A DNA stretch of 64,000 nucleotides from Malacoraja senta (lineage: Eukaryota): positions 4,714,001 to 4,778,000 of the forward strand of contig CM075990.1 of NCBI GenBank assembly GCA_038087875.1, written 5' to 3'. A model generated the notes under the pieces. The model searched no databases. It saw only the letters and a list, made by a program, of their open reading frames with translations, and was not told the origin of the DNA. Position numbers and translations under genes: made by a program. Positions within the stretch are counted from its first letter, which is position 1; every line of letters begins with the position of its first letter. Shown in pieces: positions 1 to 64,000 of the stretch.

Positions 1-8
1 TCTACTGT

Positions 9-297
9 CCTTCGGCCCACTGAGTCCGCGCCGACCAGCGATCCCCGCATATTAACACTACCCTCCCTACACACACTAGGGACAATTTTACATGCATAAA
101 TGTACATCAAACCAATTAACCTACAAACCAGTAGGCCTTTGGAGAGTGGGAGTAAGCCGGAGCAACCGGAGAAAACCCACACAGGTCACAGGGAGAACGT
201 ACAGTACAAACTCTGTACAGACAAGCACCCGTAGTCAGGATCGAACTCGGGTCTCTGGTGCTGTAAGTCAGCAACTCTACCGCTGTGCCACCGTGCT
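9..297 (-). mobile_element. tRNA-derived HE1/V-SINE-type element (also at about 52713-52997)
   Basis: Reverse complement reads GCACGGTGGCACAGCGGTAGAG (A box)...GAGTTCGATCC (B box)...core...GGGCCGAAGG CR1-type tail. Confidence 0.8.
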
Positions 298-361
298 GCC
301 CTTTTGCTGTGTACATTCAAGACATGCAATCAAAATATTTTGAGAGATTATCAGGTAGTAC

Positions 362-655
362 ACTGGCACAGTTGTAGAGTTGCTGCCCTACAGCGCCAGA
401 GATCCAGGTTCGATCCTGATTACTGGTGCTGTCTGTACCGAGTTTGTACGTTCTCCCCGTGACCTGCGTGGGTTTTCTCCGGGTGTTCCGGTTTCCTCCC
501 ACATTCCAAAGATGCATAGGTTTGCAGATTCATTGACTTTGGTAAAGATTGTAAATTAGCCCTAGTGTGTAGGATAGCGTTGGTGTACGGGGATCGCTGG
601 TCGGCACGGTGGGCCGATGTTTCCAAGCTGTATCTCTAAACTAAACTAAACTAAA
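362..655 (+). mobile_element. HE1/V-SINE-type element (also at about 53062-53360)
   Basis: TGGCACAGTTGTAGAG...GGTTCGATCC...core...TGTATCTC(TAAAC)n tail. Confidence 0.8.
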
Positions 656-1219
656 GCTGATGGGTTAATGCAGCAAAGTGACTCTGAGGTGCTCTAAAGA
701 AGGGTCCCCATATCTAGTGACTCCGCTATCTTTAAGAGCCCTATCTAGCTCTCTCTTGAAAGCATCCAAAGAACCTCCACTGCCCTCTGAGGCAGAGAAT
801 TCCACAGACTCACAACTCTCTGTGAGAAAAAGTGTTTCCTCGTCTCCGTTCTAAATGGCTTACTCCTTTTACTTAAACTGTGGCTGGATTTGGAATCTGA
901 TTTGGATTCCTGGTGAGTGTTGCAGAATATAAAGTGACCTCATTTTTGCTTTCACTTTATACCAGCTTCCCCACCCCACCCCCACCCTCTAAAAAACCTT
1001 CCAGAATGCAATACACGATGTCTGAACCCGTTGTTTGTGCATGATCATGGCTGAAGCTAATCTGACTGACTATGGGATCGGCTGACAAGCAGGTGAACGG
1101 GCCACCCAGAAGCGTCTGGGCCCATTCGAGTTCATGTTTTGATGTAGCGCTGTGGAGCAGGCTAATCCTGGAACAATGGTGGCATGGAGTCACATGAAGG
1201 ACTCCGTGAACTCTGCACT

Positions 1220-1227
1220 TATATAAA
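1220..1227 (+). promoter_or_regulatory. TATA box of protease copy 1 (also at about 53921-53928 in copy 2)
   Basis: TATATAAA about 60 nt upstream of the initiator ATG. Confidence 0.6.
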
Positions 1228-1280
1228 TGACGGAGCAGTGGCAGGGATGTTTGGAGTCACACGATGGATGGTTGCTGAAC

Positions 1281-1377
1281 ATGTTGGATCAGAGTGTGCC
1301 TCTGATTGTCCTCCTGCTGACTGTATCTCCTGCCTTTTACTTGGGGAATGGTCTTCAGCACAAAATTGGATACCTCG
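1281..1377 (+). CDS. Protease copy 1 exon 1 (signal peptide)
   Basis: ATG at 1281, [32 protein letters not shown], donor G|gtaaga at 1378; phase 1 matches exon 2. Confidence 0.85.
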
Positions 1378-4300
1378 GTAAGAGTAGTGAAGTTATTGTC
1401 TCAATGAAAAATAGACTCATTTCCTAACCTAAATAATGCTAATGTCGATCAGCAGTCAGATAATGAACTTTGAGTGTTACTGCCACTGCCTCACAGCTCC
1501 AGGAACTCCGGTTTGATTCTGACCTCTGAGTGCTATCTGTGTGGAGTTTGCTCGTTCTCCCAGTCACCAGAGGATTCCTTCCGGTGCTCCAGTTTCTTCT
1601 CTCATCCCAGAGAAGCAGGTTGGTAAGTTAAGTGACTGCTGCGAATTGCCCCTTAGTGAAGGTAAGTGGGAATGGAATTAAAAATAAGGCAATTGGTGGA
1701 CATGTGAGAGAGAATATGTTGTAATGCTACAGGGGAATAAGATGAGGGGATAATGGACTGATGGGATTACTCTGTTTAATATCTTGGACACGATGAGTCA
1801 ATGGTCTTTCCTCTGTATGGTAATAAATAAGGTCAAATTGAGATATGGTACAAACAGGCTCGCGGCCCACCGAGTCTGCACTAACCAGCAAACAGACTAA
1901 TCTTATTCTAGCACATTGGATTCTCCTCACAATTCCAACAACTCCACTCCCATCTCCAAAGTCTACCACAGAATAGGGGCAATTTATGGTGCTCAATTAA
2001 CCAACCAGCTATCATGCATTTAGGATGTGAGAGGAAACTGGAGCATCCAGAGAAACTCATTTGTTCACAGGGAGAATGTGCACAGGCAGAACTTGAGGTC
2101 AGTATTGAACCTGGGCTGCTGGAGCAATGAGGCAGCAACTCTACCGCTGCACCATTGTGCATAGAATTATTTCACGTTTACAGCACTGCCAAGGGTAATG
2201 GTGGAAGCAGAAGCAATAGTGGTTGAAGACACTTTCAGATGGACATGGTCGTAGGATGTAGGTGAGGCACTAAACGAGTCCTCTGCATCTGTATTCACAG
2301 GATCACAGGATCATGTGCAGGCAGAAGGAATTTGTTTGTCAGCATCGTATTTGGCACAGATATTGTAGGACGAAGGGCTTGTCCTGAGCTGAACTGTTCT
2401 ATGTTCAATGTCACCATCCTATTCACCTCAACTACTCAGTGTGATAGTGTGTGCCACATTCTTGCCAAACTCTAGATAATGAAGTCTCTCCAGAATTCAC
2501 TCGTGGGTAATTTAGTGACTGCCTTGTACTTTTGGCTCTAGCTTTGGGATCGTCCACCTATGTTCTCCCTATCAAACCCTTTCAATTTCTCAAAACCCTA
2601 GCCAATTTCTTCTCTGCCTTTTATTATCTAGCGAAGAACCCCTGCCTGTTCAGTCGTTCCAGTTTGGCATTGTGTACGCAGATCAACGGATTGATAAAGT
2701 GTTATTCAGAAATTTTGAGCTGGTAGACACAAAATGCTGGAGTAACTCAGCGGGACAGGCAGCATCTCTGGAGAGAAGGACAGGGTGACATTTTGGATCG
2801 AGATCCTTCTCCACAGGGTGCCTTGCTGATATCTATATTTATTGTTTTTTCAGACTGGCCTGGGGATTGCGGTGTCCCACTGTTCTCGCCCAATGTAGCT
2901 GGAAGGATCGTATCTGGGAACGAGGCACGTCCACACTCCTGGCCATGGCAGGTCTCTCTGCAGGTAAACAACCCAACAAGGCACGGTGCCACACGGATAT
3001 GGGATCTTCTTCCAGAGGCTACTCTGGCTTTTATAACACCACCGTCAGCTCCCCCATTGAGCTCATCAGATTCTCTTGTCTGCTGTTTTTATAATATTAA
3101 TCCTTTTTAAAAGTTATAAATTCTGCTTCCAAAAGAATTTCTGATTATACTTTGGGGAAAAAAATCTCCTCCACTCTCAACTTCCTATTATATATTGGAC
3201 TGTAGCCCCCTGGTTCAAATGTGGCTACTAGTAGAATTGAACTTTCTCTCTTCACCTTAGCAAAACCCTTTATAATTTGGAAGGCTTTCTTAATTCTCGT
3301 GAGAGACACAGGAAACTGAAGATGCTGGACTTGCTCCAGTTTTCTTAAGAGTCTTTTTGTTCTAAGCAGGGGTTAGACAATAACAAATACCCTTAAGTAT
3401 ATTTGAAGAGAAACTTGCAACAATAGTTGGTTGTTATAAGTGTTACTGCTTCTGTCGATATGGAACCTCACTTAACACAACCACCGGCCACAGAGTCAGG
3501 AATACAATATTACCTAGGGATTAGAGTAGAGACATCCTATTTGTTCCTTTATTTCTGGATCAGCCTTCAAATAGATCCAAGAATCAGAAGGCAAAGGCCT
3601 TCTTTGTGGCTTTTAAAGTCATAGATGAAATAATGTTGTACAGCCTCATAAGAACAGAAGAAAATAAGAGCAGGAAGAGCATACTTGGCCACTCAAACTG
3701 GTCTTCTTATCGAGTCCACATCGTTTGAGCTGAACACACTTCTCAACATCTGCTTGCAATGCAATCCCATTAAAACATAGAGCATAGGATATTATGATCA
3801 TGTCTGATCTACCCCAGACCTCATCTCCCCTCATCCTTCTAATCAACAGCGAGTACATGCCTAGAGCCATCAAACGCTCATCATATGTTAACCTAATAAT
3901 CCCAGGATTCTGTAAGTGAGCCACTTGCTAAATGTTGACGAGCATTTGAACTGCTCTTGTAGCTGTGATTTATGCCATTGATTCAGTTGGAATTCCGGTC
4001 AGCAGTATTCCCAAAGATATTATTGGTGACGTCTCCTTATAGAAATGCCATTGAATGTCAAGGGTAAATGGTTAGATTTTTTCGTTGATGATGGTCTTGG
4101 GAGGAGTAAATATTATTTGCAACTTATCAGTCCTCTAATGCTGTAGTTACAAGCTTTTCTCTCTTGCTAGGTGCGTCCTAGGGGGAGTCGGTCCTATAGT
4201 CACGTCTGTGGTGGGACACTCATTCACAGTCACTGGATCCTGACTGCAGCACATTGCTTTCAAAAGTAAGCAAACAAAGGTTTGAGGCAAAGTGTTTGAA

Positions 4301-7300
4301 TAACATACCATAAAAGGGTGAAGATTGCCTGCATTATTCAATCAGGCAGAAAGGTGCAGGTAAACATATCCTTGCATTTAACTGCATACAAAGTTGGCGA
4401 GGTTTTGAGCCCAGTACTTAGCTGGGGGCATGATCATAGCCGGAGCTCCCTACATTGGGAATTTTTGTATCCTTGACCCGAGTGCGATCAGGGGTAAATT
4501 TGTAGCCCTCAAAACACGGATTCACGGAGACACTGGAGTGGAGAGGGGTTCAGACCGATGCTTGCATCCCATTTGAGGAAGGACATTATTGCTATTGAGG
4601 GAGTGCAGCATAGGTTCACCAGGTTAATTCCCAGAATGGCGGGACTGACATATGATGAAAGAATGGGTCGACTGGGCTTGTATTCACTGGAATTTAGAAG
4701 GATGAGAGGGAATCTTATAGAAACATGTAAAATTCTTAAAGGATTGGACAGGCTAGATGCAGGAAAAATGTTCCTGCTGTTGGGGGAGTCCAGAACCAGG
4801 GGCCATGGTTTACGAAGAATAGGTAGGCCATTTAGGACTGAGATGAAGAAAAACGTTTTCACCCAGAGAGTTGTGAATCTGTGGAATTCTCTGCCACAGA
4901 AGGCAGTGGAGGCAAATTCACTGGATATTTTCAAGAGTTATATTTAGCTCTTAGTGCTAAAGGAATCAAGAGATATGGGGGAAAAGCAGGAACTGATTTT
5001 AGCCTACTCCTGCGCCTATTTTTCTATGTTTCTATGGGTGGGTTTGAGATCATCCTCCTGCAACCTCCAGGTTGTAGGACAGTTTGTGGTCTTGCATATG
5101 ACTGGCCTAGGTTATTATTTAGTGGAGTTACAGTTGACTAGATGAAAGGGACAGTGGGGGCAAGAGGTTTCCAAGAACCCAGCATCCTACAAATAAATGA
5201 ATTTGACTGTACCATATGCAAAGGTCAACATGACTGAGATACAGTGATCGATGTACAGAAGGTTCTATTTATGTTTAGTTATGCAGGATAATTCAATAAT
5301 TCTCACTTTAGACTGTTTATCTTTGAAGCTTTGACTCTTGACTCAAACCATTGTCCATTCCAGAGGGAATGCAGTGGATACTGCTAATTGGCGTATTGTT
5401 CTTGGTAAACACAACCTGCATCATTCAGAACATAACCAGAAGGTTTATCGTGTGAAAAGAATTTACAGACATGAACGCTTCCGCTACCAGCTCCACAGTG
5501 AGATTGAGAATGACATTGCCATGGTCAGGTCAGCAGTGGACATTTCACAAAGCAGCTACATCCGATATGCTTGCATGCCCAAGAAGAACAGCCAATTGCT
5601 ACCTGGTCAACAGTGTTGGACTACAGGTTGGGGTGCTACCAGAGGTAAGAGAACAACTTAAGGAACCAGGATGAATGAGTGTCAACAAGATACAATTAAT
5701 TTGCCTCAAGCATAACTTCAAATCTACAACAGGGAGAGGTGGGGTTGGGTCACTTGTGTCATTGTGGTTTCCTGGAATTCGTCTGATGACCCAGTGAGTC
5801 AAAGAGAATATTCTTGGATTTTTTTTGTTCCTTGTTGTTCGAGGTTTATTTTTCCTTGTTTATTTGCTTCTTTCAGAGAATGGAGCAGCTGGTTCAGTGG
5901 GCAATGTACTAAAGCAACACTATATCACAGCACTGACCAAGTTTGTTGGGCCACCTCATGTTTTACCTTTCCATTATTACCAGATAGCTATCAACTAAAG
6001 AGGTATAATCTGCTGCAAATCAACCGAGGTCATTCGAACGTTTCAAAAATATCCGGCACACATAATTTGATAATATTGCATCTTTCAAGATTCTATAACA
6101 AGATTCATTAAAGTAAAAATGTAAATTACAATTCAAAAGGAAAATTATCAAAATACAAGGCCGTCCCTCCTCCCCACTGTGTGCTCAAATTATGGGTTGT
6201 ACACTCATCGTGATGGGTAAAGCTTGGACAAAAATTATAACTTGGAGCCAATACATTATGGCAAATGGTGAACAATGGAATTCCCATTTTCTTCTATCTT
6301 ACCGGCAAAAATCCCTTGTCTTTTCATTGCGTGATTGTTGTAAAAATCTGTGGAAAAGTGAGGATTTAGAATACTCAACTTACTTATTAGGGGAAGCACA
6401 ATAGACTATATATCCGATATCAGTAGATTGCTATTTTTCAGAGTAGAGAATTTCCATGTGGATGCAGACCATTTTGAGGATGTACCAAAAAGCAGGCTGA
6501 CTTGGAATGGGCTATCTTGTGCAAAATTACAATCTCTTAGGCATTCTAGATATGGCCATGACTGTTGGTCCGCAGGGCAGCACAAGATCTAGCAGCAAGC
6601 TCACTTTAGCTAGTCCCCTCCATATAATCTACACGATTTTTCATTTCCATATATCTTTAAGAAGAAAAACACCACCCATATCCACTTCATCCTCTCCAGC
6701 ACACACCAGCCTTCGCTATCATACTAACTCAGCTCATTCCAGTGTTTCAAGCAGTCTATGTTCAACACAATGTGTTAAAAAAACATACTTATCACCTCCC
6801 AAAATAATACTTTTGAATGGTTCATACCGGTGTATCAATCCAAAGGAATGTTTGTTTCTACATTTCAGACATGCATCATATTAACTGTGGACCACTCGGT
6901 CGTGCCAACGACATGCTGGGCACTGAGAATGTCACAAACCCATCATCTAGTTTGTAGGGATTTCTTCATTTCCCATTTTGGAGGTCTAGCGTTTACGTAT
7001 TTGAAACAAAAAATATAAAATTCTAGAAATGCTTAGCTGGTCAGGCAGTATCTGGAGCTGGTGAGGCGGGGTTAACCTTTCAAGTCAAAGATCTTTAGCA
7101 AATCTTCACAGAACAATGTTTGTTTCAGGTACAGAAAAGTGATTAAAAAGGGAATATGACGATGTGGATGATAAAGGAACCAGCAGAATCATACTGGTTA
7201 TGGATTCTACGGATTAAGCTTTGTTGTTGTTGCAAAGACAGTACAAAGTTGCATTTCAACAGTACTTTATTTGTCACATGTAACCAAGCTACAGTGACAT

Positions 7301-10282
7301 TTATTTTTGTGTACAGTTCAGTACAGGTATCACCATATATAAGCACTTAGATATATCTTTGATAAGTATCATGGATACAGTGCAAGTATGTAGTGGTAGT
7401 GCATTAAGTATACAGGGTCGCCAGATTTGGCACCATTTTCAAGTCACAGTTGTTATAGGCGTAGAGACGTTAACCTGACCATGAAGGCCTGTTGTTATGG
7501 CGGCGTTACAGGGTCGGCCTGGCCAAGCGTGGCCATTGATGTTCCTCACCGCACTCTGCCGCTACAGGCCACATCCAGTCCACATGCTAGACCTCTTGGA
7601 GCAGTGCCTCATGGAGCTGAGCCCCAGGGGACTGCAGGGCCTCCAGCGGTCCACTCCACTGTCAAGGCACTACACTGCCTCCCGCAGCCGGTCTGCTTTA
7701 TATATCATCTTTTGGGCTGCAGGTCATCACAAAGTGCTTGACAGCAAATGAAATATTTCTAAAGTGTAACCACGGCTGTAATGTAGGAAATGTGCCAGCC
7801 ACTTTACGCAGTGTCCTCACACACAGGATTGTAATTGTAATGTGAGTTGATCCTCTATTATACTGACAATTGAAGGATATTTTGCAGGGTGGCTATGGAG
7901 AATCCCCTGCTCTTTTTCAAAGATTTTCCTCCTGAGAAGGAAGGAATAGCCTCAATATAGATTGTGCAGTAAGATACAGCACCCGACTATTGGCCTAGAT
8001 TATATGTTGAAGGTCTGGAACATGAATCAAGTCAGATCCTTCTTCCTTCTGAACAAGGCTAAATATTGATTTCAACATCAACGCCCCATGACATAAGAAA
8101 GCAAGCCTTTGCAGATAGCCCAGAAATTAGCAGTAGTGCGGTGATGAGCCAGTCAGGTCTGATTTGCTCCTTTCTTTTCAGGACAAAGGGAAAATGTCAC
8201 TTTATCTGAAGTGCTAAACCAAGCCAGACTGCCAATCATTGAACATCAGACCTGCAAAATGAAGAAGTTCTGGGGGGATCGAGTACGTAACACAATGATT
8301 TGTGCTGGTTTTAAAGATACAGAAGGACCTCCTGCAGCTTGCCAGGTAATAGGAAGGAATCAGGTTGAAGCTTAACATCACCTATTCCCCTCATTGGTGC
8401 CCGCTTTGTACTCTCTTATCCTTTTTAATAGACCAGACAGGCAAAGTTAATTTGAAGACACAAATTGCTGGAGTAAACTCTGCAGGTCAGGCAGCATCCC
8501 TGGAGAATATGGATAGGTAACGTTTGGAGTTGAGACTATTGTTCAATTCCTTGTTTCTACAGTTAATTTGAAGCTTAAAAAACGAAAGACAAAAATGTTT
8601 TTCAGAGATTTTTTCAATAGGTGTTCCTTCAGTCTCGCATCGAGCTCTGGGGGCCATAGAAATCCCTAGTTAGCTCCCCTGTATGACTAGAGTCTACTGA
8701 TTACCATCTGGGCAGTGTTGTAGAGTTCTCTTATTCTGCGGTGATTTCTTGGGATCAAGGATGACACCAGTTCTGCGCATTCTGGGGTGGTTGATAAGGT
8801 TAATTTGGGATCTGTACTCTGCTGCAGACAGGGCAGGAGATTAATGATAGGGTAGACACATGGACATTTTGGGAGATGTTGCATTCCTTCTGCCTTTTAC
8901 GCTGGGCTTCTGTGTGCTCCTGACAAATGGACTCAAGGTTCTCAATGGAATCTCTAATTCTCCATATCATCTTAAGCAGCCAGGCACCAGGGGTACCCGC
9001 TGGTTGGTGGACATGTTACATATTTACAAGAAACCATTGAGAATATCTTTGATTATATTTCCCCAGTCACCTTGCAATCACTTTCTGTGACCAATTTCAG
9101 AATAGAGTGCTTGTTTTGGGAATCTGGTGATAAGCATCAGAACAACATGTCCTATTCTCTAGAGGTGACTGAATGTAACCAGGGCATCAATGCTAGGGTT
9201 GTTAACCTAATAAAGGTTGCTAATTTTAGTTTGCTTATCCCACCAATGGATTTGGAAGATTATACAGAGACCTTGGTGGGTATCTCTCCAGTGCTCTGAG
9301 GTGTCTGTTATAGTCTGAGATGAACAAGTGGATGTGGATCACTGCTGCCCAGTACATCATGAGATTTGACTATGAAGTCTTGATCTTTCTGTGATGGAAC
9401 ACTGAAAGCAATGATGATTTTCAACATCAATGTCTACCTTTGTTAGTTTAGTTTAGAGATACAGCGCGGAGTTAAGAGTCCCATCAGGTCCGCATCGACC
9501 TGAGATCACCACACACTAACACTATCCTACACCCAGTAGGGACAATTTTTACATTTACCAAGCCAATTAACCTACAAACCTGTACGTCTTTGGAATGTGG
9601 GAGGAAACCAAAGATCTCGGAGAAAACCCACGCAGATCACGGGGAGAACGTACAAATTCCTTACAGATAGCACCAATAGTCAGGATCGAACCCGGGTCTC
9701 CGGCGCTGCATTCGCTGTAAGGCACCAACTCTACCGCTGCGCTACTGTGACTGCCAAAAGGTGGCTCGCAAGATATAAGGAGCAGTCCGTGATTTACAGG
9801 GCCTTATCATGCATCTTTATTGTTAGAATGAAGTATTGTACAGCGGGGGCAGATTGGCAGAGGACCTTTAGAACATAGAACAGTGTAGTTCAGAAGCAGG
9901 ACCTCCAGTGTCTGTGCACAGTTTATGTGCACAATGTCTGTGCCAAACATGATGCTAAGGCTGACTCTTATCTACCTGCACAGAGAACATAGAACAGGGC
10001 CTTCAGCCTACAAGGTTCACTGTATATGATGAAGGGCTACTAGGATTCACTGTGTATGATTGTATTGTTCTGGGATTCACCGCACTGTGTCTTGTGTTTC
10101 AGGGGGACTCTGGTGGCCCACTTCTCTGTCAACATGGCTCGGATAAGTGGGAGGTTCACGGTGTGGTCAGCTTTGGGCCCACTGGCTGCATTGTTGAAAA
10201 TAAGCCCAGTGTATTTACCAGAACCACTGCCTACTTCCCCTGGATTGAGAAAACAAGGATATGGGATTACTTCTTAGACTGA
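1281..10282 (+). CDS. Chymotrypsin-like elastase family (S1A) serine protease, copy 1; join(1281..1377,2854..2963,4171..4265,5364..5644,8182..8345,10103..10282), 308 aa; resembles fish zgc:112285-type CELA2A-like proteases
   Basis: All introns are GT-AG with consistent phases (1,0,2,1,0); total 927 nt. Hydrophobic signal peptide [18 protein letters not shown], pro-region DCGVP, activation site R|IVSG, WPWQVSL, catalytic TAAHC, NDIAM and GDSGGP. TATA box upstream and AATAAA downstream. Confidence 0.93.
1840..2160 (-). mobile_element. Diverged SINE of the same family
   Basis: Reverse complement has TGGTGCAGCGGTAGAGTTGCTGCC, a degenerate core and tail. Confidence 0.6.
2854..2963 (+). CDS. Protease copy 1 exon 2 (propeptide and activation site)
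   Basis: ttttttcag acceptor; [40 protein letters not shown]|gtaaac donor. Confidence 0.95.
4171..4265 (+). CDS. Protease copy 1 exon 3 (catalytic His)
   Basis: ctcttgctag acceptor; [33 protein letters not shown]|gtaagc donor. Confidence 0.95.
4557..5035 (+). mobile_element. CR1 (HER1-like) LINE 3' fragment (also at about 57250-57782)
   Basis: ORF2 C-terminus RFTRLIP...[13 protein letters not shown]...RTRGH...[13 protein letters not shown]; tail ctatgtttctatg. Confidence 0.9.
5364..5644 (+). CDS. Protease copy 1 exon 4 (catalytic Asp)
   Basis: ccattccag acceptor; [10 protein letters not shown]...ENDIAMVR...YACMP...[11 protein letters not shown]|gtaaga donor. Confidence 0.95.
8182..8345 (+). 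CDS. Protease copy 1 exon 5
   Basis: tttcttttcag acceptor; [57 protein letters not shown]|gtaata donor. Confidence 0.95.
9443..9749 (-). mobile_element. HE1/V-SINE-type element (also at about 62187-62493)
   Basis: (TTTAG)n tail, core, and tRNA-like head on the minus strand. Confidence 0.8.
10103..10282 (+). CDS. Protease copy 1 exon 6 (catalytic Ser, stop)
   Basis: gtgtttcag acceptor; GDSGGPLLC...[14 protein letters not shown]...[26 protein letters not shown] then TGA. Confidence 0.95.
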
Positions 10283-10327
10283 AGATAAGGCTAAAGATGC
10301 CTCCGTTCTCAATTCAACTTCATTCAG

Positions 10328-10358
10328 AATAAAAAGAACTGTTTTACATAAAAATAAA
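10328..10358 (+). terminator. Polyadenylation signals of protease copy 1
   Basis: AATAAA at 10328 and 10353, 45-70 nt after the stop, followed by GT-rich sequence. Confidence 0.6.
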
Positions 10359-11275
10359 AGCTTTTGAAGGAAACTTGGCTGTCTTTGAATGTAGTGAGCT
10401 GTGGGTGTATATTGAAAGCTTGAAGGAAGGGTGAATGTACGTCAAGGGGAAGAACGACATTGATGGATCAAAACACTTTACAACCAAATAAGTGTTCAGA
10501 AATAGTCACATTTGTAATATTCGAAAGTTAACCAAAGGGACAAAGAATCAGTTGGTTGCAATTAATTTGGAGAATCTCAAACCAGCTCTTAATATTTGCA
10601 AACCAGTCGTCATAAAATTAGACTCTACCTCACACATGATCCAATTTGGATCTAATGCAAATATGATACAACACACATAACAAATTGTAAGAGAAGCCAT
10701 CTATGTTTGGTGATAAAATGGTTTGTTATTAATGGCCACTAATAACGTTGCGCTCATTTTATGTTGCTTTATGCAGCAAATCTTTTTGCAGGAAATGCAA
10801 AGTTTTGTGTTAGGACCTCCAGAAATTATTAAAATCAGTCTTGTAGCCACAAGATACTCCAACTAACAATGTAGGGATCGTCGTATGCTGTTAATCCATC
10901 AGCATTCATTGCAATACAACCTTCCCAGTTACCACATTGCACACATGAGCTGTAAAGTCGCCATTTTGAGTGATACTTAAAGGCAGCCTGCAATTCCTAA
11001 ATAGGTGGTGCAGTGCGGCTGCAATAAATGGTGAAAAGCTGCAATAAATTGGGAAGTGAATTTGTGCTGAGATACTGAACAGTGATTGAACTCGCAAGTG
11101 TTCACTGATAGTGCATTGGGTGCATTAGTTGCAAAAATTTGGAAGATGAGGGAACTTTTGTATCCACAGCAAGACAGACGTACAACCAAACAGCATTAGA
11201 AATAGGTACCAGTGGAGTTCATTGGTGGTAATGTATCTGCAAGTAACGGAATTCTCTTCAAGAAATTGTTTAATA

Positions 11276-11570
11276 ACTCCAATATTTTGAATTCAGTGCA
11301 AGATTCCAGCATCTGCTGTTTCTTGTGTCTTGAATTTAATGAATTACTGATTTGATACTGACTGTTGGTGGATGGTAATGCGAATTTACTCATAGTAAGT
11401 GATGCAGTTGGTTTAATTTAAGAGGCACATCCCACCAACTGCATCACTTACTATGAGTAAATTTGCATTACCATCCACCAACAGTCAGTATCAAATCAGT
11501 AATTCATTAAATTCAAGACACAAGAAACAGCAGATGCTGGAATCTTGCATGGAATTCAAAATATTGGAGT
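11276..11570. repeat. Long near-perfect inverted repeat (137-bp arms, 21-nt spacer)
   Basis: 11276-11412 is the reverse complement of 11434-11570 with 3 mismatches by eye. Confidence 0.95.
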
Positions 11571-13451
11571 AACTCAGCAGGTCAGGAAGCATCTCTGGGG
11601 GACATGGATAAGTGACATTTCGGGTCTGAGCCTGGAAGGGTCCCAATCCCAAGCATTGTCTATCCATGTCCAAAAGAGATGCTGTCAGACCTGCTGAGTT
11701 ACTCCAGCACTTTGTATTCAATTAATTTACGTTAACTTGTCCTCATATAAAGCTCTGTTGCAAGCCTTGGACCTACAACTCAACACACAACCATATGCCT
11801 TTGATTGCTAGTCAATGTTGTTCATATTTTGCTCGGAGGATGTATGGTGCCTCTGGCAATCAGGATTCAGTGACAGGGCCTTCTGTGAGCTTTGGAATTG
11901 TTCCCTGCAGGCATATGGGAAACAAGGCTTTTCGCTCCTCGCCTATTCCCACTTTCCCTCCTCCTCCTAAATTCAGTGTTTTTGTTTCATTTTTCTCTGG
12001 TTTCTGTTCATTCTTCTGGTTATGTTCATATCCCCAGAGGAAACCCTTCCTGCTACAGACAAGCCTTGACAAGAAATAAAAATCTAAATACTGTAAATGC
12101 CGGCAATCAAATAAAAACAGAAAATGTTGGAATCACTCAGCATGCCAGGCAGAATCTTAAGAAAGAGAAACAAGAGTTAATATTTCAAGTCAAATGCTCT
12201 GCATCAGATCTTCTGTCAGGATTCTCAACCTAAAATGTTAACTCTGTTTCCTTTCCCACAGATGCTGCCTGACCTGTTGAATGTTTCCAACATTTTCTGT
12301 TTTTATGCTTGTAAATAACTTGTTTCAAAGTTAGCCTTTAAAAATATTTCAAAATATATTCAATAGTATACTATCCAATTACAGAAAACTGCCACCATTA
12401 TGAATTTCACATACCACTTCACAAAAGAATACAATAATGGCCAAAGTTCTGCAAATATTGATTTTGTTTTTAATCTACAGACACTTCAAAGGACAGAAGG
12501 GTCTGACCCAAAATGTAATCTGTCCATTCCCTGCCTGGCCTGCTGAATTACTCCAGAACTTGTTTTGCTCAAGATTCCAGCATCTACATTTCTTTCAAAT
12601 GGCAGAAACCAAAATAAAGCAAGTAGTGTCCCATATTCTGACCCTAAACTCAAGAGGAATTGTTCACAAGATTTACTGGCAACATCTTCAGAACAGCTTG
12701 ATGTTTTTATGTAGGCAGTGAGGCCTCAAATGAAGGGAAATTAATTATTGCTTCCAATTTGCCTTTGATGTTACAGTTGGTGTTTATTGTCGGCAACTCG
12801 GTTTTAGTTGAGGCAGGGATAAACCTGCAAACTGCATTCTTTATGCTAATAATGAACTGCCTAGCAACGCACCAACTTCATCTTAATTGCTTTATTACGT
12901 AGTCAATGGTGAATGCAAATGTATTCAGCAAGCGAGAACAGATGCAAATAACCATATTTTGATGTTCTTATGAAACATTTTGCTATTTTCTATTGGACTT
13001 TTGAAGTATTTATTGGACTTTTTTTTCTTCCAGCCTCTCTGCACCTTTCTTTGTATTTGGTCCTTCAGGTTTCATTTTATTTGTCCTGCTATAATTTTAG
13101 TCATAAAATCAGAGTTTCCAAGTCCCAACTGTGGAGATGTGTGTGTATATTGTACAGAGTACCTTAAAAATGTAATCAAATCAAACACATCTTACAATTA
13201 AAAATAACTGACATTATTGTATATGGCTTCTGAATTTTTTAAAACTTTCATGATAAACGACGAGTAAACAACTATTTGTCAAATAATTTGTTAAAGAAGG
13301 AACTGCAGATGCTGGAAAATCGAAGGTACACAAAAATGCTGGAGAAACTCAGCGGGTGCAGCAGCATCTATGGAGCGAAGGAAATAGGCAACGTTTCGGG
13401 CCGAAACCCTTCTTTAGACAAATATTTTTTGTCAAATAATGTGTCGGGAGA

Positions 13452-13981
13452 TTAGGATTATCAGAACAAACCACAAACCTTACGATAAGCCAGATGCATT
13501 TTCTTGATTACAGTTTAATAACTGCGAAAAAATGAATACTTAAATTTTGGGGGAAAAACAGCAACCCCCACAATTAAAATGTGGACTACTGAAATGACTG
13601 AGACCTTGCATTTGGAAAAAATAAGATTTGTATTAATTGACAAACCAGAATTATTTTCTAAAATATGGTCTCCATTTATTGAATTTAAAAAAAAGTTAAT
13701 TGGTTTAACACAAAATTAAAGTCACAACTTGAGTTTAGGGTTGGATGAACAACTATACTAAATCCCCGGATCTATCTCCACAATCTTTATATTTGTAATC
13801 TCCTTTCTTTCCTGCTTTTTTTTTCTCTCTCTATTAGTTTATAGTTTCTCTTATCTCTTTCTTTCTCTATTTCTTTTCTTTAAAAAAAACTTTAAAAATT
13901 GAAGCTATGTAAGAACTTTGTAACTAGTTTGTCGTTTATTACCATTTGTACACATGCTTTTAATTAAAAAAAAATAATAAT
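13452..13981 (+). mobile_element. 5'-truncated L1 3' fragment with TSD
   Basis: Decayed ORF2 C-terminus, T-rich 3' UTR and A/(AAT)n tail; flanked by aataatgtgtcgRgaga at 13435 and 13982. Confidence 0.7.
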
Positions 13982-14176
13982 AATAATGTGTCGAGAGAAA
14001 CTACAGATGCTAGTTTAAAACAAAGACTGACACAAAAAGCGTAACTTAGGGGGTCAGGCAGCATCTCTGGAGAAAAGGAATAGGTCAAGATTCGGGTCAA
14101 GATCTTCTTCAGATTGAGAGTCAGGGGAAAGGGAAACGAGAGATATTGACGGTACGCAAGACAAATTAATGGAAGA

Positions 14177-15112
14177 AAGAGTTGGGATAATCATTTATTA
14201 CAGGTGCATAAATGCTCGATCAACGTACGACATACGCTTATCCAATTTAAAACATTACATAGATTATATTATTCAAAAACCAAACTAAATAAAATCTTTC
14301 CTAACGTCTCACCAATCTGTGATAAATGTATATGTCAAGAAGCTACCATAGCACATTCTTTTGTTTTTTGTACAAAAATCCAAAAATTCTGGTTTGAAAT
14401 ATTTGATATTTTTTCAAAATTAATCAAAATAAAACTGGTACCAAAACCAGAATGGATTATTTTTGGAATATCGGAAGGTATTCCTGAATTAAACGTGTAT
14501 CAGAAGAATTTACTCAATTATGGGCTAATAATGGGAAAAAAGCTTATACTTAAATTCTGGAAAAATGCGCCCACACCAACAATAAAAATGTGGACATCAA
14601 ATATGTTGGAAACATTACATCTGGAAGAGATGAGATTCCTCCTAGTAGGCAAAGTAGACCAATTTCAAAAGACGTGGTCTTCGTTTTTGGACCTATTACA
14701 AGCATGAGGTGCAATAGTAATTTAGAAAAACAAATAAATAAATAAAAGGTATCTGGACCTGGTAATGGGAGGTAAAACAAAAACAGACTTGGTTGGTAGT
14801 TCCTTCTCTATGAAGTATGTTATAAGAGTTATAATAGAGCGATTGTTCCTTCTTTCTTTCTCTTTCTTTTCTAGGGTCTATTTTCTAACTTTACTTCCTT
14901 CTCTAACTTCTTTTCTAAGGGGCTTTCTTTTCCCAACACTCTTTTGCACTTCACAACCTTTGCGCACTTTCTTCACTTTTCTTACTTCTTTCTTTTTCTT
15001 TCTTAAAGTTTAAAAAAGTGAAGCGGTACAAAAAATGTATTAATATATACGTGTTGTACATTACTGTAATCTACCGTACTTCTATTAAAAAAATTATTAA
15101 AAAAAAAAAAAA
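14177..15112 (+). mobile_element. 5'-truncated L1 LINE with intact ORF2 C-terminus, polyA tail and TSD
   Basis: ORF 14204-14707 (IQFKTLHRLYYSK...CDKC...HSFVFC CCHC knuckle...LILKFWK...W); polyA tail about 15099-15112; TSD aaattaatggaaga at 14163-14176 and 15113-15126. Confidence 0.9.
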
Positions 15113-15779
15113 AAATTAATGGAAGATATGCAGAAAGCAACAATAATCAAGGAAATGTGGAACCTACAATGGTACATTGTTGGCTGTGGGATAGGTGATA
15201 ACGAGCTATACTGACAGTGAAACTCAGCAGGCCAACAGTAAAACTGGTAAGATGACTGGGGTGGTGATGGGAGAGAGAGAGTTACTTGAAGTTAGAGAAA
15301 AATTCATACCGCTGGATTTTAAATAATGTGTAGGAAGGAACTGCAGATGCTAGTTTACATCGTAGACACAAAATGCTGGAATAACTCAACGGAACAGGCC
15401 TCTGGAGAAAAGGAATGGGTGACGTTTCGGGTTGAGACCCTTCTTCAGACTGAGAGTCAGGGGAGAGGGAGACTAGAGATATGGAAGTTGGAAGGGTGTG
15501 AAAATGACAGATCAAAGCAGTCGATGAGCATGGAGAGAAGGCAGGTACAGGATACTGAGTTGGATGATCAGCCATGATCATATTGAATGGCGGTGCAGGC
15601 TCGAAGGGCCGAATGGCCTACTCCTGCACCTAATTTCTATGTTTCTATGAAATGTACGATGGTTGTACAATTGTTGGCTTGGGGGGGGGGGGGGGCAAGG
15701 TGTCAACGAGGCATACAACCAGTAACATTAATCAGGAGGACAGAGAAGCTAGTCGGAGAACTAGGGTTGGGGAGGGAGT

Positions 15780-16452
15780 CCACATCTCTGAGGATATGAC
15801 ATGGACATCACACGCTGCAGCACTCGTGAGTAAGGCAAGGCAGCGCCTTTACCACCTCAGGCAATTGAGGAAATTTAGAGTGTCTCCAAGGATCCTCCAG
15901 TGCTTCTACTCAGCGGCTGTGGAAAGCATCTTGTCCGGAAATATCACTATCTGGTTTGGGAATTGCTCTGCCCAGGACAAGGCTCTGCAGAGAGTAGTGC
16001 GTTCGGCGAACGCACTATGGGAACTTCACTCGCCCCTCTGCAGGAACTATACATCAGGAGGTGCAACTCCAGAGCCAATAAGATCATGGGAAACCCCTTC
16101 CACCCCTGCAACGGACTGTTCCAGCTGCTACGGTCAGGCAAACGTCTCCGTTGCCATGCTGTGTGAACGGAGATGTTGAGGAGTTTCTTCCCAGAGGCCA
16201 TTAGGACTGTAAACTCCTATCACACCAGGGACTAACTTTACTGTACCATTCTACTGGGGTTTTTTTAATTGCTGGGTTTTTTTCCCTTTTTCCTTCCGCC
16301 CACAATATTTAATATGTAAAAGAATATGTGATTCTGTTCCATTCTGTTTATTGTTTGTTTTTTGCACAAAGTCCGCTAGCATTGTCACTTTTCATTTCAC
16401 TGCACATCTCGTATGTATGTATGTGACGAATAAACTTGACTTGACTTGACTT
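15780..16452 (+). mobile_element. Rex1/Babar-clade LINE 3' fragment
   Basis: HISEDMTWTSH...KARQRLYHLRQLRKF...FYSAAVESILSGNITIWFGNC RT C-terminus; AATAAA followed by a (CTTGA)n tail. Confidence 0.8.
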
Positions 16453-16475
16453 GGATGGAGAGAGGGAAAGCAGGG

Positions 16476-16655
16476 TTAAATGAAGTTGGATAAATCAATA
16501 TTCATACCGCGGGGGTGTAAGTGAAATACGAGGTGCTGCTGTTCCTCCAATTTGCGCTGGGCCTCACTCTGACAGCGGAGGAGGCCCAGGACAGAAAAAG
16601 GTCGGTGTGGGAATGGGAGGGGACCGGAGTTAAAGTGTTTAGCAACCGGGAGACC
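16476..16655 (-). mobile_element. Penelope-like element: GIY-YIG endonuclease C-terminal remnant
   Basis: Frameshifted minus-strand reading LPVAKHFNS..SHSHTDL..SVLGLL..QSEAQRKLEEQ..HLVF..PRGMNIDLSNF*, the PVAxHF...LxPxGLN-type end of PLE ORFs. Same end at about 15281-15315 and 44379-44440. Confidence 0.75.
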
Positions 16656-16789
16656 TTAGTATGAAAGTCTACTCCTCCGATGTCCTTCAAACCTTCACCT
16701 TGTAATATGAGTTACTAGGAGTTAAAGTGTTTGGCAACCGGGAGATCAGGTAGGTTTTGGCGGAATGATGCGGTGTTTAGGTGTTTTAA

Positions 16790-17210
16790 ATAAATAATAA
16801 TAATGTGAGCTGATAAACCTCACCGTCATGGCGTCGAGCGGGGTGGCAACGGGCTCATCACGTGACGCGCGCCGGAAAGCGCGAGCGCCGGGCTGCTGCA
16901 AAGTGTCGCGCGGACGCTGGTTGCCATGGTTTGACGGGCCGGTCGGTCGGACGGACGGACATTGCGGCTCTCACCCGCCCCTCACCCAGCTCGACAAAAT
17001 GGACAACTCGGGAACCGGCGGAGGCCTGCGAGCCGGCTTCGGCCTCTTCGGCGGCGGTGGCGGAGTAGGAGGTGGTGCGGGAGCGGCCGGCGGCTCGGTG
17101 TCAGATTATTCGCAGCCCGACCTTTCCCGTGTCCCCTGTGAGTATGACGCTGGCTAGGCCCGAGGCGCCGAGCACCAACTCGGCACCGTCTTCGTCCTCG
17201 CTTAAAGGGG
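16790..17210 (+). promoter_or_regulatory. CpG-island promoter of TIMM23
   Basis: Sharp rise in GC and CpG. TCACGTGAC E-box at 16858-16866, CCGGAA ETS core at about 16872, RFX-like GTTGCCATGG at 16920-16929. Overlaps TIMM23 exon 1. Confidence 0.75.
16999..17137 (+). CDS. TIMM23: TIMM23 exon 1
   Basis: AAAATGG start context; Gly-rich N-terminus; T|gtgagt donor. Confidence 0.9.
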
Positions 17211-20200
17211 CATGTCATTTGTAGATTAGATTAGATTTTATTTGTTGTCATTTGAATCCAGAGGTTCAAACGCAATTTGGTTTCTGCAGTCATACAAACA
17301 GGAAGAAGAACCAAGACACAACACAATTTACAGAAACATCCATCACAGCGAATTCCTCCTCACTGTGATGGAAGGCAAAGTCTTATCTCCCCTGCACTCC
17401 CCATTCTCCTCCCGATGTCAGAGTCAAAGCCCCCGGCGGGCGATGGTAAATAAGTCCCGCGGCCATGTAAACAAATAAATCAGTTATAACTGCCATTAAG
17501 TACTGGGCCTCATGGTCTTCATCCACAAGATTTCAGCATCTGCAGTTCCCCGTGTCTAGATACGCTGATGAACAGGCATGAAACATAATAAAACAATTAA
17601 TTTGACAAATTAATGAAAAAGTCTGAAGAAGGGTCTCGACCCGAAACGTCGCCTATTTCCTTCGCTCCATAGATGCTGCCTCACATATTTACAGCAAATA
17701 AGTCAGTTATAACTGCCTTTTGATCTTGACATTAAAAATACAGCTACTCACATTGGAGATAGACACAAAAAACTGGAGTAACTCAGCGGGACAGGCAGCA
17801 TCTCCGGAGAGAAGGAATGCGTGATGTTTCCGGTCGAGACCCTTCTTCAGAAGAGCAGTCTCAAAGAGAAGAGTCTCGACCCGAAACGTCACCCATTCCT
17901 TCCCTCCAGCGATGCTGCCTGTCCCGCTGAATTACTTCAGCATTTTGTATCTATCTTCGGTGTAAACCAGCATCTGTAGCTCCTTCCTGCACATTTTGGT
18001 TTGAGTAAGATAAAACTGCTTCTTTGCCTTATGTTCTTTATCTTAAAAAATACAGCAACTCACATTGGCTACGAGTAGGTTGTACATGCCCTTCAACAAT
18101 TGATGAATTTTGCTAATTGTGAATTAAGTCAAGTCAAGTGAATTTTATTTTTCACACACACATACAAGATGTGCAGTAAAATGAAAGTGGCAATGCCTGC
18201 GGATTGTGCAAAAACTACAGAACAGAATCAGTATTTACATGTTAGAATGTCATTAACTTTGTTCGTAGTTATATGGCAAAACTGTAGATTTGCCTGATAT
18301 TCATCCCTGAAGCCTGATACAAGGGAAATTACTCAAGTTTTCAAATTGAAGGTAGACAAAAATGCTGGAGAAACTCAGCGGGTGAGGCAGCATCTATGGA
18401 GCGAAGGAAATAGGTGACGTTTCGGGTCGAGACCCTTCTTCAGACTTTTTCATTAATTTTTCAAATTAATTGTTTTATTATGTTTCATGCCTGTTCATCA
18501 GCATATCTAGACATGGGGAACTGCAGATGCTGAAATCTTGTGGATGAAGACAATGAGGCCCAGTACTTAAGGGCAACTGTTCTGAGAAATTGAAGTAGAG
18601 AGGTAGTTGAGATCATTTTTGACAATCCAGCAACAACCGATTTATAATATGTATTTTTCAGAGAGGGATGGTCAGAGGTGGGGGTTTGGGATTGATGGGA
18701 TTGAGAATAAGTTGTAGATGCAGAAGTGATTTGGAACATAGTCTAAAGTAAACACAAAACCGTACACCACAGGAACAACAACATATCCCAATTTTACGAG
18801 TATGTTGCCAGGACTAGAGGGTCTGAGTTATAGGCAGAGGTTGAGTAGGCTGGGGCTCTATTCCTTGGAGCACAGGAGAATTAGAGGTGATCTTATAGAG
18901 GTATATGAGATCATGAGAGGAATAGATTGGGTAGATGCACAGAGTCTCTTGCCCAGCATAGGTGAATCGATGACCAGAGGACATAGGTTTAAGGTGAAGG
19001 GGAAAATATTTAATAGGAATCTGAGGGGTAACTTTTTCTCACAAAGTGTGGTGGATATATGGAATAAGCTGCCAGAGGAGGTAATTGAGGCGGGGATTAT
19101 CCCAACATTTAAGATGCAGTTGGACAGATACATGGATAGGACAGGTTTGGAGGGATATGGATCAAATGCTGGTAGGTGGTAATAATGTAGCTCGGACATT
19201 TGGCTGGTGTAGGCATGTTGGGTAGAAGGGGCTGTTTCCACACTATGACTTTATGGTGCAAATATCTGAATCCCTGTCCCCTGCACCAATTCCTCAGTAA
19301 TGCATTCATCAGTCCTATCCTATTGCTACCCTCATTAGCAAGTGGCAGCAATAGTATTCCAGAGATTGCCACCCTTGAGGTCTTGCATTTTAACCTTTAG
19401 CCTAGCTCCCTATATTCACTGCTTAGGACTTCATCCCATTTCCTATCTATGCCGTTTGTGCTGATGTGCACAATGACTTCTGGCTGCTCCCCCTCCCCCT
19501 TGAGAATGTTCTGCAGCTGCTCAGAGACATCCTGGACCCTGGCAAAAGGGTATAGCTGTTTTGCAGGGGAATGGCCAGAGGTGATTCCTCTCTGCCTATT
19601 CCCTTTCCTGATGGTCACCCATCTATTCTCTGTCTGTACTTGTGTGTGACCACCTCTCTAACCCCAATGTATGAAATTCATCGCTCTCCTGGACGAGCCT
19701 GAGGCCATCCAGCTGCAGCTCCAGTTCCCTAACACGGTCTTTAAGGAGCTGCACCTGAATGCACCTCCTGCAGATGCAGTCCTCAGGGACACTGGACATC
19801 TTTCTGAGTTCCCACATCCCACAGGCCGAGCACCCCAATAGCTTCCATCTCGCACACACCAGTACCAAGTTGCACTCTGAAACAATCAAAAAATATTTGT
19901 TGCTTTATAGTATTTTGCATGGTTCAATGTGATTATGGAGGAAAAAAGTCTTGGGAGGAAAGAAGTGTTGTAGAAGTTTCTATTTTTGTAAGATAAGCCT
20001 TAAGTGGATAAGTTTAATATGGAGCTGGTGCTTGAGCAATGCAGCTCAGAGCCAAGGACAAGGGTAACGTTATTGTTTTGTCGATGTGCAGCCAGAGGAA
20101 TTTTAAGTTGCATTTTCTAAAGATAATTAAGTTGCAATCGTTCTAAAGATAATTCACGGTGCAAAAGATAACTGTCTATCTTGGTTTTGATTTAATGTTT

Positions 20201-23200
20201 TGTGGGTTGCAGTAAGTATAAGTATTATTTATAGATAAAAGCCATCTCTGAATTCTTTTTAGGAAGTATTTCTTGGTAGGCATAAAGCAGAAATTCTGGG
20301 AATAGTCAGCTTATTTGATAGTTTCCACACAGAGTTTCAGAGTTTCAAATTCATGATCTTTCATTGCATCTTGGGAAAGTTGGAAATGCAACAGGTTTTG
20401 AGCAGCTGCCAAAGATGCTTCCTGTCCTTTGGTGTTTTATATTATATATATTTAATTTTTTGATTTCCACCCTCTGGAGTATTTCACTTTTGGAATGTTG
20501 ATATGCAATTCTGGAAGGTTTTGTTACTGGTCATTTTGTTTTCCAAATCCTAAGGAGTCTTTTGTACTGGTCTGGGGAGACCTGCAGTGTTTTGATTTAA
20601 ACTACCCTGTTGTGCTGCACAGTCCACTAGTTCAGAGGCTTCTCTCCTGCCTCTCTGGCTTATAATTGTTGTCAATGTTGATTTTTGCATGGTGCCACAA
20701 TTAGTTGCTTTGTGGATTAGCATTTGGATGCTACTGCTAACATCCAGGTAAGATGGACAGTAAATGCTAAATTAAACCATTTGGAGATAAAAGGCCAAAT
20801 GCCAACTTAAAAATACAAGGCCTTGGGGGCAGATGGTATCACTAATGAAGTTTTAAAACTCAACAGTGAAGGACTTTAGTCTTTAGACTTTAGAGAAAGT
20901 GCGTGGAAACAGGCCCTTCGGCCCACTGTCGCAATCGCCCCATGGAATAGCATTATCCTACACACTAGCGACGATTTACAGAAGCCAATTAAGCTACAAA
21001 CCTGTATGTCTTTGGAATGTGGTGGAAACCGGAGCATCAAATTTGAGTGGGAACTCTAATTTCACTGTACCTTAATTGGTACATGTAATAATAAACTGAC
21101 CTTGAGACCTTGAAATCTGGAGAAAACCCATGCAGTCACAAGGAGAATGTACAAACTCCATACAGACTGCAGCATCATCCACCATACATGACTGTTTTTG
21201 CCTGTTTACCAGGTTTAAACAACCCTAACATTGTATTGAACTTTTTGCCAATTTTACATTTTGTTTTGCAGGCAACCAATTGAGCATTAGTGCCAAGTAC
21301 ATTTATGATTTTGTGCAGCAAAATGGGTGTCATTAAATTCCACTCCGCAATGAGCACAAAAGCGGGTCCCTGTCTAGTACGTCGAGATGATCTGGAAACC
21401 ACTCTTGAAAAGTGAACTTTCTCAAAGGAAATGTGTGAAAGCTATGGATTCTTTAAGTGAAATGTCATTCAACAATTTCTAGGTGTGAGTGTGAAAGAAA
21501 GAAATACATGCGTTGGTGCAGAGAGGGAGGGTCAGGTTGTGCTTGAGAGGAAAAAGATAATGAATAATGTTGCTGGGACTAACTGTTGCTGTTTTGCTAC
21601 TTTCAGTGACTGGAATGAGCCCTCTGTCTCCATACCTGAACCTTGACCCTAGATATTTGATTCATGTGAGTAGAAAATGTTTTTTTGTGATATATTTTAA
21701 GCTCTGTCATGAATGGAGCGTGTTATATGTTTTATGAGTGAGACAGATAGAATAGCGTATGCTTTCATACAGGATACAGCTCAGATTAGTTTGCAGCATG
21801 GTTGTGCAATTCTCAATTCTGTATTTCATTAATTAGCTTTTATTCGGTTTTTGAAATGTGGGCAGTGCTGGGAAGACCAGCCGTTATAGTCTGTACCAGT
21901 TGGTCTTGAGAATGTGGTGCTAAGCCGCCACCTTGAAACAGTGTAATCCTTCTGGCAAAGTTGCTGTTGGGTAGGGTGGGGGTGTGGAGTTCCAACTAAA
22001 GGGAGGTGGGTATAGCTAGCTGCAGCCTCATAAGTTCATAAGTGATAGGAGCAGAATTAGGCTGTTTGGCCCATCATGTCTACTCTGCCATTCAATCATG
22101 GCTGATTTATCATTCCCTCTGAAACCCATTCTCCTGCCTTCTCCCCATAACTCCTGACACCTGTACTAATCAAGAATCTATCTATCTCTGCCTTTAAAAT
22201 ATCCATTGATTTGACCTTGTTCTCATAATCCTCTGGACCCTCTCCAGCGCCAGCACATCCTTCCTCGGAATATGGTGGCCAAAATTGCTCACAATACTCG
22301 CAGCTCCAGCGACCCGGGTACAATCCTGATCCCATTTCCATTGGAAATGAACTGCTTATCCAATGTCTCTCCTGCTAGCCACAGAGGAATGGTCTGTGTT
22401 TCATCTAAGTTGGCAATGGGAAAGTATTGGGAGGTGGAAAATACAATACAGACTTTACTTTGATGCTAATGCAAAGCGAGTGCTGTCAAATCCAGCAGTG
22501 GGAATGCCGCTGCCAAGTTTGTGAGGTTTTGTACAACTCCTTAAAACTGGGTTCAACATTTTGATGGACCCAACCTCAATTTTAATCTCCTGTGGGTTGG
22601 GTGCCAGATCGAAGCTGGCCTCAAGTGTGTTATGTCAAAAAAGCTTTCTAGTGCAATACATACCTAATTGGGTGGGCGCCATATCTTTTAAGAGAAGTTG
22701 GCTAATTCTGTTGGGTTGAGTATAAACTAGCTTAGCCGGGGATGGGAACCTGGTGACCATTGTGGAAGAGAGAGAGACAAAATTGGTTATGGAAGGTAGG
22801 GTTTAATAAATGAGTCTAGTCAGAGGTATGAGTTGGAAAGCAGAGGAAGAAAGACTGGAAGTGTTTAATTGTGTGTTTAATGCAATGCAAGAGTCATGTG
22901 AAGAGAGGCAATGAACTGAAGGCATGGAAATACTGTGGGAATATGATCTAGCCACTTCTGAAACTTGGATTAAAAATCAGTGTGGATTATAAAGTCTGAG
23001 GCAAGATGGTTTAAGGAAAAGGGGGGTCGGCAATATTGTTGAAGGAAAGTTACAGCTGTGAGATGAATGATCTGTTCCAAATCCACAAAATAAACCACAT
23101 GAGATAAGGAGAAATCATTGGGATCACCAAACAGGAAGATGAAGATGAACAATACCTATTTTTTTTCATTGTTCTGAGAAATGTAACAACAATTAGGCAG

Positions 23201-26186
23201 AAATTTCAACTACATATAACGTTATTGGGGTCATCGACAGAGTAAAAGATGTAGAAGGCACAGAATTCTTGAAATGCATTCGAGAGTATTATCTTAAATC
23301 AGAAAGCGAGGCTATGGTGCTGGGTTTAATTTTAGGTAAGCATTGGTCCTCCAAATAGATGGTAATGTTAGAGTGAAGACTATGACTTAATTAGATTATC
23401 ATAAGGATATGGTCATAATGAAGCCATGGTGAAATCGCATTTAGCACAATGCTGGTGCCGCATAACAACAAGATACATGGCCTTTGAAGAAGTAAACCTT
23501 CATGAAGGACTTTACAATATTTACTTTTGCCTATTGTGACCATATTCTTATTCAGAATGTAGATTGATGAGATCGAGATTAAGTCATTTTCCTCGATGTT
23601 ATTTCCCTTGACACCTGCAACAAATGTAGTCTGTTAGTAACCAGCTGTGTTCTTCAGGCTTCAGCCAGTTCAATAACTGATGGTACTACCAGACTGATCA
23701 TGGCATGTGTGCTACCCTGACGCAGACTAAAGCACTGCAACATAGAGTAGTACAGCACAGGAACACACCATTTTGGCCCACATGTCACTTCTGGTGCTTC
23801 TCCATGTTGAACATCACCGTGGAACATTATCTCCAATTGAGCGATGGTAGCAAACAGTCATCTACTTGATGACATGGTGTGCAATATTACACAACTTTTT
23901 TCTCCCATACCTGTCGTACTTCCGTGTATTCAATTTAAAAAAAAATCTAAACTGGTTTAGAGCATGTGAGTTGCTTGTGTACCTGGGATTTTGAGGGACA
24001 GCTTTAGTTTAAAATACTTTTGCCAAATGGTGTATGATTTTTTGTTTTGCTTATGGCCTTTTCTTGCTGGGGTAGGGGGAAAGATGGTGAGGGCAAACCT
24101 ATGTTTATTTGGAAGGAGGGAAGAGTTGTCTTTTTTTTTGTTTTTTGTGTGTGAACAAACATAACATGCCATCTAGTGCCAGAGTATTGGAACATCCGCA
24201 CAAAAGCTACAAAAATCTGGCATCCTCAGGACTTTTTAGTCTGACTGGCAGATTTTCTGGATTCTTGGAAATTATTCTTATTAGTATCCCAATGTTCTTT
24301 CAATTAATTTTTAAGATTTTGCATAGTAGTTAATACACTTTAAACCCAATGAGTTTAAAGGGAGCGCACAAAATGCCCAGCGTGCCAGGTGCTGAACCAT
24401 CCGCATTTCCGAATATCGTGGATTATCAATTTTGCGGTAATGGCCTTGTGATAGCCATTTCATCTCACAGTTTGGTTGATCTTAGTTCTTTCTGTTGTTT
24501 CCATAGCATGTCCATCACTGTATTCAATTAGATTCTAATTAAAATCAATGCAGCTGCATGCACTGCTATTTGGTAGATATCTAAATGCATATTGTTGCTA
24601 CGCAAATGGTGGATAATTGTCTCATTATGTCTACGACAGATCCCAACAGATCTTTTCACTGTACGTCAGTACACGTGACAATAAACTAAATTGAACTTTT
24701 CCATTCTCCTGCTCTTTGCATCAGAGCCCCACGACTAATTTTTCTTGAAATACGTATCCAATTTTCTTGAAGTTGTTGATCAATTCTATACCCGCTAAAT
24801 CTACAGTCACTGTATTTCAGATCACAACTACTGATGAAAATGACTTAAATCTGGCATTTTCAACACATTGATGCTGGGAGGGATGTTATGTCGGCATTGT
24901 GGCAGATCAGAGAGAGATGCATCATAAGATTATATAAAAACGAATTCTCATTTTTGCTTCTCTTTTTCAGGATAATGATGAATTTATATTACCAACAGGA
25001 GCAAATAAGACCAGAGGAAGATTTGAACTGGCATTTTTTACAATTGGTGGCTGCTGTATGACTGGTATGTTTGGATTTTGTCATTAGAATAATCATGCCG
25101 TGCAAATTAAAGTTTAATAGACTCTCAATTTCACTGGTAGATGAGACCTTACAAGCAAGTTAAGATCCAGAATTGAGAGATTGGTGGTGGTGGGAGGTGA
25201 TTGAGGGGTGACAAACTCAATATTGTTGAGTTAGAACATAGAAGACTTTGATCAAATTGGACCTTTATTGAAACTAAGAGGTTCATGGTACATTGAGAGA
25301 ACAATGGTATACTTGTGTGAGAATGCCTGGTAGATATTTAGTTTACTTGATGTTACTTGATCTGGAGCTGTGTTACTTGGTCAGTTACAATAGTTAATCT
25401 CATTCTTAATCTCCCAAACAAGAAGTCAAGGGAGGCACGGTGGTGCAGCAGTAGAGTTGCTGCCTTACAGTGCTTGCAGCGCCGAAGACCCGGGTTCGAT
25501 TCCGACTGCGGGCGCTATCCGTACACAGTTTGCTTTCTCCCCGTGACCGCGTGAGTTTTCTCCGAGATCTTCGGTTTCCTCCCACACTCCAAAGACATAC
25601 AGGTTTGTAGGTTAATTGGCTTGGTATAAGTGTAAAATTGTCCCTAGTATGTGTAGGATAGCGCTAATGTGCGGGGATCACTGGTTGGTGCGGACTCGGT
25701 GGGCCGAAGGGCCTGTTTCCACGCTGTATCTTTAAACCAAACTAGTAATTTAATCTATGCAGATAATTCATTTTGCAACATTTCCTACTGACTAATAGTA
25801 AGTTTAATTGGAGGTGTCAGGATGGCTCCTCATTTAGTTAATATTTAGGGTTACATACTGACTCCTTAATGTGGAAATGTATGCATCAGTAAAACAACAG
25901 ATGAATGTTTTTTCATTGAATCTAACTATTTGAATGGAGCATGTAACACGGCTTGCTCGCCAGTATTAAGACTAATTCATCATGTGTCTATAATTCACTT
26001 CATATACATGTTATTAATTGAGAATTTGCACCGGTTTCTTCAGGAAAAAGTCAGTCGTTCTTTTTTAAACCTGGAATTTTCTGTATATTTTGTTTCGTCA
26101 GGTGCTGCTATTGGTGCAGTAAATGGCTTGCGTCTGGGCTTGAAGGAAACTCGGGATATGAATTGGTCAAAACCTAGAAATGTCCA
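16999..26186 (+). CDS. TIMM23: Mitochondrial import inner membrane translocase subunit Tim23, exons 1-4 only; join(16999..17137,21607..21665,24971..25064,26102..26186); 3' part absent from the window
   Basis: Spliced translation MDNSG...DYSQPDLSRVPL TGMSPLSPYLNLDPRYLIH DNDEFILPTGANKTRGRFELAFFTIGGCCMT GAAIGAVNGLRLGLKETRDMNWSKPRNV(Q) matches vertebrate Tim23. GT-AG introns with consistent phases. Confidence 0.95.
17623..17650 (+). ncRNA. Minimal type I hammerhead ribozyme motif in a Penelope-like terminal repeat
   Basis: CTGAAGA-A-GGGTC tc GACCC-GAAAC-GTC. Intact minus-strand copies at 15421-15448, 18416-18443, 30107-30134 and 44162-44189. Confidence 0.6.
17757..17993. mobile_element. Palindromic (inverted pair) Penelope-type terminal repeat
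   Basis: gacacaaaaaactggagtaactcagcgggacaggcagcatc...gacccttcttcaga followed by its reverse complement. Similar pairs at about 11515-11720, 12080-12305, 33475-33692, 35050-35170 and 43823-43975. Confidence 0.7.
18792..19250 (+). mobile_element. CR1 LINE 3' fragment
   Basis: ORF 18802-19182 MLPGLEGLSY...[20 protein letters not shown]...TRGH...WNKLP. Confidence 0.9.
19253..19860 (-). mobile_element. CR1 ORF1 remnant (zinc finger/leucine zipper plus SGNH esterase-like domain)
   Basis: Minus-strand pieces CSACGMW..CICRRCIQVQLLKDRVRELELQL, RVQDVSEQLQNILKGEGEQPEVIVHISTN and ISGIL..NALLRNWCRGQGFRYL. Confidence 0.75.
20878..21175 (-). mobile_element. Interrupted SINE
   Basis: (ctttaga)n tail, ggaaacaggcccttcggccc and core sequence. 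Confidence 0.6.
21607..21665 (+). CDS. TIMM23: TIMM23 exon 2
   Basis: tactttcag acceptor; TGMSPLSPYLNLDPRYLIH; gtgagt donor. Confidence 0.95.
22030..22290 (-). mobile_element. CR1 3' fragment
   Basis: cataagtgataggagcagaattagg... tail; minus-strand KAEIDRFLISTGVRSYGEKAG. Confidence 0.7.
24971..25064 (+). CDS. TIMM23: TIMM23 exon 3
   Basis: tctttttcag acceptor; DNDEFILPTGANKTRGRFELAFFTIGGCCMT; G|gtatgt donor. Confidence 0.96.
25434..25744 (+). mobile_element. HE1/V-SINE-type element, near full length
   Basis: GGCACGGTGGTGCAGCAGTAGAG...GGTTCGATTCC...GGGCCGAAGGGCCTGTTTCC...tail. Confidence 0.85.
26102..26186 (+). CDS. TIMM23: TIMM23 exon 4
   Basis: tttcgtcag acceptor; AAIGAVNGLRLGLKETRDMNWSKPRNV; CA|gtgagt donor. 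Confidence 0.95.
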
Positions 26187-28475
26187 GTGAGTATTTGTTC
26201 AATGCAGACTCCTTTCCCAATTCTATAAAGAGCAAGGAAGGCTATAGATATATAAACCATAGAATTTTGTAATCAATGTAAAGCTAAATTGATAAAGCTG
26301 TAGGTGGTATGAAACAGAGGGACCCACTAGTGTTTTTCTCCCAAACTAGGTTTAATGAAGGGCCTTGGCCCAAAATGTCACCTATTCCTTTTCTCCGGAG
26401 ATTCTGCCTAACTCCATCTAGAAGAAGCACATGCCATATTCAGATTTATTTTTGTGAAAATCTATTAGTAAATCAAGAAAGGACATTGTGTGTGCATTTA
26501 TGTTTGGATATTTTCAAGATAAATAAATCAATTGGTATTCCAGTGACTAAAAGTGGTTTCAGTGGCGCTCCTCTATATATTTAGACACTTTGATAATGCA
26601 AAATCTATAATTATACATTTTAACCATGTATGATACTATATCCTATTCATGTAGATGCAACCATGTATAAGTTGCAGATTTTCGATACTGTATAAATCTG
26701 TAACCTATACCTGTTGCATGTATGTACAAGTCTGCCATTTAGAGGATAGGCGTTTTACATAAAAGCCTTCCTTAAATTGAAAATGCACATAACTTCCTTA
26801 CCTCGTCCCCATCCATAACATTTGGATTAATAGTGTGTGTTTGGCTTGCATTAGTGGTAGGGAAGTTGCTGCCTGTTACGTATTACTCCATGAGGGGGAG
26901 TTGCACTTGTGTGCTGTCATTCTCACAGCTGGTGAATCTGGGTTCCTCTCTAAATCTGAAAGCTCCGAGTCAGAGGAAATGCCTTGCATGGATTTCAAGG
27001 GTGCAAATTCCATACTAAGCACAGATTTTCTGTGGGGCATGAAGTTGTGATTATTCTTATTGGAGTAAATCGGTGTCATGGAGCTAAATTCTATTACGTA
27101 ACCTATTGGGCTTGCAAACTGTTCCCGAAGTACTAATCATTATAAATGTAACCATAAAGCTCCATAGTGGAGATGGAAATGTTATAGTGAAATTAGGCAG
27201 TTCAAAACACTTGCATCTGAATGTATTTATGACCTTTTTTTTACGTTGTCCAAATGCAAGTTTGTTTTTGTATCAGCAGGGGTTGTCGTATGTGTTCTAT
27301 TGCCGATGAATTAGTTTTGAAAAGTTATATCTAGTTGGAATAGGGAAATGTCATGAGTAACAACTCTGGTAGACAGGCATATAATTATTTATTATTAGAT
27401 GAAGGTTGTCGGCCAAATTGGCAGAATTCCCAGAGACTGAGCAGTCTTGAATGATCACTTGAACCACAGTAACGGGCAAATCTTTGCTCTAGGTTTATCA
27501 TTTGGTACTGAAAGATTATATGTTGAGCAATGCAATCTTTTTACTGCCGAGTATTAACCTAAATCACGCAATCCAAATTCTATTGGATCCAAAATCATCT
27601 GACACGAAGGCCCACGTTTTTGGCTATTTGGCATACAACATTTGTTGCTTCAATAACATTCAATGGCACCTGTGACATAATATTGAGAGCTGAATCAACT
27701 TGGCTGTGTTTTTGACCAGTTAAAATATATTCCTCATTTCCAACTTTTTGAAGCCTGGATTGGTGCATTTTTTTCTTTTGCATATTACTTACACTGATAA
27801 TATCATTGTATATTGCACTTAAATACCACAGTGTCCAAGGTGTGCATTCCTATGAGGATGCAGATTTTGAAGAAGGGTTTCGACCCGAAACGTTGCCTAT
27901 TTCCTTCGCTCCGTAGGTGCTGCGCACCCGCTGAGTTTCTCCAGCATTTTTGTCTACATAAATAATAAGGTTTTGTTTCAAACATTGATGACTGAGAATA
28001 GCTTGCTTGCTCTCTGTGCTTGGTGCTGAGAAGCCCTTGGGGTGGGGGAAACAATGCATGTAATGTGTGAGAGGAAAAACATGAAGGTTGGAGCAAATGA
28101 ATTTTGAGATGCTTTAGTAGAGCTTTGATCAGCATGGTTTTTGTACCTTGATCTCTTTCTTGCAGTGTTGCTGAGCTGACAGGTTCTTTTTTGATTAGAT
28201 TAGCAGTTAATTGTGACACAGGCACAAGATGTTTCATTAAAAATACCCCCCACCTTCCATTAAAAAGCTGGCAAATCCATTCAGCTGAAACTAGGGGAGG
28301 CTTGTGACTTCTGAGTGGAGGCTAAAGTCCATTGTAGTTAAGTGCTGGAGTCGGGTTAACTCCACTGTTCAAATTGGTAGCATTGACTGGTTCCCAGCAA
28401 GGCAGAGAAATATGACCACTAATGCCTATGGAGCAAGTCTTCAGCTCCATTGACATTGGGAGAATGGTTGGGGGT

Positions 28476-28508
28476 TGGGTGTGGGTGGGTGTGTGTGTGT
28501 GTGTGTGA
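28476..28508. repeat. (GT)n microsatellite
   Basis: gggtgtgggtgggt followed by (gt)n. Confidence 0.8.
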
Positions 28509-29140
28509 TCTCTCTTTGGTTTAATTCAATTTATGTTTTTTTAATTTATGTCATTGCACAAATGTTGTACAAGTGTCAACATTTGCATCCATTGAATCTA
28601 GATGCTGTCTTTTGCCAGTGAGCCTGTGGGCAGGATCTTGAAGACTATCAAGACAATGTACCTGTGCTATGAGAAGCCTGGTGGTCCACTGGGCCTCTGG
28701 TCAGGCTCAAGTAAAAGTGTGTATGGGGAAACAATGAAATAAGGGGCAGGTGATTGGATTTGAGCAGCTTTGTTTCCCTGCCACTCCACTGAACACATTA
28801 ATTTTCCTGTTTCTGCATTACGCAGAATTGGACAAAAGGTGAATACAGGAAATGGTTGGGGACGAGACAGGATGGTAAAATAGACAAGTAGTGATAGATT
28901 ACATTTAATACAGCATAATATGAAATACTGAATATTTGGGGATGAAGCTAAGAGGCAATACAAATTTAAAAACAAACTGTTGAAGGAACTCAGCCGATCA
29001 GGCAGCATCTGTGGAGGGAATGGACAGATTACATTTTGCATTTGGATCTTTCTCCAGATTTTTTTTGGGGCGGGAGGTGGAACTAGGCTGGAAGTATGAG
29101 ATGGTGGTGGAGTAAGACCTGGTAAGTGATAGATGTATAC

Positions 29141-31456
29141 CAGGGCTCTCGCTTAACTTTTTTTCCCTGTTGCCAGCCGGGCAACCTTGGCAGCTTTTTA
29201 GGTTGCCAAATGACAGTTTAGGTGGTCATTTAAGATGGCTTGCATGACGCGTGCGATAATGTGCTTGGACGAAGTGCGTAGTTACCAGTCGGAATTATAC
29301 TCAATGAAGCATTCACATATTATTTCTGCTTCAAAAAAAGTCACAAACTAAACATATTCACCAATCAAGACATGATATATCCCACAATGACATGCAGCAA
29401 AATTATAAGGCAGTATCTCAACTCTTTTTACACATTGCAATTAATGCAATTTCTATTAGTTCTTTCCACTTCCACTTCCAAACAAAAATGTGGTTCGATT
29501 ATTCAGCATATGATCAACCTGTGTCAATAAATCCTGGTCCATGGTAACATATATGCGTACGTATAGTTGTGAATGTTGTTCATTAAATAACTACAGTACT
29601 GATATTCCATATTAAGAGCATTGATTTGCTGTTAAAATGAATTCTGTAATAACGTGTCAACGGCAGCAGTGACAATCGAACACTGCGGTTTTAATGTTTC
29701 ACGTGTTCACAATTTAATTAATCCATCTTTATGGATTAAAACAAATAATAACATTGAGAATTAAAAAAAATGTGATTGCATTCCGTTATCAAACATAGTC
29801 AATGTTCGCTCTGAAGACATTTCCAGCACAATAGGGTCAGGGAGGGGTGTGTGTGAATCAGTGCGGGGTGGATAGATGGCGGGGGGGGGGGGGGGAGGGG
29901 AGTTGGAAGGCAGTCGGTGCAGAATGGATGGATTGAGGCAGGTGAATTAGTACGTTTTGGTTGGAGTAGGTAAAATTGTGAGGGGAGAGCACCGGGGATG
30001 TCAGTGGTGTTGAATGGGGGGTTCAGTACGGGATGGATGGGGGTAGACAAAAGTGCTGGAGAAACTCAGCGGGTGAGGCAGCATCTATGGAGCGAAGGAA
30101 ATAGGCAACGTTTCGGGTCAAGACCCTTCTTCAGACTGTTCCCCCCATTCTTCTTGAATGGGAGGATCAGTACAGGATGGATGGGGGGTGGGGAGATCAG
30201 CGCAGGATGAATGGGGGGGAGTCAGTACAGTGTGGATCGGAGGGTCTGTGCAGGATGAATGGGCGATCATTACAGGATGAATGAGGGGAAGGTGCAGGGT
30301 AAATGGAGGGTGGGTCAGTATGGGATGAATGCGTGGATTAGTACAGGATGGATGGGGGATCAGTACAGGATGGATGGAGGAGAAGTGCAGGATGGATGGG
30401 AAAGGGGTAAGTACAGATTGAATTGGGGAACGAGTGTAGGATGTATGGGGGGGGGGGTGTGGCAGGAGAATGAATGCGAGGTGGATAGGGTGATCAGCGC
30501 AGGATGAATAGATGGGGGGGTAGATGGGGAGGGGAGCACAGGGGATGTCAGTGAGGACTGAATAGAGGTGGGAATGGGGATCAGTGCGGGATGGAGTGGA
30601 GGGGTCCCAGGATTAATGGGGGGGGGGTGGAGGGGGCGTACAAGAGAGAGAGAGAGAGGGAGAGGGAGCTAGGTGGGGCGGAAGGAAGGTCAGCGCTCCT
30701 CGGACAACATCGCTCCGCTGCCTTGGCCGTTGGGAACTCCTCGCCACCGCCTCCTCCGCCAGCCGACAGCAAGGTGCGGGGCCGGGCGGTGCAGCTCAGA
30801 GATCGTATAGCTATAGGATCTTTGGTGCAGCTGCTTCAGACGTGACGTTTCGTGTTGGCGGCTGTTGTGCGGGGCAAAGATACTAGGTGCGGGGTGTCGA
30901 AGGGTCGGAGCGAATGACGGGTCCCGCACAGCGGCCGCGACAGCGGCTCCATCTCCTCCTCCTCCCGCCCCCCGCCCGCCCTGATAAGGGCCTCTGCTTG
31001 TAAATCCGCTAACGGGCTTTCAAAACAAACTCTCCCGCACTCCGAGGCTTCCCCCTCCCTCCCTCCTCCCGGCCTGGGAGTGCGGGAGAGTTTGTTTGAA
31101 AGCGGTTATCGCCGTTAGCGGGTTTACAAGCAGAGGCCCTTCTCAGGGCGGGCGAGGGGCGGGAGGAGGAGGCGGTGGCGCTGCTGCCGCTGTTCGGGGC
31201 CCGTCATTCGCTCCGACCCTTCCTCACCCCGCACCTAGTATCTTTGCCCCGCACAGCCGCCGCCGACACAAAACGTCACGTTCCTTTTCTCCAGAGATGC
31301 TGCCTGACCTGCGGAGTTACTCCAGTTTTTTGTGTCTATCTTCGGTACAAACCAGTATCTGGTTGCCAAGCCGGGCAAAATGACTCGGTGTTTAGGTTGC
31401 CCGGCGGCGCTTTGAGTGGTCAGTGGCACCCGGGCAACCGCTAATTTCGAGCCCTG
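29141..31456. mobile_element. Non-autonomous DNA transposon with CAGGGCTC termini and 5-bp TSD (hAT5-like)
   Basis: CAGGGCTC at 29141 and GAGCCCTG ending at 31456; subterminal GTTGCC/GGCAAC motifs at both ends; TSD TATAC at 29136-29140 and 31457-31461; interrupts a PLE 3' UTR. Confidence 0.75.
29850..30620 (+). repeat. Degenerate G-rich minisatellite (about 20-24 nt, GGATCAGTACAGGATGGATGGG-like) inside the DNA transposon
   Basis: Many recurring cagtacaggatggatggg and cagcgcaggatgaat units; a nested PLE fragment at 30044-30136. Confidence 0.75.
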
Positions 31457-32283
31457 TATACAGGTGAGGGGTTGATTGGCAGATGGGTAGAGATAGTGAC
31501 AAGCTCTGAAGGAAATCAACAATCTGAAACATTTCCGCCTCTTTCCTCTCTCCACATTTGTGTGTGTTTTCACAATTCTCATCGGCAGTGTTTTGCTTCT
31601 CAGTTCTAGCGCTGTCTTTTGATGTCCATCTCTGCTTGCATTCCCTTTACTTACATCAAGATCATCTGAAATTAACTGGTCAACCATCTTCCCCAAGTCA
31701 GCACCACCACTACCACTTATCAGTCAGTCTCTCCTGACCTCCACCCTATCACAGAAAGGGGGGGGGGGGGAGAGGGGGGGTCTTCTTTCCACTCCACTCC
31801 TTTTTTTTCTGTAAGTTAAAGCATGCTTTATGATGAGTTCTGACGAAAGGTCATTAACCCAAAATGTTAATCTGGTTCCTCGCCACATTTGCTGCATGAC
31901 TCGGAGTATCTCCAACATTCTTCATCTTTGTCTCCCATTAATCTTCAATGAAATACATGTTCCCCGCATGCTGCAAGACCCGCTGTGGCTTTTGATGTTC
32001 AGTGTCAAAATCATTTATTTCCCTTTAGTGTGAAACCAAATCATGTCGATAAACACAATTAAGACAAATGCCTCTTCATCTGCTTGAAATGACTCTCACT
32101 GTCAGTAATCCATTTTGTGTAGCTCACTTCAAACAGGACCTCAGTCTGGAAGGATTAATTGTATAATTACATTGCCTGGTACTTTAAATGGTCACATTGA
32201 TATAGCCCTATGGTTGCATTAATTAAATCCTTTGATAATTACCTAATTTTATTTTTGTGTAATATTAGCTCTTTTCAATGTTT

Positions 32284-32483
32284 NNNNNNNNNNNNNNNNN
32301 NNNNNNNNNNNNNNNNNNNNNNNNNNNNNNNNNNNNNNNNNNNNNNNNNNNNNNNNNNNNNNNNNNNNNNNNNNNNNNNNNNNNNNNNNNNNNNNNNNNN
32401 NNNNNNNNNNNNNNNNNNNNNNNNNNNNNNNNNNNNNNNNNNNNNNNNNNNNNNNNNNNNNNNNNNNNNNNNNNNNNNNNNNN
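32284..32483. other. Assembly gap (200 N)
   Basis: Run of exactly 200 N, a fixed-size scaffolding placeholder. Confidence 0.99.
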
Positions 32484-33010
32484 GCAGCCGGCTGTGCCAT
32501 TCCCAGTCTCGCCTTCTCCGGCAATCGGCAGTGAGTGTGGGTCTGACCCGGGGCGGTGTGGGGTGGGTTAGTGTGGGGTGGGGTGAAACACTGTGGGTGT
32601 GATGGGGAGGGTGTAGTTCGCGGGGAGATTTGCAGTTGGCTGTGTGTGTGGCGGGGAGGGGTGTTCTGTGCCCGTGTGTGTTAAGCAGGAGGTAAAGGGC
32701 CTGTTGCTTTTGCAGACACATCGCCGCGGTGCCTTTGCTTTGATCTTGGTCACGTATCAGTGCCTTGGATTGATGGGGAGTTGATGGGCTTCAACGTGGG
32801 CACGGAGGCTGTGTGTAGCGGGGACCCGGGGATAGTGCAGCCGGGCGTGGCATCTGTTGCTGCTGCTCTCTCCCTCCCTCCAACTGCCCGGCCCCGCACC
32901 CACTGCCCCCGGCCCCGCCGCCTCCCTCCCACTGCCCCCGGGCTCCTGCTCTCCCCGCCCGCCACAGTTCCACCTCCATCTCGATCGCTCCACGCGAGCA
33001 CTTTCCACAC
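32484..33010 (+). promoter_or_regulatory. CpG/GC-rich island directly after the gap; candidate GPRIN2 promoter or non-coding first-exon region
   Basis: High GC and CpG with G-rich then C-rich tracts; splice donor CA|gtgagt at 32531. Confidence 0.45.
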
Positions 33011-33808
33011 TGATCACATTCCTGTCTTGTCTCCATTTCATAGACCAATACAGCACCAGAACAGGCCCTTCGGCCCACAGTGTCTGTGCTGAACATCAGA
33101 ATCAGATTCTATTCGCCAAGTATGTTTTGCAACATACGAGGAATTTCACTGGCCAGGTCAGTCATACAATTAAAAACAACAGACTCAAAAACACATTTTA
33201 ACATGAACATCCACCACAGTGACTCCTACACATTCCTCACTGTGATGGAAGGCGAAATAAAGTTCGTCCTTCCCTTGCGTTCTTCCTTGGTCGGGGGCCT
33301 CGAGCCCCCGTTAACGGGATGATCTTGACTCCCGTAGCCGGCGGTGTTCTGGCCCTCCCCGTCGAGGCGTTCAGCTCCAGCATCGGGGGGTTGTCAGCTC
33401 CCCGCGCCGGGCGATCAAACCTCGCGTCGGGGCTGGTCGAGCCTTCTGCGGCGTTGGAGCTCCCGACTTGCCTCAAAATGTTGGCGTAACTCAGCGGGTC
33501 AGGCAGCATCTCTGAAGAGATGGAATGGGTGACGTTTTAGATCGAGACCTTTCTTCGGACCTTTCTCCACCCGAAACATCACCCATTCTTTCATAACCTT
33601 CTCTCCAGAGATGCTACCTGGCCCGCCGAGTTACTCCAGGAATTTGTGTCTATCATCTGTGTAAACCAGCATCTGCAGTTCCTTCCTACACATATCCCTC
33701 CATACCCTGCATACCCATCCATAGTCCTGTCCAAACGCCTTTTAAATGGCACTAATGCAACCACGAACCCTGGCAGCGCGTTCTAGGCACTCACCCCCCT
33801 CTGTGTAT

Positions 33809-34694
33809 AGGGGGGTTGCACGTAAGGTCACCGGGTCATAGGGCTTGACGCACGGAGCCGCTCAATCCATCTGGAGGACATCCGTCACTTCCGGTATATG
33901 TTATTAATGCAAGAAACGCGTACTTTCCTACCTGTTAAAAACCGCCAAAATGTTGAATTTTTTCACTGTAAAAAATTGTGGGAGTCGGGGTAAGTGTGAG
34001 ACATGTACCCAACTTCAGAATTCCAAAAGTGAAGCGAGATGAAGGTAAAGAGAAGCGAGAGCTGAAGGGACAACAGCAGCTAAAGTGCTTGGTGAACATT
34101 GGCCGTGCAGATATCGGAATTGAAAATATTGGGAATTATCGCGTTTGCTCACTGCATTTCATCAACAGTAAGGCATTATTTAGGTTTTTTCTTGATTCCT
34201 TTGGTATCTAAAAAGTCTCAGAAGTGATAAATCTGGCTGTAAATTTTGCTTCAGGGCCGTTTTCTTTTTGTATGTAAAAACCCACTTGAGAACCATGGGC
34301 GATTTTAAAATTTTACAGCCAGATTTATCACTTCTGAAACTTTTTAGATGCCAAAGGAATCAAGAAAAAACACAAATAATGCCTTAGTTGATGAAATACA
34401 GTGAGCAAACGGCCAATGTTCGACAAGCACTTTGGCTGTTGTTGTCCCTTCAGCTCTCGCTTCTATCTACCGTCATTTCTCCTCACTTTTGGAATTCTGA
34501 AGTAGGATAAATGTCTCCCACGCTTATCCCGATTTCCATAATTATTTACAGCGCAAAAATTGACAATTTCGGCGGGTTTTAACGGGCCCGCTACGCTGGA
34601 AACAATGGTAAGTACTTACCTGCAGTTCATCGCGTGTAATCCATTTGGCGTAGCGTAGCAACAGTACGTGACCCGACTGCCGTGAAACCTCCCT
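33809..34694. mobile_element. Palindromic MITE derived from a THAP-encoding ISL2EU/PIF-Harbinger-like transposon
   Basis: Termini AGGGGGGTTGCACG and CGTGAAACCTCCCT; AT (or TA/TATA) TSD inside a CR1 fragment; internal inverted arms about 33930-34246 and 34308-34585; THAP-like remnant FRIPKV...RADIG...YRVCSLHF. Confidence 0.7.
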
Positions 34695-35198
34695 ATAAAA
34701 ACTTGCCCCGCACACCTCCTTTAAACTTTGCCCCTCTCACCTCATTTCGTTGCCTCCGAGGACAGGCTCCGCCCACGTCATTTTCCGTGCCATCTGGCGC
34801 CCTATCATAAGTGATAGGAGCATAATTAGGCCATTCGTCCCATCGAGTCTACTCCGCCAATCAATCATGGCTGGTCTATCTTTCCCTCTCAACCCCATTC
34901 TTCTGTCTTCTTCCCGTAACCTTTGACAACCCTTACCAATCAAGTATCTGTCGATTTCTGCTTTAAAAATACTTTGATTGCATTTGTTCCCACTTGTCCC
35001 ACAGGTGTCTCCACCTTGGTACCAAAACAAGATGCAGAGCTACCAGAGATAGATACAAAGTGCTGGAGTAACTCAACGAGTCAGACAGCATCTCTGGAGA
35101 AAAAGGATGGGTGACGTTTGGGTCAGGAGCCTTGTTCAGACTGCCTGACCCGCTGAGTTACTCCAGTATGTGTCTAACTTCAGCATGAACCAGCAGTG

Positions 35199-35505
35199 GT
35201 GGCAAGGTGGTGCAGTGGTAGAGCTACCGTTTTACAGTTGTAGATCTGGTTCTATCCTGACTACAGGTGCTGACTGGACTGAGATTGTACGTTCTCCCCG
35301 TAGTCTCCGTGGGTTTTCTCCGAGATCTTCAGTTTCCTCCCACACTCCAAAGACGTACAGGTTTGTAGGTTAATTGGCCTGGTTATAAATGATAAATTGT
35401 CCCTGGTGCGTGTAGGATAGTGTTAATGTGCAGGGTTCACTGGTCGGTGCGGACTCTGTGGGCCGGAGGGCCTGTTTCCGCGCTGTATCTCTGAACTAAA
35501 CTAAA
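35199..35505 (+). mobile_element. HE1/V-SINE-type element
   Basis: tRNA-like head, core, and tail tgtatctctgaactaaactaaa. Confidence 0.8.
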
Positions 35506-35924
35506 ATGTTATTCCTCCTGCACAATGCATGGCCACCGGACTGACTGCACATGCGAGTTTCATACGTGTGCTGACACGTTAGATGGACATCATGTTGGCC
35601 CCTCCATCACACATATCAATCACACGCATTATCTGTACCTACACGACATGCACATACCATCCTGAAACACCAGACCAACACTGACACTCACATTGTACTG
35701 GCATATAACACTGCAGGAGTACGTGTTGTGGGACTAGCTGAACCTCGGTGCAGCCAACGCCAAAGCTCTGTGGGTGAGGACCTCAGTCTAGGGTCCTCCT
35801 GCTGCAGGACATTGAGGGGCACTGACACCGACATTATACTGATATATACCACTGCCACCAACATGCACATACACCTGATCACACTGACACAAGGAAGCAC
35901 TCACATACCAGAAGATGCACCTTT

Positions 35925-36400
35925 ATTTTCTATTTGCAAGAATAAACTTTATTTAGAATAAAAGATGTATACAGAACATCTCCAAAACAGGAACAGTACA
36001 AAACTCCTCAGACGTTCCAGTGTCTGTACATTCATTAGTGTCGTATGTGTTAGTGTTCACAACTACTCTGAATCCAAGCACCATGCTACTTCCCTTGTTT
36101 GAGGTGTGTCTCCACAATATCCCGCAGTGGGAGGACCCTAGACTGTGGTCGTCCCCGACAGAGCCTTGGCGTTGGCTGCACCGAGCTTCAGTGCGTTCCT
36201 CAGCACGTACCCCTGCTGTCTGGAGCGGGCCAGTCGGCTGGGAGGTCATTGAATTTCGGGCAGACCAAAGAGCGTCTTCAACCGAGTCAATGATCTTCAG
36301 CAGCACATGATGTCTGACTCCAAATGTGCCCCTGGGAATATTGCACTGACGTACACCATGATGCCATGTTCAGTCTGTTCCCCCACAATGGACTGGAGGA
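35925..36400 (-). mobile_element. Tx1-type L1-clade LINE 3' fragment (short inverted piece at about 35710-35820)
   Basis: Minus-strand LKIIDSVEDALWSARN and a decayed YVLR-ALKLGAANAKAL-type terminus; AATAAA and A-rich tail on the minus strand at about 35925-35953. Confidence 0.6.
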
Positions 36401-36689
36401 ATCTCCATGCTGCTGGGCGTGAAAGGTTTGAGCCTCCATTACAGATCCCATAGCACTTGACTGAGTAATGTTCCAGTATTTCTTTGAAGGGAACAAAGTT
36501 TCTTGCTAACTTCCCTTCTCCCAGTGGTATTGCAGTATCCTGATCTTGGACTCCAGCTCATCAACTCTTAACCTAAGTTCCTCGAGACAGAAACAAAAAG
36601 CTAGAGAACCTCAGCAGGTCCTCAAACTGCAGGCACAGCGATGTGTCATCAATCCGACACAGTGGAATTAGCTTGTAGGAAGATGGTAA

Positions 36690-38290
36690 CACCAGCTGGT
36701 AAGATGGGCAGAGCAATGGCAGATGCAAGTCTGGTTCATGCAAGTGCCCACTGCAGGACAGACACAATGAATGGTGGAGCTGTAGGGAATATTGAGGAAG
36801 AGAGGGACCTTGGTGTACACGTATCACTAAAGGTGACAGAACGTTAAAGCAGACATGTGGGTACTTGCCTTCATTAACCAGGGCATAGAATGTAAGAGCA
36901 GGGAGGTTATGGTACAGATTTATAACATTGGCTCAGACTGCTGTGTGTTCTAGTCACCATACTGTAAGGAGGTGTGATGGCACTGGAGAGGATGCAGCGA
37001 AAAGTCAGCAACATGTTCCTAAGGTTGAAACATTTTACTTATAAGAAAAGACTGGATTGGCTGGTCCGCTGGGATTTTTTCCCCCTTGGATGTGAGGCCA
37101 AAGAGGGACTTGCTTGAGGTATGCAACATTGTGAGGAGCACAGACAAGGTAGTTCTTGTACAGCCCCACGATATTGGAGAGTTTGCATTCCCACAAACTG
37201 TGCGTATTGTGATTTTCCGTAACCGCAAAAATTGACAACCATTGTTGTTTTTATCAACACATTCATGATTGAATGGAGGAACAGACTCGGTGGGCCGAAT
37301 GGCGTAATTCTGCTTCTATCACTTAGGACCTTATGATTCCTTTTATTTCGATGAGGGTAGAGTGGTGGATGTTGTCTACGTTAATTGTAGTAAGGCATTT
37401 GATAGTCCCTTATGGTAGGCTGATCCAAAAAAATAAGATGCATGGGATTAAGTGATTTTGTCATTTGCAATCAGAACTGGCTTACTGATTGAAGACTGAG
37501 GTTCATGGTAGAAAGACAAAATTCAGGCTGGAGGTCTGTGACCAGTGGCATTCGGCGGGGATCTCAACAGGGACCTCTGTTGTTTGTGACATGTATAAAT
37601 GACTAGGATATAAACATTGATGTGTTGATTAGTACATTTGCAGATGACACCTAGAATGCTGAGGGCGTAGATTGTGAGGAAGGCTGTTAAAGTCTAGTGC
37701 AATAAAGATCAGCTACAGAAATGGGCTGAGAAATATTAAAGGGCCTGTCCCACGATGCGAGTTTACCCATGAGCTCTCCCGAGTTTAAAAAAAATCAAAC
37801 TCGTGGTAAGTACGTAGCGGGTACGTCGGAGCTCGGGGACGTCTCGTAGCGGCTCGTAACGCTAACGGCAGGTACTCGGGAAACGCGGTAAGCTCGTGAA
37901 ACTCATGGAGTTTTTTCAACAGTGTGAAAAATTTCCAAGAGTTAAAAAATACTCGTGATGAAGTAGCGCGAGTATGATTTTTTAAAACTCGGGAGTGCTC
38001 TTGGGTAAACTCGTATCGTGGGACAGGCCCTTAATGCGAGCAAGTGTGAGGTGTTGCACTTTGGGCGGTCAAATTAAGGGAAAATATATACAATTAACGA
38101 CAAGACCCTTAACAGCATTGATGTACAGAGAGGTGTTGGGGTCCAAGTCCATTACTTTCAGAAAGGGGCAACGTAAGTAGATGGAGTGGTAAAGAAGGCA
38201 TAAGGTGTGCCTGGCTTCATGCGTCGGGGCATTGAGGTCTGATACAGCTTTATAGGATTTATAGGACTATGGTGAGACCACATTTGGGAA
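36690..38290 (+). mobile_element. Decayed CR1 ORF2 fragments
   Basis: Recognisable pieces ERDLGVHV, VDVVY..KAFD, WRSVTSG, INDLD-like, FADDT and FN..KCEVLHFG. Confidence 0.7.
37740..38031. mobile_element. PIF/Harbinger-type MITE
   Basis: TIRs AGGGCCTGTCCCACGAT(G/A)CGAGTTTACCCA...; TAA TSD at 37737-37739 and 38032-38034; 292 bp, CpG-rich. Confidence 0.85.
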
Positions 38291-38329
38291 ACTGCACACA
38301 CGCTCAGTTTTACACGGTTTGCAGCCATA

Positions 38330-39450
38330 AAGCACAGAAGCATGTCCTTTGGCCCAACATGTCCAGGCTGACCAAGATGCCCCATCTAAGCTAGTCCCAT
38401 TTGCCTGCATTTGGCCCATATCGCTCCAAACCTGTCCTATCCATGTATAATACTTCCATCCAGTCTCCCCTCACTGTTCTGCGTTCCAGAGAAAACAATC
38501 TAAATTTGTCCAACCACTCCCCGTAGCTAATCCTTTGTGCAATGGCATCTTGGTCAGCATGGGCGTGTTGGGCCAAAGAGCATGCTCCCGTGGCTCTAAA
38601 CCATGTAAAACTGAGGCTTGTGGAGGTAGTCATAGAGTGAAAGTGTGGAAACAGGCCCTTCGGCCCAACCTGCCCAACATGTCCCAACTACACTAGTCCC
38701 ATCTGCCTGCGCTTGGTCCATATCCCTCCAAACCTGTCCTATCCATGTACCTGTCTAACTGTTTCTTAAATGTTGGGATAGTCCCAGCCTCAACTACTTC
38801 CTCTGGCAGCTTGTTCCATACACCCACCACCCCTCAAATTCCTATTAAATATTTTCCCCTTTGCCTTAAACCTATGTCCTCTGTTTTTCAATTCCCTTAC
38901 TCTGGGCAAGAGATTCTGTGCATCTACTTGATCTATTTCTCTCATGATTTTATACACCTCAATAAGATCACCCCTCATCCTCATGTGCTTCAAGGAATAG
39001 AGTCCCAGCCTACCCAACCTCTCCCTACAGCTCAGATCCTCTAGTCCTGGCAACATCCTCGTAAATCTTCTCTGAACCCTTTCAAGCTTGGCAATATATT
39101 TCCTATAACATGGTGTCCAGAACTGAACACAATATTCTAAATGCGGTCTCACCAACGTTTTATACAACTGCAACATGACTTCCCAACTTCTATACTCCAT
39201 ACTCTAACTGATGAAGGCCAATGCTCCAAAAGTCTTTTTGACCACCTTATCTACCTGCGACTCGACCTTCATGGAACCATGCACTTGCACTCCTAGATCT
39301 CTCTGCTCTACAACACTCCCCAGAGGCCTACCATTCACTGTGTAGGTCCTGCCCATGTTAGATGTCCCAAATTGCAACACCTCACATTTCTCCCTATTAA
39401 ATTCCATCAACTATTCCTCAGTCCACCTGGCCAATCGATCCAGATCCTGT
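38330..39450 (-). mobile_element. CR1 LINE 3' region (about 1 kb) with nested CR1 tails
   Basis: Minus ORFs MEFNREKCEVLQFG...QRDLGVQVH and EVMLQLYKTLVRPHLEYCVQFWTP...LERVQRRFTRMLPG. Confidence 0.9.
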
Positions 39451-39672
39451 TGGGTCAAGCCCTGGTCACTGTAGATGGATTTCAGCTGAGCAGAGCAAAC
39501 TGCAATAGCCTCCGTGCCCGTGGTTTGAAGAATGCAAAGCAAAAAGGCAAATAGCTGCTGCCACGGAGAAATCCGACAGAAATGTAAGATAGAACACCCG
39601 GCAGGTGTGGCACCATTTGTGGCAAAAAAAATGGAGTTAATGCTTCATGTTGCTGAACGTTCAGCTAACTTG

Positions 39673-39966
39673 TGGCAGCACGGTGGCGCAGCGGTAGAGT
39701 TGCTGCCCCACAGCGCCAGAGACCCGGGTTCAATCCTGACATTGGGTGCTGTCTGTATGGAGTTTGTACGTTATCCCTGTAACCCATGGGTTTTCTCCAG
39801 CTGCTCCGGTTTCCTCCTACACTCCAAAGACGTACATATTTGGAGGTTAATTGGCTTTGGTAAGTTGTAAAATTGTCCCTAGTGTGTGTGGGTTAGTGTG
39901 CAGGATGATCGCTGGTCGGCACGGACTCGGTGGGCCGAAGGGCCTGTTTCCACGTTGTATCGGTAA
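39673..39966 (+). mobile_element. HE1/V-SINE-type element
   Basis: GCACGGTGGCGCAGCGGTAGAG...GGTTCAATCC...GGGCCGAAGGGCCTGTTTCC. Confidence 0.85.
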
Positions 39967-40189
39967 AGTGGAATAACAATGCTTACACATGAGAGAAAGA
40001 CACAAAATGCTTGGATAACTTAGCGGGTCAGGCTGTGTCTCTGGAGAGAAGGAATGAATAGGTGATGTTTTGGGTCGAGACGCATCATCAGACTGCTTAC
40101 ACATAATTCTTACACTGTTCATAATGCTTACACATAATTGACTGTGTCTCTTTTTGTTGATTCTCCTCACCACAGAGCGCCCATTCACC

Positions 40190-41983
40190 ATGGCCAAGTA
40201 CAATCGAAGGTTATCTGACAACGCCTTCCAGGTAAAGCAGGACATAGTGCACCGTAATACTTTGGAACCAGAATGCTTCCTGCTTTCAAAGAGCTCCTCT
40301 GACACCCTGTTTCCTCGGAAGGAAGAAAGGCAAATGACTAATCCACATTTGAGGAAAACTATCGGCAGCGTTGCCTCTCTGATGAACGCAGAAATGGGCA
40401 CGGGGTACCAGTGTCAGTCGTCGTGTTTCATGCCACGTAAGAACTTCACTATCGTCCCCTTGTGTGGCTGCTTCCAAATGGAATCCATCCCAGATCCCAC
40501 CCGGGTCTCGGAATGGGCAAAGCTTCAGGAGAATACAAAACTCCACGTCAACAGTCACACGAACAGCAGCTCAGACTTAACAAGGGACGCAGAGACGCTG
40601 TTATACAAAGACGCACATTTGGGGGTACTGCAAACCAAGTTGGTGTACAGGAGTTGCTCAGACATCATGTATGGTTACAGGGAGAACTGCTGCCAGGACA
40701 ATATAGCACACAGGCAGACCACGGCAAAACATCGAGTTACTGTGCCTGAGCCTGGTGCAACTCCTCATGGTGAAATGATAACTAAAGATTCTGATCAAAG
40801 GATAGTGATAAATATTTCAAGGGGTGAGACTGACAATGAACATCATGAAGCCATGGGAGGTAGTCCAATCACTCCTGGACATCAAGTGAAGAACACAGTT
40901 AATGTCTGCACTCCCATGCATCAGTGCCACTTCATGTTTACAGAGAGTTCCCACAGTTACCCAGGTATCGTGATTGTCCAAGAGTCTGGCAGGCAATGTC
41001 CAGATAATTGTATGAAAGGAGATGGGACCGTCACCAGGGATCGGGATGAGGCGGCATCTATGGAAGGAGATGGTTCAACGAGCAATCACAATTGTACTGG
41101 ACATCAAAGCCGTGTGATACCTGGCCTGAACATAGAAGAAACCGCGCCAGCTTTGTGCCATCCACTGCCAATCCCAGCCATTCATCTCATGCCGCGGCTG
41201 GTCAGTTCTGTCAGTGAGTCTGGAAGGGGAGACGGCAATGCATTTTGCCATTCGCTGCCAGTTTCTGGCATTCTGCCATTCCCACGCTTGGTGTCTTCAG
41301 TGAGTGAATCCGGTTTGGACACAAGGCATCTTCGGAAATGCCATGGAACCCCGGGAAATAATGTGGTCCCCACTGCGACTGGCGGAATCCCTCAGAATAC
41401 TTCAGATGCAATGAAAGCGGGACTGGATGATCCTTCTTATTCTTGTCAGCAAAATAGTCCAAATACTAACCTGGATGTGAGAACACGAGATATGTTCACT
41501 ATGACTTCTATAAGGGATCTGACCCTTGGCTGTCACTATCGACTGAAGCAGAAAGACGCAGAGGTGCAGACGTCATTTACAGCTGACTACAAGTCGGTGG
41601 GCACCAGCCCAATGTTTCCAACTGATTGCTGCTTGGCCCATTCCTTCCCAGAAGTTAACTTTGAGGAGATTCAGAAGTCCCCGGTCTGCGAAGTGAAGTG
41701 GGATGACAAAGGGATGACGTGGGAAGTCTATGGGGCCTCTGTCGACCCGGAGGTCCTCGGGCTGGCCATACAGAAACATCTGGAGATTCAGATCGAGCAA
41801 CATGAAAAGGACAGAGTAACCACAGCTGAGAAGACAGTGAGGCATTCGGATCCTCAGTTGGACGCCGCATGCGTGCTGGAACATCCACCAAAGGAGAAGA
41901 GACATTTGCCAGGTTTTAGGAAGATGCTGTCCACACTGAGGCATCCCACCTGTTGTGTGAGACCCACTGCAGTAATAGACTAA
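40190..41983 (+). CDS. GPRIN2: G protein-regulated inducer of neurite outgrowth 2 (single coding exon, 597 aa)
   Basis: ACCATGG Kozak start after a splice acceptor (ttctcctcaccacag ending at 40175). C-terminal GRIN domain SPVCEVKWDDKGMTWEVYGASVDPEVLGLAIQKHLEIQ and terminal RHPTCC. GPRIN2-type CHxLP...FPRLVSSVSESG motif. TIMM23 neighbourhood as on human 10q11. Confidence 0.9.
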   Translation: MAKYNRRLSDNAFQVKQDIVHRNTLEPECFLLSKSSSDTLFPRKEERQMTNPHLRKTIGSVASLMNAEMGTGYQCQSSCFMPRKNFTIVPLCGCFQMESIPDPTRVSEWAKLQENTKLHVNSHTNSSSDLTRDAETLLYKDAHLGVLQTKLVYRSCSDIMYGYRENCCQDNIAHRQTTAKHRVTVPEPGATPHGEMITKDSDQRIVINISRGETDNEHHEAMGGSPITPGHQVKNTVNVCTPMHQCHFMFTESSHSYPGIVIVQESGRQCPDNCMKGDGTVTRDRDEAASMEGDGSTSNHNCTGHQSRVIPGLNIEETAPALCHPLPIPAIHLMPRLVSSVSESGRGDGNAFCHSLPVSGILPFPRLVSSVSESGLDTRHLRKCHGTPGNNVVPTATGGIPQNTSDAMKAGLDDPSYSCQQNSPNTNLDVRTRDMFTMTSIRDLTLGCHYRLKQKDAEVQTSFTADYKSVGTSPMFPTDCCLAHSFPEVNFEEIQKSPVCEVKWDDKGMTWEVYGASVDPEVLGLAIQKHLEIQIEQHEKDRVTTAEKTVRHSDPQLDAACVLEHPPKEKRHLPGFRKMLSTLRHPTCCVRPTAVID

Positions 41984-42158
41984 TTGCTGTCTCCACTGTC
42001 GGGGAGTAAATCACATTTTTATTGGGGACAATGTATAGAAGCTGCAGTCACAAAACGTAAATGTGTTTTCTGCTCTCCACCCCCCCCTCCCCCCCCACAT
42101 CCCCGCCACAAACACACATTCCTGAATTCAGAATAATAATTTAGCGAGAGTTTTTTTT

Positions 42159-42164
42159 AATAAA
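42159..42164 (+). terminator. Candidate proximal polyA signal of GPRIN2
   Basis: AATAAA about 175 nt after the stop codon. Confidence 0.35.
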
Positions 42165-42230
42165 TAGTTTTCCTTTCGAGATATTTATGGGAGTAGCTGA
42201 TTCAGAAGTTGTGCAGCTTTCAGAAATTAT

Positions 42231-43150
42231 AGGTTGAGGTACTGAGATGGGTGTAGGAAAGGAGGGGGGGGAGTACGTGTGTGAGCCTGGTGCGGGTTGT
42301 TCAGGTGGATTAAAATGGCAAGTGATGCTGCGGTAAGATTATTGTGGCAGGGACCAAAGGGTGCCCTGGATGCGATGTTTCTAGGTATCGTGCTTTTCAA
42401 GTTTGTCGTTTTGGTGCTGTGAAAGAATAGTAATCTTGGACGAATGACTGATCTTTGCAAAGATATGGTGATGTGAGGCGGTTAGTTGCTGTAACACATG
42501 ACATCTAAATCCTCTTCTTTTCGTGTCCATCTTGTCACAAATGTTGGTCTCGCCGTCATCGTCCGTCCTGAAAAGGACGCAAGCTTCCAGCGACAATCAG
42601 TGGAAGCCATCACTTGTCGCCACGGATGATGGTGGTAGCGGAATTAGCTCAGGATAGCGACGTGGACGCCTTCTGCTATGGGGCCGGAAATCTAAATGAT
42701 TAATAGTAAATCTTGAAATAAACAAGACATCTGGGATGGGGGAGGAGAAAACTAACAATCCCATAGAATGATGGCGTTATACATCAACGAAGGGCAATTC
42801 ACTCTAAACATCACTGGAACTTTGGTAGAGATTCCCATTCACTCCTACACCAACGTCCTTTCCCACAGTCATAATTTTAGTTTTTTTTTTAATATACGTT
42901 TATCTAACACTTCATTGAAGATCACTAATGAATCAATTATCACCAGCGTTTAAGACAGAGCATTCACTGCGTAAAATAATATTTCCTCAGGTCACCTCAG
43001 GAAATTATATTTTTTATTATGTTTATCCAACTCTTTCAATTAAGGTTACTAATGAATTTACTATCACCCACCTTTGAGATGGAAGCATTCACCACGTAAA
43101 ATAATATTTCCTCAGGTCACCTCAGGATCTTAAATTTTGGTTGTTGACCT
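42231..43150. mobile_element. Possible non-autonomous DNA transposon (AGGT...ACCT ends, AT flanks)
   Basis: AT|AGGTTGA at the left and TTGACCT|AT at the right; CpG-rich interior; decayed THAP-like wording on the minus strand; internal tandem duplication of about 120 bp (42899-43127). Confidence 0.35.
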
Positions 43151-43380
43151 ATAGAAACATAGAAACATAGAAAATAGGTGCAGGAGTAGGCCATTCGGCC
43201 CTTTGAGCCTGCACCGCCATTCAATATGATCATGGCTGATCCGCCAACTCAGTATCCCGTACCTGTCTTCTCTCCATACCCCCTGATCCCTTTAGCCACA
43301 AGGCCACATCTAACTCCCTCTTAATGAACTGGCCTCAACTACTTTCTGTGGCAGAGAATTTCACAGATTCACCACTCTGT
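43151..43380 (-). mobile_element. CR1 3' tail fragment
   Basis: (atagaaac)n tail followed by aaaataggtgcaggagtaggccattcggccc. Confidence 0.75.
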
Positions 43381-44057
43381 CACTGGAAACAAAGGGCCTG
43401 TTTCCACGCTGTATCTCTAAACTAAATTAAACCTGTCAAATGTGTCCTAATCAGCTTCGTCAGCCACTCTACATTATTGAAATCCCTCTTAAACGTAGGA
43501 AATAGAAACAGGAATAGGCCATTCAGCCCTTCAAGCCAGCACCGCCATTCAATATGATCATGGCTGATCATCCAAAATCAGTACCCCGTTCCTGCTTTCT
43601 CCCCATATCCTTGATTCCGTCAGACCTGAGAGCTAAGAGCAAACAGTCATCTCTAATAAATCTGCCCTGTGCTCATATTAAGGCCTTGGTATCTGTACTA
43701 AAGTGTGGTAGTAAGAATTAAACTTAAAATTCCCAGAAGGGAACACTGTTTTATAATAACTTTCCAATTGCATTATATTAAGACTTAATATTTGCAAATA
43801 TTAAGTGGGTTTGTAGGTAAGATAGACACAAAATGCTGGAGTAACTCAGCAGGTCAGGCAGCATCTCTGGAGAAAAGGAATAGATGATGTTTCGGGTCGG
43901 AGGAAGGATTCTGACCTGAAACGTCACCAATTCCTTTTCTCCACTGATGCTGCTTGACCCTCTGGGTTACTCCAGCATCATCCAGCACTCCCTCCAATCC
44001 ATCTTCTGTATAAACCAACGTCTGCATTTCCTTCCTTCACATTGGGTTTGTTGGTAA

Positions 44058-44442
44058 GTGTGTAGGAAGGAACTGCAGATGCTGGTTTAAACCGAAGATA
44101 GACACAAAAAGCTGGAGTAACTCAGCGGGACAGGCAGCGTCTCTGGAGAGAGGGAATGGGTGACGTTTCGGGTCGAGACCCTTCTTCAGACTAGTTAGGG
44201 ATAAGGGAAAGGAGAGAAATAGACAATGATGTAGAGAGATAAAGCACAATGAATGAAAGATTTGCAAAAAAGTAATGATGGTAAAGGAAACAGGCCGTTG
44301 TTAGCAGTTTGTTGGGTGAAAACGAGAAGTTGGTGCGACTTGGTTGGGGGAGGGGTGGAGAGAGAGGGAATGCCGGGGTTACTTGAAGTTAGATAAATCA
44401 ATATTCATACCACTGGGCAGTAAGCCGCCGAAGCAAAATATA
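44058..44442 (-). mobile_element. Penelope-like element 3' end (ORF end, 3' UTR and hammerhead-bearing terminal repeat)
   Basis: Contiguous on the minus strand: ..GGLLPSGMNIDLSNFK*, pyrimidine-rich UTR, CTGAAGA..GAAACGTC, terminal repeat. Confidence 0.75.
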
Positions 44443-45804
44443 TTGGCCTCTGTAAAATTGCTTGTAGTGTATTGGGAGTGATTGCAAAAGTAGGATTTCA
44501 GAACTAGGGTAAATGGGTGATCGATGATGTACTCAATGGGCCAAAGGGCCTGTTTCGTGCTGTATCTTTAATCAATCAATTAAAGTTTTGGTTCAAATTG
44601 GGAATTGAAAAGTTATTCCTAAAATCAAATTTGAAGCTCACAGTTTAGGCAAAGCTAAGGCTTTGGTGAGGAAATAGTCCATTCTCAGGAGGCCTGTCAG
44701 TCATTGAAGCCTTGAATTGGGTTGTTTACAAAATACAGCTTCTGACTAATCCATCCTTAGTATTGAGATAACATTGAACATCGAAAACAAGATTAGAAGA
44801 CCACAAGCAGAATTCAATCATGTAAAGGCACAAATAATTAACATTTCAGTCATTATTTTTTTCAGAAGTAGAGGTAAATATTAAAATGTTGAAAATAATT
44901 TGAAGGAAAATTGGGTTTTGACCGTAGACAACAATGAGAATTATTAGATGCTCACAAAATAAGATGAAATTTAAGTACAAAGAACATAAAAGAACAAAGG
45001 TTGGAAAAAAGGATGGTTCACGGCTGATTTAGGAGATAATCAGATAAAAAGATAGGGAAATTAAGGAGCAGATAAGGAAGATTAAACGCAGGTCAGAGGT
45101 ATGTTTTTAGAGATTGTAGTTAATGGCAACAGTTGTTATGGCATAAGCAAATATCAAAGAGAGAGACTCAGTCAGAATTTGGCTGCAGAGTGACTTTACT
45201 GGAAAATCCACAAATCTTGTTGATCAGAGACACTCTGTAAATGAAAGAACAGCTGGGCCATCAGTGATTACCAGAACTTGGAAAAAACGTGCTAAAAATA
45301 TTTGAGGATCAAACGGAGAAATTAAGGAATTCTAATGGGAAATTTCTTTAGGAAGATCATTGTAATCTCGGAGACAATGTTGACTGTGATGAATAAGAAT
45401 TTCTGAGGGCCACTGAGGTCAGGCATAAAATCTTCAATTATGCATCTCTTGTGTCTGGGAAAAGACTATTAATTTCATCTGGGACTGAATGCTTAGCCCA
45501 TGTCTTGGGAAGAGACTTCAATGACTCAATACATGTACCTGACAGTTTAGCTATTTGGGTTCAGTTAACCAATATTTAAGTAATCGGAAACTGGCATGGT
45601 ACAGAGAGCTAGTCAGCTTATGGTTACGATCTCCTTAGACCTGAATATCCATTCCATCATTAGAGAATGGCATGCTAGTCTTGAATATGGACCACTTTAA
45701 CATCAATCAGTTTGCAGAAGCTGCACACACGAAGACGCGTGGACTTCCTGAAAGATACCAGGATTTACAGTAACCATCAAACATTCACGGACAAGGGTCT
45801 TAAG

Positions 45805-46188
45805 GTCACAAATGATAGGAGCAGAATTAGGCCACTCGTTCCATCAAGTCTACTCCGCCATTCAATCATGGCTGATCTATCTCTCCCTCTCAACCCCATT
45901 CTCCTGCCTTCTCCCCATAACCCATGACTCACGTACTAATCAAGGATCTATCTATCACTGCCTTAAAAATATTCATTGACTTGGCCTCCATAGCCTTCTG
46001 TGTCAATGAAATCCACAGATTCATTCCCCTTTGACTAAAGAAATCCCTCTTCACCTCCTTTCTAAAGGAACGTCCGTTAATTCTGAGGCTATAACCTCTG
46101 GTCCCAGAATCTCCCACTAGTGGAAACATTCTCCCTACATCCACTCTATCCAGGCCTTTCACCATTCAGTCAGTTTCAATGAGGTGCT
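45805..46188 (-). mobile_element. CR1 3' fragment
   Basis: Minus ORF KGLDRVDVGRMFPLVGDSGTRGYSLRI...FFSQR. Confidence 0.85.
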
Positions 46189-46332
46189 CCACAAACTAAA
46201 CCAGATGAAATCTTTAAACAAGCTTCATGGCCTTACTTTCATGCTTGGGGTAAAGTTAAATAAATCAATCAGTTCTGAGAAATCTTACAAGACCAGATAC
46301 TAGAGGTTCATGGTGTACAGGGGCCATTAGGT

Positions 46333-46822
46333 TAGAAACATAGAAACATAGAAAATAGGTGCAGGAGGAGGCCATTCGGCCCTTCGAGCCAGCACCGCCA
46401 TTCATTATGATCATGGCTGATCGTCCCCAATCAATAACCCGTGCCTGCCTTCTCCCCATATCCCTTGATTCCACTAGCCCCTAGAGCTCTATCTAACTCT
46501 CTCTTAAATCCATCCAGTGACTTGGCCTCCACTGCCCTCTGTGGCAGGGAATTCCACAAATTCACAACTCTCTGGGTGAAAATGTTTTTTCTCACCTCAG
46601 TCTTAAATGGCTTCCCCTTTATTCTAAGACTGTGGCCCCTGGTTCTGGACTGGCCCAACATTGGGAACATTTTTCCTGCATCTAGCTTGTCCAGTCCTTT
46701 TATAATTTTATATGTTTCTATGAGATCCCCCCTCATCCTTCTAAACTCCAGTGAATACAAGCCTAGTCTTTTCAATCTTTCCTCATATGGCAGTCCCGCA
46801 ATCCCAGGGATCAATCTTGTGA
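46333..46822 (-). mobile_element. Young CR1 3' fragment
   Basis: Uninterrupted minus ORF 46431-46814 [36 protein letters not shown]...; (ctatgttt)n tail. Confidence 0.9.
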
Positions 46823-47897
46823 ATTACAGGAGGGAAAATTGTAAATGAAAGGCACAATAAGAAGGGGAACTTTGTAAACAATAGACATTACAGATCTTTA
46901 TGTTGTCGTAAAAGGGCCTTTATATTTAAGATAGCCCGAGTTATATAATCCTTTGGACTTGACTCTAGGCAAAACATAAATGGAAATTAGACCGTGAGTA
47001 TCTATAAACCAGGAAGAATTGAAATGAAATTAGATAAATTAATAAGCCTTCTGAACGGCCAAAGTTGACCTGACTACGCAAGATAGTGTGAATGGTTATC
47101 AACTCTTGCACTTATAAACAAATAGAGAGAGAGAGACCGCTGAGAGGTCCATGGCTATTGACACAGATTAGTTTCCAGTCCAGGGCTCCCTGGACTGGAA
47201 ACTAATCTGCCGTTGCTCTATTTGTCATATAATCAGGAAGATAGTTAGAAGAAGCTTCTCTGACTGACTTCCATGACCCCCTGACATCCAGCGTATTGGA
47301 GACAGTTTACCTGCAGATACTCAGCAAGGTAATGCTAAGACTTGAGAAACTACTGTTTACTTTAGTTTATTGTCATGTGCACCGAGGTACAGTGAAAAGC
47401 TTTTGTTGCGTGCTGTCCAGTCAGCTGAAAAAGAATACAGGATTACAATCGAGCCATTTACAGTGTATAGGTATACGATTTAACGTTTAGTGCAAGGTAA
47501 AGCCAGCAAAGTCCAAACAAGGATAGTGTGAGAGTCACCAATGAGGTAGACAGTAGTTCAGCACTGCTCTCTGGTTGTGGAAGGAACTACTCTCTACTGT
47601 GTAGGAAGGAACTTCAGATGCTGGTTTATCCCGAAGATAGATACTTTGTCTCTTGAGAAACTACACACATTCCCATCCATTTTTGATGTGGGCACGTTCC
47701 CCAAAGATACGCAGGTAATTTTCCTTTCAAGAAGGGCTCAAAAAAGTACAAAGTGCACTATTACAGAGATGACTTTCATGTAAAAGCTAGGAATGTCCAA
47801 TAACAAAGCCCATTTCATTTGTAATCCCTTCCATGGGCTAAGGCATTCAGCCAGTTTAATAGTTATAGCTGAAAACATTAACTATGATTCATAAAAA

Positions 47898-48190
47898 GTT
47901 TAGTGTTTAGAGATACAGTGTGGAAACAGGCCCTTCAGCCCACCGAGTCCACGCCGACCCCGTACACTATCACTATCCCACACACTAGGGACATTTACAA
48001 TTTTACTGAAGCCAATTAACCTACAAACCTGCATGTCTTTGGAGTGTGGGAGGAAAGCGGTGCACCCGGGGAAAACCCATGTGGACAAGTGGAAAACGTA
48101 CAAACTATGTACAGACAGCGCCCATAGTCAGGATCAAACCTGGGTCTCTGGCGCTGTAAGTCAGTAACTCTACCACTGCGCCACTATGCC
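47898..48190 (-). mobile_element. HE1/V-SINE-type element
   Basis: Tail, core and tRNA head on the minus strand. Confidence 0.8.
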
Positions 48191-51100
48191 CCCCTTATTG
48201 ATATGGTTCGGTTCAAGCAAACTATTCAATTTTTAAACTGTCTTGACAGCATTGTTACTTTCTAAAGGCACCTAGTCAAGGTGCAGCAGGATAACATGGT
48301 GTAAACAGATATCCAGACAATAGGAAACAGAGAGATAAAAATGACTTTAAGCTAAAATAGAAGCAGAGTAATGGCAACACAGCTGGAGGATGAGTTTAAA
48401 TCTGGGATAATAGGGAGTAGATGGGAGTTTGTGTGTGAGGAATAGCTGAGTGAATCTCAAGGGGAAGATCTCAGTAATCACTTACGGTTCTTAAATGGTA
48501 CATACAGATCTTTTTATGAGACTATAATTACCAACATCTCCTGAAGGCGGTGCAGTGGAGGCGAAGGCCAATTTAATTAAGGGGCTCTTTCACAGTCAGA
48601 TATCAATCCAACAAGCAGGGAACTTGATTTGGCTTTTAATTTTGATTCCTCCTTAAAGGTGAACAACTAATACATTTTCACTCTCTGCATAGTTATTTTG
48701 TATTGATATTAGTTTAGTTTAGTTTATTGTCACGTGTACCGAGGTACAGGAAAAAGCGTTTTGTTGCGTGCTAACCAGTCAGTGGAAAGACTCTATGATT
48801 ACAATCGAGCTGTCCACAGTTAAAGGGAGTAACGTTCAGTGCAAGATAAGGCCCAGGAAAGTCTGATTAAAGATAGTCTGAGGGTCTTCAATGCGGTAAA
48901 GTGAGAAATACTTCTGTTGGGGTAGAGGTTTAAAAGAGTGGAGCGATTGTAATGAACGATTGCAGATCCACTTCTGGGACCAGCACACAGAAAGTTGCCT
49001 GGATGGGCCGCCATATTGGAATATTGATATTGTGCATCAGCAAATGTTTGTATGTTCATTATAAATGAATCATTGATTCCTATTTTTTAGTCATTCATCC
49101 AAATTCATTTCATTTTGTACATGGAATGCCTTACAGATCACTTGCATTCCACCTATTTTACCCCGACTGGCCCACAACACAGATCCTGTACCCAGTGATC
49201 TCATAGACCATTCAGCACCACTATTCATTTATGTCTCCAATCGAATAAAGAGTCGTCTTGGTGTTCGTAGAATTAAAGTTCTTTTTTTATAGTAACGTTG
49301 AAAACGTCACAATGTCCCAAAGTATTTACAACCACAGAGGTGTTTATTTGAGGAATATTTGTTGCCCTAACGCAGAACACATCAGCCAACGTGTTGCTAA
49401 AATGACCAAGTCCCAGTGATGTTGGTTGAGGGATAAATATAGGTCAGGACACCAGGGGGAGCTCGAGTGCTGATCTTTTATGTCCACTTTTGAGGTCTAA
49501 TGGGTTATTGATTACTATTTCAAAAAGACAGCATCCCGTGCTGAGTTATTAGTCTAATTAGTCAGGTGCTTGGGTCCCCAGGGTGGAGTTAAGGCCACAA
49601 CCTTCTGAAGATTAAGCCAAATCGATCCAGTGTGTGATCACTGACTGTGGCTCATTGCCAAAATCCAGCTGTGCAGTCCTGAGTCCCCTTGAAGCATAGA
49701 TCCAGAATTTCAACGAAAATCTAACCCACGGATTTTTTTTCTTTCAAACAGGATGTGTTTTCAGCAAGATGAGCACAAGCTCGGATTATACACCTGCATT
49801 GTGAGAGATAGCAGCCACCTTTGTAGCGGATGCAGAGACAGGCAACGATGCATGTTATAATGGTGATCTGGGTTTTGATTCTACCATGGGGCAGGCACTT
49901 GGGCAGAGCTTGTGTAAAGATGTCCTTATCATGACAAATTAAAGTAGGAACCATTTCCACACAGCTTAGATGAAACAGTAAAGGACTGAGAATGGAGATT
50001 GGAGAGCCTTTCAGGATAAACACTGCTATCTATGTTTAAATCCAACATGAAGGATGGAACGGTGTTGCATGACATGGGTTTCTGTAGTTTAATTGCAATT
50101 CTCTGAGAGCTTAAGTCCCTTGCAAAAATAGCACAAAGCAATATAGTTGTACCTCAAACCTCACGGTACTGGACACATACTATTTCCCCTGGTATATTAG
50201 TGATCACCACAGGGCCAGAACAGCAGGCAGTATAAATGCACGTTGCTAATAAGGTCCTCTCCCACTTACGACCAAATCCCATTATCAAACTCTTGATCGA
50301 ATGGCGGAGCAGACTCGTTATGTCAAATGGCCTAATTCTTTTGGGTGAGTTTCTGGAGGCTCCCTGCATAACCGCCAGATTGTGACTCAAGGAATGTCCG
50401 TGTACAAAGTAGAATAAAATTTTGATGCGTAGTTTGCCTCTTCAGTCAGGCAGAGTACATGATGGCTGTGATTTTGACACTCGGTGTGATTTGCTTAACA
50501 TCTAAGCAAGACCCCTTAAACCGCACCGGCCAAAGTGGTCAAACTAAAGGACTTCTTTGTGAGCACAGTAAAACTCAGTTAATCTGACACGGTGGGAATG
50601 TTGGTGCTGCCAGTCTGCAGATTTTCCAGACTATTGGATGGCATTTCTATTAATACTCCAGCAGACTTGAATTAATTTTTTGAATATGTTACACACAGTA
50701 GTGCAGCACAAGTTTAAAGAGAGAATTGGAAATGGGCTCCTTGAGATGAGAGAGTGGGAAACTATGGCCCTGTGCGTCTCACCTGCTCTCTCACTCAGCT
50801 ACCCTCCCTCCTGTGTTTCAAGGGGGTGTTACAACCACGGCCGCAGTGTGTCGAGGAGCGCACAGCTGGACCCACGGCCCAGGGATGTTAATGGGAGTGT
50901 GGAAGCTGCAACCAGTGAAGCAGATGAATCACGGGATGTCCAAACAATTCAGTTAATGTATCTTTGTTTTATAGGATGTTTAGCATTGGCAAAGTCTTTG
51001 ATTGTCATGGGTGATATCGGTTTATGTTTTGTCTGTTTTAAAGAAAGATGCCATCAATAAAAAAAACATGAAAAATGTGAGGTGCTGTACTACTATGGAG

Positions 51101-51809
51101 CGGCAATGAACAGGTTTTGCACAGAGTACCAGCCAGGAATGAAATGTGATACAAATGTCAGGAATTAACATGTACGAATGGAAGAACTGGTGAATCAAAC
51201 TTAACACTGAAACTTTGATTAACACCTATACATAACAATTCGCACGTCTACCACCCTACATGTGCACCTGCTCAATGCTCACACACTGAGGTACTCCCAC
51301 CGTCTCCTAACATAAACCCATGTCCACCTCCTCATGCACCCTCCTCTCCACAAGCTCACCTGTCAAATTCTCACCTTCTCTCCTGCCCACACGATAACCT
51401 ACCTTCCGCACACACACCCACTTGCTCTCCTGCTGATTTTCCCATCTGCACACCTGACCCCACTCCCATCTGGCATACACTCCCTACCCTCCTGTCCACA
51501 CCATTCTTCCCACACCCCTACACTATCTGCTCACACACTCATCTCTTCATTTGCCAAATACCATCTACTGCCCTGCCTACACATACATCCGTTCACCTAT
51601 TCCCCCCACCCCTATCTCGTGTTCAAGAGTCAAGAGTGTTTTATTGTCATATGTCCCAGATAGAACAATGAAATTCTTACTTGCAGCAGCACAACAGAAT
51701 ATGTAAACATAGTATGATATGACAAACGAGAAAGAGAAAAGAAAAGCTCAGTGTGTATATATGTACATACTCACAACATACCCGTATATATATACACACA
51801 TACTCAAAT

Positions 51810-52424
51810 TCAGCAGCGCAGCGCTGTATACATCGCGGAGTGGGTGATGCCTCACCTGGGATCGCCGTTTGAAGCTCCGGAGTGTTGGGCCTGCTGCTTC
51901 AACATCGCGGAGCTGTGGTTTGTAGAGCTCCCAGCGCGGGCGGCGCTGACCAACATCGCGGATTCCTGGGACCCTTTGCCGAGGGCTGCCAGCATTGAAT
52001 CTCCGCCCAGCTCGGCCTGTGGACTTCGGGAGCCGTGGACTCCGGTAGGAAGTGGCCGATTCGGATGTGCAAGCCGCTGAGGATGTTCTTCCTTCCGACG
52101 TCGGAGTTCCATCATCCCGGCGAGAGGACCTGGGCATCAGGCCACCCGTAGCGGCGACTGCGGGGGGCTCGGAAGGCCCCGACCACGGGTGAACATCAAA
52201 GAACATCAAAGAGGAGGATGACTGAACTTTGGTGCCTTCCCTCGCAGTGGGAAACTTTGATACCGCTGTGGGGATGTTTATGTTATAGGCTATCGTGTTC
52301 TGTGCTTTTTTTAAATTTTTTTATTCGTATGGCTGTATGGGAAAAAGCATTTTGTTGTCTCTGTACTTGTACTCTGCACAATGACAATAATGTTGCATCA
52401 AATCAAATCAATCAAATCAAATAA
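51810..52424 (+). mobile_element. GC-rich non-autonomous retroelement with LINE-like tail, nested in a Rex/Babar fragment (51626-52700, minus)
   Basis: Repeated aacatcgcgga motifs, CpG-rich body, ...tgacaataa...(caaat)n tail; flanking minus ORF RRYRSLKTVTSRFRNSFFPSAIRLLN. Confidence 0.55.
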
Positions 52425-53981
52425 CAAACAAAGTGCAACAATAATAATAATAGTCTATTGTAGTTCAGAGCTTATATGAGGTTGTAGTGTTTAATAGCCT
52501 GATGGCTGAAGGGAAGAAGCTGTTCCTGAACCTGGACGTTACAGTTTTCAGGCTCCTGTACCTTCTACCCAATGGCAGTGTGAAATGAGTGTGAGGACAG
52601 GATGGTGTGGGTCTCTGTTGATGTTGGCTGCCTTTTTGAGGCAGCGACTCAGATAAATCCCTTCGATGGTGGGCAGGTGAGAGCCCGTGATGGACTGGCA
52701 CCTATCTACTGTCCTTCGGCCCACTGAGTCCACGCCGACCAGCGATCCCCGCATATTAACACTACCCTACACACACTAGGGACAATATTACATGCATAAA
52801 TGTACACCAAACCAATTAACCTACAAACAAGTAGGCCTTTGGAGAGTGGGAGTAAGCCGGAGCAACCGGAGAAAACCCACACAGGTCACAGGGAGAACGT
52901 ACAGTACAAACTCTGTACAGACAAGCACCCGTAGTCAGGATCGAACTCGGGTCTCTGGTGCTGTAAGGCAGCAACTCTACCGCTGCGCCACCGTGCCGCC
53001 CTTTTGCTGTGTACATTCAAGACATGCAATCAAAATATTTTGAGAGATTATCAGGTAGTACACTGGCACAGTTGTAGAGTTGCTGCCCTACAGCGCCAGA
53101 GATCCAGGTTCAATCCTGATTACTGGTGCTGTCTGTACCGAGTTTGTACGTTCTCCCCGTGACCTGCGTGGGTTTTCTCCGGGTGTTCCGGTTTCCTCCC
53201 ACATTCTAAAAATGCATAGGTTTGCAGATTCATTGGCTTTGGTAAAGATTATAAATTGGCCCTAGTGTGTAGGATAGCGTTGGTGTACAGGGATCGCTGT
53301 TCGGCACGGTGGGCCGATGGGCCTGTTTCCAAGCTGTATCTCTAAACTAAACTAAACTAAAGCTGATGGGTTAATGCAGGGAAGTGACTCTGAGGTGCTC
53401 TAAAGAAGGGTCCCCATATCTAGTGACTCTGCTATCTTTAAGAGCCCTATCTAGCTCTCTCTTGAAAGCATCCAAAGAACTTCCACCGCCCTCTGAGGCA
53501 GAGAATTCCACAGACTCACAACTCTCTGTGAGAAAGTGTTTCCTCGTCTCCGTTCTAAATGGCTTACTCCTTTTACTTAAACTGTGGCTGGATTTGGATT
53601 CTGATTTGGATTCCTGGTGAGTGTTGCAGAATGTAAAGTGACCTCATTTTTGCTTTCACTTTATACCAGCTTCCCCACCCCACCCCCCTCTAAAAAACCT
53701 TCCAGAATGCAATACACGATGTCTGAACCCGTTGTTTGTGCATGATCATGGCTGAAGCTAATCTGACTGACTATGGGATCGGCTGACAAGCAGGTGAACG
53801 GGCCACCCAGAAGCGTCTGGGCCCATTCGAGTTCATGTTTTGATGTAGCGCTGTGGAGCAGGCTAATCCTGGAACAATGGTGGCATGGAGTCACATGAAG
53901 GACTCCGTGAACTCTGCACTTATATAAATGACGGAGCAGTGGCAGGGATGTTTGGAGTCACACGATGGATGGTTGCTGAAC

Positions 53982-54078
53982 ATGTTGGATCAGAGTGTGC
54001 CTCTGATTGTCCTCCTACTGACTGTATCTCCTGCCTTTTACTTGGGGAATGGTCTTCAGCACAAAATTGGATACCTCG
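53982..54078 (+). CDS. Protease copy 2 exon 1
   Basis: Equivalent to 1281-1377. Confidence 0.83.
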
Positions 54079-57000
54079 GTAAGAGTAGTGAAGTTATTGT
54101 CTCAATGAAAAATAGACTCATTTCCTAACCTAAATAATGCTAATGTCGATCAGCAGTCAGATAATGAACTTTGAGTGTTACTGCCACTGCCTCACAGCTC
54201 CAGGAACTCCGGTTTGATTCTGACCTCTGAGTGCTATCTGTGTGGAGTTTGCTCGTTCTCCCAGTCACCACAGAGGATTCCTTCCGGTGCTCCAGTTTCT
54301 TCTCTCATCCCAGAGAAGCAGGTTGGTAAGTTAAGTGACTGCTGCGAATTGCCCCTTAGTGAAGGTAAGTGGGAATGGAATTAAAAATAAGGCAATTGGT
54401 GGACATGTGAGAGAGAATATGTTGTAATGCTACAGGGGAATAAGATGAGGGGATAATGGACTGATGGGATTACTCTGTTTAATATCTTGGACACGATGAG
54501 TCAATGGTCTTTCCTCTGTATGGTAATAAATAAGGTCAAAGAGAGATATGGTACAAACAGGCTCGCTGCCCACCGAGTCTGCACTAACCAGCAAACAGAC
54601 TAATCTTATTCTAGCACATTGGATTCTCCTCACAATTCCAACAACTCCACTCCCATCTCCAAAGTCTACCACAGAATAGGGGCAATTTATGGTGCTCAAT
54701 TAACCAACCAGCTATCATGCATTTAGGATGTGAGAGGAAACTGGAGCATCCAGAGAAACTCATTTGTTCACAGGGAGAATGTGCACAGGCAGAACTTGAG
54801 GTCAGTATTGAACCTGGGCTGCTGGAGCAATGAGGCAGCAACTCTACCGCTGCACCATTGTGCATAGAATTATTTCACGTTTACAGCACTGCCAAGGGTA
54901 ATGGTGGAAGCAGAAGCAATAGTGGTTGAAGACACTTTCAGATGGACATGGTCGTAGGATGTAGGTGAGGCACTAAACGAGTCCTCTGCATCTGTATTCA
55001 CAGGATCACAGGATCATGTGCAGGCAGAAGGAATTTGTTTGTCAGCATCGTATTTGGCACAGATATTGTAGGACGAAGGGCTTGTCCTGAGCTGAACTGT
55101 TCTATGTTCAATGTCACCATCCTATGCACCTCAACTACTCAGTGTGATAGTGTGTGCCACATTCTTGCCAAACTCTAGATAATGAAGTCTCTCCAGAATT
55201 CACTCATGGGTAATTTAGTGACTGCCTTGTACTTTTGGCTCTGGCTTTGGGATCGTCCACCTATGTTCTCCCTATCAAACCCTTTCAATTTCTCAAAACC
55301 CTAGCCAATTTCTTCTCTGCCTTTTATTATCTAGCGAAGAACCCCTGCCTGTTCAGTCGTTCCAGTTTGGCATCAACGGATTGATAAAGTGTTATTCAGA
55401 AATTTTGAGCTGGTAGACACAAAATGCTGGAGTAACTCAGCGGGACAGGCAGCATCTCTGGAGAGAAGGAAAGGGTGACATTTTGGATCGAGATCCTTCT
55501 CCTCTCCACAGGGTGCCTTGCTGATATCTATATTTATTGTTTTTTCAGACTGGCCAGGGGATTGCGGTGTCCCACTGTTCTCGCCCAATGTAGCTGGAAG
55601 GATCGTATCTGGGAACGAGGCACGTCCACACTCCTGGCCATGGCAGGTCTCTCTGCAGGTAAACAACCCAACAAGGCACGGTGCCACACGGATATGGGAT
55701 CTTCTTCCAGAGGCTACTCTGGCTTTTATAACACCACCGTCAGCTCCCCCATTGAGCTCATCAGATTCTCTTGTCTGCTGTTTTTATAATATTAATCCTT
55801 TTTAAAAGTTATAAATTCTGCTTCCAAAAGCATTTCTGATTATACTTTGGGGAAAAAAATCTCCTCCACTCTCAACTTCCTATTATATATTGGACTGTAG
55901 CCCCCTGGTTCAAATGTGGCTACTAGTAGAATTGAACTTTCTCTCTTCACCTTAGCAAAACCCTTTATAATTTGGAAGGCTTTCTTAATTCTCGTGAGAG
56001 ACACAGGAAACTGAAGATGCTGGACTTGCTCCAGTTTTCTTAAGAGTCTTTTTGTTCTAAGCAGGGGTTAGACAATAACAAATACCCTTAAGTATTTTTG
56101 AAGAGAAACTTGCAACAATAGTTGGTTGTTATAAGTGTTGCTGCTTCTGTCGATATGCAACCTCACTTAACACAACCACCGGCCACAGAGTCAGGAATAC
56201 AATATTACCTAGGGATTAGAGTAGAGACATCCTATTTGTTCCTTTATTTCTGGATCAGCCTTCAAATAGATCCAAGAATCAGAAGGCAAAGGCCTTCTTT
56301 GTGGCTTTTAAAGTCATAGATGAAATAATGTTGCACAGCCTCATAAGAACAGAAGAAAATAAGAGCAGGAAGAGCATACTTGGCCACTCAAACTGGTCTT
56401 ATCGAGTCCACATCGTTTGAGCTGAACACACTTCTCAACATCTGCTTGCAATGCAATCCCATTAAAACATAGAGCATAGGATATAATGATCATGTCTGAT
56501 CTACCCCAGACCTCATCTCCCCTCATCCTTCTAATCAACAGCGAGTACATGCCTAGAGCCATCAAACGCTCATCATATGTTAACCTAATCATCCCAGGAT
56601 TCTGTAAGTGAGCCACTTGCTAAATGTTGACGAGCATTTGAACTGCTCTTGTAGCTGTGATTTATGCCATTGATTCAGTTGGAATTCCGGTCAGCAGTAT
56701 TCCCAAAGATATTATTGGTGACGTCTCCTTATAGAAATGCCATTGAATGTCAAGGGTAAATGGTTAGATTTTTTCGTTGATGATGGTCATGGGAGGAGTA
56801 AATATTATTTGCAACTTATCAGTCCTCTAATGCTGTAGTTACAAGCTTTTCTCTCTTGCTAGGTGCGTCCTAGGGGGAGTCGGTCCTATAGTCACGTCTG
56901 TGGTGGGACACTCATTCACAGTCACTGGATCCTGACTGCAGCACATTGCTTTCAAAAGTAAGCAAACAAAGGTTTGAGGCAAAGTGTTTGAATAACATAC

Positions 57001-60000
57001 CATAAAAGGGTGAAGATTGCCTGCATTATTCAATCAGGCAGAAAGGTGCAGGTAAACATATCCTTGCATTTAACTGCATACAAAGTTGGCGAGGCTTTGA
57101 GCCCAGTACTTAGCTGGGGGCATGATCATAGCCGGAGCTCCCTACATTGGGAATTTTTGTATCCTTGACCTGAGTGCGATCAGGGGTAAATTTGTAGCCC
57201 TCAAAACACGGATTCACGGAGACACTGGAGTGGAGAGGGGTTCAGACCGATGCTTGCATCCCATTTGAGGAAGGACATTATTGCTATTGAGTGAGTGCAG
57301 CATAGGTTCACCAGGTTCATTCCCAGAATGGCGGGACTGACATATGATGAAAGAATGGGTCGACTGGGCTTGTATTCATTGGAATTTAGAAGGATGAGAG
57401 GTTATCTTATAGAAACATGTAAAATTCTTAAAGGATTGGACAGGCTAGATGCAGGAAAAATGTTCCCGCTGTTGGGGGAGTCCAGAACCAGGAGTCATGG
57501 TTTAAGAAGAATAGGTAGGCCATTTAGGACTGAGATGAAGAAAAACATTTTCACCCAGAGAGTTGTGAATCTGTGGAATTCTCTGCCACAGAAGGCAGTG
57601 GACGCAAATTCACTGGATATTTTCAAGAGAGTTATATTTAGCTCTTAGTGCTAAAGGAATCAAGCGATATGGGGGAAAAGCAGGAACTGATTTTAGCTGA
57701 TCAGCCATGATCATATCAAATGCCGGTGCTGGCTCGAAGGGCCGAATAGCCTACTCCTGCGCCTATTTTTCTATGTTTCTATGGGTGGGTTTGAGATCAT
57801 CCTCCTGCAACCTCCAGGTTGTAGGACAGTTTGTGGTCTTGCATATGACTGGCCTAGGTTATTATTTAGTGGAGTTACAGTTGACTAGAGGAAAGGGACA
57901 GTGGGGGCAAGAGGTTTCCAAGAACCCAGCATCCTACAAATAAATGAATTTGACTGTACCATATGCAAAGGTCAACATGACTGAGATACAGTGATCGATG
58001 TACAGAAGGTTCTATTTATGTTTAGTTATGCAGGATAATTCAATAATTCTCACTTTAGACTGTTTATCTTTGAAGCTTTGACTCTTGACTCAAACCATTG
58101 TCCATTCCAGAGGGAATGCAGTGGATACTGCTAATTGGCGTATTGTCCTTGGTAAACACAACCTGCATCATTCAGAACATAACCAGAAGGTTTATCGTGT
58201 GAAAAGAATTTACAGACATGAACGCTTCCGCTACCAGCTCCACAGTGAGATTGAGAATGACATTGCCATGGTCAGGTCAGCAGTGGACATTTCACAAAGC
58301 AGCTACATCCGATATGCTTGCATGCCCAAGAAGAACAGCCAATTGCTACCTGGTCAACAGTGTTGGACTACAGGTTGGGGTGCTACCAGAGGTAAGAGAA
58401 CAACTTAAGGAACCAGGATGAATGAGTGTCAACAAGATACAATTAATTTGCCTCAAGCATAACTTCAAATCTACAACAGGGAGAGGTGGGGTTGGGTCAC
58501 TTGTGTCATTGTGGTTTCCTGGAATTCGTCTGATGACCCAGTGAGTCAAAGAGAATATTCTTGGATTTTTTTTGTTCCTTGTTGTTCGAGGTTTATTTTT
58601 CCTTGTTTATTTGCTTCTTTCAGAGAATGGAGCAGCTGGTTCAGTGGGCAATGTACTAAAGCAACACTATATCACAGCACTGACCAAGTTTGTTGGGCCA
58701 CCTCATGTTTTACCTTTCCATTATTACCAGATAGCTATCAACTAAAGAGGTATAATCTGCTGCAAATCAACCGAGGTCATTCGAACGTTTCAAAAATATC
58801 CGGCACACATAATTTGATAATATTGCATCTTTCAAGATTCTATAACAAGATTCATTAAAGTAAAAATGTAAATTACAATTCAAAAGGAAAATTATCAAAA
58901 TACAAGGCCGTCCCTCCTCCCCACTGTGTGCTCAAATTATGGGTTGTACACTCATCGTGATGGGTAAAGCTTGGACAAAAATTATAACTTGGAGCCAATA
59001 CATTATGGCAAATGGTGAACAATGGAATTCCCATTTTCTTCTATCTTACCGGCAAAAATCCCTTGTCTTTTCATTTCGTGATTGTCGTAAAAATCTGTGG
59101 AAAAGTGAGGATTTAGAATATTCAACTTACTTATTAGGGGAAGCACAATAGACTATATATCCGATATCAGTAGATTGCTATTTTTCAGAGTAGAGAATTT
59201 CCATGTGGATGCAGACCATTTTGAGGATGTACCAAAAAGCAGGCTGACTTGGAATGGGCTATCTTGTGCAAAACTACAATCTCTTAGGCATTCTAGATAT
59301 GGCCATGACTGTTGGTCCGCAGGGCAGCACAAGATCTAGCAGCAAGCTCACTTTAGCTAGTCCCCTCCATATAATCTACACGATTTTTCATTTCCATATA
59401 TCTTTAAGAAGAAAAACACCACCCATATCCACTTCATCCTCTCCAGCACACACCAGCCTTCGCTATCATACTAACTCAGCTCATTCCAGTGTTTCAAGCA
59501 GTCTATGTTCAACACAATGTGTTAAAAAAACATACTTATCACCTCCCAAAATAATACTTTTGAATGGTTCATACCGGTGTATCAATCCAAAGGAATGTTT
59601 GTTTCTACATTTCAGACATGCATCATATTAACTGTGGACCACTCGGTCGTGCCAACGACATGCTGGGCACTGGGAATGTCACAAACCCATCATCTAGTTT
59701 GTAGGGATTTCTTCATTTCCCATTTTGGAGGTCTAGCGTTTACGTATTTGAAACAAAAAATATAAAATTCTAGAAATGCTTAGCTGGTCAGGCAGTATCT
59801 GGAGCTGGTGAGGCGGGGTTAACCTTTCAAGTCAAAGATCTTTAGCAAATCTTCACAGAACAATGTTTGTTTCAGGTACAGAAAAGTGATTAAAAAGGGA
59901 ATATGACGATGTGGATGATAAAGGAACCAGCAGAATCATACTGGTTATGGATTCTACGGATTAAGCTTTGTTGTTGTTGCAAAGACAGTACAAAGTTGCA

Positions 60001-63000
60001 TTTCAACAGTACTTTATTTGTCACATGTAACCAAGCTACAGTGACATTTATTTTTGTGTACAGTTCAGTACAGGTATCACCATATATAAGCACTTAGATA
60101 TATCTTTGATAAGTATCATGGATACAGTACAAGTATGTAGTGGTAGTGCATTAAGTATACAGGGTCGCCAGATTTGGCACCATTTTCAAGTCACAGTTGT
60201 TATAGGCGTAGAGACGTTAACCTGACCATGAAGGCCTGTTGTTATGGCGGCGTTACAGGGTCGGCCTGGCCAAGCATGGCCATTGATGTTCCTCACCGCA
60301 CTCTGCCGCTACAGGCCACATCCAGTCCACATGCTAGACCTCTTGGAGCAGTGCCTCATGGAGCTGAGCCCCAGGGGACTGCAGGGCCTCCAGCGGTCCA
60401 CTCCACTGTCAAGGCACTACACTGCCTCCCGCAGCCGGTCTGCTTTATATATCATCTTTTGGGCTGCAGGTCATCACAAAGTGCTTGACAGCAAATGAAA
60501 TATTTCTAAAGTGTAACCACGGCTGTAATGTAGGAAATGTGCCAGCCACTTTACGCAGTGTCCTCACACACAGGATTGTAATTGTAATGTGAGTTGATCC
60601 TCTATTATACTGACAATTGAAGGATATTTTGCAGGGTGGCTATGGAGAATCCCCTGCTCTTTTTCAAAGATTTTCCTCCTGAGAAGGAAGGAATAGCCTC
60701 AATATAGATTGTGCAGTAAGATACAGCACCCGACTATTGGCCTAGATTATATGTTGAAGGTCTGGAACATGAATCAAGTCAGATCCTTCTTCCTTCTGAA
60801 CAAGGCTAAATATTGATTTCAACATCAACGCCCCACGACATAAGAAAGCAAGCCTTTGCAGATAGCCCAGAAATTAGCAGTAGTGCGGTGATGAGCCAGT
60901 CAGGTCTGATTTGCTCCTTTCTTTTCAGGACAAAGGGAAAATGTCACTTTATCTGAAGTGCTAAACCAAGCCAGACTGCCAATCATTGAACATCAGACCT
61001 GCAAAATGAAGAAGTTCTGGGGGGATCGAGTACGTAACACAATGATTTGTGCTGGTTTTAAAGATACAGAAGGACCTCCTGCAGCTTGCCAGGTAATAGG
61101 AAGGAATCAGGTTGAAGCTTAACATCACCTATTCCCCTCATTGGTGCCCCCTTTGTCCTCTCTTATCCTTTTTAATAGACCAGACAGGCAAAGTTAATTT
61201 GAAGACACAAATTGCTGGAGTAAACTCTGCAGGTCAGGCAGCATCCCTGGAGAATATGGATAGGTAACGTTTGGAGTTGAGACTATTGTTCAATTCCTTG
61301 TTTCTACAGTTAATTTGAAGCTTAAAAAACGAAAGACAAAAATGTTTTTCAGAGATTTTTTCAATAGGTGTTCCTTCAGTCTCGCATCGAGCTCTGGGGC
61401 CATAGAAATCCCTAGTTAGCTCCCCTGTATGACTAGAGTCTACTGATTACCATCTGGGCAGTGTTGGAGAGTTCTCTTATTCTGCGATGATTTCTTCGGA
61501 TCAAGGATGACACCAGTTCTGCGCATTCTGGGGTGGTTGATAAGGTTAATTTGGGATCTGTACTCTGCTGCAGACAGGGCAGGAGATTAATGATGGGGTA
61601 GACACATGGACATTTTGGGAGATGTTGCATTCCTTCTGACTTTTACGCTGGGCTTCTGTGTGCTCCTGACAAATGGACTCAAGGTTCTCAATGGAATCTC
61701 TAATTCTCCATATCATCTTAAGCAGCCAAGCACCAGGGGTACCCGCTGGTTGGTGGACATGTTACATATTTACAAGAAACCATTGAGAATATCTTTGATT
61801 ATATTTCCCCAGTCACCTTGCAATCACTTTCTGTGACCAATTTCAGAATAGAGTGCTTGTTTTGGGAATCTGGTGATAAGCATCAGAACAACATGTCCTA
61901 TTCTCTAGAGGTGACTGAATGTAACCAGGGCATCAATGCTAGGGTTGTTAACCTAATAAAGGTTGCTAATTTTAGTTTGCTTATCCCACCAATGGATTTG
62001 GAAGATTATACAGAGACTTTGGTGGGTATCTCTCCAGTGCTCTGAGGTGTCTGTTATAGTCTGAGATGAACAAGTGGTGTGGATCACTGCTGCCCAGTAC
62101 ATCATGAGATTTGACTATGAAGTCTTGATCTTTCTGTGATGGAACACTGAAAGCAATGATGATTTTCAACATCAATGTCTACCTTTGTTAGTTTAGTTTA
62201 GAGATACAGCGCGGAGTTAAGAGTCCCATCAGGTCCGCATCGACCTGAGATCACCACACACTAACACTATCCTACACCCAGTAGGGACAATTTTTACATT
62301 TACCAAGCCAATTAACCTACAAACCTGTACGTCTTTGGAATGTGGGAGGAAACCAAAGATCTCGGAGAAAACCCACGCAGATCACGGGGAGAACGTACAA
62401 ATTCCTTACAGATAGCACCAATAGTCAGGATCGAACCCGGGTCTCCGGCGCTGCATTCGCTGTAAGGCACCAACTCTACCGCTGCGCTACTATGACTGCC
62501 AAAAGGTGACTCGCAAGATATAAGGAGCAGTCCGTGATTTACAGGGCCTTATCATGCATCTTTATTGTTAGAATGAAGTATTGTACAGCGGGGGCAGATT
62601 GGCAGAGGACCTTTAGAACATAGAACAGTGTAGTTCAGAAGCAGGACCTCCAGTGTCTGTGCACAGAGTATGTGCACAATGTCTGTGCCAAACATGATGC
62701 TAAGGCCAACTCTTATCTACCTGCACAGAGAACATAGAACAGGGCCTTCAGCCTACAAGGTTCACTCTATATGATGAAGGGCTACTAGGATTCACTGTGT
62801 ATGATTGTATTGTTCTGGGATTCACCGCACTGTGTCTTGTGTTTCAGGGGGACTCTGGTGGCCCACTTCTCTGTCAGCATGGCTCGGATAAGTGGGAGGT
62901 TCACGGTGTGGTCAGCTTTGGGCCCACTGGCTGCATTGTTGAAAATAAGCCCAGTGTATTTACCAGAACCACTGCCTACTTCCCCTGGATTGAGAAAACA

Positions 63001-63027
63001 AGGATATGGGATTACTTCTTAGACTGA
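53982..63027 (+). CDS. Chymotrypsin-like elastase family serine protease, copy 2; join(53982..54078,55549..55658,56863..56957,58111..58391,60929..61092,62848..63027), 308 aa
   Basis: Same exon lengths, splice sites and translation as copy 1; only synonymous differences seen. Confidence 0.9.
55549..55658 (+). CDS. Protease copy 2 exon 2
   Basis: Equivalent to 2854-2963. Confidence 0.92.
56863..56957 (+). CDS. Protease copy 2 exon 3
   Basis: Equivalent to 4171-4265 (TAAHC). Confidence 0.92.
58111..58391 (+). CDS. Protease copy 2 exon 4
   Basis: Equivalent to 5364-5644. Confidence 0.92.
60929..61092 (+). CDS. Protease copy 2 exon 5
   Basis: Equivalent to 8182-8345. Confidence 0.92.
62848..63027 (+). 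CDS. Protease copy 2 exon 6
   Basis: Equivalent to 10103-10282 (GDSGGP, stop). Confidence 0.92.
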
Positions 63028-64000
63028 AGATAAGGCTAAAGATACCTCCGTTCTCAATTCAACTTTATTCAGAATAAAAAGAACTGTTTTACATAAAAAT
63101 AAAAGCTTTTGAAGGAAACATGGCTGTCTTTGAATGTAGTGAGCTGTGGGTGTATATTGAAAGCTTGAAGGAAGGGTGAATGTACGTCAAGGGAAAGAAC
63201 GACATTGATGGATCAAAACACTTTACAACCAAATAAGTGTTCAGAAATAGTCACATTTGTAATATTCGAAAGTTAACCAAAGGGACAAAGAATCAGTTGG
63301 TTGCAATTAATTTGGAGAATCTCAAACCAGCTCTTAATATTTGCAAACCAGTCGTCATAAAATTAGACTCTACCTCACACATGATCCAATTTGGATCTAA
63401 TGCAAATATGATACAACACACATAACAAATTGTAAGAGAAGCCATCTATGTTTGGTGATAAAATGGTTTGTTATTAATGGCCACTAATAACGTTGCACTC
63501 ATTTTATGTTGCTTTATGCAGCAAATCTTTTTGCAGCAAATGCAAAGTTTTGTGTTAGGACCTCCAGAAATTATTAAAATCAGTCTTGTAGCCACAAGAT
63601 ACTCCAACTAACAATGTAGGGATCGTCGTATGATGTTAATCCATCGGCATTCATTGCAATACAACCTTCCCAGTTACCACATTGCACACATGAGCTGTAA
63701 AGTCGCCATTTTGAGTGATACTTAAAGGCAGCCTGCAATTCCTAAATAGGTGGTGCAGTGCGGCTGCAATAAATGGTGAAAAGCTGCAATAAATTGGGAA
63801 GTGAATTTGTGCTGAGATACTGAACAGTGATTGAACTCGCAAGTGTTCACTGATAGTGCATTGGGTGCATTAGTTGCAAAAATTTGGAAGATGAGGGAAC
63901 TTTTGTATCCACAGCAAGACAGACGTACAACCAAACAGCATTAGAAATAGGTACCAGTGGAGCTCATTGGTGGTAATGTATCTGCAAGTAACGGAATTCT

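What the first reader, a model, noticed from the sequence alone, without database searches (positions are those of the whole stretch)
15421..44189. The most abundant repeat here is a Penelope-like terminal repeat carrying a minimal hammerhead ribozyme
Seen: the motif CTGAAGA-A-GGGTC(tc)GACCC-GAAAC-GTC/GTT is essentially intact at 17623-17650 (+) and at 15421-15448, 18416-18443, 30107-30134 and 44162-44189 (-). Many decayed copies exist (about 2790, 8520, 11620, 13395, 14090, 27870, 31840, 33530, 35110, 40070). At 44058-44442 and 15327-16655 it lies downstream of a GIY-YIG-type ORF end (PVAKHFNS...RKLEEQ...GMNID). Established: the hammerhead core is CUGANGA-helix II-GAAA-helix III-UH, and Penelope-like elements are known to carry minimal type I hammerheads with helix III reduced to a palindrome (here ACGU) thought to pair in dimers. 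Inference: this SINE-looking elasmobranch repeat spreads self-cleaving motifs through introns; the copy at 17623 is sense within TIMM23 pre-mRNA. Helix I is only about 2-3 bp, so monomer activity is uncertain.
Basis: partly seen in the sequence, partly recalled or inferred. Interest (0 to 1): 0.7.

Follow-up and report, generated by a model that had tools for sequence, protein, structure and literature searches.

The report
Penelope retroelement ends carrying minimal hammerheads
The commonest repeat in this stretch of skate-like DNA is the short end-piece of a Penelope-like jumping gene bearing the already described minimal hammerhead RNA motif; most copies here are decayed and nothing suggests they cut host transcripts, so the catch is right but ordinary.

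Summary
Observation confirmed. Five copies fit a strict minimal-hammerhead descriptor (shuffles: mean 0.02); 32 pieces lie in the non-duplicated window. They match the published consensus of Penelope-like-element (PLE) hammerheads (Cervera 2014): bulged A after A9, G10.1-C11.1, palindromic CG. Helix II is 4 bp plus a YUCG loop; helix I only 2 bp. Three copies follow a GIY-YIG ORF end whose shark relatives carry RT, a Neptune-type Zn-finger linker and GIY-YIG. The copies show PLE hallmarks: two 3' ends about 35 nt apart (the "tail"), six head-to-head pairs, AT-rich flanks. 15 of 28 pieces begin at the hammerhead's 5' edge and none at the cleavage site, so templates were uncleaved RNA; my best guess is run-off cDNA from a start site just before the ribozyme. 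Against host function: catalytic G12 decays as a CpG (9 of 22), the intronic sense copy at 17623 is predicted locked in a 194-bp duplex with its antisense twin, and only TIMM23 exons 1-4 lie in the window. No RT, full-length element or cleavage was shown here. The kind is published, and this scan noted it before in other shark and ray genomes.

The parts
44162..44189 (-). Intact minimal type I hammerhead (C3 at 44189, cleavage nucleotide C17 at 44162), in the longest uninterrupted 3'-end copy
44058..44192 (-). The ~135-nt repeat unit: hammerhead plus ~65 nt plus tail; 5' edge 44191-44192 matches the pile of loose ends in four runs
44059..44094 (-). Optional ~35-nt tail between the two 3' end points (44094/44095 and 44059/44060)
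   Evidence: PLE tail defined in PMC11167929
44193..44378 (-). Pyrimidine-rich 3' UTR part of the pseudo-LTR, ending in YAG just before the hammerhead; absent from most copies
44379..44441 (-). Last 20 codons and stop of the PLE ORF
   Evidence: tblastn with P0001, 68% over 19 aa, E 0.002
16479..16652 (-). C-terminal 58 aa of a GIY-YIG endonuclease of a PLE (decayed), preceded by a short duplicated piece at 16718-16792
15327..15530 (-). 3' UTR end, intact-core hammerhead (15421-15448) and tail belonging to the 16652 ORF end, separated from it by two inserted retroelement pieces
13987..15316 (-). Second PLE 3' end (ORF end at 15281-15316, decayed hammerhead at about 14085-14113, tail ending 13987), head-to-tail behind the first and split by an L1-type insertion with a 14-bp target duplication
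17623..17650 (+). Intact hammerhead, sense in TIMM23 intron 1; lies in the left arm (17491-17684) of a 194-nt, 97% inverted repeat
18416..18443 (-). Intact hammerhead, antisense twin in the right arm (18382-18575)
30107..30134 (-). Intact hammerhead (GUU site) at the start of a tail-less short copy (30043-30137)
17749..17993 (.). Head-to-head pair: tail-less minus arm (core kept, G10.1-C11.1 and palindrome broken) and tailed plus arm (CUGA lost)
33468..33692 (.). Head-to-head pair, tail on the plus arm only
43808..44041 (.). Head-to-head pair, tail on the plus arm only
11522..12302 (.). Two older head-to-head pairs (11522-11719 and 12091-12302), tail on the minus arm
35041..35196 (.). Head-to-head pair with a 5'-truncated plus arm
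16999..26186 (+). Host gene context: TIMM23 exons 1-4 (16999-17137, 21607-21665, 24971-25064, 26102-26186); exons for residues 127-220 not found in the window

Best explanation
The repeat is the pseudo-LTR end of an endonuclease-positive, probably Neptune-type, Penelope-like retroelement of skates and rays, carrying the known minimal type I hammerhead. Shown: motif, link to a GIY-YIG ORF end, two 3' end points, head-to-head pairs, sharp 5' edge at the ribozyme. Inferred: the element's RT/endonuclease nicks AT-rich DNA and starts reverse transcription inside the RNA at one of two sites about 98 and 134 nt downstream of the ribozyme's 5' edge (as shown for the anole element). When it starts in the upstream pseudo-LTR it runs off the 5' end of the uncleaved RNA, which probably begins at an initiator-like site 3 nt before C3, giving the many ~98-nt and ~134-nt copies; priming from both nicked strands gives head-to-head pairs with the tail on one arm; starting in the downstream pseudo-LTR gives the rarer long 5'-truncated copies with UTR and ORF end. 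The hammerhead was kept by selection on the active elements (probably dimer- or protein-assisted cutting of element RNA); inserted copies decay neutrally and are not expected to cut host pre-mRNA.
For: Strict motif 5 vs 0.02 by chance; fits the published consensus and its three non-descriptor features. ORF end 51-63% identical to skate, ray and whale-shark proteins, whose longer relatives from zebra and bamboo shark and from unnamed sets have RT, CxxxxCxxC linker and GIY-YIG. 15 of 28 pieces start at seed 247-258 (C3 = 254), 0 of 28 within 10 nt of the cleavage site. In contigs of four runs (one of the window's organism code, three of other organism codes) loose ends pile at 44059/60, 44094/95 and 44191/92, and flanks beyond the tail are AT-rich. 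Six head-to-head pairs, five with the tail on one arm only, as described for PLEs (PMC3846280; PMC8557442). Helix I/II pairs covary more than shuffles (score 0.280, 0 of 500; 7 double changes, 2 of 500); core A/T positions differ in 9 of 158 cells against 74 of 471 outside; G12, in a CpG, differs in 9 of 22. Uncleaved RNA is the main template for the anole PLE (PMC11167929).
Against: No RT and no full-length element in the window; no whole genome held; collection scans found no locus linking RT to this motif. Rfam finds no hammerhead at E<=1. Core G/C positions outside CpG are no better kept than other G/C positions (11 of 67 vs 89 of 520), and the copies are related, so the covariation and conservation counts are not independent events; DNA hairpin repair can also make paired changes. 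The 5' pile at 44192 is partly caused by the query having T where 81% of X1 depth has C at 44193 and by other subfamilies diverging upstream, so the edge is uncertain by a few bases. The start-site idea rests on a recalled initiator consensus matched after the fact; contigs cannot show RNA starts. Clade assignment rests on the linker motif, with no tree.
Confidence: 0.78

Rival explanations
1. The short unit is itself a non-autonomous mini-element (SINE-like or retrozyme-like): about 134 nt with an internal promoter, the hammerhead and the RT start sites, copied in trans by the PLE protein from its own transcripts.
For: Short copies outnumber long ones (15 of 28 pieces start at the ribozyme; summed contig depth 10- to 50-fold higher over the unit than upstream in X1). 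All five pieces of one subfamily (13291, 17618, 18340, 27864, 30043) are short. Head-to-tail unit joints 44192 to 44059 in 74 X1 contigs (letters between not known). Animal retrozymes are proposed to be pLTR derivatives (bioRxiv 10.64898/2026.07.22.740005).
Against: The short copies are in the same sequence subfamilies as the long ones where both are seen; no tandem array of units in the window; run-off cDNA from the autonomous mRNA explains the same ends without a second element. Contig depth is not a copy number.
Confidence: 0.2
2. The sharp 5' edge is a 3' splice site: a pseudo-LTR intron ends at helix I, as in Drosophila virilis Penelope, and short copies come from spliced RNA or from RT dropping off at the junction.
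For: Pyrimidine tract and YAG directly before the motif in the long copies at 44190 and 15449; CAG is the majority form in all four runs; a GT donor-like site overlaps the ORF stop 192 nt upstream, and joining the two keeps an open frame through the unit; the D. virilis intron ends at helix I (PMC4209133; PMC2377424).
Against: No exact joint 44190 to 44383 among the 15 of 434 joints shown; one RNA-guess contig skips 44189 to 44376 with unknown letters between. Loose ends at 44192 share no common upstream exon (agreement 0.33-0.40). A U-rich stretch upstream is part of the published motif consensus anyway.
Confidence: 0.2
3. Genomic copies are active ribozymes that cut host pre-mRNAs (for example TIMM23 intron 1), perhaps in a half-dimer with a neighbouring copy.
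For: 17623 is intact and sense in intron 1; a second sense copy at about 17867-17890 keeps the ACGUC site 240 nt away.
Against: 17623 is predicted fully paired with 18416 (probability about 1.0, helix II 0.000) and 17867 sits in its own hairpin; helix I 2 bp, predicted probability <=0.002 in all five copies; same-strand intact copies are 3-14 kb apart; CpG-rate loss of G12; eight of nine Xenopus retrozyme dimers did not cleave in vitro.
Confidence: 0.05
4. An unrelated SINE whose 5' end resembles a hammerhead by chance.
For: No Rfam hammerhead match; monomer folds are no more stable than shuffles.
Against: Three independent links to a GIY-YIG ORF end, tail, head-to-head pairs, exact fit to published features.
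Confidence: 0.02

Closest known systems
Minimal hammerheads (min-HHR) in pseudo-LTRs of metazoan Penelope-like elements (Cervera and De la Pena 2014, PMC4209133)
   Same: CUGANGAH, G10.1-C11.1, GAAA, palindromic 15.2-16.2, NUH; U-rich upstream; mostly solo copies; pairs 100-700 bp apart on opposite strands; downstream of a PLE endonuclease end.
   Different: No cartilaginous fish among the rows of its Fig. S3 or Table S1 as read; helix II here is short (4 bp) and helix I only 2 bp (2-bp helix I also in its Drosophila, Culex and Oikopleura rows).
Poseidon element of Anolis carolinensis (PAc; Frangieh et al. 2024, PMC11167929)
   Same: Two 3' end points 30-40 nt apart some 80-120 nt past the hammerhead; AT-rich target with ATT (tail ends read ACA-TT or ACA-T in 5 of 8 window copies); no copy ends at the cleavage site.
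   Different: Poseidon clade; relatives here carry the Zn-finger linker typical of Neptune/Nematis. PAc starts its ORF in stem II; the ORF start of this family was not found. No biochemistry here.
Neptune-clade PLEs (Craig et al. 2021, PMC8557442)
   Same: RT, CX2-5CxxC linker, C-terminal GIY-YIG in shark relatives; pLTR, tail, inverted truncated copies.
   Different: Only the last 58 aa are in the window; no phylogeny run, Nematis not excluded.
Animal non-LTR retrozymes (bioRxiv 10.64898/2026.07.22.740005)
   Same: Non-coding type I hammerhead units related to pLTRs; reported from one chondrichthyan genome.
   Different: Defined as tandem arrays with a complete hammerhead in each unit; the window holds dispersed monomers and inverted pairs.

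Membership tests
Minimal type I hammerhead of PLEs | Core CUGANGA ... GAAA ... NUH in type I order | tested here: met
   5 of 32 pieces
Minimal type I hammerhead of PLEs | Extra nucleotide between A9 and 10.1; G10.1-C11.1; palindromic 15.2-16.2 | tested here: met
   A, G-C and CG in all five intact copies
Minimal type I hammerhead of PLEs | Helix II with compensatory changes | tested here: met
   4 of 4 pairs show a double change among 20 copies; related, decayed sequences, so modest weight
Minimal type I hammerhead of PLEs | Helix I of about 2-5 bp | tested here: inconclusive
   2 bp then an A-C mismatch; predicted probability <=0.002
Minimal type I hammerhead of PLEs | Self-cleavage as dimer or with protein help | not testable with these tools
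   only contigs were available
EN+ Penelope-like element | C-terminal GIY-YIG endonuclease upstream of the pLTR | tested here: met
   58-aa end matches proteins with Pfam GIY-YIG (weak, E 1e-3 to 7e-5)
EN+ Penelope-like element | RT and endonuclease in one ORF | tested here: inconclusive
   met in relatives P0012, P0014, P0015; no RT in the window
EN+ Penelope-like element | Optional 30-40-nt tail | tested here: met
   ends at 44094/95 and 44059/60
EN+ Penelope-like element | Partial tandem and head-to-head inverted arrangements | tested here: met
   tandem at 15327/15316; six inverted pairs
EN+ Penelope-like element | Full-length copy flanked by two pLTRs | not testable with these tools
   no genome held; scans empty
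Neptune clade | CX2-5CxxC linker between RT and endonuclease | tested here: met
   in relatives P0001, P0011-P0015; not in the window itself
Neptune clade | Placement in an RT phylogeny | not tested
   no reference PLE set at hand
Non-LTR retrozyme | Head-to-tail tandem units each with a complete hammerhead | tested here: not met
   none in the window; head-to-tail joints exist elsewhere in the genome with unknown letters between

The most novel reading that the evidence does not exclude
The ~134-nt unit is a self-sufficient mini-retroelement: transcription starts 3 nt before the hammerhead's C3, so the ribozyme sits at the very 5' end of the RNA (cutting would remove a 31-nt capped leader), and the same short RNA holds both internal RT start sites, so the PLE protein copies it end to end. 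It would be among the smallest ribozyme-bearing mobile units in a vertebrate and would explain why hammerhead motifs reach very high numbers in sharks and rays.
Probability: 0.2. Interest if true: 0.5.

Novelty: new member of a known kind. Interest (0 to 1): 0.2.

Why it matters
As it stands it extends a 2014 result to a skate-like genome and is useful mainly for repeat annotation: a repeat that looks like a SINE is a PLE end. The one point of mechanistic use is the geometry of the copies: they begin at the hammerhead's 5' edge, not at its cut site, which fits the anole result that uncut RNA is the template and makes the open question of what PLE hammerheads are for testable with a very abundant family (RNA start mapping, cleavage with and without the element's protein).

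Tried and rejected
Whole-genome census: no genome held. Rfam at E<=1: no hammerhead family, only hairpin-driven microRNA matches. Word-based protein search with the 58-aa fragment: nothing; the HMMER search found 10 proteins, one of them (P0007) a repetitive false hit. Motif scans of viral, metagenome and prokaryote collections: 0 loci, as expected for a fish repeat. Sequencing runs: no RNA holder listed; only contigs, so RNA starts, strand and cleavage ends could not be seen; most rows of its tables were not shown (81 differences, 419 joints, 1495 loose ends). Monomer folding: no more stable than shuffles (z -0.01 to 0.95); a two-copy cofold did not give the double-hammerhead, which such programs model poorly. 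TIMM23 by PDB and Atlas: nothing; identified by homology search instead. TIMM23 exons 5-7: not found. A downstream-promoter-element match at +28 to +32 was considered (4 of 5 to a recalled consensus) and dropped, since those letters are fixed by the ribozyme. Literature for hammerheads in cartilaginous fishes: searches showed no paper on this family; the 2026 preprint includes one chondrichthyan, but its supplements are closed, and file 1 of the 2014 supplement was not searched, so prior description of this very family is not excluded; Repbase and Dfam could not be checked.
Full report
Observation. The five motifs are present at the stated places and strands. A strict minimal-hammerhead descriptor returns exactly these five, against a mean of 0.02 and a maximum of 1 in 300 dinucleotide shuffles; a loose core-only pattern is near chance (7 vs 2.9). 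Bases 1-11255 are repeated at 52705-64000 at 98.4% identity, so three further pieces are not independent. By copy number this is the commonest repeat family. Rfam gives no hammerhead match at E<=1.

The motif. It reads CUGAAGA, a bulged A, a 4-bp helix II (GGGU/ACCC) with a CUCG or UUCG loop, GAAA, CG, then UC or UU. [quoted passage not shown] Helix I is 2 bp followed by an A-C mismatch in all five intact copies, with predicted probability <=0.002; helix II forms with probability 0.01-0.55 in local context. On 20 of the 32 pieces (those covering the whole core), the six pairs of helices I and II show 7 double changes (2 of 500 shuffles reach this) and a covariation score of 0.280 (0 of 500); these copies are related and decayed, so the weight is modest. 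Over 23 copies, core A/T positions differ from the majority in 9 of 158 cells against 74 of 471 elsewhere in the first 60 nt, core G/C positions outside CpG are not better kept (11 of 67 vs 89 of 520), and G12, which lies in a CpG, differs in 9 of 22. I read this as conservation among the source elements and neutral decay after insertion (inference).

Link to a PLE. The 58-aa frame at 16479-16652 (minus) matches 10 proteins among 1.84 billion representatives; nine are 51-63% identical and the named ones come from little skate, Rhinoraja and whale shark. Searching with the skate protein returned zebra-shark and bamboo-shark proteins and three unnamed ones with RT, a CxxxxCxxC linker and GIY-YIG, the layout of Neptune-type PLEs (PMC8557442, passages read). 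tblastn finds ORF ends at 16482-16694, 16718-16792 and 44382-44441 but no RT in the window; a third ORF end is visible at 15281-15316. The 16652 end reaches its hammerhead at 15448 across two inserted retroelement pieces, and is followed head-to-tail by a second 3' end (15316 to 13987) split by an L1-type insertion with a 14-bp target duplication. 44058-44442 is uninterrupted.

Copy geometry. Of 28 pieces found with the 44058-44442 copy as query, 15 begin at seed positions 247-258 (C3 is 254), 6 begin earlier, 7 later, and none within 10 nt of the cleavage site at 281. 3' ends fall near seed 345 or 384. Twelve pieces form six head-to-head pairs, five with the tail on one arm only. Contigs of four runs laid on 44045-44480 (323,362 pieces in X1) show the same: loose ends pile at 44059/60, 44094/95 and 44191/92; summed depth in X1 is 2.2-7.0e7 over the unit and 0.3-3.7e6 upstream; flanks past the tail are AT-rich; joints include tail-to-tail-less ends on opposite strands and head-to-tail units. 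Depth is not a copy number, most table rows were hidden, and the pile at 44192 is partly due to the query's own base at 44193 and to subfamilies with other upstream sequence. These are PLE hallmarks: the tail is the stretch between two internal RT start sites, the target is AT-rich, both strands are cut and extended, and uncut RNA is the main template (PMC11167929, parts 1-2 of 4 read); head-to-head pLTRs with a tail on one arm and an initiator-like site in the pLTR are described for rotifer PLEs (PMC3846280, passages).

How it most likely works. Shown: motif, ORF link, two 3' ends, sharp 5' edge, inverted pairs. Inferred: RT starts at either internal site; in the upstream pLTR it runs off the RNA's 5' end and leaves a ~98- or ~134-nt copy; in the downstream pLTR it gives longer truncated copies. 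The letters before C3 in the majority form (TCAGT then C) fit a recalled initiator consensus with +1 at 44192; such a hexamer occurs at 0.15% of window positions, but the match is after the fact. The same letters are also a 3' splice site behind a pyrimidine tract, and the D. virilis Penelope intron ends at helix I (PMC2377424, passages); a donor-like site at the ORF stop would give a 192-nt intron and an open frame, but no exact joint was among the 15 of 434 shown. A self-copying mini-element remains possible.

Host context. TIMM23 exons 1-4 lie at 16999-26186 on the plus strand, so 17623 is sense in intron 1. But it sits in a 194-nt, 97% inverted repeat with the 18416 copy; folding 17470-18600 pairs every tested motif base with the twin at probability about 1.0 and leaves helix II at 0.000. 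Exons for residues 127-220 were not found, so the gene is partial in this window. Published monomers did not cleave and dimers cleaved weakly; the anole ribozyme needed its protein; eight of nine Xenopus dimers did not cleave (bioRxiv 10.64898/2026.07.22.740005, parts 1-3 of 5 read). An effect on host RNA is unlikely but untested.

Novelty. The kind was described in 2014. I saw no cartilaginous fish in that paper's alignment or table, and searches showed no paper on this family, but the 2026 preprint reports hammerhead repeats from one chondrichthyan (supplements closed). Unchecked notes of this scan report the same thing in other shark and ray genomes. Verdict: new member of a known kind, interest 0.2; the mini-element reading, probability 0.2, would deserve 0.5.

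Noticed in passing
1-11255 and 52705-64000: Direct duplication at 98.4% identity containing a trypsin-family (elastase/chymotrypsin-like) gene; with TIMM23 lacking exons 5-7 and a 200-N gap at 32284-32483, this may be a segmental duplication or a haplotype misjoin.
   Followed up: partly
17491-17684 and 18382-18575: 194-nt inverted duplicate made of about 130 nt of flank plus the hammerhead and 34 nt; the left copy is framed by a near-perfect 23-bp direct repeat (17474-17496, 17695-17717), as if a local antisense transcript had been copied back by the element's RT or by a DNA template switch.
   Followed up: partly
40142-41983 (+): Single-exon 613-aa ORF with a GRIN_C domain (GPRIN-family gene).
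   Followed up: no
about 16810-16840 (-): Possible first exon of a divergent gene (ATG followed by a GT donor) in the GC-rich stretch upstream of TIMM23; if real, the minus-strand copies at 13291-16790 would be sense in its intron. No further exon was sought properly.
   Followed up: no
16654-16792 (-): The PVAKHFNS-coding stretch occurs twice, about 100 nt apart, with unrelated sequence between: a small internal duplication or nested insertion at the 5' end of the truncated PLE.
   Followed up: no
33994-34521, 35710-36219, 30840-31281, 11267-11579: Several near-perfect inverted repeats of 108-146 nt; the first gives the spurious Rfam microRNA hits. Some may be MITE-like elements.
   Followed up: no
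proteins P0001, P0002: Predicted skate proteins end in this PLE's endonuclease C-terminus fused to host domains (DUF4518; a neuromedin-U receptor), probably gene-model artefacts or exonised PLE ends.
   Followed up: no
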